Positions 1 to 57,095 of a stretch of 57,095 nt of DNA are shown piece by piece. Both the position numbers and the translations under genes were made by a program. The notes under the pieces were generated by a model that worked only from the letters and a program-made list of their open reading frames with translations, ran no database searches and was not told where the DNA came from. Source of the DNA: a virus (taxonomy: Duplodnaviria > Caudoviricetes); the IMG/VR virus record IMGVR_UViG_3300032247_001291, positions 1 through 57,095 of that record. One strand, 5' to 3'. How positions within the stretch are numbered: position 1 is the first letter of the stretch; each line of letters starts with the position of its first letter.

Positions 1-1377
1 TGTTGCTGTATTTGCAAGAGCATCTGCTGTTTGAATTGCAGCTGTTGCACTTTGTTGTGCAGCTAATAAATTTGCTTGTGCAATATCATAAGCTGCTTGA
101 GCTGAATCAATTACAGATTGTTGTGCATTTACAGCATGAATAGCATCTTGCCATGCTTGATATGCAGCATCTCTTATTGCTAGTTGTGTGTCATAGGCAG
201 TCTTTACTGATGTTAAATTAGTTTTTGCTGTATCTACTGCAGCAACTTTAATTGGATCTGGAGTTTTTATTACTGATGAAAATGCTTCTGCTTGTGGAAA
301 TGTAAAGTATCCAGTTCCATCAGCACGAATAATTACCCAACCTAAATTAACTACTGCCCCACCGCCGTGTTCATAATACCAAAGAACAAAATCTTGTTGC
401 TTATCTACAGATACATTAAAATCTTGACTATAATTGCTGTATCTTGGACTTTGATCACGCCAATTGTCAACTGCTAATACACCGTCAATATATAATTTTG
501 TTCCATCATCTGCGTATGTATTGTATCTAACAATGACTGCTTCTTCTGGCAAAGTAATTGTTCCTTCAAATTTAACTACAACATTATCTACCCGACCCGA
601 ATTAAGAACTTGGCCACTTCCCCAGTTATTAGAAAGTGATGCAACTGTAGTTGTTGAAAGTGGAACTGTTTGAGAGTTGGGAAGAGGTGATGCAGTGCTA
701 CCACTATAGGCATATGTGGTTGCAGATATACCATTAGTAGTGGTAGTAATTGGTTCACTATTTGCCAAATTTGTTATAGCATTTGATACAGCAGTTTCTG
801 CTGTTGATACATTACTTGTTGCTGTTCCAAGGTTTGAATTTTCTGTATAAAATCCTGATTGCGTGTTTGTTTGAGTTGTTTGAAGATCAGGAAGCTTTGA
901 TGTTTCAGCTGTTAAAATTACTTGATTTGTTTGAACAGTTGCTGTTTGAGTTTCTACATTTGCTTGTGCTATCACCGCAACAGATATGGCAGTTTGAGCA
1001 GATTGAATTGCTGTATTTGCTAGTTGAATTACTGCAGTTGCTGACTCTACTGCTGTTTTTATTGGTTCTTGTGTAATAGCAATTGACACGGCTGTTGATG
1101 TATCTGTATTTGGCACATTAGACTGAATGGTTTGAATAATAGCATTGCCCTGAACTTGTGATGCATTATTTAAAGTGCCTTGAGCTGTTGTAACTTTATT
1201 TTCTACTGACTGAATTGTTATTGATGAAGTTACTGTAGATGTGTCTGAAATAGGGGTTGGGGATAAAGGAGTTACTTGAACTGTAACCTCATCAGCATAA
1301 GATTTATTAGATGAAAAAAGTAATAATAGCCCTGTAAAGAACAAGGCTACTATTAAAAATTTAATCTTTCTGGTCAC
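1..1377 (-). CDS. Secreted PA14-domain, Thr/Ala/Gln-rich protein (3' end runs off the window)
   Basis: Absent from the ORF track because there is no stop in the window. Read by hand: GGAGG RBS, GTG start at 1377, signal peptide MTRKIKFLIVALFFTGLLLLFSSNKSYA, PA14-like motif YADDGTKLYIDGVLAVDNW...WYYEHGGGA, then coiled-coil-like Ala/Gln sequence. Confidence 0.75.
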   Translation of the reverse strand, partial: MTRKIKFLIVALFFTGLLLLFSSNKSYADEVTVQVTPLSPTPISDTSTVTSSITIQSVENKVTTAQGTLNNASQVQGNAIIQTIQSNVPNTDTSTAVSIAITQEPIKTAVESATAVIQLANTAIQSAQTAISVAVIAQANVETQTATVQTNQVILTAETSKLPDLQTTQTNTQSGFYTENSNLGTATSNVSTAETAVSNAITNLANSEPITTTTNGISATTYAYSGSTASPLPNSQTVPLSTTTVASLSNNWGSGQVLNSGRVDNVVVKFEGTITLPEEAVIVRYNTYADDGTKLYIDGVLAVDNWRDQSPRYSNYSQDFNVSVDKQQDFVLWYYEHGGGAVVNLGWVIIRADGTGYFTFPQAEAFSSVIKTPDPIKVAAVDTAKTNLTSVKTAYDTQLAIRDAAYQAWQDAIHAVNAQQSVIDSAQAAYDIAQANLLAAQQSATAAIQTADALANTAT

Positions 1378-1411
1378 ATTAGGACCTCCACGTAGAAGCG
1401 TCTACATGTAT

Positions 1412-1420
1412 ATTATACCA
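1412..1420 (-). promoter_or_regulatory. Extended -10 promoter TGGTATAAT
   Basis: TGnTATAAT consensus in the intergenic gap upstream of the PA14 gene. Confidence 0.6.
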
Positions 1421-1434
1421 GAATGACTACTTAA

Positions 1435-1953
1435 TTAGTTATCTGATGTGTCTGGCTTATCTTTTGCCGTAACATATTTTTTATATGCTACAGGCCAATT
1501 TAATACAGCTTTTTGTGCATCAACTAATTTTAATGTTCCCGCACAAACTAAACGCTTAAGTGCAGATTCAACTACATCTTTTTTACGTGCATTATTTCCA
1601 GCATAAGGTTCAGGCCAAAGATTTTTAGGGTCTGTTGGATTACCACCTAACTGAAGAGATATTAAATGATCTTCTTCATATGCTGATGATGATGTACCAA
1701 ATTGTGCTTGAAGGTATTTATAATCTCCCGCCATTTGAGTTGCTTTTAATTTATTTGTATATGCAACTGTTGGTCTAATTGTTGATGTCCAATTTGCTTT
1801 GCAAACATTATCTTTAATATTTGCTTGAGTTACTGATAAATTTAAAACTCCAGGAGTTATTTTAGCATTTGGCAAAACCCAATCTGGTCCAGCTGCAAAA
1901 GCTGTGTTGCTAAAGGCAAACGATATAACTAAAGCAATAATTATTTTTTTCAT
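1435..1953 (-). CDS. Secreted HNH-like endonuclease-family protein
   Basis: Likely start MKKIII at 1953 (ATGA overlap with the upstream stop). Signal peptide ending AFA; EEDHLISLQLGG...NLWPEP motif; two Cys. Confidence 0.6.
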   Translation of the reverse strand: MKKIIIALVISFAFSNTAFAAGPDWVLPNAKITPGVLNLSVTQANIKDNVCKANWTSTIRPTVAYTNKLKATQMAGDYKYLQAQFGTSSSAYEEDHLISLQLGGNPTDPKNLWPEPYAGNNARKKDVVESALKRLVCAGTLKLVDAQKAVLNWPVAYKKYVTAKDKPDTSDN

Positions 1954-2498
1954 GCTGTATACGCAGGTCTTCCAAATCCAACAACGGTTGCCCATTTGCC
2001 TTTTTTGTTTCCTACTTTATAACCACGAACATTTGATGCAACTTCTCCACCATTTGCAGCAGATCCTTTTGGCTTGCTATCTGGTGATGTATTGCCCTCT
2101 ACTGTAGTTATTGTTCCATCTCCATTATTTTTAAGAACAACTCCAACATGTTGAACTTCATCTGTTGGTTTTGCTGCTTCTGAAAAATGGAAGAAAATTA
2201 AATCCCCTGGCTTTGGATCAGCTTTTGCTGCTTCTGTAAAAGTTCCTAGTTTTTTAAATGCATTTGCGCCATTTGGTGTATAAACAGTATCTGGGATTGT
2301 CACGTCAGAATTATGAGCACACCACATCATGAAGCTTCCGCACCATGCTTGCTTATCATGTTTTGTAAACTTACCGTAATCTGTTTCGTTATCCGCTGGA
2401 CCTTCTACTACGCCAACTTGAGACATTGCTACCTCAAGAAATCTTGCTGCCGAGCCAGGCTTATTAGCTCCTACTGCTGGTACTGGTTTTGCTGTCAT
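1950..2498 (-). CDS. CHAP-domain endolysin/amidase
   Basis: AWCGSFMMW (catalytic Cys), PGDLIFF, HVGVV (catalytic His), EGNT, GFGRP. Confidence 0.85.
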   Translation of the reverse strand: MTAKPVPAVGANKPGSAARFLEVAMSQVGVVEGPADNETDYGKFTKHDKQAWCGSFMMWCAHNSDVTIPDTVYTPNGANAFKKLGTFTEAAKADPKPGDLIFFHFSEAAKPTDEVQHVGVVLKNNGDGTITTVEGNTSPDSKPKGSAANGGEVASNVRGYKVGNKKGKWATVVGFGRPAYTA

Positions 2499-2499
2499 T

Positions 2500-2775
2500 C
2501 TACTTTACCTCTTTCGTGTGAAATACATTCACTTTAATTTTATTTTTAAGCAATTTAGCTTCTGATATCCACTTATTAATATTAAACAGATATACAGAAA
2601 TATAAATTGTAGAACCAAATATAAAGCCCCACTGTTTAGTTTGAATACTATATGCTACCCAAGCACATTCTGTGCAGATACCTACTGCGTATCCCCGCCA
2701 ATTTTTGCGTCCAGTAAGATATATACCAACTACTCCAATTGCGGATAAAGCCCATGACCATATTTGTGTATTCAT
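2500..2775 (-). CDS. Small membrane protein, PnuC-like (possible holin)
   Basis: Three hydrophobic segments (WSWALSAIGVVGIYL, WRGYAVG, QWGFIFGS). GGAGG RBS before MNTQIW; sits directly upstream of the endolysin. Confidence 0.5.
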   Translation of the reverse strand: MNTQIWSWALSAIGVVGIYLTGRKNWRGYAVGICTECAWVAYSIQTKQWGFIFGSTIYISVYLFNINKWISEAKLLKNKIKVNVFHTKEVK

Positions 2776-2785
2776 TCTACCTCCT

Positions 2786-2794
2786 ATTATACCA
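2786..2794 (-). promoter_or_regulatory. Extended -10 promoter TGGTATAAT
   Basis: Consensus directly after the terminator and before the RBS of 2500..2775. Confidence 0.55.
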
Positions 2795-2821
2795 AAAGGG
2801 CGGAACAATTAAGTTCCGCCC
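2794..2821 (-). terminator. Rho-independent terminator
   Basis: Perfect stem GGGCGGAAC / GTTCCGCCC with a 6-nt loop, followed by TTTT on the minus strand. Confidence 0.75.
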
Positions 2822-2836
2822 CCAAGTTTGTACTAT

Positions 2837-3916
2837 TTACTTAACTGCTGCAAACTTGTACTTCTTAGCCTTAACATTATATGCCTTGACTAGTGCATCG
2901 TACTTAGCTTGTAGTGCTGCTGAATCTGCAGCGTGCGCTGCCTTTTCAATTGTAAGTGCAGTTGTTGCTGCATCTAGTGCAGATGTTGCAGATGCTTTTG
3001 TAGCAGCGTGTGCTGCCTTTTCTGCTGCTACATCTGATGTTGCCTTTGCCGTAGCAGCATTTGCTGCTGCAAGCTGGGCAGTAAGTGATGCAACTTGTGA
3101 ATTAAGTGCTGCAATCTGTGCACCTAAATCAGAAATATTAAATGTTGCGATTGCTGACTTTACTGCTGCAGGAAACCCTGTTGCAGTTGCTGCAATTGAA
3201 GCATCTGTCGCAACTACAGTTACTGATCCTGCTACTGCTGTAGCAAGCGTACCTGTTGCTGAACCCAATACTGTTGCTGGTGTAACGCCTGCTGCAGAAG
3301 TTACTGCAGAAGTTGTAAGGGTTTTTGTAATTGATGCATCAGAAAATGTTGCACCAATTAAAGTTACAGAAACAGCCTCAGATGCAACTGGATTTCCAAA
3401 CACGTCTGTTGCTGAAACAGAAATTGTTGGAACAGTTCCGACTGCTGTTACTGATGGTACTGCTACTGCAATATTTGCTGCAACGCCTGCTGTACCCTTA
3501 ATGTAAACAATTGTTGAATATGCACCATTTGTAATGGTAACTGATCCAACAGAAGTTGAAGTTGTGTATGCATAAACTGTTGCTGCAACGCCTGTTGATG
3601 TTACAGAAATTGATGATACACCTGATGCAACAGAAACTGGTGCAAGGGTTGTGTTAAGTGCTGATACAAGCTTTACGCCTGACGCAACAAATGAAATTAA
3701 TGTTGCAGTATCTGCTGTGGCGGCAATTGCTACTGTATTTGATGAATCAATTACGTTTGATGTTGGGACTGCTACCGTTGCTGGTGCTGCAGATGTTGTT
3801 GTATTTGTAGCTCCAGCCACAGTTACCGCAAGCGGTGCTGCATTTGCTGAAGTTGAAAAGCCTACGATTGCAAGAGCTGCAGCAGTTGCAAGGGCGATCT
3901 TCTTTGTCATGTTCAT
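2837..3916 (-). CDS. Secreted Ala/Thr/Val-rich surface protein (beta-rich N-part, coiled-coil C-part, basic tail)
   Basis: Signal peptide KKIALATAAALAIVGFSTSANA; Ig-like DVFGNPV motif; heptad Ala-rich C-terminus ending KAYNVKAKKYKFAAVK. Confidence 0.65.
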   Translation of the reverse strand: MNMTKKIALATAAALAIVGFSTSANAAPLAVTVAGATNTTTSAAPATVAVPTSNVIDSSNTVAIAATADTATLISFVASGVKLVSALNTTLAPVSVASGVSSISVTSTGVAATVYAYTTSTSVGSVTITNGAYSTIVYIKGTAGVAANIAVAVPSVTAVGTVPTISVSATDVFGNPVASEAVSVTLIGATFSDASITKTLTTSAVTSAAGVTPATVLGSATGTLATAVAGSVTVVATDASIAATATGFPAAVKSAIATFNISDLGAQIAALNSQVASLTAQLAAANAATAKATSDVAAEKAAHAATKASATSALDAATTALTIEKAAHAADSAALQAKYDALVKAYNVKAKKYKFAAVK

Positions 3917-3939
3917 TTATTTTCCTTTTCCTTATTAGT

Positions 3940-4185
3940 TTATTTTCCTAGGTTTTTACCTAATAGTTTAGGCAAATCTATCATACTTTGCTTAATGCCG
4001 TCAAGTTCTTTTTTTAGCTTAGCATTTTCTTTGCGGAGATTTTCCACAACAGACTCTAGTCTATCACATTGTATTTGTTTTGTCTCTATTGCTTCAATAT
4101 ACCAACTTAATTTTTGCTGAGAATCATGATATAGAGCCTCATAATCAATCTTATTCTTATTACTCTTCAGTAACTTAAGTTTCAT
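3940..4185 (-). CDS. Hypothetical coiled-coil protein
   Basis: Fills the operon gap; heptad pattern. Confidence 0.55.
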   Translation of the reverse strand: MKLKLLKSNKNKIDYEALYHDSQQKLSWYIEAIETKQIQCDRLESVVENLRKENAKLKKELDGIKQSMIDLPKLLGKNLGK

Positions 4186-4190
4186 AATCC

Positions 4191-6032
4191 CTACAATATT
4201 GTAAAATTGTCTACAAAACCAGTTTCTGGATTTGGTTCTTCATCTTCTATACCAAGATAATCTTTTAAACTTGCTGGCATATATTTGATATTAGGAGCTT
4301 TGATAATATTATCTTGTTTTACATCTGATGGGCTTCCGACCACATCTTCATCAAATGCATCATAAGAGTAGACTTGGATTTCTCCATCTCCCTTTGGTGT
4401 TAATGATATCGCATTAAAAATTGCACCGCAAGTAGCGTCTGCAAGGTCTTTAGAACCTTTGCGTGGGTGGTCAACCTTATCTCTCTTAACAATTCTTAAT
4501 TCAAGCAATTCATCAATAATTAAAGGTAGTCTAGGACCAGTTAATCTTTCTTCCATTACGCATAAAAGCATATCTTCATAATGTTTTTTAGCCACAGAAA
4601 GTACTTCACAGTTCATTCCGTATGATTTTAACTGCTCCATCATATCAAAAGAATTCCATCGGTCAAATGTAACTCTACGAATATTAAATCCTCTTTGTTT
4701 TAAACTAATTATATAGTTCTTAACATCTGTAAAATCAACAGACTTTTCTTTAGTAGGAGTCCAGTATCTAATTGCATCAACAACTACAAATGGCTGTGCG
4801 TCTGTATAGGCACCAGATAGTTTCATAGTAACCCATTTATCTACATGTGCCATTGATACTGCACAGTGGTCATGTTTTTGTGCTAAGTCAACGTGTATAT
4901 AATATGACTTTTCTGGATCTGGCACAAACCATTCTTTAAATGCATTATTTTCGTCAAGGGCTATATTTAAATTGCTAAATGCAGTTTCAACTTTTTCACG
5001 GGAATGGAAAAGTGCATCAATAGCTTCAGGAGGCATACATGCAAAACGAGATAGGGCATCTATAGGATCTGAATAAAAATTCATAGCTAAATCTTCAATT
5101 TTAATTGTTGGGTTAATCTCCCATGTAGGACGCTTTAATGCAAATACTCTAGGTACATTATAGTTAAGGATATGATCTTCTTCCCATTCAATTGAGAATT
5201 CATTACCTTCCGTTCCCTCTGGTAGATCCTCATCTACCTTAAAAGTATGTGTACGAACTATAACTTCTTTATCCGCTACTACTTCATTATATCTTTGTTG
5301 AATATAATCATTTTTAAAACGTGGGAATGAAAGAAGAATTACCTTTCCAAATTGTGGAAAACGAGAGTCTACAGATCCTCTAAACATTTTATAAATTGCA
5401 GAAGCAGTTTTAGATTGTTCATTACCGCTTGTTGAGTCTAGATCAAAGCCTGAGATTTCATCAAGCACTGCAAATAAAAGGTTGTAACCTTCCCAAGATT
5501 CTCTCTGAGAGTGACCAGAGTGAACGGTAATTGCTTTATCAAAAGCAATGCTTCCCATCTTTGCTTCATACTTACCATCAAACCAACGGCATCGTGTTAT
5601 TCTGTTCTTAAAACCTTTAAAGAAAACCTGTTGTGCCTGTATAGCGTTTACCGCAACGTTAATAATATCAATGGAATCTCCTGGAGGCTTGCCATAGTAT
5701 CTGGCTGGATCTTTAAGACAAAGCAATAAATAAACTACATAAGAACACGCAATAGTTGAAGTATAATCTTTTCCAGAACCTTTTCCTAGCTGGAAGATAA
5801 CTTCATTACAAGTTTGCCCCCATCTTTTTGCTCCATCTTCTTCTCCATATAATTTAATTAATGTTTCTTTTTTATATATCTGAGTTGATGCTTTAATCAT
5901 TTGATACTGATATTGTGAAAGCGGTGGCAAAGCAAGATAGTCTTTTGAAGTTACAAACTCCTCAATTTCTACTGGAATTTCTTCAAAAGCATCTTCTTCA
6001 AGAGCACCTAAAAATTCACTAAAATCAGTCAA
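4191..6032 (-). CDS. terL: Terminase large subunit
   Basis: Walker A GKGSGKD, Walker B AVLDEISGF, LLSFPR coupling motif, RNaseH-like HVDLAQKHD...FDRWNS...SKDLADA. Confidence 0.9.
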   Translation of the reverse strand: MTDFSEFLGALEEDAFEEIPVEIEEFVTSKDYLALPPLSQYQYQMIKASTQIYKKETLIKLYGEEDGAKRWGQTCNEVIFQLGKGSGKDYTSTIACSYVVYLLLCLKDPARYYGKPPGDSIDIINVAVNAIQAQQVFFKGFKNRITRCRWFDGKYEAKMGSIAFDKAITVHSGHSQRESWEGYNLLFAVLDEISGFDLDSTSGNEQSKTASAIYKMFRGSVDSRFPQFGKVILLSFPRFKNDYIQQRYNEVVADKEVIVRTHTFKVDEDLPEGTEGNEFSIEWEEDHILNYNVPRVFALKRPTWEINPTIKIEDLAMNFYSDPIDALSRFACMPPEAIDALFHSREKVETAFSNLNIALDENNAFKEWFVPDPEKSYYIHVDLAQKHDHCAVSMAHVDKWVTMKLSGAYTDAQPFVVVDAIRYWTPTKEKSVDFTDVKNYIISLKQRGFNIRRVTFDRWNSFDMMEQLKSYGMNCEVLSVAKKHYEDMLLCVMEERLTGPRLPLIIDELLELRIVKRDKVDHPRKGSKDLADATCGAIFNAISLTPKGDGEIQVYSYDAFDEDVVGSPSDVKQDNIIKAPNIKYMPASLKDYLGIEDEEPNPETGFVDNFTIL

Positions 6033-6549
6033 CTGATATTACCTCTACCTGATTGGTAGCGGAGGATAGCCTTCTAGCAACCTCTTGCTTGCAGTTAGGA
6101 CAAGATGAAGTAACATCTCTTAATATTCCCACAAGTATTTCCTGTTTACGTTCTGTTTCAAGTATCTGATCTGCCATCTCATTTTTTTCAAGCACACCAG
6201 CTTTTTGCAGCATGTCAATTCTTTTTCCTTCTACATCTGCTATAAGCTTAAGAGATTGAGCTTTTACATTTAAGGCTTCCTGAGCATCCGCTTGCTCTAC
6301 AGTATTCCAAGCCTCTTTAATAATCATTGAATAGTGTTGATCTGCTGCGCCTAGAGCTTCTCTAGCTCTCTCACGAATACCGCTATCGCCCTGCATAAGA
6401 TCACGCCAATTTGATAGCATTTGATTTACTTGCACTGGCTTTAACGAAAATGATTTTGCAATCTGATTCACATTGTTGCCTTTAATAAACTCAGCAACAA
6501 CTTTATTCATTTGCTCAAAATGATCTGAAAGCTCTACTACATTATCCAT
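6025..6549 (-). CDS. HTH/helical protein, probable terminase small subunit
   Basis: N-terminal HTH-like region, helical body, overlaps the TerL start. Confidence 0.55.
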   Translation of the reverse strand: MDNVVELSDHFEQMNKVVAEFIKGNNVNQIAKSFSLKPVQVNQMLSNWRDLMQGDSGIRERAREALGAADQHYSMIIKEAWNTVEQADAQEALNVKAQSLKLIADVEGKRIDMLQKAGVLEKNEMADQILETERKQEILVGILRDVTSSCPNCKQEVARRLSSATNQVEVISVD

Positions 6550-6732
6550 TTATCTACCATTATCTGTTTTATAAAAACCAGAACCTTTAAACTGAATCCC
6601 AGCTGGTGTGTACACTCTTACCATCTTATAACCGCAAGACTGGCATGGCGGAACAATTTCAGGATCGTTAAATGATCTAGTAACTTCTATTTTTTCTTCA
6701 CATTCTACACAATTATATTCATATATTGGCAT
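6550..6732 (-). CDS. FmdB-family zinc ribbon protein
   Basis: MPIYEYNCVEC...CQSCG...FKGSGFYKTD signature. Confidence 0.85.
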   Translation of the reverse strand: MPIYEYNCVECEEKIEVTRSFNDPEIVPPCQSCGYKMVRVYTPAGIQFKGSGFYKTDNGR

Positions 6733-6734
6733 GT

Positions 6735-6881
6735 TTACCTCTTTTTTAATATTCCATATTTTTCAAGATATCTTTGAATTGTCATATGACTACATCCCGC
6801 TTCTTTTGCTATTGTTACAATATCTTTACGCTCTACAACATAGCGTTTATATAACCAGTCTTTTGATTCATATAGCTTCAT
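6735..6881 (-). CDS. Small HTH DNA-binding protein (48 aa)
   Basis: Hand-translated MKLYESKDWLYKRYVVERKDIVTIAKEAGCSHMTIQRYLEKYGILKKR; fills the gap exactly. Confidence 0.7.
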   Translation of the reverse strand: MKLYESKDWLYKRYVVERKDIVTIAKEAGCSHMTIQRYLEKYGILKKR

Positions 6882-7398
6882 TTACTGCCCACCAAGCAAT
6901 TCCAACTGAATCAGTGACATTGTTATTATTGGTATCAACTCCTAAAGTTTTAGCAAACTCTATAGTTTTTTGCTTTCTTAATTCTCTAACTTTGTTTTTG
7001 TACCAAGATTCTGTTTTTCCTGGGAACTCTGCCTTAACCGCTTCTTTTTCAGCTTTTGTAAAATTAGGATTGTGGATGTAGCCCTGCCACTTAAGTGGGT
7101 GGACTTCAATAACTGCTGTATCATCGTCCATCAACTCCCCCATTATTGCACCAAACATGTAAGCCATCTTTAGCCCAGTAGCCACAGACTTAACAGAAAC
7201 TGCAGCCTCTATACATATTATATCATAATCTAACTTACTTTTTAATGCTCTAACTTTGCGTTTAGCATCTAAGATTCTTTCATAAACACTAGATCCATAA
7301 AAAACAACTTCTCCCCATTTAACTGGTTTCTTTCCTGACATTAAACAGAAAGCTATGCTATTTGTGCTTGAGTCTATACCTAAAACTTTACTTTCCAT
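6868..7398 (-). CDS. ruvC: RuvC-like Holliday junction resolvase
   Basis: VLGIDSS, ICIE, VHPLKWQ and terminal DSVGIA acidic motifs. Confidence 0.8.
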   Translation of the reverse strand: MESKVLGIDSSTNSIAFCLMSGKKPVKWGEVVFYGSSVYERILDAKRKVRALKSKLDYDIICIEAAVSVKSVATGLKMAYMFGAIMGELMDDDTAVIEVHPLKWQGYIHNPNFTKAEKEAVKAEFPGKTESWYKNKVRELRKQKTIEFAKTLGVDTNNNNVTDSVGIAWWAVNEAI

Positions 7399-7669
7399 TT
7401 AACATGTCCAATAAGCCTTGACGTTCTTTTTCTCTATCTTTAGCTTTGCAAACTTCACAAACTTCATCAGTCGTAAATCTATTTAATACCTGATTACACC
7501 CACGTGTTTTGCAAGTAAACTTTTTTCCTGAAAGTCTAGCTTTTTTATAATAATATTTTTCTTTTATTTTAATATTAGTAGCAACCTTACAGCATTCATC
7601 TGAACAATATTTTTGATTGTGTGTTTTAGGCTCAAATTCATTTATGCAACCATTATTAGAACATATCAT
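7388..7669 (-). CDS. Cys-rich zinc-finger protein
   Basis: Multiple Cys pairs; QKYCSDEC. Confidence 0.6.
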   Translation of the reverse strand: MICSNNGCINEFEPKTHNQKYCSDECCKVATNIKIKEKYYYKKARLSGKKFTCKTRGCNQVLNRFTTDEVCEVCKAKDREKERQGLLDMLNGK

Positions 7670-8448
7670 AGGGATGTCTCCATGGCTGGATACTCAACTT
7701 CTCCCTCATCATTTTTCATATCTTTCCAGCAAACTTTTTTAACTGGACAGTACTTGCAAGCACTTTGAGTTTTAGTAAATGCTCTGTTTGGCAGCGTCTC
7801 AGCCAAATAAATATCATAAACGCCACGAAGCCAATCAAAAACATAATCAATAAGCTTTTGGTTTTCTTCATTCATTTGAATGTTTATAAGAAGTAAGGAT
7901 TGATCATTTTTGTTTTCATAAACAAAAACACCTTGATTATAACCCCAAACTTTCATGTATGTTAAAAGTTGAATTTTATGGTTGTCTGATGGCTCTAAAT
8001 CATATCTTTTAATAGAGTATTGTTCATCTTTAGCTGATTTAATTTCAAAAGGAATAATAAGATCATTTTCAATATCTTGAACAAGACTGTCCATGTATCC
8101 ATGAATAGGAGGATCTTCATACCAAGTATCTATTTCGTGAGCAATTACTTTGTAATTACCCGCCATCTTACTCATCCTAGACTGAATTCTGTCGTGAACA
8201 AAATTACCGTTTTCCATAGCAGCCTTTGCAGCGGGACCAGCAGTATCTTCAAACTCTGCACCACTAAATGCTATGTACCAGTATCTAGCGCATTTGCCAT
8301 GACCATAACCTAAAGTACTGGGAGAAAATGTTTTCTTTTCAGTAAACCCCGCTTTACTTTCATAAGTATTATTAAACTCTTCAATGAATCTTTTAGTATC
8401 AAATCCATTTGGCTTCTTATGAATTTGCAGTGTTGTTATGCTTGCCAA
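7666..8448 (-). CDS. Cas4-like PD-(D/E)XK exonuclease
   Basis: SPS...C, GYMD, EIKS, QLLTY and C-terminal CKYCPVKKVC (4-Cys Fe-S pattern). Confidence 0.8.
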   Translation of the reverse strand: MASITTLQIHKKPNGFDTKRFIEEFNNTYESKAGFTEKKTFSPSTLGYGHGKCARYWYIAFSGAEFEDTAGPAAKAAMENGNFVHDRIQSRMSKMAGNYKVIAHEIDTWYEDPPIHGYMDSLVQDIENDLIIPFEIKSAKDEQYSIKRYDLEPSDNHKIQLLTYMKVWGYNQGVFVYENKNDQSLLLINIQMNEENQKLIDYVFDWLRGVYDIYLAETLPNRAFTKTQSACKYCPVKKVCWKDMKNDEGEVEYPAMETSL

Positions 8449-8775
8449 TTAAACCCCATATCTGGCTGAATACTTTAAAGCATCAACTAGTTTATCTACT
8501 GCTTCTGCTGCTGTGTAATATGCATTTTTCTTTTTAGACGATTCGCCACCCTTTTCAAAGGTTGTGTAATATCTAGCTTGTATAGCAAACTTAGAACTAA
8601 TAGCTTGCAACTTAACAATAAGATCTGGTGCTTTGGTAGAAGGCACGTCTGGTTTTGCAATAAGTTTAATGATAAGAGCCATTGCTTCATCCAAGTCTTT
8701 ATCTTGCATATATTCAGACATATCATTAAATTCTGTTACAGAACTGATTTGTTCTAAGATTGTTGTTTCCGCCAT
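8449..8775 (-). CDS. Hypothetical helical protein
   Basis: Tightly packed ORF in the recombination operon. Confidence 0.65.
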   Translation of the reverse strand: MAETTILEQISSVTEFNDMSEYMQDKDLDEAMALIIKLIAKPDVPSTKAPDLIVKLQAISSKFAIQARYYTTFEKGGESSKKKNAYYTAAEAVDKLVDALKYSARYGV

Positions 8776-9062
8776 GCTTCCTCCATTTGCTCAAACATTG
8801 CCCATTCAATTACCGCTAATCTAGTTTTAGCTCCATCGCCACCTAATATTAATTTAAGAACTGGATATTTATCCCTGCTGACCTTAAAAGTATCCGTGCA
8901 AATCTTTGCCCATATTTCCTTACTAATGGAAATTGACTTTGAGTACTCTTTATAATCAACGACAAAATCATTCCAGATAGCATCACCTTTTTGATAATCA
9001 CCACGTCCAGAATTTTTTTGAGCTTTTGCTCCATCACGTTTTACTTCCCCACGTTCTGACAT
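8754..9062 (-). CDS. Small PD-(D/E)XK endonuclease / resolvase-like protein
   Basis: NSGRG..KGD...VDYK motif. Confidence 0.6.
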   Translation of the reverse strand: MSERGEVKRDGAKAQKNSGRGDYQKGDAIWNDFVVDYKEYSKSISISKEIWAKICTDTFKVSRDKYPVLKLILGGDGAKTRLAVIEWAMFEQMEEAWRKQQS

Positions 9063-9063
9063 T

Positions 9064-9240
9064 TTATCCTAACTGATGTTCTGATCTATGACCTTGAGAG
9101 CATATCCAAAAAAACATTGCTTTATTATTATCCCACCAAGCGTGATCTATATCTTCTTTACAATACTTGCATCCGTAAGTGCCAAATATCTTTTCACATC
9201 CTGGTTGGTCTTTGCTTATAAAATTACTAAACTTACCCAT
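9064..9240 (-). CDS. Small zinc-binding protein (58 aa)
   Basis: Hand-translated MGKFSNF...CKYC...WICSQGHRSEHQLG; fills the gap. Confidence 0.6.
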   Translation of the reverse strand: MGKFSNFISKDQPGCEKIFGTYGCKYCKEDIDHAWWDNNKAMFFWICSQGHRSEHQLG

Positions 9241-10231
9241 AAATATCTTGTTTTAACTTTTCTACTACATTTGGATTTTCTCTTAGATATTCCAAAGCTT
9301 TGTTTCTTCCTTGGAATCTTTCTTCACCTATAGTATACCATGCACCACCTTTTTGAATTTTACCCATCATTTCGGCAGAATCAAGAACTTCACCGATGGA
9401 ATCAATTCCGAGTGTATCTCCTTGATAGTAAAAATCATATTGCCCATTTTGCCCCATTGGTCCAAGTTTATTATAGTCAACGATCCAGTTAACGGGTCTT
9501 CCGACTTTTTGTTCAATAATTTTATCACCAACTTGGATTCCAGATTTAATAGCATTTGCTTCAGCTTCGGATGACCAAAGCTTGATAATGGTGCTGGAGA
9601 AAAATTTAACAGCCATTCCCCCCGTTGGGATATGCGACGCATGCATAGTTCCAAATTGATTTCTCTGTTGAGAAATAAGAACGAGTAGCGTATTTTTATT
9701 AGCGTAGTTAAGCATTTTGACTGCATGGGTCATGTCCTTTGCTTCGGCACCAATTTGTTTGGTATCTTCTAACTTTTTTAAATCGTTACTATCTTTTTCA
9801 AAATAAATAGCTGGCAATAGTGCTGAAATAGAATCAACAACAATTATGTCAACTCCTGCTGCCATTAGTTGGGTTGCAACATCTACCATATCATTAATAC
9901 TTTTTGCAGAAGAATAGATAAGGGAAGATGAATCTACTCCAAGTTCTGCTGCCCAAGATGGATCGTAAGAAGACTCCGCATCAATCCAAGCGCAAGTCTT
10001 ACCATCTTTTTGAGCCATGCCAATCATTTGTAAACAGAAAGAAGATTTACCAGCAGATTTATTTCCCCATATAAGAACCTGTCTGCCAAACCCCAAGCCA
10101 CCTTTTAATGCTAAAGTTAAACCAATACTTGGGGTCTTCTGTCTTTCTGAACTGACATCTGTAGCAAGCTGAATCCTCTGTCTAGTTTTTGGATCTAGAC
10201 TTGCTAGTATCTTATCTGCTACTAATGTCAT
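9233..10231 (-). CDS. recA: RecA-like recombinase
   Basis: GNKSAGKS Walker A, WIDAE, IVVDSISAL, TGGMAVKFFS, KGGAWY. Confidence 0.93.
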   Translation of the reverse strand: MTLVADKILASLDPKTRQRIQLATDVSSERQKTPSIGLTLALKGGLGFGRQVLIWGNKSAGKSSFCLQMIGMAQKDGKTCAWIDAESSYDPSWAAELGVDSSSLIYSSAKSINDMVDVATQLMAAGVDIIVVDSISALLPAIYFEKDSNDLKKLEDTKQIGAEAKDMTHAVKMLNYANKNTLLVLISQQRNQFGTMHASHIPTGGMAVKFFSSTIIKLWSSEAEANAIKSGIQVGDKIIEQKVGRPVNWIVDYNKLGPMGQNGQYDFYYQGDTLGIDSIGEVLDSAEMMGKIQKGGAWYTIGEERFQGRNKALEYLRENPNVVEKLKQDIYG

Positions 10232-10234
10232 ATG

Positions 10235-10507
10235 TTATTCTGCTAGCTCTTGAGCTGGGACTGAAGCAATATCAACAAGAGTAAATGTTACAGACTTATC
10301 TTCAAGTTGGTTTACTGCAATTGTCTTGTCTGCATAATTAGCAATTAAAGTATCTAGAGGGACATTAACTTCCCCAGTCTTACTAAGAATGGCTGCTAAA
10401 ATCTGCTCAACACTAATGTTAATACCATCGTTTGATGGCTGTGGCTGTGCTTCTACTGCATCTGCAATAGTAGATTCTACTGCTGACTGTGTTGTTTCAT
10501 CTGTCAT
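10235..10507 (-). CDS. Hypothetical acidic protein
   Basis: Overlaps the dnaE stop and lies in the operon. Confidence 0.6.
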   Translation of the reverse strand: MTDETTQSAVESTIADAVEAQPQPSNDGINISVEQILAAILSKTGEVNVPLDTLIANYADKTIAVNQLEDKSVTFTLVDIASVPAQELAE

Positions 10508-13500
10508 TTTATATCCTTTACGAATTTAGTACCGTCATCCAATTCTGAAATAACGGGGGAACAGAAAGATCCTGCTTTCATCTTTCCTAATGCCAACGTA
10601 TAAGCTTTTGGAAAAGCTATTACACGGAACATCTCTTTTTGCCCATTGCAATATATGATATGAGCCATCATTTTCTTTTGCTTTGTTTGGTAGTGAGTAA
10701 AATCAACCACATATGAATCTTTATTATCTGGTATCTCAAATTCTTTAATATGTAAATAGTTAATAAACGGATCATCTTTCTTTTCCACTACATCTACTAT
10801 TGTAACATATCTATGAATTCTATTGTCGCCAACAAGGAAAAAATACATATTTCCCGTTTCAATTTGAGTATTCTCGCTATGGAAAATACCAATTGACCCT
10901 GTGTCATCAACCAACTCTACACGTGACCAACCCTTACCCTTTTTAATAGATTTAACCATTGCACAAAGAATAAATGTGCCTTCTTCAAGAAACTCTTCTA
11001 ATGGAGTTACCTGAGATTTAATATGAGCTGTTATTCCACGAGTATCAAATTTTGGAATATTTAAGTACTCATAATAATTTTCAGACTCTTTGCCAGTTCT
11101 CTGATTATCTTCAAAGGTTGCTGCTCCAATAGCATTTAGTGAATCTATTGCTCTTGAATTAATGCCCGATTTTTTTTCTTGTGCCACTTCTAAAAGATTA
11201 GCATAAGATTTATAAGGTCTTGCGTTTATAAGTTTCTTGCCAATAGTTTCAGAAATAAACTTAATATCTGATAAACCAAATCTAATTGAATTACCCTGAA
11301 TTGTAAAATCTAAACCAGATTCATTTACATGGGGTAATAAGACCTTAATTCCCAATCGCTTAGCTTCAATAAGGTATTCTGTTCTGGTATCTTTATTTCC
11401 TTCATTTTTGAGTAAAGCAAATACGAACTCAGTTGGATAATAATGCTTAAGCCAAGCAGTCCAATAACTGACCATAGAGTAAGCAACAGCATGAGAACGG
11501 TTAAAGGAATAGCCAGCATGAGCTTCAAAATCATGCCACAGATGTTCAGCATCTTCTTTAGAAATATAACGTCTTGCACCTTCGATAAATTTATCTTTGA
11601 ATACATCAAATTCTTTTGCATCTTTCTTTTTACCAATAATTTTTCTAACCTTATCAGCCTCAGACCATGACATCCCGCCCAAGTGTACGCAAGCTTGCAT
11701 AACCTGTTCCTGATAAATAATAACTCCGTATGTACGTTCTGTAAACGGCTTCGTAATTGGGTGTACGTAAGTTACCATCTTTTCGCCACGCTTACGTGCT
11801 AGATATTCTGCACCCACGGTATTCATAGCTCCTGGTCGAACAAGAGCGTTTGATGCAACTAAATCTTCAAATGTATCAACGCCCATTTTAATTAATAAGT
11901 TTGTGTATGGCGTTGCTTCAGCCTGAAATACGCCCTTTGTAAAACCAGCAGTTAAATCATCAAATACAGACTTATCATCTAAAGATAATGCATTAAGATC
12001 AATTGAAACCTTATGCCTTTCATTAACCATATTAACTGTATCTTGAATTACTGATAATGTTTTTAATCCAAGAACGTCAAACTTAATAAGACCAATATCT
12101 GCTGCTTGATCCATATCATAAGCAACTACTGGAACACGACCTGAGACATCCTCATCTTTGTCGCTTCTAGATTCAATTGGGGCATACTTAGAAATGGGTT
12201 CTTTAGCAACCACAACTCCAGCAGCGTGAATTCCAACTGAACGGATTCTGCCACGCAAATCAGATGCAAATTTTAAAACTTCTGGATACTTTTGTTTAAA
12301 CCAGTCTACATTCTTATTAGACTCAAACTCTTCAAATGTTTCTACACCCTTAAGTGCTTTGTTGATTTCTCCAAGCGGTACATCAAATACTCTTCCCGCA
12401 TCTCTAACTACACCTTTATCCTTAAAGTATTGATAAGTGGAAATTGAAGCAACGTTCTTAAATTTCTTTCTTAAAAATTCTTTTACTTCCCCACGACGGC
12501 GATCCATAAAGTCTGTATCAATGTCGGGGAAGTCATTGCGCTCTGGGTTAATAAATCTAAAAAACAATAGATCATACTTAATAGGATCTACTTCTGTTAT
12601 TCCTAATAGATAGCAAACTAGCGATCCTGCTGCCGATCCTCTTCCAGGCCCAACCATGATTTCGTTTTCCTTAGCCCAACGTACCATGTCACCAACAACA
12701 AGAAAATAACTACTGAACTCTTTATCTTTGATGACTTGAAATTCTTCTTCCAATCTTTCTTTATATTGTTCATTTTCTAATCCTTTTTCTTTTAATGTGT
12801 CATTGCACATCTGAATTAACTGTTTATGTGCATCTTTTTTAGGGTTAGGTAGTAATTGTAAGTTTTGATGGAATTCATACTCTTCTACCTTATCAGCAAT
12901 TTCTTGAGTATTGCTGTATATACTTTGATCCCAGCCGTCGCCAAAATCAGATGAAATTTCTTTAAAACTCTGAATATAAACATTTATATCTTGAAATGAA
13001 ATAGGACGATCTGGATAAAGATGGTTTAATCTTTCAAAAACATCTTTGATCTTTTTACCAGATTCATAGTTAACACCTTCGGCAAGGTTTGGTTTAGTTG
13101 AAAGGATTAACAAAACTTCTTCTAAAGCTTTTTGATCTTTTGTTGCATAGTGGCAATCACCAGTAGCAACCATTTTTATGCCAAGATCTTTAGATATTAA
13201 AATCTGCCCATCATTAATTTCTTTGTCATTGTGCGATTGCATCTCTAAATAGAAATCATCGCCAAATCTATTCTTGAACCATCGGGCATATTCAAAAGCC
13301 TTATCCATATCATTGCGTTGGATAGCCTTTGCTATAAGTCCATTCATGCAACCAGACAAAACAATAAGACCATTGCCGTACTCATCTAGTACTTCAAGGT
13401 CAATTCTAGGCTTGCGATAATATCCTTCTGTCCAAGCAATCTCTGATAGTTTTTGTAGATTTTTTAAACCTTCAGTATTTTTTGCAAGTAAGATTATGTG

Positions 13501-13776
13501 GTTAAATACCTGTGTATTATCATCACGTTTTTTAATATCACGTTTGTCAAAGCGATCTGTTGCTGATATGTATGCTTCTAAACCAAGTATTGGCTTCATC
13601 CCCAGCTTTTTAGCTGCAACTTGCATTTCTCTATGAGATGATAGTGTTCCATGATCTGTAATAGCCATTGCTTTTTGTCCTGCATTTTTTGCAGCAGTCA
13701 ACAACTCTTCAGGGGAACACAAGCCATCCATAAGTGAATAGTGCGAGTGCACATGTAAATGTGTGAAATTCACCAA
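10504..13776 (-). CDS. dnaE: DNA polymerase III alpha subunit
   Basis: PHP domain HLHVHSHYS/TDHG; GPGRGSAAGS; FPDIDTD; HAAGVV; IIYQEQVMQ; YSFNRSHA. Confidence 0.96.
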   Translation of the reverse strand: MVNFTHLHVHSHYSLMDGLCSPEELLTAAKNAGQKAMAITDHGTLSSHREMQVAAKKLGMKPILGLEAYISATDRFDKRDIKKRDDNTQVFNHIILLAKNTEGLKNLQKLSEIAWTEGYYRKPRIDLEVLDEYGNGLIVLSGCMNGLIAKAIQRNDMDKAFEYARWFKNRFGDDFYLEMQSHNDKEINDGQILISKDLGIKMVATGDCHYATKDQKALEEVLLILSTKPNLAEGVNYESGKKIKDVFERLNHLYPDRPISFQDINVYIQSFKEISSDFGDGWDQSIYSNTQEIADKVEEYEFHQNLQLLPNPKKDAHKQLIQMCNDTLKEKGLENEQYKERLEEEFQVIKDKEFSSYFLVVGDMVRWAKENEIMVGPGRGSAAGSLVCYLLGITEVDPIKYDLLFFRFINPERNDFPDIDTDFMDRRRGEVKEFLRKKFKNVASISTYQYFKDKGVVRDAGRVFDVPLGEINKALKGVETFEEFESNKNVDWFKQKYPEVLKFASDLRGRIRSVGIHAAGVVVAKEPISKYAPIESRSDKDEDVSGRVPVVAYDMDQAADIGLIKFDVLGLKTLSVIQDTVNMVNERHKVSIDLNALSLDDKSVFDDLTAGFTKGVFQAEATPYTNLLIKMGVDTFEDLVASNALVRPGAMNTVGAEYLARKRGEKMVTYVHPITKPFTERTYGVIIYQEQVMQACVHLGGMSWSEADKVRKIIGKKKDAKEFDVFKDKFIEGARRYISKEDAEHLWHDFEAHAGYSFNRSHAVAYSMVSYWTAWLKHYYPTEFVFALLKNEGNKDTRTEYLIEAKRLGIKVLLPHVNESGLDFTIQGNSIRFGLSDIKFISETIGKKLINARPYKSYANLLEVAQEKKSGINSRAIDSLNAIGAATFEDNQRTGKESENYYEYLNIPKFDTRGITAHIKSQVTPLEEFLEEGTFILCAMVKSIKKGKGWSRVELVDDTGSIGIFHSENTQIETGNMYFFLVGDNRIHRYVTIVDVVEKKDDPFINYLHIKEFEIPDNKDSYVVDFTHYQTKQKKMMAHIIYCNGQKEMFRVIAFPKAYTLALGKMKAGSFCSPVISELDDGTKFVKDIK

Positions 13777-13794
13777 TACTCCGTTTAGTTTAAA

Positions 13795-14466
13795 TTACCA
13801 TTCAACAGATGTTGAAGTGGTTGATTCTTGAGACGAGTCTGATACTACGCCCATATAAAAGTTTTCCTGATCAGCGTATGCAACTGTTCTAACAGCTGTC
13901 TTCGGCAAATCAAAAAGCTCATACTTTGAAAAATCAAGAGGCTTGACTTCTGCAGTTGGAAGTGGGATGATACTGTAATTAGTATCTGTCTTTTCTCCTG
14001 TGCGCTTTAACTTCCACACAAGGTTTGTAATGCTACCAGTCTCTGATGCATAAGATCCAATTTCTGGTGTAGCTGACTTTGCGCCAGTTCCCTGTGACAA
14101 AATAGCAACATAAGGATCTTCATTGCCATCTTCTACAAGAACGTTTACGTAGAAACGTGGACGTGCCTTCCATCCAGCTTTTGGGTCACGGCGATGCTGC
14201 TCACAACCAAAGCACTGACCTTCGTCTTCAAATGTGCAAACTGCCTTGCGCTTGTAATCTCTTGGATTTGTATGTTCAATGCCTACAATACCTAGGCCTG
14301 CTTCTTTGTTATAATTTGCTGAGTCAGGATCAATCTCCTGAAGAAAACGGATCTTTACTGATTGTCCGTCTTTAAGCTGTAGCCATCTTCCCTTTTGTGA
14401 ATCTGAAGATGTGTGTGTTGGTTCCATTGCTTTGTTCATGGCTGCTAAGCCTGTAACGATTCCCAT
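13795..14466 (-). CDS. Single-stranded DNA-binding protein (gp32-like)
   Basis: KIRFL, H...C...CFGC zinc motif, KRTGEKTDTNY, acidic tail ending in W; lies between primase and polymerase. Confidence 0.7.
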   Translation of the reverse strand: MGIVTGLAAMNKAMEPTHTSSDSQKGRWLQLKDGQSVKIRFLQEIDPDSANYNKEAGLGIVGIEHTNPRDYKRKAVCTFEDEGQCFGCEQHRRDPKAGWKARPRFYVNVLVEDGNEDPYVAILSQGTGAKSATPEIGSYASETGSITNLVWKLKRTGEKTDTNYSIIPLPTAEVKPLDFSKYELFDLPKTAVRTVAYADQENFYMGVVSDSSQESTTSTSVEW

Positions 14467-14512
14467 ATATGTTCTCCTAAGTGTTTGGGGCTATAGAATG
14501 CCCTGTAGTACT

Positions 14513-14521
14513 ATTATACCA
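14513..14521 (-). promoter_or_regulatory. Extended -10 promoter TGGTATAAT
   Basis: Consensus upstream of the SSB gene. Confidence 0.6.
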
Positions 14522-15475
14522 TTAATTAATATACTCAAAATGCGTTATTGCATTTTTAATACATTGTTTTATTTCTTTGTCTGTGAGATCTCCCACATCT
14601 TTTGCACCATTTGGATATATGACTCCATCATCAAATGAAGCCCAAGATATACTTTTGTTAGGAAGCTTACCCACAATTTCCATTCCAAGCTTTCTTCCCG
14701 CTTCGTCAGCATCGGTTGCTATAATAATTGACGACGAATATTTATTTAAATTACTTATGTTTTGTTTAGATATACCGCCACCCAAAGTTGCTACAACATT
14801 TGGATAGCCAGCTTGATGTATTCTAATTGCATCAAAAGAAGATTCACAAACAATAATTGTTGGACTAACTTTTTTTGCCCTATGCAAGTTAAACATAGTT
14901 AAACTACGTGGAAGGTTATCGCTATTTTTAAAACGTTTTCCTTCAATAGATCTTCCAATAATTCCCACTGGCATTCCAGTAGGACTATGTAGTGGAACAG
15001 TTACCATTCCTTGTTTTTGTGAATATCCCAAATAAAAATAATCAATAGACTCATCGTTAATGTTACGACCATAAAAATAACCCCTAGATTCTTCATTTAA
15101 ACCATTATGCAAACCATCAAGTATATCTTGCGGAAACTCAACAAAGTCTGGCTTATCATCAAAAAGTTCTTCTAAATCTTTATCAAAAGTATCTGGGCGG
15201 TTCTTTTGCAATAATCTTATAAAACGTGCTGCTTCAAATTGACCCATTGATCCTTTTTGAATAATTAAATCTTCAAGGCCTCCACGTGCATCACAAGACG
15301 GATTATAACAAATATATGAACCTTTTGTTTTACTTATTGCAAATGATGGAGTGTTTGTATTGCTGTGAAATGGGCAGTAACAAAAATAATCTGTTTGAGA
15401 GTAGTGATGAATTTTCATACCTATACCCTCAACTACTTCACGAACTTGTGATGGGCTATATCTTTCCATAAGCAT
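14522..15475 (-). CDS. dnaG: DNA primase (CHC2 zinc finger + TOPRIM)
   Basis: CPFH...CYNPSC, VCESSFDA, ATDADEAG, KDVGD. Confidence 0.9.
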   Translation of the reverse strand: MLMERYSPSQVREVVEGIGMKIHHYSQTDYFCYCPFHSNTNTPSFAISKTKGSYICYNPSCDARGGLEDLIIQKGSMGQFEAARFIRLLQKNRPDTFDKDLEELFDDKPDFVEFPQDILDGLHNGLNEESRGYFYGRNINDESIDYFYLGYSQKQGMVTVPLHSPTGMPVGIIGRSIEGKRFKNSDNLPRSLTMFNLHRAKKVSPTIIVCESSFDAIRIHQAGYPNVVATLGGGISKQNISNLNKYSSSIIIATDADEAGRKLGMEIVGKLPNKSISWASFDDGVIYPNGAKDVGDLTDKEIKQCIKNAITHFEYIN

Positions 15476-15481
15476 TTTTAT

Positions 15482-15490
15482 ATTATATCA
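15482..15490 (-). promoter_or_regulatory. Extended -10 promoter TGATATAAT
   Basis: Consensus just upstream of the primase; the close spacing could mean a leaderless transcript. Confidence 0.5.
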
Positions 15491-15508
15491 AGAATACATA
15501 TTACTTGT

Positions 15509-15856
15509 CTATGCAATATAAAATTGTGGAGGAATGCTTACTGTAAATGTTGGGGGCGGACTAATGATTTGTTTTGTATATCTTTTATAAAATTGTTGTC
15601 CAGAAAATCCTTCTATTTCTTGAGCTTTCTTTTTACCAACATATACACCAAACATTTCTAAATTAAAACTATAACTATCTTTTATTTCATTATATTTAAT
15701 TGAAAATTGTGGTTCTAAATCAAGAACTGGAACGTAGCCTTTATCACGCATGTCCTGTAATAATATTCTTTCATACATTAAGCGTGATTTGCCAATTGAC
15801 GAATCATCTTTGATAACCCCGCCAATTAAAAATGCCCTTATAGTTCTTTTTAACAT
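15509..15856 (-). CDS. Hypothetical protein
   Basis: ORF between helicase and primase. Confidence 0.6.
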   Translation of the reverse strand: MLKRTIRAFLIGGVIKDDSSIGKSRLMYERILLQDMRDKGYVPVLDLEPQFSIKYNEIKDSYSFNLEMFGVYVGKKKAQEIEGFSGQQFYKRYTKQIISPPPTFTVSIPPQFYIA

Positions 15857-15909
15857 ATTAGCCTTACTGTCTATCTAATTATACTAGACAGCAATGCCAT
15901 TACATAGAT

Positions 15910-17142
15910 TTAAAGTTGAGGAATGTCCATTTCATAAATTTCTTGAACTATTCCACGATTTAGGTCCCAATCTAAGTAAAATGCAAAATCTGTACCATGA
16001 CGATTTTTTCTACTTACAATTTCCATAATATTTGTATCTGGTCGTTTGTGAATAGCCATAGCCATATCAGCATCATACTCGATAGCTTTTGACCATGCTA
16101 CTTGTGAAAGTAGGGGTGGGGATTCTTGATCCGATACATCATCCATAGTAGCAGCAGTAATATCAATAATTGGAATAGCATTTCGGACAGCAAGCAACTT
16201 AAAGTCACGAGAAATATTTCTATTTCTTTCTACTTCTGATTTGGCTCCAGATGAATCATTAAATAGCTGATGATAATCAAGAATAACTAGATCAGGCTTA
16301 TACTGATCAATTTTAGCCTGTACTGTATTTGGAGTTACTTGACCAGCACCCTCATTTGATATAAGAATAAATCCTTGTTTATCTGTAAACTTGTCTGATG
16401 CCCATGTGTGAAAATCATCTGTATTTACCATACCCTTTTGAAAGTCTGAAGCCTTGAACAGTCCCGACCCCATCATGGTATAAATACGATCTCTCATATT
16501 TTCTGGTGACATTTCAAGGGATATAATCATAGGCTTAAAGCCCTGTTCCCAAGCCTTACAAGCCAAATAGGAAGACATCCAAGTCTTACCCCTACCCGCC
16601 CATCCAATCATAACTATAAGGTGGCCTGGGGCCATTCCAGTAGGGTAGGCAAGGTCAATGGCTTTAAACCCCGTCTTAATTCCTGGGCTACCGCCCATGG
16701 CAAGAGATCTTTCACGAACAGACTCAAAATGCTTTTCTGCAGTTTCAAAATCTGTAAGGTCAACATCTCGGACATTACCTGTCATTCTTGTAAGGTTAGA
16801 TATTTCAGTCTGCATCTCCATAAGGACTCTCGTTGCAGAATCTGTTTTTAAACGGGATCCGTTTTTTAAAAGAAGATCTTTAATTCTACTTGTAAGAAAT
16901 TCATTCTTAAGATTATCTAAATAATATCCAGTCTCACCCTTGACTGCTTCTGGTTCAAAATCTTTAAACTTTTCTTGAAGTACACTTACATCTGGAACCG
17001 CTCTAAATTTAAGATAGTAAGATTTAAGACCTTCCCACACATCACGGTGAGAAAGAAAGATATCATCAACATTATCCGCTAAAATAGTTGCTATATCTTT
17101 ATTCTTACATACAGCTGATAATACCGCTGCTTCACTATTCAT
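15910..17142 (-). CDS. dnaB: DnaB-like replicative helicase
   Basis: GWAGRGKT, ISLEMS, VILDYHQL, IEYDAD, KNRHG. Confidence 0.92.
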   Translation of the reverse strand: MNSEAAVLSAVCKNKDIATILADNVDDIFLSHRDVWEGLKSYYLKFRAVPDVSVLQEKFKDFEPEAVKGETGYYLDNLKNEFLTSRIKDLLLKNGSRLKTDSATRVLMEMQTEISNLTRMTGNVRDVDLTDFETAEKHFESVRERSLAMGGSPGIKTGFKAIDLAYPTGMAPGHLIVMIGWAGRGKTWMSSYLACKAWEQGFKPMIISLEMSPENMRDRIYTMMGSGLFKASDFQKGMVNTDDFHTWASDKFTDKQGFILISNEGAGQVTPNTVQAKIDQYKPDLVILDYHQLFNDSSGAKSEVERNRNISRDFKLLAVRNAIPIIDITAATMDDVSDQESPPLLSQVAWSKAIEYDADMAMAIHKRPDTNIMEIVSRKNRHGTDFAFYLDWDLNRGIVQEIYEMDIPQL

Positions 17143-17464
17143 TAGATTCCGTCTCTACTAAAATTCTTGTCTGCTCCATAAGCATTCTTCTACGCTCTTT
17201 ATCTGCTTCAGATTTTACCATAACGTCATCTATTCTGTCAAAGTTGTATAGGAACCAATTTAAAGGATGACCTGGCTTGTTACATTTAAAATAATATTCT
17301 ATTAATTGCTTTGCACGATCAAAGCCAACAGTATCAATAACATCCTGCATGGCCCATTTTTCTCTGTACCTATTGACTATAGGTTGTTTAGAGTAATGTG
17401 TTTTGTATAGAGCAATGTACAGAGATACTAAAGCGTATGCCTGTTGTGCGTCTTGCTTTGCCAT
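17135..17464 (-). CDS. Hypothetical protein (possible helicase-loader partner)
   Basis: Overlaps the dnaB start. Confidence 0.6.
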   Translation of the reverse strand: MAKQDAQQAYALVSLYIALYKTHYSKQPIVNRYREKWAMQDVIDTVGFDRAKQLIEYYFKCNKPGHPLNWFLYNFDRIDDVMVKSEADKERRRMLMEQTRILVETESNE

Positions 17465-17679
17465 TATTTTCTACCTTTAATCTCAGATTCTATTTGATTT
17501 ACTTTTTCTATTAACTGAGTTTCAACAAATTTATAAACACGATCTGTGGCAGTTGTGGTGTTTTCACCTTCACGAACCCAGTCTTCAACACCCAAACCAA
17601 CTTTTACGCTTTCAAAATTTCCAAGATTGCGTGTAAAGTTAAGCTCTACTTTGATCTTCGTCTGATCCATCTTGTTCAT
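17464..17679 (-). CDS. Hypothetical protein
   Basis: TRNLGNFES motif; packed ORF. Confidence 0.6.
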   Translation of the reverse strand: MNKMDQTKIKVELNFTRNLGNFESVKVGLGVEDWVREGENTTTATDRVYKFVETQLIEKVNQIESEIKGRK

Positions 17680-17908
17680 CTTCTTTCTTTAAGGGTGGGA
17701 AACCAAAACCAGTTTTAAACTTCTTAGTATTCTTATCTGCTAAGTGCTGGTAAAGCATCATCATTCTGTCTGATATTGCAATTATAGCATCCAGATCTTC
17801 CTTTTGTAAAGCCAATTCCATTGCGTGTTCTAATACATTTAAAGATAAATCTAACGCATGCTTAGCTTCTTTACTTAATTTATTTTCTACCATTCTGGCT
17901 GTTTCCAA
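17639..17908 (-). CDS. Hypothetical protein
   Basis: Packed ORF; start uncertain. Confidence 0.5.
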   Translation of the reverse strand: METARMVENKLSKEAKHALDLSLNVLEHAMELALQKEDLDAIIAISDRMMMLYQHLADKNTKKFKTGFGFPPLKKEDEQDGSDEDQSRA

Positions 17909-18402
17909 ACTGGGACAAATGCCCCATCGTTGTCCTTTACGTATAAGACGGTCTCATTACGCAATAAGGCTTCTAATTCTACCTTACTTGGAATATTACT
18001 TGCAGTTACATTACCGTCATTTCTAGGTCTGCCTATATGAACGGTTTTAAAAAATTCTCTAATATTTCTTATATCTTCGTCTGTAAAATAATATCTGCTC
18101 AATTTAGTTTTATCATCTAAAGCATGAGCTTGCTGTGGTTTTGGTATGTCGCCAGATCTTAAATGTCTTTTAATTGTATCAACATGTCTATTAATAATTT
18201 TTCCAACTTCAGAAATAGAGTAAGCGTGTTTTTTATTTTTTTGCACATCTGTGTAGTTATAAGCCACACGCTTACTCTTTGCAAAGTCCCATGCTATCAA
18301 AGTATCTTCAGTACGATTTATCTCAAGAGCTTTATGAAGTGAATCATTTAAGTAGAAATACAATAATCGGCGTTTAGCCTTGTTTCTTGTTTGCTTAACC
18401 AT
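17887..18402 (-). CDS. MerR-like HTH DNA-binding protein
   Basis: YSISEVGKIINRHVDTIKRH...RYYFTDEDI; start likely MVKQTR rather than 18459. Confidence 0.65.
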   Translation of the reverse strand: MVKQTRNKAKRRLLYFYLNDSLHKALEINRTEDTLIAWDFAKSKRVAYNYTDVQKNKKHAYSISEVGKIINRHVDTIKRHLRSGDIPKPQQAHALDDKTKLSRYYFTDEDIRNIREFFKTVHIGRPRNDGNVTASNIPSKVELEALLRNETVLYVKDNDGAFVPVWKQPEW

Positions 18403-18533
18403 TTTCCAAACGCATTTCCATCTTTCTTGACAAACCATCTTTTTCCACACATAGAACAAAATAATTCTACTCTAAGGTGTTGAGAAAATACACGATCTAT
18501 AAAAACTCTGCCCTGACATTTCTTACACCACAT
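18348..18533 (-). CDS. Small zinc-ribbon protein
   Basis: CKKC...CSMCG. Confidence 0.6.
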   Translation of the reverse strand: MWCKKCQGRVFIDRVFSQHLRVELFCSMCGKRWFVKKDGNAFGKWLSKQETRLNADYCIST

Positions 18534-18551
18534 ATTAAGTTTTGCTTCTAA

Positions 18552-18815
18552 TTACTTAGTAGCTTTCAACTTTCTTGTGACCGCATCCGTTGCTTGCTCA
18601 GCAACCATGCCAAATGCTGGGTCTTTTTTATTGACAAAACGCAATACTACTGGGACTAATGAACCCCATAAAGCGTTTGCAACAAGTGCCCACTGTGCAC
18701 CCTTGAAATTAGCAATCGAAACATGGCTTGTGCTTGAAACGATTGTTGCTGCTGCTATAACTTGACCTAGCAAGTTGCGAACATATGACTCGACTAATGC
18801 TTGATTAATCTTCAT
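18552..18815 (-). CDS. Holin-like membrane protein
   Basis: AGGAGG RBS before MKINQ; two hydrophobic segments; PVVLRFVNKKDPAFG motif; basic C-terminus. Confidence 0.6.
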   Translation of the reverse strand: MKINQALVESYVRNLLGQVIAAATIVSSTSHVSIANFKGAQWALVANALWGSLVPVVLRFVNKKDPAFGMVAEQATDAVTRKLKATK

Positions 18816-18828
18816 ATTTATGCCTCCT

Positions 18829-19632
18829 TTAGACACTAAATAATTTCCCATCAACTACACAAGTGTAATTTGGAGAAATTTCCACAATCTGTACGTGAGG
18901 ATGTTCACCATTCTCAATATGTGCGATTGCGAAACCTTTTTGCCAGTTGTGATTTTGAGTGTATTTCATTCCATCACTCTTTTCATCACACATATGCCCA
19001 ATTTCATATCCACGAATTGCTCTTCCTCCAGTTGCAAGAGGAAGCTCATATGTTTGAAAATGCGAAGCAATTCTATGCGAATGACCTCTAATTAAAGAAA
19101 TTTGTAAATCATCTATATCTTTTCTTACTGCTCCCGTATCTGCAATAGAAAGACCGTGGTGTACATGGATATCGCCAAAACGATGTCTTGGCAACTCATT
19201 GTAATATATATAATCATACCCCAACGAATCTAAAGACCATAATGATTCTGGTGTAATGTCTGCCAAATATTCTGGCATCTTTTTATCTAAATAATCAAAG
19301 ATTCTAATATCATGATTCCCCAGTGCAGAAAAAAGCTGGGCATTTGGAAGCATGTCTCTAGTCTTTGCATAAAAATCTCTAGCGCCTTTAGCTTCATGAC
19401 GCATCATAGGAACAATTAAATCCTTGCTGTCATTTTTGTGAAGCTGTAAAAATTCTGCTGATCTACCTTCTGTATACTTGCTATAACAAGCTTGATCATC
19501 GGTATCCCCCAAATAATCAACTACGTCTGGTTTAAACCACTTCATGACTTTAAACCAAAGCTCAATAGCTTTATCGTCTTGATATGGGAATTGCTGATCG
19601 GATGACAACATCCATTTTAAATCGTTAGCCAA
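18829..19632 (-). CDS. Calcineurin-like metallophosphoesterase
   Basis: SDQQ, LGD, GNHD, HHG, GHSH motifs. Confidence 0.85.
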   Translation of the reverse strand: MANDLKWMLSSDQQFPYQDDKAIELWFKVMKWFKPDVVDYLGDTDDQACYSKYTEGRSAEFLQLHKNDSKDLIVPMMRHEAKGARDFYAKTRDMLPNAQLFSALGNHDIRIFDYLDKKMPEYLADITPESLWSLDSLGYDYIYYNELPRHRFGDIHVHHGLSIADTGAVRKDIDDLQISLIRGHSHRIASHFQTYELPLATGGRAIRGYEIGHMCDEKSDGMKYTQNHNWQKGFAIAHIENGEHPHVQIVEISPNYTCVVDGKLFSV

Positions 19633-19689
19633 TTAATAACCTTTCAAGTTAAAGACTAATATACAGTGCTTTATTTTATGAAGCAATTA

Positions 19690-19869
19690 TTATTGTGTAA
19701 TTTGCGTTAAACTGTCGCTATAGTTTTTAACAGCTTCTTCTTTTTGATCTTTTTCATTAATTAACATTGTTAGTTCTGCTCTGAGCATAGCGATTTGAGT
19801 TTCATAATTAGATGTTAATTCGCCTATACGTTGTTGTAAGGCGGTAATAATTAATTCCGCTTTTTCCAT
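19690..19869 (-). CDS. Small coiled-coil protein (59 aa)
   Basis: Hand-translated MEKAELIITALQQRIGELTSNYETQIAMLRAELT... Confidence 0.65.
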   Translation of the reverse strand: MEKAELIITALQQRIGELTSNYETQIAMLRAELTMLINEKDQKEEAVKNYSDSLTQITQ

Positions 19870-19884
19870 TATATCTCTTTTCTT

Positions 19885-20112
19885 TTAGTTAGAAGATGGA
19901 GTTAAAGAATTTATTTCAGCTTCAAGTGCAGCTATTTGCTTATTGTAATCAGATATTTGATTATTTAAAGAAGCAATCAATTCAACATTTTGAGTAGCAG
20001 TTGCATCCATTTCTAATAATGTAATTTGTGTATTGTATTTAGAATAAGCAATGTTTTTAATATGCTGCTGCACGATTGTTATTTTTTCTTCTGCTGTTAG
20101 ATCTATTGTCAT
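19885..20112 (-). CDS. Coiled-coil hypothetical protein (possible fibre chaperone)
   Basis: GAAAGGAGG RBS before MTIDL; TGATATAAT at 20128-20136. Confidence 0.55.
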   Translation of the reverse strand: MTIDLTAEEKITIVQQHIKNIAYSKYNTQITLLEMDATATQNVELIASLNNQISDYNKQIAALEAEINSLTPSSN

Positions 20113-20165
20113 TTTTCCTCCTTTCATATTATATCAGATTGATTATTTAATTCTATAATTTAATG

Positions 20166-20867
20166 TTATTTATTTAATTGTTTTAAAGGGTCTGTCCAGA
20201 ACATAGATATTGTATATCTTATGCCTTCTGTGACTGCTTTTACGCCATGCAAAGTATTTTCATCCCCTTGAAATGTAACCAACATGCCTTTTTTTGGTTT
20301 AATTGTAAAATTTTCATATTGTGGAAACCAAAGCTCTCCCCCGACATAATCATCATTAAGATAGATAAGTGTTGAATAATGTTTTGTTTGAAATCTGCCT
20401 TCAAAACTCTTTAACCAATCTTTTGGAATATTATTTTTAGCAAGCATTTCATAATCGTGATCCCTTTCGTTTTCCAAAAAATAATCTAAATGGGGGGCTT
20501 GCTCTCTTCCTATTCGCCATCTATTAATTAAATATTGTTCTTTTAATAAATTAGTTACATTAAATTTTTCTTCAGTATGAGGTTTCATTCTTTTTGCTAA
20601 ATTTTCAAAATATTCTTTATCAAGTTTATATCTTTCATAAAATTCTAAATTTGTAAAATTAATACACATGCCGTCCCATTGTGTTATAGATGGCCACAAA
20701 GCTGGGTCAACATCTTTTTCTTTTGGATAATTAATATCAAAATCCAAACTCCAAAGATTTTCTGAAAAAGATTTAACACTAAGAATTTTATCGCACTCTT
20801 CATCTGTTAAAAAATTATTTATTATTCTTATATTTGGTTTTTTTAAATCAATTATATTATTGCTCAT
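20166..20867 (-). CDS. 2OG-Fe(II) oxygenase, prolyl-4-hydroxylase-like
   Basis: HLD...YLNDDYVGGELWF...HGV...RYT (HxD, H, R). Confidence 0.88.
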   Translation of the reverse strand: MSNNIIDLKKPNIRIINNFLTDEECDKILSVKSFSENLWSLDFDINYPKEKDVDPALWPSITQWDGMCINFTNLEFYERYKLDKEYFENLAKRMKPHTEEKFNVTNLLKEQYLINRWRIGREQAPHLDYFLENERDHDYEMLAKNNIPKDWLKSFEGRFQTKHYSTLIYLNDDYVGGELWFPQYENFTIKPKKGMLVTFQGDENTLHGVKAVTEGIRYTISMFWTDPLKQLNK

Positions 20868-22941
20868 GATCTTCTACATTTTCTTTCAAACGATAATCAG
20901 ACCAATAAGGTGAAAAGTATGGTGGTGGGAAATATGGTGGACCTACTGGTGGAGTTGGTGGAGTTGGTGGACCTACTGGTGGAGTTGGTGGAGTTGGTGG
21001 ACCTACTGGTGGAGTTGGTGGAGTTGATGCAGTAACAGTAAAGCTAGTAGTTCCAGTTGCATTTGGAGAAATTCCATTTGAAACTGTCCATGCTAATCTA
21101 TAGCCATATGTTTGTAATTGAGTTGGTGTAAAAGTTGAACCCGTTCCATCTTGAACCCAACTGAAAAATGAAGATTGGTGTTGCCAAGAGTAAGTATATG
21201 TAAATGTTGATGGAGTTCCAGACCATCCAGAAGGTACTGCAGAAAATTGTGTACCAACAGCACCAGATGCAGGAGAAACACTTACAGATCCGCCAGTTGG
21301 AGCTGCTGATACTACGGTCCATCTTGCATAAAAAAGAGCATTGGCTGTTACGGTCCATGATCCACCAGCATTTAAACCATAAGTATAATCACCAGAAGGT
21401 GTGTCACGCCATTGCAAAAAAGTGTAACCATCACGTGTTGGGGTTGGGGCAGTAACCGTACTCCCAGATGCTGCTGTAGAGCTTGTTGGAGTTACGGTTC
21501 CTCCATTTGCATTCCACGTTATAGTATAATTTGGTATCCATCTTGCATAAAAAAGTATATTTCCAGTTACTGTCCATGAGCTTCCTGCATTCAACCCATA
21601 AGTATAATCTCCAGACGGGGTATCTCTCCATTGTAAGAAAGTGTAACCATCACGTGTTGGTGTCGGAGCAGTAACCGTACTTCCAGATGCTACCGTAGAA
21701 CTAGATGGTGTTACAGATCCTCCATTTGCATTCCATGTTACGGTATAATTTGGGGTAGCTGTTCCCGTTACAATAAATAAATATGGAACGTATCCATACA
21801 AAGTGTAATATACATAAACAGTAACAGAATTTCCTGGAGACATACCAGTAACCGATACCGCACCTGTAGTAGAATTTACCGTAACTGTTCCCGTTCCTGT
21901 TTGAGTATAATAAGAATAAGATCCACCTGTTGGATTTGGAGCAGTAGAAATTGTTGCATTAAATCCATTAGACGATGATGTTGGTGTTCCATATGCTGGA
22001 TTTGTTGTTAAAACTGAATTTATTGGTCCATATTTTGCATAGGCTGAAGGGCTTGCACTGCCATATTGATATACATTCCAATCAGACTTACTATTATATT
22101 CATAGTTTACTGCGTAATAATAATTACCAACAATGGCGGGATTTAAAGTTAAAGATGCATTAACTGTATACAAAGTTCCATCATTTGATATAGAAGGAGT
22201 TGTTGATGAAACATAAGTTGCATTTGCAATAATTTGATCTACACTTGTATATGTACCAACAGTGCTTCTATACCATAAAATAGCACTTCTTGTATTATCT
22301 GGAAGATAATCTGCTGTCCCGTTCCATTTATTTACATATGCAAGAGTTGTTACCGAAGTCGCTGCATTGTATGAATAATTTATTGTAGGAGTATAAGCAG
22401 ATTGAGTAGGTATATATTTTCTACAAACAAAATATCTTGATCCATTACCGTCTGTGGTTTCAATTCCAGTAACACCAGTTGTTGTAGTATTAGCATCTAT
22501 TTCGCCATAGATATAATAACCATCATATATTGCAGCTGAAAGCGGGATAGTTGCATATTGGGTTAAAGTACCAGAAGCAGCATTATATTGTGATGCTGTT
22601 GTATTTATATTTCCATTACTTGTTGTATATACATAATATGAATATGACGATATGGTGTATCCATTTGATAACCACGTTCCTTTTTGTAAATATACCGTGC
22701 TGCCTGTATCTAATGTGAGTCCAGCTATGGGAGATGTTCCAGTTGTAGTTGAAGCAAAATATGGAAACGTAGTAGTATATGGTCCAGATTTAGGAAAAAA
22801 TTGTATCCAACCAGCAGCAGTTCTTACAAAAGCAGATTTTGCTTTAACCCAAGTGCTAATAGCAGTTTTTACAGATATACTTACTACTTTAGGCCAAGTA
22901 CTTGAACTTGAAGTACCACTAGTTTTTACGAATAATGGCAT
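20857..22941 (-). CDS. Tail fibre/adhesin with two InlB B-repeat (Listeria-Bacteroides)-like domains, Pro-rich tail and truncated S74 motif
   Basis: Last gene of the tail module; Thr/Ser/Tyr-rich; 2x YTVTWNANGG...PTRDGYTFLQW...FYARW; PPTPPTPPVG repeats; ends WSDYRLKENVEDHEQ. Confidence 0.75.
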   Translation of the reverse strand: MPLFVKTSGTSSSSTWPKVVSISVKTAISTWVKAKSAFVRTAAGWIQFFPKSGPYTTTFPYFASTTTGTSPIAGLTLDTGSTVYLQKGTWLSNGYTISSYSYYVYTTSNGNINTTASQYNAASGTLTQYATIPLSAAIYDGYYIYGEIDANTTTTGVTGIETTDGNGSRYFVCRKYIPTQSAYTPTINYSYNAATSVTTLAYVNKWNGTADYLPDNTRSAILWYRSTVGTYTSVDQIIANATYVSSTTPSISNDGTLYTVNASLTLNPAIVGNYYYAVNYEYNSKSDWNVYQYGSASPSAYAKYGPINSVLTTNPAYGTPTSSSNGFNATISTAPNPTGGSYSYYTQTGTGTVTVNSTTGAVSVTGMSPGNSVTVYVYYTLYGYVPYLFIVTGTATPNYTVTWNANGGSVTPSSSTVASGSTVTAPTPTRDGYTFLQWRDTPSGDYTYGLNAGSSWTVTGNILFYARWIPNYTITWNANGGTVTPTSSTAASGSTVTAPTPTRDGYTFLQWRDTPSGDYTYGLNAGGSWTVTANALFYARWTVVSAAPTGGSVSVSPASGAVGTQFSAVPSGWSGTPSTFTYTYSWQHQSSFFSWVQDGTGSTFTPTQLQTYGYRLAWTVSNGISPNATGTTSFTVTASTPPTPPVGPPTPPTPPVGPPTPPTPPVGPPYFPPPYFSPYWSDYRLKENVEDHEQ
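20860..20938. repeat. 79-bp exact direct repeat, copy 1 (copy 2 at 56925-57003)
   Basis: Base-by-base identical: ttgctcatgatcttctacattttctttcaaacgataatcagaccaataaggtgaaaagtatggtggtgggaaatatggt. Confidence 0.95.
20936..21026. repeat. 30-bp tandem repeat x3 encoding PPTPPTPPVG
   Basis: acctactggtggagttggtggagttggtgg units. Confidence 0.9.
21319..21756. repeat. 219-bp imperfect tandem duplication (two 73-aa domains)
   Basis: ccatcttgcataaaaaag recurs at 21319 and 21538; the protein repeats are nearly identical. Confidence 0.85.
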
Positions 22942-22956
22942 TATTCAAATCCCTTT

Positions 22957-25900
22957 CTAAACAGTTGATACCCATAAGTCCCCAACAAATCCATCATTAC
23001 TTCCTGCTGAAGGTGCACCTGCGTGTACATAAACATTTCTTACATAAGAACCAGTACTACCAAGTACTGGTGTATCATTTCTGGTTCTTGTTAATCCGTT
23101 TAAATAAAGATTGCTGCTTGATCCCCGACCTATAATTGTAGATGCACTATCTATATATGTAATAGAAGTGCTTATTGCAGTAAATCCTGTTGTTGAGGTT
23201 GGTGTTCCATCAGCATTCCAAGTTGTCGAAGTTCCGTCTGGATCTACAAAAAATGCTGGCACCGATCCTTTTGCCTGTGAAGTTCCAAAAACTTGAAAAG
23301 CTTTTTTAGTAGTTATAATCATATACTTATCTGATTTAAGATATCCAGCACCATATGTAACTGTTGTGGCTTCTCCATTTGCGGTTGCTGCTGTAGCTGG
23401 AATTGAACCACCAGTTGATACAGAATAATATGTTACATTTGAACCCAAAGCAGTAGTATCATTTGCATAAGAAACAACAGCATTATTAGCTGAATCTAAT
23501 AAAATATAAGAAGATGCGCCTGTTGTAGTTGCAACAGATTTAATTACAGCAGAATCAATTGTCCAATAATTTGTTCCGCTTCCTATTTTACCAGTTGTTG
23601 CAGTTATGTTTCCAGTTATAGTTGCATTACTTGCGGTCATATCACCAACATGAGTTACAAAAAATTTAGGAATGCCAGATAAAGCACCAACACTAATTGC
23701 ATAATCAGATGATGTTGATGTCCCGCCATAAAGCTTTACTCCAAAATTATTTTGTGTAGCACTATAATCATTAGGAAATACTGTTATTGTTCCATCTGAA
23801 GAGTTTAATTCTATTTGATTAGAATATATTTTGCCAGATTTAACTACCCAAGGTTTATCTGAAGCTTGCATTCCGCCTAAATAAGCAGCTATTGTTGCTA
23901 ATGAAACTTTATCATCACTTATCTCACTAGATGAAATTTGTGTTGTTAATAGATGTGCTTTGTTATATGATTTTATTCCAGCTGATCCAATTTGAACACT
24001 AGAACCAGTATCAATTGTAGAAGCAGTACCTGTTGATGTTGTTCCTAATGCTAATAAATATGCATTTGAATTAAGAGTTATATCGCTAGAAAAAGTAGAA
24101 GATTGCGATACGTTTAAATGTCCAGATATTGTTGCATTAGAAGCATTTACAGTTCCATCTCCTTTAACTGTAAAATATGCGCCTGCACTTAAAAGTGTAT
24201 CTGAATTGTTCCCGCTACCGTATATAACTATATCTCTTGCGGATACTTTACCTTGTGGGGTTACAGAAAACTTAGCACTTAAATCTCCACCGCTTACTGC
24301 AGAACCAGCCCAAAAAGAATATGTTCCAGTTGCAGAAAGTCCTACATAATTTGTAGCACCATTAGACAATGTATTTTGAATCTGTGTGCTGTTAATTGAC
24401 CAATCAGCAATTTTTGCATTTGTAGTTTCAAAAGTATAGCTTGCTGCGCTAGGGTTTGTAATAATAGATGTACTTGCAGCACTGCCAGAATTTGATCCAT
24501 AATCAAATGCAAATATTCCAGAATATGCAGTTGAACCATCTGGACCTTTGTTGCCAGATGGACCTAAAACAATTCTAGATCCTGTTGTGGAGCTTGCGCC
24601 TACGTATATTGAACCACCAGAACCTATCTGTACTGCGTTTGCTATAACAGACGTAGCTGGGTTTGTTGGGGTAGCTAAATAATTTATTGATGGAGATGAA
24701 TTGTTATCATAATCATCATAAAAAACAACTAATACATATACAGTTTGATATAAATTTAAAAATATGTTTGCAGCAGTTGTACCTTTATATACAAGATTTT
24801 GTATATGATAGTTGCCTGAAGCTTGAGAAGTTAAATTTTTACTTAATGTTATTGTTCTTGATGTCCCCGATCCAGATAAAGATTGAACATATGTGTTGGA
24901 AGGTATTCCATTTCCAGTAATAATGCCGCCAATATATTCATTTGGTATATTATACGTTGCTCCATTATCACCAAGCCAATTATTTAAAATTAAAGTATTT
25001 TGACCAGATGCTCCGCCAGAAGAAAATGTTGCATCAAGATAATCCTGTATATCTATATTAAGATTTTTTAAAGGTGTTGGATCAACAAGAAATTGATAAA
25101 CTTCTGCATTTGTAGCTGCAGTTCCAGAAAAGTTAAAGTTTACAGTGTATCCATCAATTACATTTGATATAGAAGCAACTGGGACAACTCCAGAAAGTGG
25201 GTTAGCTCTTGTAAATGTTGATAAACTTGCTACTGATGTACTTTCTGTACCATATTGAGATACTCCATAAACTGATCCAGAATATGAAGAAAAATAATTT
25301 CCAAATTGTGCAAATATTAAATTTTGAGGAATTGTAAAACTTGTTTCACCAGATACAACTGTATGATAAAAAAATCCTGCTTGTGTAGGTTGATCAGTTG
25401 GCACTAATTTTACTTTAAGAGATATTAATGCATTTGGGTCTGTGGGAGATATTGATGGCAAGGTATAGCTTACTGTAATGTTGTTTCCATTAAATGCTGC
25501 AGAGGCACTTGTTACCCCGCTTGGAGGCAATGTATTATTTGGCAATAAATCTGTAGGGGTTGCTTCTACATAATTTGAATACGCAGACTTTGCACCAAGC
25601 GTATCCATGAACCAAGCTCTTACATATCTATGACCTCCACTTGCAGCAAATATTGAAGATGGACTTATTGTTTTTGGTTCCCCCACAGTAACCCAACCAG
25701 ATTGATTTGCTGCTAAAGCTGCAGCTACTGCTGCGTCTACTTGAGTTGAATTAAGTCCAGTTGTTGCATATGTAAACTCTTGAATTATTTCTGCCAAAAA
25801 ATTGCCACCTACTGTTGCTTTGGCAGCATCAATATTTGTAGTTGTTATGGTATATGAAGATACTGAATCTGCTTCTGTTATGATTGGGGCTGGCAGGAGA

Positions 25901-26517
25901 CAAGTATACGTATTAGATATAGCCGATTTAACATATCCAGCAGTTTGAAGAAATGTGTCGTAGGTTGCAACTTCTACATAATTAAATGAAACTGAATTTG
26001 CAAGTCCACTTGCAGAAGCTTTAACCGTAACAGTTTGATTTATAGATGAGGTTGATAAAGAAGATGCTTCATATGATGGAGTTATAATTGTAAAAGTTGT
26101 TCCACCATCTAAACTTAAGCCAACATTAAAATTAAAGAAAAATTGATTTCGTGGATCAGAAACGTCAAAATCAAAAGTTAATACTATATCTCCGCCAACA
26201 TAAGATGCTTGCAAATTTGCAACTTGAAGAGGTGCTGTTCCTATTACTGGTTCTAAATTACCACCAGTTCCTCCTGCCCCGCCTTCTGCACCGCCTCCAG
26301 TATAAGGATTGCTAAATGATGCTGATTGTATTCCGACAAGCATTGCACTAAGATTTTTATTTAAACCAATAGGAGATATATATCCATTTTGTCTTGCTTG
26401 TTTAAATGGAGCAGTTATGGAATTTGCAGAAGGATCTAAATTTATATCAATAGGAATCGGTTGTCTTCTTGCAGAAGAAGAATCCGATATATAAGTAGGA
26501 TTTAAATTAATTTTCAT
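22957..26517 (-). CDS. Minor tail protein / central fibre
   Basis: 1186 aa, Ser/Thr/Gly-rich with FN3-like strands; ASNATISG-type beta repeats; C-terminal GDLWV. Confidence 0.7.
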   Translation of the reverse strand: MKINLNPTYISDSSSARRQPIPIDINLDPSANSITAPFKQARQNGYISPIGLNKNLSAMLVGIQSASFSNPYTGGGAEGGAGGTGGNLEPVIGTAPLQVANLQASYVGGDIVLTFDFDVSDPRNQFFFNFNVGLSLDGGTTFTIITPSYEASSLSTSSINQTVTVKASASGLANSVSFNYVEVATYDTFLQTAGYVKSAISNTYTCLLPAPIITEADSVSSYTITTTNIDAAKATVGGNFLAEIIQEFTYATTGLNSTQVDAAVAAALAANQSGWVTVGEPKTISPSSIFAASGGHRYVRAWFMDTLGAKSAYSNYVEATPTDLLPNNTLPPSGVTSASAAFNGNNITVSYTLPSISPTDPNALISLKVKLVPTDQPTQAGFFYHTVVSGETSFTIPQNLIFAQFGNYFSSYSGSVYGVSQYGTESTSVASLSTFTRANPLSGVVPVASISNVIDGYTVNFNFSGTAATNAEVYQFLVDPTPLKNLNIDIQDYLDATFSSGGASGQNTLILNNWLGDNGATYNIPNEYIGGIITGNGIPSNTYVQSLSGSGTSRTITLSKNLTSQASGNYHIQNLVYKGTTAANIFLNLYQTVYVLVVFYDDYDNNSSPSINYLATPTNPATSVIANAVQIGSGGSIYVGASSTTGSRIVLGPSGNKGPDGSTAYSGIFAFDYGSNSGSAASTSIITNPSAASYTFETTNAKIADWSINSTQIQNTLSNGATNYVGLSATGTYSFWAGSAVSGGDLSAKFSVTPQGKVSARDIVIYGSGNNSDTLLSAGAYFTVKGDGTVNASNATISGHLNVSQSSTFSSDITLNSNAYLLALGTTSTGTASTIDTGSSVQIGSAGIKSYNKAHLLTTQISSSEISDDKVSLATIAAYLGGMQASDKPWVVKSGKIYSNQIELNSSDGTITVFPNDYSATQNNFGVKLYGGTSTSSDYAISVGALSGIPKFFVTHVGDMTASNATITGNITATTGKIGSGTNYWTIDSAVIKSVATTTGASSYILLDSANNAVVSYANDTTALGSNVTYYSVSTGGSIPATAATANGEATTVTYGAGYLKSDKYMIITTKKAFQVFGTSQAKGSVPAFFVDPDGTSTTWNADGTPTSTTGFTAISTSITYIDSASTIIGRGSSSNLYLNGLTRTRNDTPVLGSTGSYVRNVYVHAGAPSAGSNDGFVGDLWVSTV

Positions 26518-26533
26518 CCAACACCCCTATCTA

Positions 26534-27070
26534 TTACTTGTGACCTATTGCAATCCAACTTACATTAATATAATAATTTCCGCCATAAAGCCATCTGCCA
26601 TCTTTATTAGCTCCGCCATAAGAACCATGATTTGCTTTATTTATACCAGTTTTTCTTAAAACTATTTCAAAAGATGATTGGTTTACAACACCAATACTTA
26701 CTACTATATCTTGAGCATATTGAGATTGAAAATTTACAGTTTGCGGTTGCGCTGTTATTATTGGTCCTTTTGAATCTGTAAAGGGCACGGTAAAGCTAAC
26801 AGTTTTTTTATAATAATATTCATTATCTCCTGCGTTAAATATGGCACCGTCAGCTTCACTTATCCTTGTTGAGCCATATAAAATTTGTTGAGATGCTATA
26901 TCAAATTGTGTTTGTGTTGTAGAATCTGAGGTGTTTGTAGCAGAATATATGCTACCAAAGTTATTAGTAATAGCTGATATATTATCGCTATGTTGATTTA
27001 CAACGTTTATAATCTGATGAATTGTTGGAAGATCAATGATCTTGGGGTCTGATATTTTTATGTACGCCAT
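26534..27070 (-). CDS. Minor tail protein (H-type-lectin/gp53-like C-terminus)
   Basis: VSFTVPF...PIITA...VSWIAIG pattern. Confidence 0.55.
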   Translation of the reverse strand: MAYIKISDPKIIDLPTIHQIINVVNQHSDNISAITNNFGSIYSATNTSDSTTQTQFDIASQQILYGSTRISEADGAIFNAGDNEYYYKKTVSFTVPFTDSKGPIITAQPQTVNFQSQYAQDIVVSIGVVNQSSFEIVLRKTGINKANHGSYGGANKDGRWLYGGNYYINVSWIAIGHK

Positions 27071-27092
27071 GTTTTCTCCTTATATTATATAA

Positions 27093-27101
27093 ATTATACC
27101 A
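27093..27101 (-). promoter_or_regulatory. Extended -10 promoter TGGTATAAT
   Basis: Consensus upstream of 26534..27070. Confidence 0.55.
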
Positions 27102-27111
27102 TTTTATAGGT

Positions 27112-30100
27112 TTATTTATTAATTCCCCTATTAAGCATATTTAATGTTAATTTAGTGCTTAATCCATTATTGTATGTGTTAGATACAGAATGCACTATAT
27201 ATTTTTGTGCATTTATTCCCATCAAAGGATAGGTTAACCCTATTACATCCCCTACTTCTATAAGAGGATTTCCAAAAATATTTAAAGATACATCTTTTGA
27301 AAAATTATCTAGCCCCGCACTAACCAATTTTAATAATTTATTTGCAGCATTTTTAGATTGTATAAACGAAGAATCTAATTGTACCACTTCCCCTATATTT
27401 CCTGGGTCTGTCACAAATTCAATAATTTCTGGATCTGAGGGTACAACAATTTCATGAGTCCATAAATTTAAATTAACTACAAAAGCATTTAACTCATCGG
27501 AATCTTTCTTTAAATATACCATGTGTGAGCTGTTGTTTACCACAGCAAATTTACCTCTAAAGCCAGTATTAATCGGAGTTGAATATGATGCTGAGTATTC
27601 ATCAACAACTTGATGTTGCAGGAACTTTTGCTCAAGCAAGGTATTGCCAGGATAATAAAACCAAGCATATTCTACTGGAAGCACATCTACCGAAACGGCT
27701 GCTCCGTTTGTATATTGAACATCATATGTATTAATGCCGACTATTTCTGGTTGAGTTTGCATAATGTATTCTTTATAAGAAGAAAATGTTCTCTGACCTT
27801 GAATCATTGCATTTAAAAATTCACGATCTTGAAAATAATAATTAACATTTCTTTCTTTTAATACTTTTTCAGATGCATAAATTTCTCTAATAAAACCAAC
27901 TCCAGTTGATGAAGCTCCAGACGAAATCCAATCTGAAGATTCTGGGTAAAGTAAACTATCTTGATTGGGTATTGTTGGTGGATTTGCTGACATAAAAGCG
28001 CCAAATTTTGCTTCCATTGAACCCATTGGATTTATTATAACTTTTTTCCTTAAACCCGTTATTGTATTCTTATCTGTATTAGTCCAGGAATCTCCTGATG
28101 GGACCTGCCAACCATTTACTTCAAAATTATTTAAAAATACAGAAAAGATAACGCCATCTCCGTTGTTTGTTGATTCTCCTGGCACTCCTTCTCCATCTTC
28201 TGCGTTATCAAATGGAACTAAAGTAAACCTTAAATGTAAAGCTTCATGAGGATCATCATAAAGAATATAAAGATTAGAGTTATCTGATTTTAAAGATGTC
28301 TTGTTAGTATTTTTATAATATAATTTTTCAAAATTGTTTTTAATATTATATACTAATCCAGTTACATTAGTATATGCAATTATGGATGGGTTTCCACTAT
28401 CAATTTTGTATACAATTATTCCATAAATATAATTTGGAATTTCTGTTGTGCCCATGTTTGACTGAACAAGTTCTACAAAATATGTTCCATCAGTATTATT
28501 TAAATCCATATTAAAAAATAAACCACCAGAACATAAATTATTAATAGCGTTAAAATTAAATTTAGTTGAAAAAGTAGTATAATCTGTATCAACATCATTT
28601 GTTGGATAAAGCAAAACTTTATTTGCTGCATCAGGTTTAATCTGTATATAATAATATGGGATTTGAGCTTTTGGACTTGTTGTACTGTTTGGGTCATCTA
28701 TTTTTTTAACTATACTATAATTATTAGATTGAACAGATAAAACTTGACTTGGACTTAATAAAGAAGCAGACAAGCCCTTACTAATCAAATTATCTATTAT
28801 TTTATGGTCAGAAACATTTGTGCCAAACATTCCTCTATTTATGTTGGTTATATTTCCTGTTGGTTCTATTGTTATATCATAATCATAACCTTTTGAAACC
28901 CTGCCTTTATTTGCCCAATCAGTATCCATTGAATCATCAGATCCAGTTATTATAGTAAAAGAATGTGTACCAGTTGCAACAACTTCACCATAACCATTTA
29001 AAGATTCTGGCTTCATCCCACTTACAAAAACAAAATCTCCCAAAGCAAATGAGCTTATTGGATGTGGTACGCTCAATAATGAATTATTAAGATCTACAAA
29101 TGGATTTGCAGTAGTTGTGTAAGATGTTGCTTTTTTGGTTTGATTTTTAACAGTTACTGTTGTGGGAGATGCTGCAGTGACAACACCTACCGAAGGCCTT
29201 AAACCAATATTGTTATCTTTAACAAATTTGTCAACTTCGGCTGAAAGTTCTAAATCATTTTTTACAGAAACTGTTACTGACACTGACGAGTTTGAAGTTT
29301 GTGATATTTTGTATTCTTTATAAACAAAAGAAACAATTTCATCTTCTATTACAGCATACCCATCATTATTTAAATTAAAAGTATGAAAAGAATCTAAAAG
29401 ATCTGATTGATTTATACTAAATTTATTATCGTCAAATTTCATATCTGCAGCTAAATAATTTAATCCTACAGAATCAACACTTTGCTGAGACCATACAACA
29501 TCATTGCTGGTTGTATAAATATATGACGGTCCAATTTTTATATCAGGATTTTTTACATTTTGTAAAGATAAGGATTGCTTAAGTTTGGGAACTTGATACC
29601 TTAATGATATTTTTCCTGGTTTAGATTTGTTATTAATGGTGTATCCATTTTGAAGAACAACTTTTTCATCTAAATTAAAATTAGTAGAACTCTGTTGTTT
29701 TTCTAGTATATTAGAAAGACTTAAAAATTTCATTACACCATAATTGTCTATATATGCACCAATTTGGTATGGCAAAAATATTTGATTTAAAGCATCTACA
29801 AGAGTTGAATCTTTAGAATTGCAGAAATAATAATCCATAGTTAACGGAGAGCTATGATCATAACAAACTTTATAAAGCGAATCAATGTCATAATCTGTAA
29901 AACCAGTTAAATCTAAAATGTTTGTTATAACGCTAAATGCATCTTTAAAATTAGCAACATAGTCTGTGACTGGTGTTGACTGCAGGTATCTAGTTACATC
30001 ATAACATTGCACCGATACAGTGTCTATATCATTTTGTTGCCAAGTATCTGAATACCAAACTCCGCCTGGGATTATTTTATTAACAACTTGATCAACGTAA

Positions 30101-31575
30101 GATTCATCAACATAATCTGTTAAATTATAATTGATATAAAATTTAACATTTTTTCTCATAGTATCTTTAAGTATGCTTGAAGATATATTGCTTACATTAG
30201 AAAAGATTGGAATTGGATTTGTTATATCTCCAAGCGGAATAGATGATAAAGTAATTGTTGCGTCATCTGTCACAAGGGACGATATTGGCAAATAAGTATC
30301 TTTACCATCTAAAGATTTATTTACGGAAACATCAATAACATAAGGAGTTAAATCAACTTCTAATCTTGGAGAAACTTCAACTACTTGCAACAAACCCATA
30401 TCATTTAACACCTGCTCATTATTAGTATTAAAAACTGTTGATCTAGCATTAGCTATAATTCCAGTTACAGTTATGCTTTTAATATAAACATAATTAGTTA
30501 TATCTCCAGAACTATTAAATCCTGGCATTGTGCTCCAACGATCTAATGTTAAAGATCCATTGTTTAGATATAAAACAATAGTGCCGTTATCTGCTGGATC
30601 AATTGTATTTGATGTGATTGTTGTGTTATCTGTTTTTGTAATTGTTACCGTTACTCCAGGCAAAGCTAGATATGCATTTAATTTTATAACAACTTTATTC
30701 ATTGCAACTGGTGTTGAATAAAAACCAGTTATGCTAGGGTTATCTACATTGTCTGATATAAAATATTTATAAGATGAAATATCTGTCATTAATCCGCTTT
30801 TGTAAACTGGCAGCGGGGACGATGCATGGAAAAAACTTGGATTGCATGTTATTGGACTAACTGGCATGTAAAATGGATCTGTGTACCCTTTCAACAAGCT
30901 TGTGTTAGTAACTTTTCTATAGTTAGTTGGAAAACTATAATTTGCATTTCCAGTTGAAACATAAGATTCTCCTGGCCTAAATGATGTAAAAGCTGTGTCA
31001 GTGGAATACACAGAACCATATTTGTAATCAAAAGAAGTTGTTGCATATACTTCTGGCTTTGTATAATAAATAATTGGATTTTCTGTTTTTGTACTAAACT
31101 TATTAAATATAAGATTGTATGTAAATTCAGATATATCTTGTTCTGCACCTATATAAGTTTCTAGCTTGGTCCAGTTATAAGAATTAGCTTCTATGTTATG
31201 AGATCCAAATTGTCTGTCTCCCGTTCCTTTTGCATACGCATTTACCATAATTGCGGTACTAGAGCTAGTAGTAACATATGTAATTATTTTAAATGCTGGT
31301 GAAGCTACTGAAGGAGTTGAGGTATATTCAATTTTATCATTTAAACCAGTCATTTGAAAACTAAAAGTATCAAAATAAGGATGCTTATTTGAATCTGTTA
31401 CGGCAGTGATATTATTTGATATTGTTGATATATCTACAGAAGTTCCATCACCAGCAACAGTAATATATGGAGCATTAAAAATGTTTTGATTCCATTCAGC
31501 AGAAATCAAAGGAAGCATTTTTATAGAAGTTGATTTTAAGAAAACATCATTACTAACACCAGATACGGATAACAA
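27112..31575 (-). CDS. Large minor tail / baseplate hub protein
   Basis: Position after the distal tail gene; IDNYGVMKF and C-terminal FGNPLIEVGDVI hub motifs. Confidence 0.75.
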   Translation of the reverse strand: MLSVSGVSNDVFLKSTSIKMLPLISAEWNQNIFNAPYITVAGDGTSVDISTISNNITAVTDSNKHPYFDTFSFQMTGLNDKIEYTSTPSVASPAFKIITYVTTSSSTAIMVNAYAKGTGDRQFGSHNIEANSYNWTKLETYIGAEQDISEFTYNLIFNKFSTKTENPIIYYTKPEVYATTSFDYKYGSVYSTDTAFTSFRPGESYVSTGNANYSFPTNYRKVTNTSLLKGYTDPFYMPVSPITCNPSFFHASSPLPVYKSGLMTDISSYKYFISDNVDNPSITGFYSTPVAMNKVVIKLNAYLALPGVTVTITKTDNTTITSNTIDPADNGTIVLYLNNGSLTLDRWSTMPGFNSSGDITNYVYIKSITVTGIIANARSTVFNTNNEQVLNDMGLLQVVEVSPRLEVDLTPYVIDVSVNKSLDGKDTYLPISSLVTDDATITLSSIPLGDITNPIPIFSNVSNISSSILKDTMRKNVKFYINYNLTDYVDESYVDQVVNKIIPGGVWYSDTWQQNDIDTVSVQCYDVTRYLQSTPVTDYVANFKDAFSVITNILDLTGFTDYDIDSLYKVCYDHSSPLTMDYYFCNSKDSTLVDALNQIFLPYQIGAYIDNYGVMKFLSLSNILEKQQSSTNFNLDEKVVLQNGYTINNKSKPGKISLRYQVPKLKQSLSLQNVKNPDIKIGPSYIYTTSNDVVWSQQSVDSVGLNYLAADMKFDDNKFSINQSDLLDSFHTFNLNNDGYAVIEDEIVSFVYKEYKISQTSNSSVSVTVSVKNDLELSAEVDKFVKDNNIGLRPSVGVVTAASPTTVTVKNQTKKATSYTTTANPFVDLNNSLLSVPHPISSFALGDFVFVSGMKPESLNGYGEVVATGTHSFTIITGSDDSMDTDWANKGRVSKGYDYDITIEPTGNITNINRGMFGTNVSDHKIIDNLISKGLSASLLSPSQVLSVQSNNYSIVKKIDDPNSTTSPKAQIPYYYIQIKPDAANKVLLYPTNDVDTDYTTFSTKFNFNAINNLCSGGLFFNMDLNNTDGTYFVELVQSNMGTTEIPNYIYGIIVYKIDSGNPSIIAYTNVTGLVYNIKNNFEKLYYKNTNKTSLKSDNSNLYILYDDPHEALHLRFTLVPFDNAEDGEGVPGESTNNGDGVIFSVFLNNFEVNGWQVPSGDSWTNTDKNTITGLRKKVIINPMGSMEAKFGAFMSANPPTIPNQDSLLYPESSDWISSGASSTGVGFIREIYASEKVLKERNVNYYFQDREFLNAMIQGQRTFSSYKEYIMQTQPEIVGINTYDVQYTNGAAVSVDVLPVEYAWFYYPGNTLLEQKFLQHQVVDEYSASYSTPINTGFRGKFAVVNNSSHMVYLKKDSDELNAFVVNLNLWTHEIVVPSDPEIIEFVTDPGNIGEVVQLDSSFIQSKNAANKLLKLVSAGLDNFSKDVSLNIFGNPLIEVGDVIGLTYPLMGINAQKYIVHSVSNTYNNGLSTKLTLNMLNRGINK

Positions 31576-32085
31576 TTAAACCTCCGTAAACTGCATAGAT
31601 ACGTCAACATAGTCAAGAAATGTTAATCTTTTGGCTATTGTATATTTAAAGTCTGTCATAAATACTTGTATTATTTGTGTACTGTCAATTGACAAAGTTT
31701 GTTTTTGAGAAGATGAATGATTAGTTCCAGTAGTGTTATCAGTTGCAAAAGTCAACTTTAACCAAACTGGTCTAAGGACATAGGCATCATAAAATGCTTT
31801 CATAAATCCTCCGCCCATTTTTCCATCTACTGTTGGTGGATGTTGAAAATTTATTGAAAGATCAGAGTTTTGTTGTTGAGTTGCTGTTGGCAATGCTTGC
31901 CAACTTGTATCATATATAGCTTTATTAGCAACAACAAATTTTCTCATAGTACCATTTGCCATGCGCTGGACCTGTTCAATTCTTTGCGGGGCATATTGAA
32001 TAGGTTGTCTATTGTGATCTGTTAGATCATACCAAGTAGTTTTGTCTAAAGATAAAGATAATCCTGTGTGTATGCTGTAACTCAT
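31576..32085 (-). CDS. Distal tail-like protein
   Basis: Follows the tape measure gene; RMANGTMRK...SW...EV C-terminus. Confidence 0.65.
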   Translation of the reverse strand: MSYSIHTGLSLSLDKTTWYDLTDHNRQPIQYAPQRIEQVQRMANGTMRKFVVANKAIYDTSWQALPTATQQQNSDLSINFQHPPTVDGKMGGGFMKAFYDAYVLRPVWLKLTFATDNTTGTNHSSSQKQTLSIDSTQIIQVFMTDFKYTIAKRLTFLDYVDVSMQFTEV

Positions 32086-35000
32086 TATGGACCTACCTTG
32101 TTTGATTTATTTGATTTTGCAGAAGCAACTCCAATTGCTTTTGTAACTGCATCAGTTATTCCTGGGACAAGCTGTTTAGGATCTGTTATTCCACTAGCAT
32201 TTACTGTTAGATTTAACGTCATTCCAGAAGTTGAAGAAGATGATGCATCTGTTGAATTAGGTGCTTTAGATGAAACTGAAACAATTGGCTTTGGTGCAGT
32301 AAATGTTGGTAAATTGTAACCAGATTTAAATCCTGCAACCGACATTGGAGATAGCGATGGTTTAGTTGGTTTAAAAGCAGATATACTAGATGGATTTAGA
32401 TTTGTGGCTTTCCCAACAGCAACATTTGGTGTGCCCTGCCAAGGGACATTTCCTGGGCCAAATGGTTTATCCACACTTGGTTGAATTTTTGGCATATGCG
32501 AAAGATAATTAGCTTCGGCTGCTTGCGCTGCTTTTATATCTAATAATAAAGATGCAGAAGCACTAGATAATGCAGCAGCAGCTGAATTTAATGTATCTTG
32601 AAGTTGAGTTAATGTATCGTTTAAGTTATTTAAAATAGTTTGTTGCGCATCAACTTTTGCCTGTTGCGCATCTATAGCTTTTTGTTGACTATACTCTGCA
32701 GTGTTTTTACCTTGTTGTTGTTTAAGTTGCGCTGCTACTAAATAATTACCACTTATTTCAGCAGTTTTTATTTGTTGAGTTAAGTCTGTTTGTTTATTTA
32801 AATAATCATTCTGCTGTTTAATAGTGTTTGCTTGTTGCTGCATAACTTTAAGCTGTTCATCTAATTGTTTTTTAACATTATTTTGTTCTTTTATTTGTTG
32901 TTTAATTCCAGCAATTTTATCAGAAGTACCAGCAGTTCCAGATTTAGCTTCTGCTGCTTTGGCTGCTTGATATTTTGCTTGCAATCCTGCAATATTTGAA
33001 TCAAATGCAGCTTTAACAGCTTTTGGATCATTAAGTGCTCCTATTAAATTAGAAGAATTAGTACTAACAAATCCAGAAATATCTGCACCTGCTCCAGCCA
33101 TAGCTTGCAATTGAGTTATTACAGAAACAGCTGTCTTGCCGTGCCCAACTAGTTTTGATACTGAATCTATAAGAGCAGTCATTTTTGTATCGCCAGCTTG
33201 TTTAGCACCTAATTGCAAAAGATTAAATTGCTTTACACCATCTCCAGCAAATCCTTGAATTCCTTTTAATACTTTAGAAATATTATTTCCTTTAATTGCA
33301 CCAGTTCCTAATGCATTAGCTACAGAATACATAGAGTCAGCATAAATTTTACCATTTGCTGATAGGTCTTTATAATTTTTAACTTGTCTATCGTATATCT
33401 GTGATGCTGAATCTAATTTAGAAACATAAGTTGTTACTGATGTTGTTAAATCTTTATTTCCTTTTGTAATTTCATTAACTGCTGCTGGTATTAAATTGAG
33501 TTGTCCAGTATATGTTAAAATAGCTTTTGTCATAGATTCTACATTTTTAGGATCCATCCCAGATACAACTTGTGCTGCTACAAATGATTTTAATGTTCCA
33601 ATAGCAGATGAAGATGGAAGCTTCTTTATATAATCCGCCATCTTTTTAAGTGGATCATCATCTTTTAATTGTTTAATATTTAATGCTAATTGTTTTTCAC
33701 TTTTTCCTAAAGAATTATTAAACAAAGTTATTGCTGTTGTGCTTGCACTAAATGAATTTTTAATTGCTGCTTGATGCTCAACAGCATCTTTTTTAATTTT
33801 TCCAAACCACCAAGAAGCACCTTTAAGTGCAACTATTACTCCGCCAATTACTAATGCTGCTCCACTAGAAGCACCAAGCATCATGGCCATTCCAGCCATA
33901 GAGGCACCAGAACTTAATGCTCCTTTGGCAGCTCCTATATCTGTGCCACCAATTTTAGAAGGTATTGAATTAAGTATCATTGGTGCAACCATTCCAATAC
34001 CAGTTCCAGTTCCCATCCTCATCATGCCGCTCATGCGTGATTCGGCTATTGCTGCTTCGCTAACAGGGGCAGATCTGGAACCAAATTTCCAAATATTAGA
34101 CAAAGTGCCCATTGAAGAAGCTAAAGCTCCACCATTTGCATAACCAGATATAGATCCGCCTGCGTTAAAACCTTTCATGCCTTTTGTATGAGGAGCGCTA
34201 TAAGAATGGCGGTTTATTCCAAGAGAAGATCTCATTTTTCTCGTTTGACCACGATAAACATCTGACGCCGTGTAAGAATATACTGGAGATCTTCTATGGT
34301 GTGCTCCTATTGCACCACCTTTAGCCAAACTTTGAACCCCAGACCAAGCTGGCTGTGTAGTATGTAAAAATAATTCGCTGCCCTCGCCTTTAAACGTATC
34401 AGCACTTATAGTGTATGGGGTTCCGTTTAAACTAACAATAATATCATTGTATTTAGTGCCTCTACCTTGAGTCTTTTTTTGCCCTTTGCTATTTATATAA
34501 GATCTTCTTTGTGCTGGACCAGATCTAAAAACTGGCATAGAATTAGAAAATTGCATAAAGCCTGTTGCAATTTCTGGGTCTCTTTTTAGCAAGCTTTCCA
34601 TCTCATGCAAAACTACATCTGCATAGGGATTATTACCGTCTCCTATAATTCTACCTTTAATTGATTGTAAATATCTATCTGATATTCTAGTTTTTAGTTG
34701 TTCCGCTTCTATTGTTGATATTTTCTTACTGCGAACTAACAAATCTATAAACGAATCAAAACTTCCAGAAACTTTTCCAGTAGTAGATTTAATCATTTCT
34801 CCAAAAGCAGTTCCATCCATAGAATTTGCTTTAAGTGCACTATTAACTTGTGTAGGAGATTTGTATCCTTCAATTTTATCAACTTGTTCTCTTGATAATT
34901 TAATGCCCCAAGGAGAAGTTGTATCTACAACATGGGCTGGGTCTACTATCTTTTTTATATAACCTTTTAATACTGCTTCTGCGTGACTTATTGTTTTTGC

Positions 35001-37544
35001 TGCATATGAGCCACTTGATTCTACTATAGGTTTTCTTCTTAGATAACTTAAAAGACCACCTCTTTTTATTTCTGCTGTGGCCTTGCCAGCTAAGCTTGTT
35101 GGGAGATTGCCTTCTCTTATTGCTTTTAATACTAAAGCTGCCGTTGCTTCGGGATTTCCATAATTATTTTTAAATGCAGATATTGCTCCACCAATTTTAT
35201 TACCACTATTTGCAGAATGCAAAAGAGAATAATTTGCAGATGTTGTTGCGGGATCAAATACTGTTTCTCCTGGAGTTAGCATTGCAAGCATATTTCCACC
35301 GCTATTAAATCTTGGTATAGATGCTAATTCGGGATTTGCTTGGCTTGCTTTTTTATTTAATACAAAACCACCTTTTGGAACACTTGCTAATACAGAATCG
35401 TAATTTACATTTGAAGGTCCTGGAACGACTGAACCATGTTTTGATGGATCATATATTGAACCTCCAGATGAGAATCCTGGTATTCCTCCGCCAAGATTTC
35501 TTTTTACAATTGGTAAGAACTTTGCAGCGGATGGAGCTAAAGCTGTTCCTATTGCAGACAATCCAGATCCACCCATAGCAGATGTTTGTGCCATAGTTAA
35601 TAATTTAAATTGATCTGTTAGTAATACTATTTCATTTCTTAAAATTTCAAAAGCTTTAGCATTTGTTGTAATTGCTTCTGGCATAAGATCCATTTGATTT
35701 CTTGCTGCAATTACACTTGTATCTAATTCTTGATAAAAATTACGCATTCCATGAAGGCCTGCTAGAAATACATTTTCTCCAGATGTTGCAGATTCCATGC
35801 CCTGCTTAAACATTCGTATTGCATTTGCCCCACGTAATATATTACCTATTAAGTTTGAAAATAAACCAACAAGCATTATAACTGGACCAGCTATAAGTAA
35901 CCCAGCTGCACCAGTTCCAAAAATTTTTCCAAACAAAGATGCTGCGGGTCCAAGAAGATTAGAAAAACTTCTAAAAGCAGAAACTATTTTATCTAAAACA
36001 TTACCAATCTTTGTAAATGATTCTAAGAAACTTTGTCCAATAGGCAATAAATCTGCTTTTATAGTTTCTGTCATTCTCTTAAACTTACCGCTTGCAGATT
36101 CGGTTTGCTGCTTTAATTCGTTTGTTGCAACTTTTGCTAAATCTGTAGTTGATGCATTCATTAATTGAAATACTGTTGCTGTCTGACTTCCTGCTTTATT
36201 AATATTATCTAATAAAGCTTGGATTCTTGCATATTGGAACTTGCCAAACATTTTTTCAATAAGTTGTGCTTGAGCTAAACGATTTAATCCTTTTAGTTCA
36301 CTTGACAAAGCTCTTAACATCATTATTGGATTTCCACCAGTTTCTGATGCTATGTTTTTTAAATTAATATTGTATGCAGCAAAAGCTTTTACAGCTGCTG
36401 TGGTTGGGTTTATAAGTGATGAAAGTGCAGACTTAATTGCATTTGCACCTTGTGCTGCTGGCACTCCAGCTTCTTTCATGGCAACCATCATAGCTGCTGT
36501 ATCTTTGAAAGATCCACCAAGTTGCTGAACAATTGGTCCAACTCTAGGTATTGCATCTACCAAATCTTTAAGTGATGTTGATGTTTGGTTTTCTACAGCG
36601 TTTAAGAAGTTAACTGCTTCTGTTAAACCTTGAGTATTTAACTTGTATACATTTTGTAAAGATATTGTTGCTTGCATTGCTTGTTGATGATCAAGCTCTC
36701 CAAGTGTGGCCATTCTAAGTGCTTGTCTTGTAGCATTAACTAACTGTGCTCCTTGCAAACCAGTAGCTGCCAGATCTGCAGCCATAGAAGCTGTATCTTT
36801 TACCGAAACTCCCAAAGTTTTAGCAAGTTCTGTACCTAAAGCAGTTACATCTGCTCTTATTTGATTTAAAGCTTGTTGAGTAGGCTGTATTAAACCAGTT
36901 CCATAAACTTTTTGCATCCTAGTAAGTTCTTTATCAACTTGCAAGAATGCTTGAGATGCTGAGGCACCAAACATAGCAAGTGGCATCGTCAAACCAACTG
37001 TTAATTGGCGACCCATCCATTGTGTATTTTTACCAAAATTGATAAGCTTCATAGAGCCTTGATTTAAAGCTGTGTTTAAAGCTTGTTGCTGAAATATAAG
37101 TTTTTCTTCTGCTGTAACTACGCCATTAATATCAGTTACAAGCTTTGCATATCCTGGTCTTAATGGATCAGCAATCGCTATAGATCTATTTAATCTTGCC
37201 TGTGCGGTGGCTAATGCATCTATTTCTGCGGATGCACCTTTAGCACTATCCCGCCAAATTTTGTAATAATTGCTTAAGCTTAGTTGACCTTTTGAAAGTT
37301 GTTGACCAAATTTTGTAACACTATCTGTCATTGCAACTTGTTGAATATTGAATGCACGTGTTGATAGAACTGCGCTATCGAATGCTGATTGTGAGGCTTT
37401 TATATCTGCTGTAACATTAGCAGTGAAGGGGCCACCGACAGATGACTTTTGAAGCGAAGTCATTGCAGCTTTAAGTTTAGCTACTTCTGAATAGACTTGT
37501 TGAAATTGTGCATTAGCAACAATGTTTAACTGTATATTATTCAA
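32085..37544 (-). CDS. Tape measure protein
   Basis: 1819 aa, Ala/Gln helical; TP901-type core (GKNTQWMGRQLTVG, ADLAATG); follows the chaperone genes. Confidence 0.92.
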   Translation of the reverse strand: MNNIQLNIVANAQFQQVYSEVAKLKAAMTSLQKSSVGGPFTANVTADIKASQSAFDSAVLSTRAFNIQQVAMTDSVTKFGQQLSKGQLSLSNYYKIWRDSAKGASAEIDALATAQARLNRSIAIADPLRPGYAKLVTDINGVVTAEEKLIFQQQALNTALNQGSMKLINFGKNTQWMGRQLTVGLTMPLAMFGASASQAFLQVDKELTRMQKVYGTGLIQPTQQALNQIRADVTALGTELAKTLGVSVKDTASMAADLAATGLQGAQLVNATRQALRMATLGELDHQQAMQATISLQNVYKLNTQGLTEAVNFLNAVENQTSTSLKDLVDAIPRVGPIVQQLGGSFKDTAAMMVAMKEAGVPAAQGANAIKSALSSLINPTTAAVKAFAAYNINLKNIASETGGNPIMMLRALSSELKGLNRLAQAQLIEKMFGKFQYARIQALLDNINKAGSQTATVFQLMNASTTDLAKVATNELKQQTESASGKFKRMTETIKADLLPIGQSFLESFTKIGNVLDKIVSAFRSFSNLLGPAASLFGKIFGTGAAGLLIAGPVIMLVGLFSNLIGNILRGANAIRMFKQGMESATSGENVFLAGLHGMRNFYQELDTSVIAARNQMDLMPEAITTNAKAFEILRNEIVLLTDQFKLLTMAQTSAMGGSGLSAIGTALAPSAAKFLPIVKRNLGGGIPGFSSGGSIYDPSKHGSVVPGPSNVNYDSVLASVPKGGFVLNKKASQANPELASIPRFNSGGNMLAMLTPGETVFDPATTSANYSLLHSANSGNKIGGAISAFKNNYGNPEATAALVLKAIREGNLPTSLAGKATAEIKRGGLLSYLRRKPIVESSGSYAAKTISHAEAVLKGYIKKIVDPAHVVDTTSPWGIKLSREQVDKIEGYKSPTQVNSALKANSMDGTAFGEMIKSTTGKVSGSFDSFIDLLVRSKKISTIEAEQLKTRISDRYLQSIKGRIIGDGNNPYADVVLHEMESLLKRDPEIATGFMQFSNSMPVFRSGPAQRRSYINSKGQKKTQGRGTKYNDIIVSLNGTPYTISADTFKGEGSELFLHTTQPAWSGVQSLAKGGAIGAHHRRSPVYSYTASDVYRGQTRKMRSSLGINRHSYSAPHTKGMKGFNAGGSISGYANGGALASSMGTLSNIWKFGSRSAPVSEAAIAESRMSGMMRMGTGTGIGMVAPMILNSIPSKIGGTDIGAAKGALSSGASMAGMAMMLGASSGAALVIGGVIVALKGASWWFGKIKKDAVEHQAAIKNSFSASTTAITLFNNSLGKSEKQLALNIKQLKDDDPLKKMADYIKKLPSSSAIGTLKSFVAAQVVSGMDPKNVESMTKAILTYTGQLNLIPAAVNEITKGNKDLTTSVTTYVSKLDSASQIYDRQVKNYKDLSANGKIYADSMYSVANALGTGAIKGNNISKVLKGIQGFAGDGVKQFNLLQLGAKQAGDTKMTALIDSVSKLVGHGKTAVSVITQLQAMAGAGADISGFVSTNSSNLIGALNDPKAVKAAFDSNIAGLQAKYQAAKAAEAKSGTAGTSDKIAGIKQQIKEQNNVKKQLDEQLKVMQQQANTIKQQNDYLNKQTDLTQQIKTAEISGNYLVAAQLKQQQGKNTAEYSQQKAIDAQQAKVDAQQTILNNLNDTLTQLQDTLNSAAAALSSASASLLLDIKAAQAAEANYLSHMPKIQPSVDKPFGPGNVPWQGTPNVAVGKATNLNPSSISAFKPTKPSLSPMSVAGFKSGYNLPTFTAPKPIVSVSSKAPNSTDASSSSTSGMTLNLTVNASGITDPKQLVPGITDAVTKAIGVASAKSNKSNKVGP

Positions 37545-38164
37545 TTAGCCCCCTTCTACAACGTGTCCAAGTCCAAAACCTATACCGAATCCTTCTTGCT
37601 GTGCTCGATAACCTTTAACATTGGCCACATCCTCTTGTTCAGAAGAATCTTCATCTAGATCTGCGCCCTGTAGTGCTGCCTGGAATTTTCTATCCCTACC
37701 TTCTCTATCACGAGAAGCGGAAAGTATTGCAAGCAACTCTTCCATAGACAATGATGATTCAAGATCATCATAATTCTTCCAGATTCCTAGAAGAAAAACT
37801 TCAGATTCTAAAGAGGCGAGATCTAGAGATTCCCAGTTAGATTCGCCTCTAGGAAGTTTGGGTCGTCATTGTTTAACTTTAATCCGCCCGCTATTTCAAG
37901 AATTTTCATAAGAGTTGGAGTTTCAAAATTGTCCTCAAATAAATCTCTATCAGTTGAGAATTCTGGTGCGAACTGCTCCATGCAAATCATTCCAGCAGTA
38001 ACAAACACTTCCATTGCTGCTTCATCTGTATTTGCTGTGCCGTCTTGAATTGGCTTAATTGCCTGTAAGAACTTTTTTAATTTATTAATTTTTAGTGGTT
38101 GTACTGTAATGGCTGTACCATTTGACAACTTGATTTCAAGTGTGTCATATACTGTCGTTGGCAT
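37545..38164 (-). CDS. Tail assembly chaperone, -1 frameshift product (gpGT-like)
   Basis: The -1 frame is open from CCCAAAC through WESLDLASLESEVFLLGIWKNYDDLESSLSMEELL into ORF 37545..37751. Confidence 0.75.
37812..37862 (-). promoter_or_regulatory. Programmed -1 frameshift signal: C CCA AAC plus downstream hairpin
   Basis: Heptamer at 37856-37862, 5-nt spacer, stem AGAGGCGA-ATCTA / TAGAT-C-TCGCCTCT at 37812-37850. Confidence 0.75.
37823..38164 (-). CDS. Tail assembly chaperone (gpG-like)
   Basis: Between major tail and tape measure genes; ends DPN...; TGATATAAT at 38191-38199. Confidence 0.8.
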   Translation of the reverse strand: MPTTVYDTLEIKLSNGTAITVQPLKINKLKKFLQAIKPIQDGTANTDEAAMEVFVTAGMICMEQFAPEFSTDRDLFEDNFETPTLMKILEIAGGLKLNNDDPNFLEANLTGNL

Positions 38165-38217
38165 TTATTCTCCTTAGTTACCTTATACAAATTATATCAA
38201 AATGGCTATTTAAAACA

Positions 38218-38248
38218 TAAATGCCCCCCTTTTAGTGGGGGACATTTA
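38218..38248 (-). terminator. Terminator hairpin after the major tail gene
   Basis: taaatgccccc...gggggacattta inverted repeat. Confidence 0.6.
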
Positions 38249-38268
38249 TTAGTTGACTATATTAAGTT

Positions 38269-38994
38269 TTAGAGAGATGAATAAACTCTGTCAATAATAA
38301 CGCCATATTCTGCGCCATCATACATATCTCTATCATCTGGTAAGCATCGGAACTGCACTGGGAATACGGTTGCACCGTCACGCTTTAATGCGTGTGATGT
38401 TGTTTCAACCTGTACTACACGACGTGCAACATATACACGCTCTTTTGCAGAACTTGAAGCATCTACTGGAGAGGCTTCTGTTCCAAGATTGGCTGGAGCT
38501 TGTCCAACTGCAACGATAGAACGCTCTACTGGAGCATCGCCAAGAGCACCCGCTGCAAGGCTAAGTGTTGCATTCTTATATCCAGCTGTTGTATCTGTAG
38601 CTGGAGCGAATGGATTATTGTTTGAACCAGTTGAACCACTATAAGTAACAATTGGATTTGATTGACCAAATACCAAGTTTATATTTTCAAGTGTACCCTC
38701 TGTAAGTTCTGTCTTAAGCATGACCTTAACAGTCTGCTTGAAAAGTCTAGCTGCGTCCAAAAGTTGATCAACAGTAACTTCACCATAACCTGGCTCGTAT
38801 GATACCTCAAGACCATTACTTGTATATCCAACGTCTCTCCAATTTGAAGAACCGCTTAAATATCCAGCTGCCTTTTGAGCACCCCAAGCTAAGCCTGAAA
38901 CGTCAATTGTTGTCTGTGGACGACTTGCGTTAGTGCCTGTAGATACGAATACCTGTGCTGCACCAACAATTACATTTTTTACATTTGCTGCCAT
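38269..38994 (-). CDS. Major tail protein
   Basis: NVIVGAA, VGYTSNGLEVSYEP, VDQLLD, FPVQFRCLP; position in the module. Confidence 0.85.
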   Translation of the reverse strand: MAANVKNVIVGAAQVFVSTGTNASRPQTTIDVSGLAWGAQKAAGYLSGSSNWRDVGYTSNGLEVSYEPGYGEVTVDQLLDAARLFKQTVKVMLKTELTEGTLENINLVFGQSNPIVTYSGSTGSNNNPFAPATDTTAGYKNATLSLAAGALGDAPVERSIVAVGQAPANLGTEASPVDASSSAKERVYVARRVVQVETTSHALKRDGATVFPVQFRCLPDDRDMYDGAEYGVIIDRVYSSL

Positions 38995-39082
38995 TTTTTA
39001 TTTCACCACCTTTATTTTTTTAAAGTTTGGCTTAAATCTTCCTCGTAAACCAATAATAACATATTACGCTTATAATACGAAT

Positions 39083-39589
39083 TTAGAACCTGCCATTAGC
39101 CTCTGTTTTTCTTGAATAATTATAAGAAAATACTACGCTTCCTACCTGATATGAGCCTTCTGTTCCAAAGGGTTCTGGAGAAAAAACTGAGTCAATTAAA
39201 ATATGATGATATAAGAAATCGGTATCACCATCTAAATATTTGTTTAAATCTGTGGCACTACTGTCATATCTTCTAAATAAATCTTGGATGAGGCTGGTTA
39301 TTTGATTAATAACTTCATAATTTTGAGAAATTACAGTAAGGGTAAATGATTCTTCATTCATCCACCATTGAACTGGTATTTGCTTTAATTCAAAATCATA
39401 CAACATATAAGTTTTGCCTGGGAGAGATATATTAAATTCTGGGATTTGTTGAGCTGGTACTATGGGAACAAGGGTATAGTCCATATCATCAACTAGATAA
39501 TCATTTACATCTAAAATCCCCGCTTGCATTATTTCATCCCAGATATATTTTCTAATATCAGATGAAGGCTGACTATTATAATTTGTCAT
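39083..39589 (-). CDS. Tail terminator-like protein
   Basis: Acidic; immediately upstream of the major tail gene. Confidence 0.55.
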   Translation of the reverse strand: MTNYNSQPSSDIRKYIWDEIMQAGILDVNDYLVDDMDYTLVPIVPAQQIPEFNISLPGKTYMLYDFELKQIPVQWWMNEESFTLTVISQNYEVINQITSLIQDLFRRYDSSATDLNKYLDGDTDFLYHHILIDSVFSPEPFGTEGSYQVGSVVFSYNYSRKTEANGRF

Positions 39590-40311
39590 ACTACCTCTAC
39601 CTCTCTTGAATATTGTTTTAATAGATTAACTACGGCGGTGGTAACTTGTGCTGCTCCCGCCTTTTGCTGATCTAAAACTTTTGCAGCTTCATTATCTATT
39701 GCTTGAATTATTCCAGATGAAGAGATAATTGAATTAACTTTTGTAGAATACCACAATTTAAAGAATTGTTCAAATGAACCTTTTACCTCTTTGCCACCAG
39801 GATTATAATTTTTTATTACAGTTCCTGCTGCCACAAACCTTATCGAGCCATTATTTGGAAGCGGTATATTTTTAGATGTTCTATATATGACTGGCTTACC
39901 GCTTTCCATCACATTTGCTTTATCTCTAAATACATATTTTGAAGCAACAGATTTTCCTGTTTTTCCTGGCACTGTTAATTCTGGAGCTACTGGTACATTT
40001 TTTTTAGATTGCATAAATCCAGTTTTAATTTTTAAAACTCCATTACTAGAAGATTCTTTATATAAGAAAAAAAGTCTTCCAGATTCTATTCCAGCTTTAT
40101 TCCATTCATATATATGATGATATTTTTTAGGCATTGCTTTTGCTTGCATATTCATAGATTTTACAAAAGCTTTTGCGCTGAGAGTGAAAACCGCATCTCC
40201 CAAAGCAGTTAAAACTTTTTGAGAAGACAAAGCTTTTATTCCACCTATTTTTAAGTCTAATTCTTGTTCTATATTAGTAATATCAAAATTACTTGCTTGC
40301 AGTGCTATCAT
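39586..40311 (-). CDS. Neck/tail completion protein
   Basis: Basic; HHIYEW motif; position in the neck module. Confidence 0.5.
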   Translation of the reverse strand: MIALQASNFDITNIEQELDLKIGGIKALSSQKVLTALGDAVFTLSAKAFVKSMNMQAKAMPKKYHHIYEWNKAGIESGRLFFLYKESSSNGVLKIKTGFMQSKKNVPVAPELTVPGKTGKSVASKYVFRDKANVMESGKPVIYRTSKNIPLPNNGSIRFVAAGTVIKNYNPGGKEVKGSFEQFFKLWYSTKVNSIISSSGIIQAIDNEAAKVLDQQKAGAAQVTTAVVNLLKQYSREVEVV

Positions 40312-40738
40312 TTTGTACTTGTACCCTTTGCAGAATTACATCATAATAAGATATTTTACCAAATGGATCAACTACTGCATGTGAAGACATTACTTCAAAA
40401 ATTGTATCTGGATTATCATATTTATCTATTTCTGTATAAATAGAAACACCGTTACTTGCTTTTATTGATGACACACGCCATCTTTTAGATAAGGGCATTA
40501 AACATGTCATTTTTAATTCTAACTTTTCATGGTATTCATTATTTTTACCAACATCAAAAGTTTTTGAATCTCCTCTTATAGAAGCTCCACTTGATTTAAC
40601 TGGCATAACTTTACATTGAATAGTTTGATCATATACCCATTCTCTTGTTATAGACCCGCTTGATTCTGACTGCACTCTTTGCTGAATCAATACATCAGCA
40701 GTCATATTCATAAAACTACTAATTATTGATGTTGGCAT
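40289..40738 (-). CDS. Head-to-tail stopper
   Basis: Beta-rich ~150 aa protein after the adaptor. Confidence 0.55.
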   Translation of the reverse strand: MPTSIISSFMNMTADVLIQQRVQSESSGSITREWVYDQTIQCKVMPVKSSGASIRGDSKTFDVGKNNEYHEKLELKMTCLMPLSKRWRVSSIKASNGVSIYTEIDKYDNPDTIFEVMSSHAVVDPFGKISYYDVILQRVQVQNDSTASK

Positions 40739-41685
40739 TAAATAATCACTATTCCTGTATTACGATACTGATCTAATATTTGATCAACAATTACATTTCC
40801 AGTTCCAGTAAATGCACCGCTATCTAATTCAAAATCAATTTCACCAAGTTGAATTTTCTTTAAATATTTATTACGCCATTCGGCATCTTTAGAAAGATAA
40901 TCTCCAGCAAGCATTACTGTGCATCTTCTTACATCTTGAGGAACGTATATCCAACCTTTTTCTCCCCAAATTTTATATCTATATCCAGATCTAAATCTTC
41001 CAGCATAAAGAACTGTTGGGTCAAAACTGCTATCATAAGCTATTGCACCTTGGTTGCTATTGTTTACTATTCTTATAGCTCTATTAGTTGTTGTTAATTC
41101 AACATCCCAACCAAAATTATTTGATATTGGATCAGTTGTATAATCAATAGAAAGTATTCCATTTTCATATAATTTTTCTATAGAAATCATTCTTTCTATA
41201 AGCTCTAGGGCATCTGAATTATTTCCAAATATCTCTTGGTCTCCCCATTTTCTTCCAAATGTTTGACCAGTATAATTTTCTACTTGCATTCTAGCTATAA
41301 ATTCTGCTGATTGTATTTCATCTTGAGATCTGTAATTCAAATCTGATGCACGGGTACCGAACCCGTAATAATCTATAATATCGCTAACGCTAGCGTATGG
41401 CGTATATGCCTCATAAAAATCTTCTTGAGAAGTTGCTTTTCCATTTAATGTATATGACCAAACAACTTGAAGTACTCTATTCAAATAAGTGTATGCAGAA
41501 TCTAAATCAAAAGTATATTTGCCTAAAGCGGGGTCATTAAATGCAACCCCGCTTGTTCCTACTTGAGTTCCATAATCTGCATCAAAAACAGTTACTGTCA
41601 CATCTCCGTCTGCGTTTACCAGCTGATTATTAGAATAAATTTCAACTTCAGCAGTTTCTGTTGTACCTCTTCTTATTTGATGCAT
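40738..41685 (-). CDS. Head-to-tail adaptor
   Basis: VENYTGQTF, GWIYVPQDV, TGNVIVDQILDQY. Confidence 0.7.
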   Translation of the reverse strand: MHQIRRGTTETAEVEIYSNNQLVNADGDVTVTVFDADYGTQVGTSGVAFNDPALGKYTFDLDSAYTYLNRVLQVVWSYTLNGKATSQEDFYEAYTPYASVSDIIDYYGFGTRASDLNYRSQDEIQSAEFIARMQVENYTGQTFGRKWGDQEIFGNNSDALELIERMISIEKLYENGILSIDYTTDPISNNFGWDVELTTTNRAIRIVNNSNQGAIAYDSSFDPTVLYAGRFRSGYRYKIWGEKGWIYVPQDVRRCTVMLAGDYLSKDAEWRNKYLKKIQLGEIDFELDSGAFTGTGNVIVDQILDQYRNTGIVII

Positions 41686-41698
41686 TTAAGCCCCCTAT

Positions 41699-42085
41699 TT
41701 AATTATAAAACTCCTGAGCTTCTCTAGGAGTTGCTGGTCTAAAGCCTGGCTCATGGTCAAAAATCTTTGTAGCATCTTCTTCTGCCATTGCTACGAATGG
41801 ATGATCCTGAGTAAACGTATATCCGTAAACAGTATATGAAGGATTAGCTTTATCCATTCTAACTAGGATAGTTTTTGTTTTATCAATCTTAAGCTTTTTT
41901 TCTTTAATTGGCTGCTCGATTTCTACTTTTTCAGTACCGCTAAATTTAGCATACATATCGTATGAAACTCCATTGTCTTCTAGCTCAAGGAGTATTGATT
42001 GTTTTGTAGCTTTTTCTGGCAATTCTACGCCGAATGTATCTGCTACTTTTTTTAATTCTGCAAGTTTTAGTGTGTCAAATGACAT
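41699..42085 (-). CDS. Hypothetical protein with N-terminal Rho-N/HeH-like motif
   Basis: LKLAELKKVADTFGV...K; TGGTATAAT at 42110-42118. Confidence 0.55.
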   Translation of the reverse strand: MSFDTLKLAELKKVADTFGVELPEKATKQSILLELEDNGVSYDMYAKFSGTEKVEIEQPIKEKKLKIDKTKTILVRMDKANPSYTVYGYTFTQDHPFVAMAEEDATKIFDHEPGFRPATPREAQEFYN

Positions 42086-42135
42086 ATATTTTCCTCTCAT
42101 GTCATAACTATTATACCATCTATTATATAAAGTAT

Positions 42136-42163
42136 AAGGGGGAGGATTTTCATCCTCCCCTTT
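42136..42163 (-). terminator. Terminator after the major capsid gene
   Basis: aagggggaggat-tttc-atcctccccttt hairpin. Confidence 0.7.
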
Positions 42164-42187
42164 ATTAGCACCTTTTAATAGGTTATA

Positions 42188-43342
42188 TTAGAATGTACCA
42201 CGTGCACGTGTATTTGGATTAGATACTAGTGCTCCATGTGTTGTTGATCCAAATGTACCAAAATCGGTACCTGAGACCTTAACATTCTTGACGATAACGT
42301 GTGCATCATAGTTCTCAAAAGCACAACCGACACGAATGAATAGTGTATATTCAATTGTGTCTTTCTTTGGCTGGAAGAGACGGTATACAACAACGTCACG
42401 CTTGATACCAACGATAAAGTTCTGTGGGAATGTCAAGTGGACATCACCAAAGAGACCTGATGATGCATCGTAGCCTGAATCGCCATAAGCTTTACCTGTT
42501 GAATCACGAGTTTCGTCCATAAGAGGAACGTTGATTACTGGGATACCGAAAGCAAACGGTGTAGTGGAACCAGGTCCACCATCGTTAGCAACTACGTCAC
42601 CACGGATTACGCCAGAAGCGATATCCCATGGGTTCACAGAACCAGCACTAGCTGTAAGATTATATAGATAATCCTGAACTAAGTTTGATCCTACGAAGAA
42701 ACGAAGCTGATTGCGACGCTGCTTGTACTTACGTGGCAAGGTCTTAATTGCTGTATTAAATACAGCCTTGTCAAGTCCCTGTGCGTTACCATCAACAACG
42801 TGTGCGTTTGCTAGAGCATTAGCTCTGAATCCGACAAATGCTGACATAAGTCCGCTGCCTGATCCAGTTCCGTTGATAAGTGTATCTTCGATATCGTTAC
42901 CTGCCTGTGTTGCCATCAAGCGGGCAATATGATCTTCAAGATCTGGACCCTCAAGGTTATCTTCGAGAGCCTCTGCTGAGAGTTCCCAATCAAGACGAAG
43001 CTTGCGAGTTGTTAGAGAAATCTTAGAAAATGTTGCGCCAGCTGTTGTGAATTGATCTCCTGCTGCGTTAACGTAGTCACGAGGATTCTCTTCTGCTGCA
43101 ACTGTCATCAGTCTCTGTCCTACAGAAACACGATCAATCTCAGTTGTGTTTGAACGCATGCGAATTGTACGAGCCGCCTTAGCGAGAATCGTAGCATCCC
43201 ACATGTAATCAAGGAATCTATTAGCCTGATCTGGGTATAGAAGACCTGTACCTGAATGGGTACGGCCATCGCCTGATAGATCAGAACCTGAAGTTCCTAG
43301 GTTTGTTGTGTCAATTACTTTTTGTAAAAGTTCATTGCTCAT
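42188..43342 (-). CDS. Major capsid protein (HK97 fold)
   Basis: GLLYPDQANRF, ELSAEALEDN, INGTG, GIPVINVP; follows the protease. Confidence 0.92.
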   Translation of the reverse strand: MSNELLQKVIDTTNLGTSGSDLSGDGRTHSGTGLLYPDQANRFLDYMWDATILAKAARTIRMRSNTTEIDRVSVGQRLMTVAAEENPRDYVNAAGDQFTTAGATFSKISLTTRKLRLDWELSAEALEDNLEGPDLEDHIARLMATQAGNDIEDTLINGTGSGSGLMSAFVGFRANALANAHVVDGNAQGLDKAVFNTAIKTLPRKYKQRRNQLRFFVGSNLVQDYLYNLTASAGSVNPWDIASGVIRGDVVANDGGPGSTTPFAFGIPVINVPLMDETRDSTGKAYGDSGYDASSGLFGDVHLTFPQNFIVGIKRDVVVYRLFQPKKDTIEYTLFIRVGCAFENYDAHVIVKNVKVSGTDFGTFGSTTHGALVSNPNTRARGTF

Positions 43343-43377
43343 TTTTTATTTCACCACCTTTGTATTTGTTGATTTTG

Positions 43378-43974
43378 TTATAGATTTGCGGAACCGAGGA
43401 AGGATCCTTGCCAATCGAACTCCATATTTTTTTGGAGTCTAGTACCCCTTGGCGAGTTTTCTACTTCACCAATGGACTTTTGTACTGCAGTATCACTCTC
43501 GTAAGCACCAAAACGCTTTTCTAGCTCTTCAAATCTTTTGAAGAAATCAGAGATATTGTTAGTTAGATCTGTAAGATCTTTCTTCATGCCTTCTACGGCA
43601 CTCATGTATTCGGCACGTGCTGCCTCTACTGTATCTACTGACTTTTGGATTTTTGCTTCTGTGTCTGCAGAATTCTGTTCTACTGCTTCGCTGAAGAGGT
43701 TGCGCATTTCTGTCAACATCTTTGCAAAAGGCTCTGTTGCCTCTGCGCTTGTGACCGACTTCTCTACGGCTTCCTCTGCTGGAGCTTCTGCTGGTGCATC
43801 TGCAACTACTGAATCCTCTGTAGGTGCTTCTGCTGGTGCATCTGCTGCTGGAGCATCTGCTGGAGTTTCGACATCAGCTGCTGAGTTAACAATTGCATCA
43901 ATTGCTTCTTCTGCTGCCTCTACAATTTGTTCAATTGCATCTGCTACTGCGTCATTATTTGTTTCGTCTGCCAT
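43378..43974 (-). CDS. Scaffolding protein from an internal in-frame start
   Basis: GAAGGAGGT-aataaa-ATG (MADETNN) inside the protease ORF. Confidence 0.6.
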   Translation of the reverse strand: MADETNNDAVADAIEQIVEAAEEAIDAIVNSAADVETPADAPAADAPAEAPTEDSVVADAPAEAPAEEAVEKSVTSAEATEPFAKMLTEMRNLFSEAVEQNSADTEAKIQKSVDTVEAARAEYMSAVEGMKKDLTDLTNNISDFFKRFEELEKRFGAYESDTAVQKSIGEVENSPRGTRLQKNMEFDWQGSFLGSANL

Positions 43975-44895
43975 TTTATTACCTCCTTCATTAGCATACT
44001 CTGAATCATTTACTGAATCAGACTTCTTTATTGTTTTTTTCTTGAGTTTTCTTCTCAGTCTTTGCTTAGCTTTATTTTGATCTGGATAAAGATTAATTGT
44101 TTCTTTTGAATTTACAATCCCTGCATCACCTTCTTGTGTTGTAGCAGAATGATCTGGGCCTGATGCATCGTCTTTCTTAAAATAAGAATCAACAACTTTA
44201 CTAATTGCTAACCCTTTTTCGGTTTCTGAGGATTCTATCCAGCCAACGTTATCCATTCCTGTACCGCAGATTACGCAATCTTTTGAAGATGCAATTGTTG
44301 AAGATGCGATCTGATCTTTTTTACACCAATAAACATTTTCAATTTTAGTGTCTGCTGCCATACCCTTCATAAATGAAGAACCATCAATATTTTTTTGAAT
44401 AGAAAAAATGCTAGCAAGTGGATTTGCTGGAGAGTCAACTAATGAAAGTTCCATAAGATCATATTCTTTAATAACACGATGATCATCTTTGTCTCCTGGC
44501 ATTACTCCAGCATCTACAATATTTCCGCCAATTGAAAAACCAGTCATTGTGCCATCAAGAACTTTTTCCCAAGTGTCTTGTGCGCCCTTGGAAACATAAG
44601 CTTGTACATAAATACCTTTATAAGTTTTTCCAGATTCTTTATCAAGATAATCTTCTGGGTGGAATGACAAAACTTTGCCTACAGCAATTGGAGCATGCAT
44701 CTCACGGAGGTTTCCTCTAAAACGTGCAAATGCTTTTTCTGATGCTTCTGCTGTTACAATGTCGCCATGACGATCAATATTATCTAATGTTGCAAACCCA
44801 GAGACAGTCCTTTTTTCCTTATCTACCTTGGTGATAGGGAAGGACATATTGACTGTAGATTGGCTATTATTCCATTGTACTTTTTGAATGTTCAT
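43378..44895 (-). CDS. Prohead protease fused to scaffold
   Basis: VSGFATLDNIDRHGD, REMH, GFSIGG, ELSLVDSPAN; acidic coiled-coil C-half. Confidence 0.88.
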   Translation of the reverse strand: MNIQKVQWNNSQSTVNMSFPITKVDKEKRTVSGFATLDNIDRHGDIVTAEASEKAFARFRGNLREMHAPIAVGKVLSFHPEDYLDKESGKTYKGIYVQAYVSKGAQDTWEKVLDGTMTGFSIGGNIVDAGVMPGDKDDHRVIKEYDLMELSLVDSPANPLASIFSIQKNIDGSSFMKGMAADTKIENVYWCKKDQIASSTIASSKDCVICGTGMDNVGWIESSETEKGLAISKVVDSYFKKDDASGPDHSATTQEGDAGIVNSKETINLYPDQNKAKQRLRRKLKKKTIKKSDSVNDSEYANEGGNKMADETNNDAVADAIEQIVEAAEEAIDAIVNSAADVETPADAPAADAPAEAPTEDSVVADAPAEAPAEEAVEKSVTSAEATEPFAKMLTEMRNLFSEAVEQNSADTEAKIQKSVDTVEAARAEYMSAVEGMKKDLTDLTNNISDFFKRFEELEKRFGAYESDTAVQKSIGEVENSPRGTRLQKNMEFDWQGSFLGSANL

Positions 44896-44948
44896 TCTAA
44901 GTTAAATAATATCAGTGTGTAGTATAAAGGCAAAATAATTCTAGTGTA

Positions 44949-46529
44949 TTATTTTACTTTTCGGCCTTCGCCTTTTCTGGCTCTACCGCTGATTGCTTCT
45001 TCTGGGGCAGCATTTCTAGTTTTGTCCCTTGCTCTAGATTGCATTGTTTGAGCTTGAATTTCTGCTGCTTTAGATGCTGGGTCAAATACCTCATCACCAG
45101 AATCAATTGGATTCATTCCCAATCTCATTCTAACTTCATTTGGCTTTAATACTTGGGTTGTAAGATAAATTTGATCAATTTGAGCTTGTGCCAATTCATC
45201 AGTAAGGGTAAGCTCTTCAAACTTAAATTTGAACATATCAGTAAATTCTTTAATAATTTTATTAATTTGAATTTCTAATGCATCTTGCGCTGGTCTTGTA
45301 ACCTGCTCTTTAAAGATTTTATCGTCTAATGGGCTAGGTGTTCCATTACCTATTTTAGATAATGGAGTTCTGTGGGCTATAAGAATACGATCTCTGTTTT
45401 CTATGGCATAATTACTGAAAGAGGAATCTTGAATTCCCGCTTCAATTGGTTCCATATTAAACTCTACACGGGCTGCGTCATTATCTGCTGGAAGCGGGAT
45501 ATAAAGGGTTCTATGGTTTCTGCCTTTAAGACCTATCTGGAAAAATTCTAAAAGCTTTCTTTCTGAATCGGCATTTAATTTAGCACCTTTTGTTGTAATA
45601 ATATAACGAGGTACGGCTTTATTTTCAAAATAATCTAAATTATAACGAGAAGCAAATTCATCACCTGCAACAGCGTTCTTGGCAGACAAAATATCTGGGA
45701 CACCGTAATAGGTATTTGTTGGTGTGTATTTCTTAAAATGAATAACTTCGTTAGGACGAGGATCTGTGCCTATTTGGTCCTGTGTGGTCGTATCGCCAAA
45801 GTTTCTAAAATAGGTATAGCGGTTGTATACTACCTGCACGAAACCGTCTCTATGCCGTCTTATACGCATTGTAATGGCAGGTATATGGCCTATGAATCCA
45901 ATTTCTCCTGCCGAAGTACGACCAATTTCAAGATATCCATTTCCAGTTACTTCTAAGTCTTTATAAACTTTGCGAAGAACCTCTTCAAATGAATCATCTG
46001 AATTTAAGCTTTCAACTTTATCTCTCATCATTACTCTAGCACGAGAAACTTTTCTTCTAACTTTTTCTAATGCTGGTTCATTTTCTGAGGCATCTTCCAG
46101 CTTATCCAGTACCTTTTGAGTTTCTACAAATTTATATCCTAAACCTACTGTATTTGCAACTTTTGCATCAATAGCTGCGTGGTGGTAGGGAGATACATCA
46201 TAAAGCTGGGCAAGATACATAACGTTGTATGGTGGCTGTACGATTTGAAATAATGAATAGCCAGTTAAATCTAACGGGTCAAGTTTTTTTGATTTAGCAT
46301 CATCTAAACCAGTATAAGCTTTATTTAATTTACGAGAAGCGTTTCTTTTAAAGTTTGGGTTTAAGTTTTCAATCTTTAAAAGCTCTTCGGCTTTTGCTAA
46401 AAATGGGTCATCAAAATCTGTTTCTTGAAGTTCACGTGGAGAAGTGCCCAAAGCAGCTCCTTCAATTTCAAGAGAATAACCTTTTGAAAAATCATCTGAA
46501 TCGTCTGCTACTGTGGCTCTGTGTTCCAT
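44949..46529 (-). CDS. Portal protein (PBSX/HK97-like)
   Basis: TGNGYLEI, EVIHFK, YYGVPD, YFENKAVP, PNEVR. Confidence 0.92.
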   Translation of the reverse strand: MEHRATVADDSDDFSKGYSLEIEGAALGTSPRELQETDFDDPFLAKAEELLKIENLNPNFKRNASRKLNKAYTGLDDAKSKKLDPLDLTGYSLFQIVQPPYNVMYLAQLYDVSPYHHAAIDAKVANTVGLGYKFVETQKVLDKLEDASENEPALEKVRRKVSRARVMMRDKVESLNSDDSFEEVLRKVYKDLEVTGNGYLEIGRTSAGEIGFIGHIPAITMRIRRHRDGFVQVVYNRYTYFRNFGDTTTQDQIGTDPRPNEVIHFKKYTPTNTYYGVPDILSAKNAVAGDEFASRYNLDYFENKAVPRYIITTKGAKLNADSERKLLEFFQIGLKGRNHRTLYIPLPADNDAARVEFNMEPIEAGIQDSSFSNYAIENRDRILIAHRTPLSKIGNGTPSPLDDKIFKEQVTRPAQDALEIQINKIIKEFTDMFKFKFEELTLTDELAQAQIDQIYLTTQVLKPNEVRMRLGMNPIDSGDEVFDPASKAAEIQAQTMQSRARDKTRNAAPEEAISGRARKGEGRKVK

Positions 46530-46859
46530 TTATATAATCCCCATTTTTTTCTTTTGTTGAAGATCTTCTTTTAAGGCTGGGATGTCCCATTCATCTGCCA
46601 CTAATCCCCAATCAAGTCTTTGTTTTTGATTTTCGTATTCTTCTTGGCTAACAGGTCGGTGTCCAGAAAACCAGACTGGCTCTCCTTCTTCAACGCCATA
46701 AGATTTAGCAAAATTTCTAAGTTCTGTAATTTTCTTTACATCACCTTTAATTGCATAAATGCACATAAAATTACCCTCTTCGTCGGTTATAAGTTTGCCG
46801 TCAGGCAGGGACCAAAGGTAGGTTCCGTAATTAACTTCTTCAACAGGTGTAATCTTCAT
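46530..46859 (-). CDS. Hypothetical protein upstream of the portal
   Basis: Abuts the portal start; TGGTAAAAT just upstream. Confidence 0.65.
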   Translation of the reverse strand: MKITPVEEVNYGTYLWSLPDGKLITDEEGNFMCIYAIKGDVKKITELRNFAKSYGVEEGEPVWFSGHRPVSQEEYENQKQRLDWGLVADEWDIPALKEDLQQKKKMGII

Positions 46860-46911
46860 ATGAGTCTATTTTACCACTTTCTTTATCTGTAGCGAATATT
46901 TAGTGCCAACA

Positions 46912-47046
46912 TTAACCAAAAATTGGAAACATGTTGAGACATCTATCACAATAATTATATGTTTTTTGAGTAAATGGGCATGTCCCAGCCATTTTTAAAT
47001 CGTGTCCTCTAATCCCACACATTATTTTTTTTATCAAAGATAGCAT
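46912..47046 (-). CDS. Small Cys/His protein (44 aa)
   Basis: Hand-translated MLSLIKKIMCGIRGHDLKMAGTCPFTQKTYNYCDRCLNMFPIFG. Confidence 0.55.
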   Translation of the reverse strand: MLSLIKKIMCGIRGHDLKMAGTCPFTQKTYNYCDRCLNMFPIFG

Positions 47047-47221
47047 CTTTTATCCTTTTCCATTTTCCATATAAATTAGGTTTTTCTGAACCAACATATT
47101 CTTGACCAGTTTCTAAATCAATCAATAACCATTTTGCTGGGCATTTTGTATGGATTGTAAGATCTACCGCTTCGTTAAAATCTTCTACTTCTGATCCATC
47201 TAGGAGCTTTCTCTTCCCCAT
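47009..47221 (-). CDS. Hypothetical protein
   Basis: TKCPAKWLLIDLETGQEY; packed ORF. Confidence 0.6.
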   Translation of the reverse strand: MGKRKLLDGSEVEDFNEAVDLTIHTKCPAKWLLIDLETGQEYVGSEKPNLYGKWKRIKDAIFDKKNNVWD

Positions 47222-47439
47222 TTTACCCTATTCCAAATACGCTCATGTACATAATATAAAAATATTTTAGTAAATATTTCCATGCCAGAAATAGCTAAAG
47301 CAAGTTTAGCTTTTCCAGTAATCAAATAAGAAAGAATAAAGGTATCAATTGTTCCAGTTGTTCTCCATGTTACCGCTTTTACAAATGACCTGCTATGTGA
47401 TACCCACATAATTGGTTTTATATCTACAGGCGTAAACAT
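47200..47439 (-). CDS. DUF2061-family membrane protein
   Basis: RSFVKAVTWRTTGT...LYYVHERIW signature; start shortened to avoid overlap with cysC. Confidence 0.8.
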   Translation of the reverse strand: MFTPVDIKPIMWVSHSRSFVKAVTWRTTGTIDTFILSYLITGKAKLALAISGMEIFTKIFLYYVHERIWNRVKWGRESS

Positions 47440-47470
47440 AATTCTTTCTTCTGCTTCTGATATTTTATTA

Positions 47471-48229
47471 TCAAATACCCATCTGCTTGCGCTTTTCAGT
47501 TGCTGAAATAGCTTCAATGTCTGCTCCCAACGATACCTGTTCAATTTTATATCCTACATCTCGCCCATATACAATATTAGTAATATTAGGCATTCTAACC
47601 ACCATTGCATCTTTCATAAAATCATCTTCTGCAATATAGCTTTTAACTTGATCAAATGTTAATGGATCTTTAGGGCTGGTATTGTAAGTATTTCTAACGC
47701 CCAGCATAACTTGATCCGTACGCTCCCCTGCTTCTTTATACAAAGCATGGTGACCTTCATGCCAGGGTTGATATCTTCCCAACATTAATGTTGTTGGAGC
47801 TGACCAATCGTGTAAATTAAATAATTTAATAAAATGTGTTACACGAACAAAAACATCTTCTACAAAATCTACATACTCTATGTCAAAATATAAAGGTTCA
47901 ATAAACATTTTATTGGTATCTTCAAAACGACCTTCTTTAATCGTATTCATCCAAACCAATATATCTGGCTTACCAAAAGATTTTCTTGTTTCTGGTGTTG
48001 GGCAAACAAAATCTACAACAACATCAAGTCCTTGTTTAGACAACATTTTTGCCATCTCGCCCATACGCCTGGCATGCTCTATGCGATCTTCAATTGCAAA
48101 CCCAAGATCAGAATTTATTGTTGAGCGCACATAATCTGCATTTAAATGTACAGCATTAATTCTATCAGCTAAAGCGGTTGCAAAAGTAGTTTTGCCACTT
48201 CCTGGCAAACCAATGATTTGGATTATCAT
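47471..48229 (-). CDS. cysC: Adenylylsulfate (APS) kinase fused to HxGH nucleotidyltransferase
   Basis: GLPGSGKTT, NADYVR...DLGF..EDRIEHARR, DFVCP; C-half GRYQPWHEGH...ISATEKR. Confidence 0.8.
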   Translation of the reverse strand: MIIQIIGLPGSGKTTFATALADRINAVHLNADYVRSTINSDLGFAIEDRIEHARRMGEMAKMLSKQGLDVVVDFVCPTPETRKSFGKPDILVWMNTIKEGRFEDTNKMFIEPLYFDIEYVDFVEDVFVRVTHFIKLFNLHDWSAPTTLMLGRYQPWHEGHHALYKEAGERTDQVMLGVRNTYNTSPKDPLTFDQVKSYIAEDDFMKDAMVVRMPNITNIVYGRDVGYKIEQVSLGADIEAISATEKRKQMGI

Positions 48230-48272
48230 ATTTTCTCCTTAATAATAGATATTAATTTTAGCACAAAATTAT

Positions 48273-49025
48273 TTAAATTGCTCCATAAAAAAACATTGGT
48301 TTTGATGAAGTTTCATTTTTATGAATTGTACAAACTGGCACTGTTTTAAATTTTACAATGTCCCAAAATTCAGCTTTATTATTACAATTTACACAAAACA
48401 AATCTTTCATTCTATCTTTTTGTTTTTCTTTATTATTTGTTTTTGTATTAAATGCAACTAAAGGAGTAAATTTTTCCTTTTTAATATAATTAATATTGTA
48501 AGACCAATCAATCATTCCAAAACCATCGTCTTTAATAGATGGGGCAGATAAATGATCAAGTATTAATTCAATGTCAACATTACCCTCAGTCAACAAAGAA
48601 AAAGAAATAAAACATGGATATGAAGAAGAATCAATTGATAAAACAAGATGTCCAGTTTCAAATATAGCAAAAACATTTTGAGATATTAAATTTTTATCTT
48701 TTATTAAATTTAATATTTCATCTATATTGCCATTATAAACTTCTTCAACATTAATAATATTAATACTATATATTTTTTCTGGATTTTCTATTTTTTTATA
48801 TGTTACATATGGACCATGTAACAATTTTCCCAATCCATAATTATGTTTAATATCAAATCCATGATCACAAATATGTTCATCTGGGTAACTCAAAAAGCCT
48901 CTTATTACATTAGAAACATTTTCTATATTTAATATCGGGTCTAGGCAAAAACCTTGTATATAAAAATTTTTAATTATAATGTCATCATGTATTTGTTTTT
49001 TAATGATTTCATTAGTAATTTCTAT
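48273..49025 (-). CDS. Divergent S-adenosylmethionine decarboxylase (SpeD)-like protein, probably inactive; start uncertain
   Basis: LHGPYVTY and AIFETGHLVLS...YPCFISFSL resemble the SpeD core (ETSH). The frame is open to 49034, well upstream of the TTG at 48893. Confidence 0.45.
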   Translation of the reverse strand: MEITNEIIKKQIHDDIIIKNFYIQGFCLDPILNIENVSNVIRGFLSYPDEHICDHGFDIKHNYGLGKLLHGPYVTYKKIENPEKIYSINIINVEEVYNGNIDEILNLIKDKNLISQNVFAIFETGHLVLSIDSSSYPCFISFSLLTEGNVDIELILDHLSAPSIKDDGFGMIDWSYNINYIKKEKFTPLVAFNTKTNNKEKQKDRMKDLFCVNCNNKAEFWDIVKFKTVPVCTIHKNETSSKPMFFYGAI

Positions 49026-49708
49026 TTTATATACCTACCATCCTTTTGTTTCATATCAAGTGATTTTTCATTTCTTTGTAATGGTGTATGCCACTGTGAT
49101 AGATTTTTAGAATATTCTTTATATTCTTCTGTTCCATAATTATAAAAAGATCCTGGATTTTTTTCTGGAGCTAAAGCAAAATTAGAAAATGCATATCTGT
49201 GACCAGACTTTACACCCTGAACTCCATGCATATGCTCTTTTAATGCACCGTGTATTATTAAATCTCCAGGTTGAACTGGCACTGTAATATCTTGGTTTGG
49301 ATAATAAACTTCCCCGCCAGTAAAATCACCAAAATAAGTAATTGCTGCGTAGGTTAAAAGGCAACATGTGCCCCAAACATCTGGTACAGTTAGACTTTCA
49401 TTCATATCTTCGCCTGGACTGTCACAATGTGGTTCCATTCCAACATCTTCAGCATAATAAATCATATTTAATAATGGATGCATTACTAAATCTGGGTAAA
49501 TAAATTCTGACATTTTTTCCCATATTGGAAACAATTCTTCCATATGCTCTGTAGTCTCAAAATGAATTTCTTCAAAATAATGTGGTTTTACCTTTTTATT
49601 CATAACCACTTCATTTATTTTTTCAACTTCTTCTTTAGACAAAAAATTTTTATACCAGAATATTCCATCTGCTACTTTTATAATATTGGGATTAGATTCA
49701 AATTTCAT
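49022..49708 (-). CDS. 2OG-Fe(II) oxygenase, P4H-like
   Basis: HCD...FTGGEVYY...HGV...RY. Confidence 0.88.
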   Translation of the reverse strand: MKFESNPNIIKVADGIFWYKNFLSKEEVEKINEVVMNKKVKPHYFEEIHFETTEHMEELFPIWEKMSEFIYPDLVMHPLLNMIYYAEDVGMEPHCDSPGEDMNESLTVPDVWGTCCLLTYAAITYFGDFTGGEVYYPNQDITVPVQPGDLIIHGALKEHMHGVQGVKSGHRYAFSNFALAPEKNPGSFYNYGTEEYKEYSKNLSQWHTPLQRNEKSLDMKQKDGRYIK

Positions 49709-49738
49709 TATATACCACCTTTGTATAAGTAAATTATA

Positions 49739-50332
49739 TCACGCTTTATACCAAAAGCCTGGGGACATGTATTTTACCCCATTCTTTATCGGCATAGATT
49801 CGTGATAATAAGGTTCTGTTGATGGGAAAACCATAATACTCCCAGCTTCTGGTTTAATTTTTATACCTTGTTTATTAAAATAAAGTTCTCCACCTTCATA
49901 ATCGTCATTTAAATATGCAACAACAGAAATGACTGGAGACCTGTCATCTCCATACGAGTCTACGTGTGGTCCCATTTCTTTTCCAACAAAATATTTACTT
50001 ATAGAAAGTGGCATTAATTTACCAATATCAAAATTAAACATTTCTGAATAATGTTTTGAAACAACAACAATTGCATTGTTAATTGAATCATAAATTAATT
50101 TAGTTTCATTTGATGAATTATCATAATTGTTAAAATTCATCATTTTTTGTTTACCAAACGTATAACTTTTATCACTTGAAATCCAGTTATTCCATTTTGA
50201 AACTACTGATAAATTTAAATCATCTAAATCAGTTTTTTCAATTAAATTTAATAAATCAGAAACATTTTCTATAGCATTTTTATAATATATTATTTTGCCA
50301 TATTGCTCAACTTCAAGCATTTTTATTTCCAT
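49739..50332 (-). CDS. 2OG-Fe(II) oxygenase, P4H-like
   Basis: HVD...YLNDDYEGGELYF...HES...KY. Confidence 0.88.
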   Translation of the reverse strand: MEIKMLEVEQYGKIIYYKNAIENVSDLLNLIEKTDLDDLNLSVVSKWNNWISSDKSYTFGKQKMMNFNNYDNSSNETKLIYDSINNAIVVVSKHYSEMFNFDIGKLMPLSISKYFVGKEMGPHVDSYGDDRSPVISVVAYLNDDYEGGELYFNKQGIKIKPEAGSIMVFPSTEPYYHESMPIKNGVKYMSPGFWYKA

Positions 50333-51044
50333 TTTTCCATTCTAGCTGTTGTTTTTCTTGTTCAATTCTAATTAATTTTTCTTCATCTTTCCATTTTTTT
50401 ATTATCTCTTCACTATATTCTATGTCTGCATAATCCCAAAATGAAACCATGGTATATCGTGTTCCTTCTAATATTTCTTTAACGCCATGAATATTTTCAA
50501 CTCCGCCACAAAACACATAATATGAAAATGCATTTGGTTTAAATTCTATTCCATGATCTGGAAAATAAAGTTGACCACCAGAATAATTGCCGTTTAAATA
50601 TAAAATTCCAACATATTTATTTATTTCAAATGCATTTGGATTTCCTTCAAAATCAGAATTGTCTGAATGTGGATTGGCAAAACCACCAACTTCCCATTTT
50701 TGAGCATGAGATGTATTTGGACGAACTTTTTTATCAAATACTAGTTCTACTGCTTCTTGAAATTTTTTCTTTATATCAAGAAAAAAGTTTTCTTTAAGTC
50801 CAAATTGTAAAAAGTTGGGATCATTATCTTGAAGACCCATACCCTTTGATCCATAAAAAGCAATTGGACCCCATTCTTTTTCACAAAATTCAAAATATTT
50901 TATCATCGCATTTGCAGTTTTTTCTGATACAAAATTAGGAATTTCAACAATTCTATTATCTGTAACCCCTAGGCTACCTTTATTATTCTTTTCATCTTTT
51001 AAATAAATAAAATTATTTTTATCTAAGTTTTCTATTATTGTCAT
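50313..51044 (-). CDS. 2OG-Fe(II) oxygenase, P4H-like
   Basis: HSD...YLNGNYSGGQLYF...HGV...RY. Confidence 0.88.
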   Translation of the reverse strand: MTIIENLDKNNFIYLKDEKNNKGSLGVTDNRIVEIPNFVSEKTANAMIKYFEFCEKEWGPIAFYGSKGMGLQDNDPNFLQFGLKENFFLDIKKKFQEAVELVFDKKVRPNTSHAQKWEVGGFANPHSDNSDFEGNPNAFEINKYVGILYLNGNYSGGQLYFPDHGIEFKPNAFSYYVFCGGVENIHGVKEILEGTRYTMVSFWDYADIEYSEEIIKKWKDEEKLIRIEQEKQQLEWKNGNKNA

Positions 51045-51852
51045 TTAACCCTTCTCTCCTTCTTACTGGAACAATTGTCTGTTCATATATCTGTTTCCAT
51101 TTTTCTAAACCATGTTCTTTTTCTAGCTCTAACCATTCTTGTGAAGCTTCATTTGGAAATAAATAAAAATATCTTATAAAATACTTATCATTTTTAGTAA
51201 CTTCTTTAACTGCATGAAAATAAATATCATTATCTGACAATAACTTAGGGTGACCTGAAGGGAAGACCATCACGTCCCCAGCTTTTGGTTTATATGGCAT
51301 TCTACCTTCATCATGCATCATTTTAAATACAACATCTCCACCTTCATAATCGTCATTAAGATACATGGTGCATGTTAAAGCAAATTTTGGCATTGGGGAA
51401 TCAAATTCCATCCATTGATAATCAGTATGATATGTCATTGATAAATCTCCAGCTATATCATTTTTATGCACTACAACATTTTGATCATATCTGCAGTATG
51501 AGGGGCCCATGGTTAACCAATCTTCACCAATTTCAACATTGTGTTCATTTAAAAAATGCTTTGTTGATATTTTAAAAGCATTTAATACTTGTTCATTAAA
51601 AGCATTTTCTTCTAAATACCTTTCATCATTTTCTAATTCAACATCATGAAAATGCAAAGGCACTCCAGATCCAGGACTCATATATGTGCCAAACTCTGCC
51701 CATTTACCCCAATTTGAAAATATAAAACTTGAGCTTGGATTAAGCTCACTTTCTTTTAACAATTCAACCAGTCTTTCTGGATTTTTAATTAAATTTTTAT
51801 AAACATAAATATTTTTATCAAACTCATAGTATTCTATATTTGCACTTGTCAT
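51019..51852 (-). CDS. 2OG-Fe(II) oxygenase, P4H-like
   Basis: HTD...YLNDDYEGG...HAV...KY. Confidence 0.88.
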   Translation of the reverse strand: MTSANIEYYEFDKNIYVYKNLIKNPERLVELLKESELNPSSSFIFSNWGKWAEFGTYMSPGSGVPLHFHDVELENDERYLEENAFNEQVLNAFKISTKHFLNEHNVEIGEDWLTMGPSYCRYDQNVVVHKNDIAGDLSMTYHTDYQWMEFDSPMPKFALTCTMYLNDDYEGGDVVFKMMHDEGRMPYKPKAGDVMVFPSGHPKLLSDNDIYFHAVKEVTKNDKYFIRYFYLFPNEASQEWLELEKEHGLEKWKQIYEQTIVPVRRREGLNDNNRKLR

Positions 51853-51855
51853 TTT

Positions 51856-52536
51856 TTAACTTTCTACATTTAACTTTAATATAGTCCAAAAAAAAGGACA
51901 AGTATATCTAATTCCTGATTTTATTTCTGTTACTCCATGAATATAATTTCTATCTCCTGGGAAAAAGTATGCTGACCCTCTTTTAGGTTTAAATTTAATA
52001 TTTTGTAAAGGAAAATAAAGCTCTCCTCCTTCATAATCATCGTTTAAATAAAATAAACTAGATAAATCATAATATGGAAAATCATTAGGAACTCCAACAT
52101 TTGGCTCTTCGTGAAGTTCTTTATCTGCATGCGGGTTTTGTAATTGTCCTGGAAGCCATCTTACTATTGTTTCAGTTGTAGGTTTTATTTCCACATTAAA
52201 ATGTTTTTCAACTATTGGTTGTAATTTTTTAAATAAACTTTCTATTACTGGTCCTATTTTAGGATCATTTAAATCTAAAGTTCCCCTAGTGGCTACACGA
52301 TCTTTCCAATATTCAGAATCATAAATTACTGTACCGTCTTCATTTTTATGAGTTTCTGTTACATCCCAAATAGTTATAGATTTTGCAGCATTTTCTAAAA
52401 AATTAATTTCTTCATCTGTCATAAAATTTTCTAAAGCAATTATATTTTCAGGACCATTTCCAAAATATCCAGAAGGTGTTATAGAAAATAAATTTGTATC
52501 TTTTGTACTATTTGTTACATTATCATTTCTTATCAT
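51856..52536 (-). CDS. 2OG-Fe(II) oxygenase, P4H-like
   Basis: HAD...YLNDDYEGGELYF...HGV...RY. Confidence 0.88.
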   Translation of the reverse strand: MIRNDNVTNSTKDTNLFSITPSGYFGNGPENIIALENFMTDEEINFLENAAKSITIWDVTETHKNEDGTVIYDSEYWKDRVATRGTLDLNDPKIGPVIESLFKKLQPIVEKHFNVEIKPTTETIVRWLPGQLQNPHADKELHEEPNVGVPNDFPYYDLSSLFYLNDDYEGGELYFPLQNIKFKPKRGSAYFFPGDRNYIHGVTEIKSGIRYTCPFFWTILKLNVES

Positions 52537-53261
52537 TTATATTCTCTTTTTTCCCATACTTCATTTTTATAAACTCCCCCATCTGGCGTTCTATATTTTT
52601 TTGAATTATCCATATTTTTTTGATAAATGTTTTCTGGTAATTCAAACTCAATTTTTGATTCCCAATTTTCTTTTTTAAATGGTAATATTTGCATATATGG
52701 AGTCCCAGCTTTAATTATACCCTGAAAACCTTTAGCTATATAAAAAGGGATAAGGCCTGGTAAATTAACTTTATCATTATCAATTATTCCAAATGGCATA
52801 GTAAATGGAAGATCATATCTATTCATTGGATGTGTATATAATGCCGTATAGCCTTCTGGCAAAACTGTTGCCCAGTCTGGATACCAAGCAAAATGATCTT
52901 CATAATGACCCATAGGAGCTTGAAATCCTGGCATTGGTGGGCGCTCAGTACAAAAATGTTTTAAATTATCATCATAAATCTTTACACAAATTTTGCCTTT
53001 ATCATCCAAATAAAATTCAATATCACATGGTAATCTTAAAACATAGCCAGTTATTAAAACATCAAATATAGATGGACAAGCTTTCCAAGTAAGCATTAAA
53101 CTTCCATCTTGTTGCCTATAAGCATCACCATTTGGCATTTTATGATATCTTTCAGCTTTTCTATACCAATCTGGCAAATGTTTTATTGTTGGTTCTGGGG
53201 TTGTGGTGCTGTCCTTATTAAGACTGTATGAGTTACTTATAAATTTAATAATATTATTCAT
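52533..53261 (-). CDS. Hypothetical beta-rich protein (DUF6065-like)
   Basis: PDWY...KACP...GY...P.GY...HP.N...GIID.D...GTPYMQILP. Confidence 0.55.
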   Translation of the reverse strand: MNNIIKFISNSYSLNKDSTTTPEPTIKHLPDWYRKAERYHKMPNGDAYRQQDGSLMLTWKACPSIFDVLITGYVLRLPCDIEFYLDDKGKICVKIYDDNLKHFCTERPPMPGFQAPMGHYEDHFAWYPDWATVLPEGYTALYTHPMNRYDLPFTMPFGIIDNDKVNLPGLIPFYIAKGFQGIIKAGTPYMQILPFKKENWESKIEFELPENIYQKNMDNSKKYRTPDGGVYKNEVWEKREYK

Positions 53262-53970
53262 TTATTACTCCAGTATGATCTTTAACTTGCAATTTAAATG
53301 ATTTTATTTCATGCTCTCCAATTTTTTCATTTTTATAATTAACTGCATCTCTATAAAAATTAGTAAATTTTCCAGACATGCTTATTTCCATATATTTTTT
53401 AGCATGTTCTTTTTGATCTTTATAATATGAATCAGGAAAATTTGCTTTATATAAATTTACTTCAAAATCTTTAATTGACTGTAAAGATAATGGAAGCAAA
53501 GCTATAATTGGAGTATTTGCTGGTATTACGATTTCTACATTTGGTCTTGTAATTTTCCAAGCAGCTGGAAATACTTGATCATAAAAAGAAGTACTTATAA
53601 CGGTTGTAAAAGCTTGTGCTCCATCTATAAAACCATTAGGCACTGGCATATGAACCATGCTTACGCCTTTTGGCGTTTTTATAATCAAACCAGTATTAAA
53701 ACTAATTGTTGCATTACCTCTATTAGCACTACAATAATTGTTACCTTTTAAAATTTTTACATGAGAATCTGAAGAATCAGAAATTCCATCCCAGATAAAA
53801 GATATTTCTTCTGGAAAAGATATTCCCCAACCCATACAGTTAGATAAACTTACTGGAAAACATTTATATGCGTGAGCATCATTTGTTTTATCCATCCATT
53901 CTCGTGTTACTTCAAGTGGAGCTATGTTTGCAGATTTTTGATGCTCTTTAAAAACATCTATTGATATCAA
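53254..53970 (-). CDS. DUF6065-like protein
   Basis: REWMD...HAYKCFPVSLSN..GW...PVPN...WKITRPN. Confidence 0.6.
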   Translation of the reverse strand: MISIDVFKEHQKSANIAPLEVTREWMDKTNDAHAYKCFPVSLSNCMGWGISFPEEISFIWDGISDSSDSHVKILKGNNYCSANRGNATISFNTGLIIKTPKGVSMVHMPVPNGFIDGAQAFTTVISTSFYDQVFPAAWKITRPNVEIVIPANTPIIALLPLSLQSIKDFEVNLYKANFPDSYYKDQKEHAKKYMEISMSGKFTNFYRDAVNYKNEKIGEHEIKSFKLQVKDHTGVINE

Positions 53971-54626
53971 TTTCCAGAATCCTCATACATTTCTCTTGTA
54001 TGGAATTTTGAACTATAATCTGTCATTGTAACAATTGAATATTTTAATCCAGAAATAACTTTTTTTGCTTGGTGGGGATACATATAATTAGATGGGAAAA
54101 TGTACAAATCTCCAGCTTTTGGTTTTATATTTAAATCTTGCAATCTAAAATAAAGTTCTCCGCCTTCATAATCATCATTTGGATAGCCAACCAAAGAAAC
54201 CGTACAGTTATAAGAATAGCCATGATCATGATGTTCCATAAAATGTTGATTTGGACCATATTTAATAAAATTAAAAGCTTCCCAATACTTCAATTCCATA
54301 ATTCTAAATTTTTCACAATAATCATCTAATGCTGGTTTTTGCCTATCATATACATCTTGCCACAATTGTTGTAAATTTTTTGAAACTTCTGATGTATCCA
54401 ATTCAATATCAGATTTTTTAAATTTAAAATCATAACAATCTCGATATTCTGGCATTTTTTCTCTATAGCCAACCATAGCTTCTTGCCATTGGTATTGTGG
54501 ATTTTTTGTTTTATCTAAATTAAATTCTAATCTATTTATAATATCAAGATCTTTTGGCAATGCGTCACGGTATACTAAAATTCCATTTCCAAAATCTTCA
54601 ACTGAAGACCAAGTTTGTATAGACAT
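53967..54626 (-). CDS. 2OG-Fe(II) oxygenase, P4H-like
   Basis: HHD...YPNDDYEGGELYF...FPSNYMYPH...KYS. Confidence 0.88.
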   Translation of the reverse strand: MSIQTWSSVEDFGNGILVYRDALPKDLDIINRLEFNLDKTKNPQYQWQEAMVGYREKMPEYRDCYDFKFKKSDIELDTSEVSKNLQQLWQDVYDRQKPALDDYCEKFRIMELKYWEAFNFIKYGPNQHFMEHHDHGYSYNCTVSLVGYPNDDYEGGELYFRLQDLNIKPKAGDLYIFPSNYMYPHQAKKVISGLKYSIVTMTDYSSKFHTREMYEDSGN

Positions 54627-54652
54627 ATTATCTCTTTCTACTAGTTGACTTT

Positions 54653-54706
54653 ATTATACCATAAAGTATTTATTAAAAGTGATAATAATATAATAAATGA
54701 TATAAT
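54653..54706. promoter_or_regulatory. Divergent extended -10 promoters
   Basis: TGGTATAAT on minus (54653-54661) and TGATATAAT on plus (54698-54706). Confidence 0.6.
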
Positions 54707-54712
54707 TAATTT

Positions 54713-55396
54713 ATGGACAATAGACTAAAAAAAATACACACCCACCCTAATTTTGAAATGCTTGAAGAAAGAATTTGGGTTATTCATGATTTTATTAATC
54801 CTGAATTTAGAGAATATTATTTAAATATTGCAAACAATGCTTTAGAAGAAGAATGGTGGAAAAGAGAGCCAGGATGGTGGAATGGAAAATTTTTAGTATT
54901 ACCTCAAGATAACAAAATTCCAAATATGATTGTTGATGAAATTAAAAAATGGATAGATGACCCAGATTATTGGATATGGGGTCAACCCGCTTCTGTGCAT
55001 AGAATGAAAGAAGGCGAATCTATGTTTTTACATGCTGATAATCCAAATGAAAAAAGTGGTTTAAATAATTGGGTTGATTTAAGTTTTGTTTTATATCACA
55101 ATGATTTTAATGGTGGAGAAATTATATACCCAGAATTAGGTTTTGAATATCATCCAAGAGCTGGGGATTTACTTATGCATCCAGGATCTCAAAGCCATAA
55201 GCACGGAACAAAACCAGTTCTTCCTGGTCCCATTAGATACAATTCAACAATGTGGGCTTATGACAATAGAGCAAAAAAACTTCACGATGATCATAAAGTT
55301 TTTGAAGGAAGCAAAGCAAGAAATCAAGTATATCTTATACAAAATAATATGCAATCAGAAGATATATATAGTATTGGTGAGGGTAAAAAAAATTAA
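54713..55396 (+). CDS. 2OG-Fe(II) oxygenase, P4H-like (only credible plus-strand gene)
   Basis: HAD...YHNDFNGGEIIY...HGT...RY. Confidence 0.88.
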   Translation: MDNRLKKIHTHPNFEMLEERIWVIHDFINPEFREYYLNIANNALEEEWWKREPGWWNGKFLVLPQDNKIPNMIVDEIKKWIDDPDYWIWGQPASVHRMKEGESMFLHADNPNEKSGLNNWVDLSFVLYHNDFNGGEIIYPELGFEYHPRAGDLLMHPGSQSHKHGTKPVLPGPIRYNSTMWAYDNRAKKLHDDHKVFEGSKARNQVYLIQNNMQSEDIYSIGEGKKN

Positions 55397-55899
55397 TTTG
55401 ATAATAAATCAATAATTAAATAAATTGTATCTTCTTTACCAAAATTATATAGAGCCATAAAATCTTCTTTTTCAACAACAATTTCTTTTTCTAATGTGGG
55501 TTTTATAACTTGATCATTTAAGCAAAAACTAACATCATCATTATAAACTATAGGTATCCAACATTCAGATATCTTGTTTGAATATTCTTCAAAATGATAA
55601 TATTGCCTTAATGGATATTTTTGTGGATTTAATTTTACAAAATAAACAGATGCTGATTGCTTGTCGTATTTATTTTCTATTTTTTTAATTATTTTTAACA
55701 CTTTGTCTAACAAAATATCATTTTTACATTTTAAAATTTTATAATCTTTATTTAATTTAAACTTAAACTCGTCAACACCATATATATGTAAAAAATACAT
55801 ATAATTATTATATTGAAACAATTCTGGTTTTGTTTCTTTTTGTTCCCATTCTGTATTTTCCAAAAATAAAATATCTAATATAGAATTTATATCATACAA
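55393..55899 (-). CDS. Aspartyl/asparaginyl beta-hydroxylase-like protein, degenerate
   Basis: WIPIVYNDDVSF...N.GKEDTIYLIID resembles the family's HIPIITN...DRVHLIID, but the His ligands are absent. Confidence 0.45.
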   Translation of the reverse strand: MYDINSILDILFLENTEWEQKETKPELFQYNNYMYFLHIYGVDEFKFKLNKDYKILKCKNDILLDKVLKIIKKIENKYDKQSASVYFVKLNPQKYPLRQYYHFEEYSNKISECWIPIVYNDDVSFCLNDQVIKPTLEKEIVVEKEDFMALYNFGKEDTIYLIIDLLSN

Positions 55900-55908
55900 T
55901 TAACGTTA

Positions 55909-56631
55909 TTATCCTTCCATTTTATAAAACAAAGAATTAGTATTAAAAACTTCTGCATCAAATTTTGCCCAATTTAAAATTATTTCTTTTTCTTTTTCAT
56001 TTAAACTTTTATATATTCTTGTAGAATCTGGATTCCAGTAATTGGATGCTTTTTGCATAGGATGGTTTATTGTTTGAATTGGTATATTTAAATCAGACAT
56101 AATTTTATTTAAAACTTTTTTTATATTTTTTTCTTTTAAATCTTCTGATCTTATTAATAAAGATACTTCATTTAAACGATTAAAAATTATTTCTTTAGAT
56201 AATATGCAATTTTTAATAGAAGAGCTTGTAACATAACTACTTTTATCCATATTTGAATTTGAAACTAAAAAATTTTTTGATTGGATATTAGCATAAATAT
56301 TTTTATTTTTTTCCATCCAATCAAACATTTTATACTTATCATAATTTAAATCTCCAACTGGAACCAGTCTTCTTGTGTCATCTCCAAGCATACTATAGTG
56401 AGAATAAGTACTTACAGTATGTGCTACTGGATCTCTAAATAAACTTGTTACATAAGTTTTATCTGTTATAAAATTAGCCCAATGCTGATGAGCAACATAA
56501 GAATCTCTGTCATAAAAATTTTTAATGTTATTTTCTTTTAAAATTTTATCTAAAGGAACAACTATATTTTGAGTAAAAAATCTACCAGCAGTTTTAATAA
56601 TGTGTAAAAAATAAAAACTATCTTTGTTCAA
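55909..56631 (-). CDS. Sulfotransferase-family protein
   Basis: 5'-PSB-like FLHIIKTAGR and 3'-PB-like FRDPVAHTVS; C-terminal D.EVF. Confidence 0.7.
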   Translation of the reverse strand: MNKDSFYFLHIIKTAGRFFTQNIVVPLDKILKENNIKNFYDRDSYVAHQHWANFITDKTYVTSLFRDPVAHTVSTYSHYSMLGDDTRRLVPVGDLNYDKYKMFDWMEKNKNIYANIQSKNFLVSNSNMDKSSYVTSSSIKNCILSKEIIFNRLNEVSLLIRSEDLKEKNIKKVLNKIMSDLNIPIQTINHPMQKASNYWNPDSTRIYKSLNEKEKEIILNWAKFDAEVFNTNSLFYKMEG

Positions 56632-56932
56632 TTTTTTTTATTTTTTCTTCCAAAACTTCAATTTTTTTTAAAGTTAATTGAAGCACTTCTACAAGATATG
56701 GTACTAAAACTGCTGGTTTAATTTGTTGATATTCTGGATTTCCATTTTTATCCATACCATCTTTATTCCCTGTTACAGCGGTTGGCACTAATTCTTGAAG
56801 TTCATGAGCAATAAAGCCAAGATGTTTTTCTTTTTTTTCATCAAATACATAATTATATTCTTTTACTTTAAGATTTTTAATAACATAAGTTGAATCTATT
56901 ATATTATTCATCTTTCTTATTATCTTGCTCAT
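56618..56932 (-). CDS. Stand-alone peptidase S74 / intramolecular chaperone body lacking the SDxRLK N-terminus
   Basis: IKNLKVKEYNY...GFIAHELQELVPTAVTG.KD...YQQI...LVPYLV...coiled coil; alternative start at 56911. Confidence 0.85.
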   Translation of the reverse strand: MSKIIRKMNNIIDSTYVIKNLKVKEYNYVFDEKKEKHLGFIAHELQELVPTAVTGNKDGMDKNGNPEYQQIKPAVLVPYLVEVLQLTLKKIEVLEEKIKKIEQR

Positions 56933-57095
56933 GATCTTCTACATTTTCTTTCAAACGATAATCAGACCAATAAGGTGAAAAGTATGGTGGTGGGAAATAT
57001 GGTCCAAAGCTAGGTGGGAAGAACGGTGGGAAGAACGGTGGGAAGAACGGTGGGAAGAACGGTGGGAAGAACGGTGGGAAGAACGGTGGGAAGAA
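56904..57095 (-). CDS. C-terminus of a Pro/Phe-repeat protein (5' part outside the window)
   Basis: Hand-translated (FFPP)7-SFGPYFPPPYFSPYWSDYRLKENVEDHEQDNKKDE-stop. Confidence 0.85.
   Translation of the reverse strand, partial: FFPPFFPPFFPPFFPPFFPPFFPPFFPPSFGPYFPPPYFSPYWSDYRLKENVEDHEQDNKKDE
56925..57003. repeat. 79-bp exact direct repeat, copy 2
   Basis: Identical to 20860-20938. Confidence 0.95.
57013..57095. repeat. 12-bp tandem repeat GGTGGGAAGAAC, at least 7 copies
   Basis: Perfect units up to the window edge; encodes FFPP on the minus strand. Confidence 0.95.

Follow-up and report, generated by a model that had tools for sequence, protein, structure and literature searches.

A sequence of 79 nt recurs without a single difference (79/79 nt) at the 3' end of each of two unrelated genes for Pro-rich, virion-type proteins in the 57,095-nt stretch of viral DNA analysed here (the window). 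It encodes the missing N-terminal piece of a Peptidase_S74 domain, and one separate S74 body is encoded behind the second copy. The best explanation, to which we assign a probability of about 0.6 on the strength of sequence comparisons and a complex model, is a naturally split S74 that would serve several tagged proteins in trans, their tags being kept identical by gene conversion. One helper body probably serves both Pro-rich proteins, as far as sequence and model can indicate.

The repeat and the genes around it

The sequence-only reading had reported an identical 79-bp C-terminal tag on two different Pro-rich proteins, and this was confirmed. The identity ends at both edges of the repeat, and all genes around both copies lie on the minus strand (table 1). 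An exact repeat of 79 nt is far beyond chance. Both copies are translated as PYFPPPYFSPYWSDYRLKENVEDHEQ, in which a Pro/aromatic motif, PYFPPPYFSPYW, is followed by SDYRLKENVEDH, the first 12 positions of the Peptidase_S74 domain; this second part is presumed to include the Ser-Lys dyad and the scissile bond. The Ser-Lys motif at the start of S74 domains, S-D-x-x-x-K, is present in both tags as SDYRLK, so the dyad is located on the client and not on the body. The positions of the dyad and of the cut were assigned from the accessible part of PMC8326128. The 694-aa protein consists of two Flg_new (InlB B-repeat) domains, then (PTPPTPPVGP)x3 and then the tag, and the C-terminus of its 60%-identical orthologue P0010 is a diverged tag.

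Table 1. Features at the two copies of the repeat (positions of the window)
Feature	Coordinates	Strand	Description
Tag copy 1	20860..20938	-	Last 26 codons of the 694-aa protein, PYFPPPYFSPYW + SDYRLKENVEDHEQ; also contains the start region and ATG of the downstream oxygenase
S74 'cable', copy 1	20866..20901	-	SDYRLKENVEDH; custom HMM positions 1-12
Presumed dyad, copy 1	20899..20901 and 20884..20886	-	Ser681 and Lys686; presumed cut between Trp680 and Ser681
Fibre-like protein, 694 aa (client 1)	20857..22941	-	Last gene of the tail module
2OG-Fe(II) oxygenase, 233 aa	20166..20867	-	PF13640, E 1.5e-9; starts MSNNIID at the ATG inside copy 1
Tag copy 2	56925..57003	-	The 26 codons of copy 1, here close to the C-terminus of the FFPP-repeat protein; also contains the start region and first ATG of the S74 body ORF
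S74 'cable', copy 2	56931..56966	-	Same 12 codons as copy 1
18-nt segment, copy 2 only	56907..56924	-	Contributes DNKKDE to the tail of the tag; in the body ORF, contributes KIIRKM and a second ATG
FFPP-repeat protein, 3' end (client 2)	56904..57095	-	5'-open ORF, cut by the contig end in a 12-nt tandem repeat; continues six codons past the tag (DNKKDE)
Stand-alone S74 body ORF	56618..56932	-	+1 frame relative to the tag; start MSKIIRKMNNIID
Gene after the body, 240 aa	55909..56631	-	Same position in L143, 53% identity

The whole window holds only one S74 body, after copy 2, so that none follows copy 1, as had been noticed before. The overlapping ATG starts an oxygenase at copy 1 and the S74 body at copy 2, again in agreement with the earlier description. 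Translated from the ATG inside the tag, the body has 104 aa, and from the second ATG (56909-56911) it has 97 aa; public assemblies call it at either length. Copy 1 does read like copy 2 with 18 nt removed; beyond the 18-nt segment, the two copies match again at 13/14 nt. The echo of the S74 body start in the first codons of the oxygenase can be accounted for more simply than the earlier description supposed. Relatives of the oxygenase at 60-67% identity natively begin M-(N/E)-I-I-D, and a derivation of its start from the S74 body is therefore ruled out; NIID is a microhomology common to the two downstream genes. At least nine 2OG oxygenase genes are encoded in the window. A Pfam search of the 240-aa gene after the body gave no match, and its homologue in L143, a contig described below, gave a weak match to Sulfotransfer_1 below the cut-off (E 0.032).

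Complementarity of tag and body and conservation of the split

The body matched PF13884 (Peptidase_S74) with 32.7 and 33.9 bits (cut-off 22) over profile positions 13-57 of 58, and it aligned with PHROG tail-fibre families solely over their last ~90 positions at the C-terminus. The tags are too short to score in Pfam. With a custom HMM of 104 positions, built from 66 unique canonical S74 domains, the tags were placed at positions 1-12/14 (E about 3e-4 to 6e-4 in a 13-sequence search) and the bodies at positions 9/13-103, that of the window at 9-103. The tag is the missing N-terminal piece of the S74 domain. The canonical state is a single frame: SDYR.K was found in frame just upstream in 79/80 IMG/VR relatives of the body, and the body lay inside a longer protein in 149 of the 150 best representatives. 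In the window and in contigs L143 and L144, cable and body occupy different frames or genes, so that the domain is not intramolecular, as Peptidase_S74 requires, and is a split derivative rather than a canonical member.

A model of three fibre ends with three bodies reached an ipSAE of 0.79, against 0.00 for the best of three controls, a score to which likeness to solved S74 structures may contribute. The ipSAE mark was attained by 116/157 solved complexes and 2/215 mismatched pairs, rates that hold only roughly here because our own alignment was supplied. At least 58% of the contacts were common to the model runs, partner pLDDT was at least 87, and the predicted interface joins fibre residues 676-694 with body strands/residues 15-23, 31-36 and 59-67.

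The separation of the two pieces recurs in relatives. Stand-alone bodies of 88-98 aa made up 21 of the 44 matches (clusters) of the body alignment; they share one start point, lack the cable and occur on contigs of up to 117 kb. SDYR(L/T)K was retained at the tag-only ends of five otherwise different proteins, P0010 included, and the dyad residues and the flanking Asp were conserved in all tags seen. The search for tag copies in related phages, which the sequence-only reading had proposed, thus yielded both tag-only proteins and stand-alone bodies, so the tag is not unique to this genome. A second lineage (L143, L144 and L145) repeats the whole pattern. In L143 and L144, the stop of the FFPP-tag gene and a 4-nt spacer are followed by a GTG-started body of 95 aa (53% identical) without gene overlap, and the four genes that come after it are in synteny with those of the window, at 40-53% identity. 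The L143 homologue of the FFPP-repeat protein is 354 aa long. In L145, the tag sits on a 685-aa PT-rich protein, with no body within its 10.3-kb contig. The tags of L143 and L145, on two different proteins, were identical at 108/109 nt; these are separate contigs from the same metagenome, not shown to be one genome. Within each of the two lineages the tags were near-identical, but between lineages they had diverged, which shows that recombination exchanges the tag DNA or makes it uniform. In the L143 lineage the pieces for tag and body overlap (profile 1-24 and 12-57), so that the domain is not divided cleanly in every case. The DNA context of the split was seen in the window and in three other split contigs. 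On sequence grounds, the split is not an accident of this contig.

Other searches helped to delimit this distribution. A scan for the pattern YFPPPYF gave 38 loci, none with an S74 cable after the motif and none with a body within 4 kb; the Pro/aromatic part of the tag thus exists apart from the S74 part as well. The back-translated tag pattern (W-SDYRLKENV) had 0 matches in viral contigs, blastn of positions 20000-27000 had none in phage records, and scans of metagenome contigs with the body alignment and with a degenerate pattern gave nothing confirmed. P0025 found no match in genome contigs, nor did P0010 in viral contigs, and tblastn of P0025 and P0007 against annotated phages returned only unrelated tail proteins and canonical fused S74 ends.

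If the split domain works as proposed, the remainder of the S74 domain (helices, beta-strand 'donut' and C-terminal coiled coil) would be made once, as a separate protein of 97/104 aa. Three tags would thread into a trimer of the free body, like the cable into the neighbour's donut in canonical S74 trimers, and this threading would set the register and trimerise the Pro-rich stalk from its C-terminal end. The dyad would then cut before Ser, giving products that end in ...SPYW. The tags would be kept matched because both clients must fit the same body, and gene conversion or recent recombination between the loci would give the exact DNA identity. Of the earlier idea of a portable tag addressed to one trans S74 chaperone, the pairing of tag and body is favoured by their complementarity, by conservation in relatives and by the predicted complex, whereas binding in trans, cleavage and trimerisation are what we infer. 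That the tag might also direct proteins to the modifying enzymes, as the same idea held, is suggested only by gene neighbourhood.

Alternative explanations of the repeat

Exact DNA identity taken alone is equally well explained by recent recombination without function. The sequence-only reading had offered, as its other option, a recombination hotspot that swaps fibre ends and downstream cassettes. Exchange or homogenisation of tag DNA was borne out (79/79 and 108/109 nt within lineages, with divergence between them). We consider it unlikely, though, that such swaps left the tag on the 694-aa protein as a vestigial stub without a role, so that only the FFPP protein, if any, uses the body. Such a scar would account for the exact identity with sharp edges and for the NIID microhomology that links the two downstream genes. 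Moreover, linker types are swapped between the orthologues P0001 and P0010 (PTPP versus FFPP), and in the relatives L083-L087 the Pro-rich protein encoded upstream of the oxygenase has a Cys-rich tail and no tag. Nevertheless, P0010, the counterpart of this fibre, has a tag that diverged but is still intact, SDYR(L/T)K persists on the five tag-only proteins and in L145 while later residues drift, which is unexpected of a scar, and the model places the copy-1 tag in the body with high confidence. A docking peptide without cleavage, in which the tag binds a free body that stays as a non-covalent distal cap or knob, draws on the same evidence for binding as the split S74, namely HMM complementarity and the complex model. 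It also has a parallel in the separate IMC-like 'caps' of Alteromonas phages A5 and V22, for which the accessible part of PMC10579305 reports no cleavage. We hold this to be improbable, since conservation of both dyad residues and the flanking Asp in all tags seen points to retained catalysis, and in MyRF either S587A or K592A abolishes cleavage (PMC8326128, in the part available).

Another way to join the pieces would be a programmed +1 ribosomal frameshift or transcript slippage that fuses the FFPP protein to the body and makes the domain in cis. The body is indeed in the +1 frame, and its ORF begins before the FFPP gene has ended. However, the +1 frame has a TAG two codons upstream of the ATG, which leaves an interval of about 33 nt at copy 2 (15 nt at copy 1) with neither a homopolymer run of at least 5 nor an XXXYYYZ site, and in L143 the two genes are set apart by a 4-nt spacer between the stop and the GTG start. 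The body was also called as an ORF of its own, with M or V starts, in several assemblies, and a frameshift could not supply a body at copy 1 or in L145. We rejected this very unlikely reading for the lack of a slippery site and the layout of L143. An artefact of assembly, in the form of a repeat that was collapsed or chimeric close to the end of the contig, is scarcely credible. Copy 2 is indeed 92 nt away from the contig end, that end is located in a tandem repeat, and the read evidence consists of contigs from three runs of one study, possibly the source samples and hence not independent. But two direct copies with four distinct flanks permit a single linear order. The contigs of the three runs break inside the tag and join it to the body flank, to both copy-1 flanks and, in one variant contig, to the FFPP flank, so that all four were seen joined to it; the depth of the tag unitig was about 1.4-2.4x that of the unique flank (37 vs 20.1, 50-85 vs 35.4 and 422 vs 239). 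The exact proteins were also found on contigs of about 109 kb in assemblies from JGI, ENA and Logan (the 694-aa protein on 2 recorded contigs, the longest of 108,975 bp; the body on contigs of up to 109,369 bp from all three sources), and the same architecture is found in L143-L145. According to CheckV, the available sequence is an estimated 53% of the genome, and further bodies, tags or a canonical S74 may lie in the rest.

Comparison with known systems

S74 domains are the standard example of a chaperone that functions only while joined to its client, from which it then releases itself by cleavage. A split S74 occurring in nature is a system in which to ask whether folding and cutting proceed in trans, what the cable itself contributes and how specific the pairing of cable and body is. 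That one body appears to be shared by at least two unrelated proteins, whose tags stay identical within a lineage, suggests a route to swap or add receptor-binding proteins without duplicating the chaperone, and a split S74 may be useful as a small removable trimerisation tag. Judging from gene neighbourhood, the Pro-rich stalks with hydroxylase-like genes bear on the unexplained 2OG oxygenases of aquatic phages. We tentatively go one step further, at somewhat less than even odds: the single free S74 body may be a shared trans assembly-and-cutting factor for Pro-rich virion proteins, recruited through a portable catalytic cable tag, with tags and body matched by recombination in each lineage, and together with the prolyl-hydroxylase-like oxygenases it may form a procollagen-like maturation pathway. 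In procollagen, the C-propeptide brings three chains together, fixes the register of their proline-rich stalk and is later removed by cleavage. The likeness is one of working only, with prolyl-hydroxylase-type enzymes encoded alongside; there is no homology.

Homology to the Peptidase S74 / ICA / CIMCD group (K1F endosialidase, T5 L-shaped fibre, GA-1 neck appendage and MyRF) is above the Pfam cut-off. In the solved ICA trimers, as the accessible part of PMC8326128 describes them, the cable, which bears the S/K dyad, passes through the donut of the adjacent subunit and is cut just before Ser; equivalent dyads given there are S911/K916 of endoNF and S587/K592 of MyRF. As in canonical S74, an SDxxxK cable with the Ser-Lys dyad comes directly after the client's stalk, and the body matches the C-termini of tail-fibre families. 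In contrast to canonical S74, the domain of the window is carried on two polypeptides, the client keeping a cable of 12-14 residues with both catalytic residues and the body being a separate gene, and in the available sequence there is one body gene for two different clients.

Word searches of open-access text for a split or trans-acting S74 found the Alteromonas caps alone, which is not proof of absence. According to the part of PMC10579305 available, phages A5 (gp9) and V22 (gp27) have separate tail-fibre chaperones that form transient, IMC-like 'caps'. Like these, the window (at copy 2) and L143/L144 have a small chaperone gene just downstream of the fibre, which by analogy would act between molecules; the A5/V22 fold is described in that part as IMC-like and trimeric. 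There the likeness to IMC is structural (AlphaFold models), with no Ser-Lys tag on the fibres and no cleavage reported in the text available. Set apart from the caps as so described, the pieces in the window are homologous in sequence to a single S74 domain divided behind the cable, the clients keep the SDYRLK cable, and the tag is found on more than one protein.

A repeated tag and the S74 domain it completes

All genes of the tag region are carried by the minus strand, and the two copies of the shared C-terminal segment (the tag; repeat family D7) were identical at 79 of 79 bases, with the identity ending on either side. Both copies are translated as PYFPPPYFSPYWSDYRLKENVEDHEQ. At copy 2 the repeat is followed by 18 nt that are absent at copy 1, and the next 14 nt agree at 13 positions. 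The next gene at both loci is opened by an ATG within the tag, in the +1 frame; the 25 nt upstream of this shared ATG, themselves within the tag, are like the start regions of other window genes, which are weak and purine-rich. The sequence-only reading had described the 79-bp identity, the Pro-rich hosts, the overlapping ATG and the oxygenase at copy 1, and it was right in each of these points.

Features of the tag region and among the oxygenase genes
Feature	Position	Strand	Remarks
Tag copy 1	20860-20938	-	Last 26 codons of the 694-aa protein (20857-22941)
Tag copy 2	56925-57003	-	Near the end of the FFPP-repeat protein; followed by six further codons, DNKKDE
Gene opened by the tag ATG at copy 1	20166-20867	-	233-aa 2OG-Fe(II) oxygenase
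ORF opened by the tag ATG at copy 2		-	104 aa; 97 aa if the second ATG is used
DUF6065 protein	53254-53970		Among the oxygenase genes
Protein with APS-kinase-like N-terminal half	47471-48229		Among the oxygenase genes

The 104-aa ORF scored 32.7 bits (cut-off 22) with Peptidase_S74 (PF13884, "chaperone of endosialidase"), the match being limited to profile positions 13-57 of 58 in two separate scans. The missing first dozen positions were found in the tag, in the other frame. When a custom HMM was built from 66 unique canonical S74 domains, drawn from 78 of 80 related loci, SDYRLKENVEDH of both tags aligned with positions 1-12/14 and the product of the ORF (the body) with positions 9-103 of 104. 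Tag and body are thus complementary parts of one S74 domain by profile comparison, and a scan of the whole window found just one body. In the structural study of the MyRF ICA (PMC8326128), the catalytic dyad consists of a Ser and the Lys five residues on (S587/K592 in MyRF, corresponding to S911/K916 in endoNF), cleavage of the MyRF ICA occurs immediately before the dyad Ser, and the dyad stretch is a "cable" threading the beta-strand "donut" of the neighboring subunit in the trimer. Considering the profile complementarity and this structure, the tag consists of a Pro/aromatic motif and, after it, an S74 domain's catalytic cable, and the sequence matches identify the small ORF after copy 2 as the remainder of that domain. 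Compared with the canonical domain, 13 extra nt lie between cable and first helix at copy 1 and 31 (13 + 18) at copy 2, which we read as producing the +1 shift and the compact stop/start overlap. Judged from sequence, this is a naturally split S74 chaperone, and at least two proteins (the clients) have its putative catalytic cable as their common C-terminal tag.

The overlap could also be read as a programmed frameshift fusing the FFPP-repeat protein to the body. A TAG in the +1 frame two codons upstream of the ATG would confine the shift to about 33 nt at copy 2 or about 15 nt at copy 1, and neither interval contains a homopolymer run of at least 5 or a slippery heptamer. In a related contig, L143, the FFPP-tag gene and the body gene do not overlap at all, while at copy 1 and in another contig, L145, a frameshift could not supply any body. 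Separate initiation of the body is much the more likely.

Portal, protease, capsid, tape measure and minor tail proteins follow one another in the window, and the tail genes end with that of the 694-aa protein. The portal shares about 51% identity with the portals of Streptomyces siphoviruses of ~127 kb, and the G+C content of the window is 34%. Inside the 694-aa gene, a 217-nt tandem duplication (21318-21753; 83% identity; D3) corresponds to two Flg_new (InlB B-repeat) domains. At least nine genes (within 47471-55396, and 20166-20867) match 2OG-FeII_Oxy_3, one of them below the cut-off, and the repeated DNA families D2 and D5 are common to them. The gene after the body (55909-56631) may be sulfotransferase-like. 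The capsid gene and a 241-aa gene (38269-38994) are each closely preceded by a copy of a 38-nt repeat (38992-39029 and 43340-43377; 84% identity; D12); both copies end in the same ...AAAGGTGGTGAAATAAAAA-ATG start region, perhaps as a common signal for strong translation or late expression.

Assembly of the repeat and conservation of the split

The record, a linear contig in IMG/VR, has an estimated CheckV completeness of 53% and is all that the analysis covered of this genome. Because the two copies are direct and have four different flanks, no more than a single linear order is possible. Contigs from three sequencing runs, which belong to one study, are possibly source samples and so do not support the assembly independently, end inside the tag, which is usual for short-word assemblies at repeats. 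In all three, the body flank extends 30-45 nt into the tag, and 26 letters of the copy-1 PTPP flank come after the tag. The oxygenase flank was joined to the tag in one run (X3), and a single variant contig of another (X2) bridged the tag into the FFPP flank. Tag unitig depths of 37, 50-85 and 422 against unique flank depths of 20.1, 35.4 and 239 fit two copies. Across the body region, a strain variant in X3 showed four substitutions without any indel. Moreover, the exact 694-aa protein is recorded on two contigs, the longest of 108,975 bp, and the body on contigs from JGI, ENA and Logan of up to 109,369 bp. The tag repeat is regarded as real and not as an assembly artefact. The FFPP-repeat protein of the window is truncated by the contig end (57013-57095), which lies, like the start of contig L144 (L144:1-70), inside a 12-nt FFPP tandem repeat; since short-read assemblies evidently break there, the lengths of FFPP arrays in these records are unreliable.

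Among relatives of the body the split arrangement is unusual. SDYR.K stands directly upstream, in the same frame, at 79 of the 80 IMG/VR loci encoding body relatives. The sole exception, L009 (3001-3195 and upstream), has 64 in-frame upstream residues without a cable and may be a further stand-alone or differently split body. A profile of stand-alone bodies, scored against 1.84 billion representative proteins, gave 21,019 matches with E up to 0.001; the only stand-alone body in the top 150 was the window's own cluster, and in the 149 others the match began at residue 41 or beyond in a longer protein. The closest fused relatives among these 150 (P0043-P0049) are single proteins with a row of complete S74 domains, two to four in number and all in frame; every one of these domains has an SDYR.K cable, which gives the look of a chain of several cleavable units. 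Phage contigs reached via the oxygenase had ordinary unbroken S74 ends (profile 1-57, no stops). In a related contig (L103:14-1842), the gene immediately after that of a 230-aa 2OG oxygenase encodes a 371-aa collagen-like fibre with GPQ repeats and a canonical S74 end; here a hydroxylase-like enzyme is again paired with a fibre that is Pro-rich and S74-capped.

When the search was limited to proteins of about the body's length, it retrieved 94-aa proteins with 64% identity to the body that begin at the same domain point. With a broader alignment, 21 of 44 matches were proteins of 88-98 aa with an M or V start at the first helix and no cable, the other 23 being short proteins that still had the cable or apparent fragments. 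Some stand-alone bodies occur on up to 48 contigs, and on contigs of up to 117 kb. The tag also recurs: five proteins of differing architecture, among 34 matches to the FFPP fragment, end in ...YFP(P/G)PYFS..W(G)SDYR(L/T)K; beyond this motif they have a short tail, acidic for the most part, and they lack a body. One of these tag-only proteins, P0010, is an orthologue of the 694-aa protein (60% identity; terminus ...SDYRLKENIIDHEDEE), so the tag on this type of fibre is conserved between orthologues. The contigs L143 and L144 encode a 354-aa FFPP protein ending ...SPYFSPRWGSDYRLKDDIEEY...DIG, then a stop, 4 nt and a GTG-started 95-aa body, which is 53% identical to that of the window and matches Pfam profile positions 12-57; the genes after it match window genes in the same order with 40-53% identity. 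A rescan of viral contigs with the broadened alignment yielded 15 loci: these 2 split contigs, 12 canonical ones and 1 cut by the contig end. By these matches, the split is a conserved arrangement and not a private accident of the window.

The FFPP-repeat proteins form a large family (P0010-P0042) with interchangeable C-terminal ends. Counted by eye, the 33 matches beyond the window's own comprise 5 with the S74 cable, about 13 with Cys-rich tails, 4 with ...KDGTD(L/V)FLPGIIK..., 2 with ...WGGWRINPE..., 7 ending in or near the repeat and 2 unrelated. PVAP/FFPP-rich proteins without an S74 cable (at L110, L114/L120, L121, L125, L126, L131 and L137) have the Pro/aromatic half of the tag (YFPPPYFS..WGG) in several places, both internally and at the end, and several of these loci have 2OG oxygenases no more than 4 kb away.

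Matching of the tags and proposed action of the body

L145 has the same tag as L143 at the end of a PT-rich protein of 685 aa that contains Cys; a small DUF6171 protein and an oxygenase come next, and no body was found in this 10.3-kb contig. L143 and L145 come from one metagenome, though possibly from different genomes. Their tag DNA is identical at 108 of 109 positions between unrelated flanks, and differs substantially from that of the window tags, as does the encoded protein sequence. Near-identity of tags inside a lineage together with divergence between lineages is the signature of gene conversion or of repeated exchange of the tag segment, and such matching would be favored if all tags of a genome must fit one body. 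Recombination, one of the two alternatives of the sequence-only reading, accounts for the exact DNA identity of the window tags (79/79 nt). That the oxygenase start derives from S74 was rejected: relatives of the oxygenase (60-67% identity) natively start with M-(N/E)-I-I-D, resembling the body start ...NNIID, so the 14-nt match after the indel represents microhomology between two downstream genes, and this microhomology is a plausible crossover point. In L083-L087 the oxygenase likewise follows a Pro-rich protein, but one with a Cys-rich tail and no tag.

At least two clients share a near-identical tag in each lineage, and one body gene was found in the sequence available. We hypothesized that the free body trimerizes and that three tags thread into it, so that the Pro-rich stalk would be brought into register and trimerized starting at the C-terminus. 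Cleavage before Ser681 by the Ser-Lys dyad would then release the body with a 14-residue peptide and leave clients that end in ...SPYW, while recombination would keep the tags matched to the body. A complex model of three copies of fibre residues 645-694 and three of the body scored 0.79, the best of three controls scoring 0.00; 116 of 157 solved complexes attain the score mark, against 2 of 215 mismatched pairs, a calibration from which our own alignment and the 3+3 design depart. The runs shared at least 58% of contacts with partner pLDDT of at least 87, and the confident predicted interface joins fibre residues 676-694 (SPYW and cable) to body residues 15-23, 31-36 and 59-67. Considering that solved S74 trimers exist, this result may reflect likeness to them and not binding of these copies. 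Trans action of the free body is the best-supported mechanism, with a probability of about 0.6, and the split S74 offers a natural test bed of good interest.

Comparison with known systems

Procollagen, with its C-propeptide, provides a comparison for a C-terminal unit that trimerizes and is cut off, by analogy only. A word search of the open-access literature found no description of an S74 domain split after the cable, which is not proof of absence. The closest published system found is that of the "caps" of Alteromonas phages A5 and V22, which are encoded by separate chaperone genes and have an IMC-like predicted fold; unlike the tagged clients here, neither a catalytic tag on the fibre nor cleavage is reported for them in the sections of that study cited here (PMC10579305). 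Of the known families, S74/ICA itself stands nearest, the body passing the sequence test and the tags carrying the dyad, but the defining "intramolecular" feature is not found here. For this reason, the system of the window is best placed as a split S74 derivative and not as a canonical member.

What the first reader, a model, noticed from the sequence alone, without database searches (positions are those of the whole stretch)
56618..57095. Split peptidase S74 chaperone: cleavage motif on the client protein, chaperone body as a separate gene
Seen: the FFPP-repeat ORF ends W-SDYRLKENVE-DHEQDNKKDE-stop. An overlapping +1-frame ORF then supplies NIIDSTYVIKNLKVKEYNY...GFIAHELQ...coiled coil. Joining ENVE to NIID restores the usual S74 spacing, and the halves are separated by a 3n+1 insert (28-31 nt) containing ATGs and the upstream stop. 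Known: S74 intramolecular chaperones (endosialidase, T5 pb1, MYRF) are normally in cis and self-cleave via the Ser...Lys dyad of SDxRLK. Inference: the domain is split into a short tag plus a trans-acting partner, or is rejoined by recoding.
Basis: partly seen in the sequence, partly recalled or inferred. Interest (0 to 1): 0.85.

Follow-up and report, generated by a model that had tools for sequence, protein, structure and literature searches.

The report
Split tail-fibre chaperone domain in phage
In this marine phage a chaperone domain that normally sits at the end of tail-fibre proteins and cuts itself off is divided between two genes: a ten-residue tag left on the fibres and a separate small protein that probably works on them from outside.

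Summary
On the minus strand a 5'-open, proline-rich fibre ORF ends with SDYRLKENVE plus 10 more residues. An overlapping +1-frame ORF (56618-56932, 97-104 aa) encodes the rest of a Peptidase_S74 domain (Pfam 32.7 bits, profile 13-57 of 58). It is not an assembly error: contigs from three runs carry the junction with no indel.

A 694-aa fibre (20857-22941) ends with the same tag inside a 79-nt identical module, but a 2OG-Fe(II) oxygenase gene follows it.

The split is rare: 126 of 127 distinct S74 domains in 158 related loci are fused and in frame. It is nevertheless conserved. Three free-standing 93-94 aa relatives (50-64% identity) start within three residues of the same point, and a fibre-1 orthologue also ends tag-only.

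A 3 tag + 3 body model passes its controls (0.79 against 0.02), but that pass may only reflect likeness to solved fused domains.

Best reading (about 0.55): an intramolecular chaperone has become a separately encoded, translationally coupled, trans-acting one, recruited through a short C-terminal tag and possibly shared by two fibres. Recoding is unlikely. Binding and cleavage are untested. This is a new variant of a known kind.

The parts
56904..57095 (-). 3' end of fibre-2 ORF, open at the contig end; the last 63 codons plus the stop. It ends with the tag and a 10-residue acidic/basic tail.
57013..57095 (-). Perfect 12-nt tandem repeat (6.9 copies) encoding FFPP units. The contig ends inside it.
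   Evidence: Logan contigs break or diverge here
56937..56966 (-). Tag SDYRLKENVE: the first 10 residues of an S74 domain, carrying the Ser and the Lys five residues later.
   Evidence: (HMM positions 1-14)
56906..56936 (-). 31-nt (3n+1) spacer between the tag and the body's NIID. It holds both candidate ATGs of the body gene and the first base of the fibre's TAA.
   Evidence: (31 nt skipped)
56618..56932 (-). Free-standing S74 chaperone body: 104 aa from ATG 56932, or 97 aa from ATG 56911, which overlaps the fibre stop by 8 nt.
   Evidence: Pfam PF13884 32.7 bits; custom HMM 101 bits; AlphaFold model pLDDT 90.5, best PDB match MyRF ICA domain 7dc3, TM 0.74
56925..57003 (-). 79-nt module identical to 20860-20938. 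It runs from the YFPPPYFSPYW stretch through the tag to the first 8 nt of the downstream gene.
   Evidence: 86 nt, 98%; columns 38-116 identical
20857..22941 (-). Fibre 1: 694 aa with Listeria-Bacteroides repeat domains and three TPPTPPVGPP units. It ends with the same tag followed by DHEQ-stop.
20872..20901 (-). Second copy of the tag SDYRLKENVE, at the C-terminus of fibre 1.
20166..20867 (-). 2OG-Fe(II) oxygenase gene (233 aa). Its start overlaps the fibre-1 stop, and its first seven codons (MSNNIID) match the body gene's start apart from an 18-nt indel.
   Evidence: PF13640, 39.1 bits

Best explanation
A Peptidase_S74 C-terminal 'intramolecular chaperone' domain has been split at the gene level, at the boundary between its N-terminal loop and its globular, coiled-coil body.

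The fibre genes keep only the loop: SDYRLKENVE with the Ser...Lys pair, followed by a short acidic tail and a stop. The remaining ~94 residues form a separate small protein. Its start codon overlaps the fibre's stop codon, so the two are probably made together by translational coupling (inferred).

The most likely mechanism, also inferred, is as follows. The body trimerises through its C-terminal helix. It docks the three tags of nascent fibre chains in the groove that the loop occupies in fused domains, and so brings the chains into register as the fused domain does. This is an intermolecular version of the S74 chaperone. Because a second, different fibre carries the identical tag and has no body gene next to it, one body may serve both fibres.

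Whether the Ser-Lys pair still cuts the tag off at W|S is open.

Shown here: the split itself, its reality in independent contigs, the completeness of tag plus body, the fold of the body, the rarity of the split, and its conservation in relatives. Inferred: binding, trimerisation, coupling, sharing and cleavage.
For: 1. Tag plus body make one complete domain. The Pfam hit covers profile positions 13-57 of 58 on the body only. With the custom HMM the join scores 120.9 bits over positions 1-103, against 101.2 for the body and 10.6 for the tag ORF. The spacing is restored to the mode found in 63 of 68 relatives.

2. The split is real. Logan contigs of 7,069, 11,230 and 9,322 nt from three runs of one study cover 56300 to 56954/56958/56969 with no indel. 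The third is a variant strain with 3 substitutions, one of them in the body (56651). By my hand reading it is a silent TTG>TTA change.

3. The body is intact and conserved. All 15 columns that are at least 90% conserved in 68 fused relatives are kept. The model has pLDDT 90.5, and its top PDB matches are the MyRF ICA domain 7dc3 (E 4.8e-5, TM 0.74), then 3gud, 3gw6 and 4uw8.

4. The split is conserved. The closest relatives of the body are free-standing proteins that start within 3 residues of the same point: P0002 and P0003 (94 aa, 64% identity) and P0155 (93 aa, 50%). These proteins and the window's body share derived residues at columns that are nearly invariant in fused forms: D to K/R (fused: D in 64 of 68) and E to L/W (fused: E in 65 of 68).

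5. The tag is conserved on a diverged orthologue of fibre 1. P0154 (795 aa, 62% identity overall) ends tag-only. Its SDYRLKEN is 8 of 8 identical, while the residues on both sides differ and there is a 3-residue indel just upstream.

6. Two fibres in the window carry the tag, but a six-frame Pfam search finds only one S74 body.

7. Model of 3 bodies + 3 tag peptides. ipSAE was 0.79, 0.80 and 0.79 against a best control of 0.02. The tool's mark was reached by 58 of 80 solved complexes and 2 of 110 mismatched pairs. The runs share at least 76% of contacts, and the partner's pLDDT is at least 57. Contacts fall on tag-chain residues 39-55, which are the tag and the five residues before it.

8. In T5 pb1 the equivalent residues after the scissile Ser form a loop that lies over the rest of the chaperone (passages of PMC4690869). 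The split therefore falls at a structural boundary.
Against: - There is no experiment. Binding, trimerisation and cleavage are all inferred.
- The complex passes with halves of a domain whose fused form is solved (7dc3, 3gw6, 4uw8). The pass may therefore be recall of that fold rather than evidence that these two chains bind. The job also used my own alignment and multiple copies, unlike the tool's calibration.
- The two tags in the window lie in a 79-nt identical module. They are one recent recombination product, not two independent observations.
- I could not see the DNA around P0002, P0003, P0155 or P0154, so I do not know that a tag-bearing gene precedes those bodies or what follows P0154. 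All scans for them found nothing.
- Conservation of the tag could partly reflect nucleotide-level constraint from the overlapping start region of the next gene.
- The sequence before the Ser here is proline- and aromatic-rich, unlike the Gly/Thr/Ser-rich stretch before the Ser in the fused relatives. The T5 paper assigns essential roles in cleavage to an Arg and an Asp of the fibre part. No charged residue lies in the 15 residues between the repeats and the Ser in the window's two fibres.
- The record is estimated to be 53% complete, so further bodies or tags may exist.
Confidence: 0.55

Rival explanations
1. Decoupled remnant. A 3n+1 insertion truncated the fibre. The tag is an inert leftover, kept because it overlaps the start region of the next gene and spreads by recombination. 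The free-standing body has some other role: it may chaperone or cap a different protein without using the tag, or it may be a small structural trimer.
For: The tag module is 79 nt identical in two genes, which indicates recent recombination rather than long-term independent selection. At copy 1 the same junction drives an unrelated oxygenase gene, so the junction moves as a cassette whatever follows it. Free-standing S74-like bodies with no tag logic exist elsewhere. L009 has a 124-aa body with a degenerate motif behind a protein that carries its own complete S74 domain. P0114 starts even further into the domain.
Against: SDYRLKEN is 8 of 8 identical in the fibre-1 orthologue P0154 while its flanks diverge. 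The body starts exactly where the tag ends, both in the window and in three relatives. The model places the tag on the body with high confidence against its controls.
Confidence: 0.28
2. Recent pseudogenisation. The split is a disabling mutation in this lineage, and the body ORF is decaying.
For: 126 of 127 distinct S74 domains in 158 related loci are fused and in frame. Only 2 of the 150 best cluster representatives have the domain at the very N-terminus.
Against: The body ORF is intact and keeps all 15 conserved family columns. Free-standing relatives at 50-64% identity start at the same point, so the split is older than that divergence. A fibre orthologue is also tag-only. The exact 97-aa protein is recorded on 4 contigs.
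Confidence: 0.08
3. Recoding. A +1 shift at the fibre's stop codon, or a hop over the spacer, rejoins tag and body in one polypeptide.
For: Reading +1 at the stop gives an open frame of 158 residues that still scores 106.4 bits over HMM positions 1-103. The spacer length is 3n+1.
Against: The junction has no stable RNA structure (z -0.36; 62 of 200 shuffles fold at least as well). No homopolymer run suited to slippage is visible. By my own reasoning, the tRNA on the last sense codon would re-pair poorly in the +1 frame. The +1 product carries a 10-residue insert, which moves the conserved Leu from position 22 to 32. At copy 1 the same shift would fuse a fibre to an oxygenase. The relatives' bodies are called as separate proteins with their own Met.
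Confidence: 0.05
4. Assembly or sequencing artefact at a repeat.
For: The junction lies next to a 79-nt intra-genome repeat and a 12-nt tandem array, and contigs break there. What I laid were contigs, not raw reads, all from one study, and one run may be the source of the record.
Against: The spacer and both ATGs (56906-56936) lie inside contigs of 7-11 kb from three runs, with no indel. The frame-shifting core is also present at copy 1. The 97-aa product is on 4 contigs and the 694-aa fibre on 2. A 31-nt spacer is not a typical base-calling error.
Confidence: 0.03

Closest known systems
C-terminal intramolecular chaperone domains of phage fibres and spikes (Pfam Peptidase_S74: K1F endosialidase, PDB 3gw6; GA-1 neck appendage, 3gud; T5 pb1, 4uw8)
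   Same: The family signature is the same, and so is the fold of the body. The same SDxRLK start sits directly after the mature fibre part. The body ends in the same kind of C-terminal helix that forms the trimeric coiled coil in T5 (model).
   Different: Here the first ~10 residues and the remaining ~94 lie on two polypeptides encoded by overlapping genes. 126 of 127 distinct related domains are single-chain. The domain is the short ~103-residue type; T5's has 133 residues with long hairpin 'tentacles'. The client sequence before the Ser is proline-rich.
MyRF ICA domain (PDB 7dc3)
   Same: It is the best structural and sequence match of the body among solved structures: Foldseek E 4.8e-5, TM 0.74, and profile E 8.5e-7.
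   Different: It is a eukaryotic membrane-bound transcription factor with the domain in cis. It has no phage context.
Separately encoded tail-fibre assembly chaperones placed directly downstream of fibre genes. PMC4576200 states this as a general arrangement (passage). Tfa and gp38-type proteins are examples I recall from memory.
   Same: A small gene lies immediately downstream of a fibre gene and is expected to act on the fibre's C-terminus. This is what the locus would work like.
   Different: The protein here is an S74 body, not a member of those families. Pfam gave no other hit even at E up to 10. The fibre also keeps a piece of the chaperone's own domain as the presumed docking site.
Free-standing S74-like proteins elsewhere: L009 2827-3201 (same as P0110) and P0114
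   Same: They are small proteins made of an S74 body without the Ser-Lys motif.
   Different: In L009 the preceding 633-aa protein has its own complete S74 domain, and the free-standing copy keeps a degenerate full-length domain (HMM from position 4). It is an extra copy, not a domain split between neighbours. The context of P0114 is unknown.

Membership tests
Peptidase_S74 (PF13884) intramolecular chaperone | Sequence match to the family profile above the curated cut-off | tested here: met
   The body scores 32.7 bits against a cut-off of 22, but over profile positions 13-57 of 58 only. A six-frame search gives 33.9 bits. The tag ORF alone has no hit.
Peptidase_S74 (PF13884) intramolecular chaperone | The Ser...Lys motif (SDxRLK) opens the domain on the same polypeptide as the body | tested here: not met
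   The motif is on the fibre ORF. The body is on the next ORF in the +1 frame, 31 nt apart. All 68 fused relatives start with SD.R.K in frame.
Peptidase_S74 (PF13884) intramolecular chaperone | The domain forms the C-terminus of a fibre or spike protein (in cis) | tested here: not met
   The body is a free-standing protein of 97-104 aa. 126 of 127 distinct related domains are in cis.
Peptidase_S74 (PF13884) intramolecular chaperone | Fold: a small alpha/beta part followed by a long C-terminal helix, as in solved chaperone domains | tested here: met
   The model has pLDDT 90.5 with helix 66-95. Foldseek matches are 7dc3 (E 4.8e-5, TM 0.74), 3gud (E 0.03), 3gw6 and 4uw8, the last two weak.
Peptidase_S74 (PF13884) intramolecular chaperone | Trimer that holds three client chains in register | tested here: inconclusive
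   The 3+3 model scores ipSAE 0.79 against a best control of 0.02. The mark was reached by 58 of 80 solved and 2 of 110 mismatched pairs. At least 76% of contacts are shared between runs, and the partner's pLDDT is at least 57. This is a model only and may be recall of solved fused domains.
Peptidase_S74 (PF13884) intramolecular chaperone | Autoproteolytic release at the Ser | not testable with these tools
   Ser and Lys are present in both tags. The fibre-side Arg and Asp that the T5 paper invokes have no visible counterpart in the 15 residues between the repeats and the Ser.
Separately encoded tail-fibre assembly chaperones (works-like comparison) | Own gene directly downstream of the fibre gene | tested here: met
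   The start codons at 56932 and 56911 overlap the fibre ORF, which stops at 56904-56906. No terminator-like site lies between them.
Separately encoded tail-fibre assembly chaperones (works-like comparison) | Sequence membership in a known tail-fibre-assembly family | tested here: not met
   Pfam at E up to 10 returns only Peptidase_S74 for the body.
Programmed +1 frameshift or bypass site | Slippery or re-pairing codon plus a stimulatory element, giving a sensible fused product | tested here: not met
   No structure beyond shuffles (z -0.36). The fused product would carry a 10-residue insert. The same junction precedes an oxygenase at copy 1. The judgement on codon re-pairing is my inference.

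The most novel reading that the evidence does not exclude
The ten-residue SDYRLKENVE segment has become a portable recruitment tag. A single free-standing S74 trimer folds several unrelated receptor-binding proteins that carry it, and the 79-nt 'proline-rich end + tag + coupled start' module moves between fibre genes by recombination. This would uncouple receptor-binding diversity from the chaperone. The proline-rich stalks just before the tag (FFPP and TPPTPPVGPP repeats) might in addition be substrates of the phage's six or more prolyl-hydroxylase-like oxygenases.
Probability: 0.25. Interest if true: 0.75.

Novelty: new variant of a known kind. Interest (0 to 1): 0.6.

Why it matters
S74 domains are the textbook case of a chaperone that acts only on its own chain and then removes itself. 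A natural, conserved split would show that the catalytic loop and the trimerising body can be separated.

That would give a direct experimental handle on what each part contributes: registration by the body and cleavage chemistry by the loop. It would also link two known ways of folding phage fibres, the cleaved C-terminal domain and the separate downstream chaperone.

If the short tag is enough to recruit the body, it could serve as a small trimerisation and folding tag for engineered fibres.

Five full-text searches found no description of a split S74 domain. Most subscription-journal papers are not held and supplements were closed, so this is not proof that none exists.

Tried and rejected
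**Relatives with the same junction.** Every scan for them found nothing:
- an exact 24-nt pattern in viral contigs;
- two degenerate back-translations of the tag plus its continuation in viral contigs;
- the three-protein alignment of free-standing bodies in metagenome contigs (226 pattern matches, none confirmed);
- a degenerate pattern for the clade-specific GFIAHELQELVPTAV in metagenome contigs;
- P0154 in viral contigs.

P0155 in viral contigs returned only fused relatives at 58% identity or less, plus L009-type loci. I therefore never saw the DNA context of P0002, P0003, P0155 or P0154.

**The body's own N-terminus.** From the first ATG it reads S-x-x-x-R-K-x-N, the same Ser-to-Lys spacing as the motif. 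The custom HMM did not align it (coverage starts at position 9), and the relatives lack it, so I treat it as coincidence.

**Recoding.** See the rivals: no structure. No terminator-like site or notable promoter-like site separates the two ORFs.

**Literature on trans-complementation of S74 domains.** Searches found nothing relevant. The 2009 JBC paper on endosialidase F is not held. I recall, but could not check, that the early endosialidase papers discussed whether the domain works in trans.

**Complex prediction.** It passed, but I weight it lightly because fused forms are solved.

**Reads.** Only Logan contigs were laid, not raw reads. Coverage dips and contig breaks at 56954-57003 and in the FFPP array reflect the repeats, and I do not interpret them.
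Full report
**What is there.** The window is a whole IMG/VR record: 57,095 bp, linear, estimated 53% complete. Nearly all of its genes are on the minus strand. At its right end the minus strand carries a 5'-open ORF (56904-57095). It encodes seven perfect FFPP units (12-nt repeat, 6.9 copies), a short proline- and aromatic-rich stretch, and then W-SDYRLKENVE followed by ten more residues and TAA. A second ORF in the +1 frame starts inside it, at ATG 56932 or ATG 56911, and runs to 56618 (104 or 97 aa).

**The two pieces are one S74 domain.**
- Pfam Peptidase_S74 matches the second ORF at 32.7 bits (cut-off 22), over profile positions 13-57 of 58. The opening Ser...Lys segment is missing from it, and the fibre ORF alone gives no hit.
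- I built an HMM from 68 distinct full domains (from the Ser to the C-terminus, 104 positions) taken from 79 fused relatives in IMG/VR. The body alone scores 101.2 bits over positions 9-103. The tag ORF scores 10.6 bits over positions 1-14. A by-reference join that skips exactly 31 nt scores 120.9 bits over positions 1-103.
- The join places the conserved Leu at position 22 from the Ser, as in 63 of 68 relatives. SDYRLKEN is the commonest start, in 38 of 68.
- An AlphaFold model of the 97-aa body (71-row alignment) has pLDDT 90.5. It shows a small alpha/beta part and a helix over residues 66-95.
- Its best PDB matches are the MyRF ICA domain 7dc3 (E 4.8e-5, TM 0.74), then the phage chaperone domains 3gud, 3gw6 and 4uw8. 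A profile search of PDB sequences agrees.

**It is not an artefact.** Logan contigs from three runs of one study were laid on the region. One run may be the source of the record, so at most two are independent. They cover 56300 to 56954, 56958 and 56969 in records of 7,069, 11,230 and 9,322 nt, with no inserted or missing letters. The spacer and both ATGs lie well inside them. The third run is a variant strain with three substitutions. The one inside the body gene (56651) is, by my reading, a silent third-position Leu change. The contigs stop inside the repeat described next, where depth roughly doubles. These were contigs, not raw reads.

- A DNA self-search found 86 nt of the junction repeated at 20855-20938 with 98% identity. 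Alignment shows 79 consecutive identical bases, 56925-57003 against 20860-20938.
- The second copy is the 3' end of a 694-aa protein (20857-22941). It has Listeria-Bacteroides repeat domains and lies at the end of the tail module, after the tape-measure protein, a minor tail protein and a 1,186-aa protein.
- This protein has three perfect TPPTPPVGPP units, then the same YFPPPYFSPYW-SDYRLKENVE, then DHEQ and a stop.
- The overlapping downstream gene there is not an S74 body. It is a 2OG-Fe(II) oxygenase (PF13640, 39.1 bits). Its first codons (MSNNIID) nevertheless match the body gene's start once an 18-nt indel is allowed, with 12 of 13 following bases identical (my reading).
- ID is also the start of the relatives' bodies. 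So the oxygenase gene appears to have inherited the body gene's start region. The module 'proline-rich end + tag + coupled start' has moved as a unit.
- A six-frame Pfam search finds only one S74 body in the record. A motif scan finds only these two tags in open reading frames.

**How unusual the split is, and whether it is conserved.**
- Of the 80 best IMG/VR relatives of the body (521 confirmed, 80 kept), 79 have the motif in frame in the same ORF.
- Over all 158 fetched loci, 126 of 127 distinct S74 domains are single-chain. The exception, L009, is an extra, degenerate, free-standing copy behind a protein that has its own complete domain.
- In an exhaustive search of 1.84 billion cluster representatives, 15,321 proteins matched at E up to 0.001. 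Among the 150 best, only the window's own cluster and P0114 have the domain at the very N-terminus.
- The closest relatives of the body are nevertheless free-standing. P0002 and P0003 (94 aa, 64% identity, from two different source collections) and P0155 (93 aa, 50%, on two contigs) start within three residues of the window's second ATG.
- All four free-standing proteins (the window's body and these three relatives) keep the 15 columns that are at least 90% conserved in the 68 fused sequences. They share derived residues at columns that are nearly invariant in fused forms: D to K/R (fused: D in 64 of 68), E to L/W (fused: E in 65 of 68) and P to V/L (fused: P in 62 of 68).
- On the client side, the only relative of fibre 1 found (2 proteins among 8,000 scored candidates, one of them the window's own) is P0154. 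It is an orthologue with a roughly 90% identical N-terminal 300 residues and a different middle. It ends with FFPP-type repeats and a tag-only end. SDYRLKEN is identical, while the residues on both sides differ and there is a three-residue indel just upstream.
- I could not see the DNA around any of these proteins.

**Mechanism.**
- In T5 pb1, the residues after the scissile Ser form a loop that winds over the rest of the chaperone. The Ser and a Lys five residues later are the proposed catalytic pair, helped by an Arg and an Asp of the fibre part (passages of PMC4690869).
- The split here therefore falls between that loop and the globular body. Both catalytic residues stay with the fibre.
- A model of three bodies (with alignment) and three 35-residue fibre ends gave ipSAE 0.79, 0.80 and 0.79 against 0.02 for the best of three controls. 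The tool's mark was reached by 58 of 80 solved complexes and 2 of 110 mismatched pairs. The runs share at least 76% of contacts, and the partner's pLDDT is at least 57. Confident contacts fall on the tag and the five residues before it.
- Fused S74 structures are solved, so this pass may only show likeness. The job also differs from the calibration.
- The body's second ATG overlaps the fibre's stop by 8 nt, and no terminator-like site intervenes. This fits coupled, near-equimolar synthesis, which is an inference.
- My best reading is a trans-acting, tag-recruited version of the S74 chaperone, possibly serving both fibres. I put it at about 0.55.
- Whether the tag is still cut off is open. The 15 residues between the repeats and the Ser contain no charged residue that could play the fibre-side roles described for T5.

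**Rivals.**
- An inert leftover tag with an independently acting body is the main alternative (about 0.28).
- Recent pseudogenisation is unlikely, because the body is conserved in free-standing relatives (about 0.08).
- Recoding is unlikely (about 0.05). There is no structure (z -0.36), the fused product would carry a 10-residue insert, and the same junction precedes an oxygenase elsewhere.
- Artefact is about 0.03.

**Context.** The record is a siphovirus-like phage with portal, protease, major head protein, adaptor, a 1,819-aa tape-measure protein and a large DNA polymerase. GC content is 26-40% and there are no tRNA genes. The nearest named phages for the body are Pelagibacter and Synechococcus phages, at 47% identity or less.

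**Limits.**
- Supplements were closed, and I opened none.
- Papers were seen only as search listings and found passages.

Noticed in passing
window 49739-55396 and 20166-20867: Six genes match 2OG-FeII_Oxy_3 (PF13640, the prolyl-4-hydroxylase-like group) above the cut-off, and a seventh (50313-51044) falls just below it (24.8 against 27 bits). Both tag-bearing fibres have perfect proline-rich repeats (FFPP x7; TPPTPPVGPP x3), and one oxygenase gene directly follows fibre 1. Proline hydroxylation of the fibres is an untested idea. A full-text search for it found nothing.
   Followed up: partly
window 47200-48229 and 55909-56631: An APS-kinase-like gene (PF01583, 60.2 bits) and a DUF2061 membrane-protein gene sit beside the oxygenase island. 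The 240-aa protein just downstream of the S74 body has no Pfam or PHROG hit. This may be a sulfation or modification module.
   Followed up: no
L009 939-3201: A cysteine-rich 633-aa protein with a complete C-terminal S74 domain is followed by a free-standing 124-aa S74-like protein. Its Ser-Lys motif is degenerate. Another fibre-like gene comes next.
   Followed up: partly
proteins P0004, P0007: Some relatives carry three or four separate S74-like stretches in one protein (531 and 1,059 aa).
   Followed up: no
window 56910-56938: A weak 12-nt periodicity (2.4 copies, 82% matches) spans the 18 nt that copy 2 has and copy 1 lacks. The extra six codons may have arisen by slippage.
   Followed up: no
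body residues 16, 65, 67, 79 (numbering of the 97-aa form): The four free-standing bodies (the window's own and three relatives) share substitutions at columns that are nearly invariant in 68 fused domains, including a charge reversal, D to K/R. In the complex model, residues 61-68 touch the tag.
   Followed up: partly
window 57013-57095 and beyond: The contig ends inside the FFPP array. Logan contigs leave the array for the same upstream sequence at 57089 in two runs and at 57053 in a third. The repeat number may vary between samples, or it may be collapsed by assembly.
   Followed up: no
window 1-1377: The 3'-open ORF at the left end of the record carries a PA14 domain (28.7 bits).
   Followed up: no
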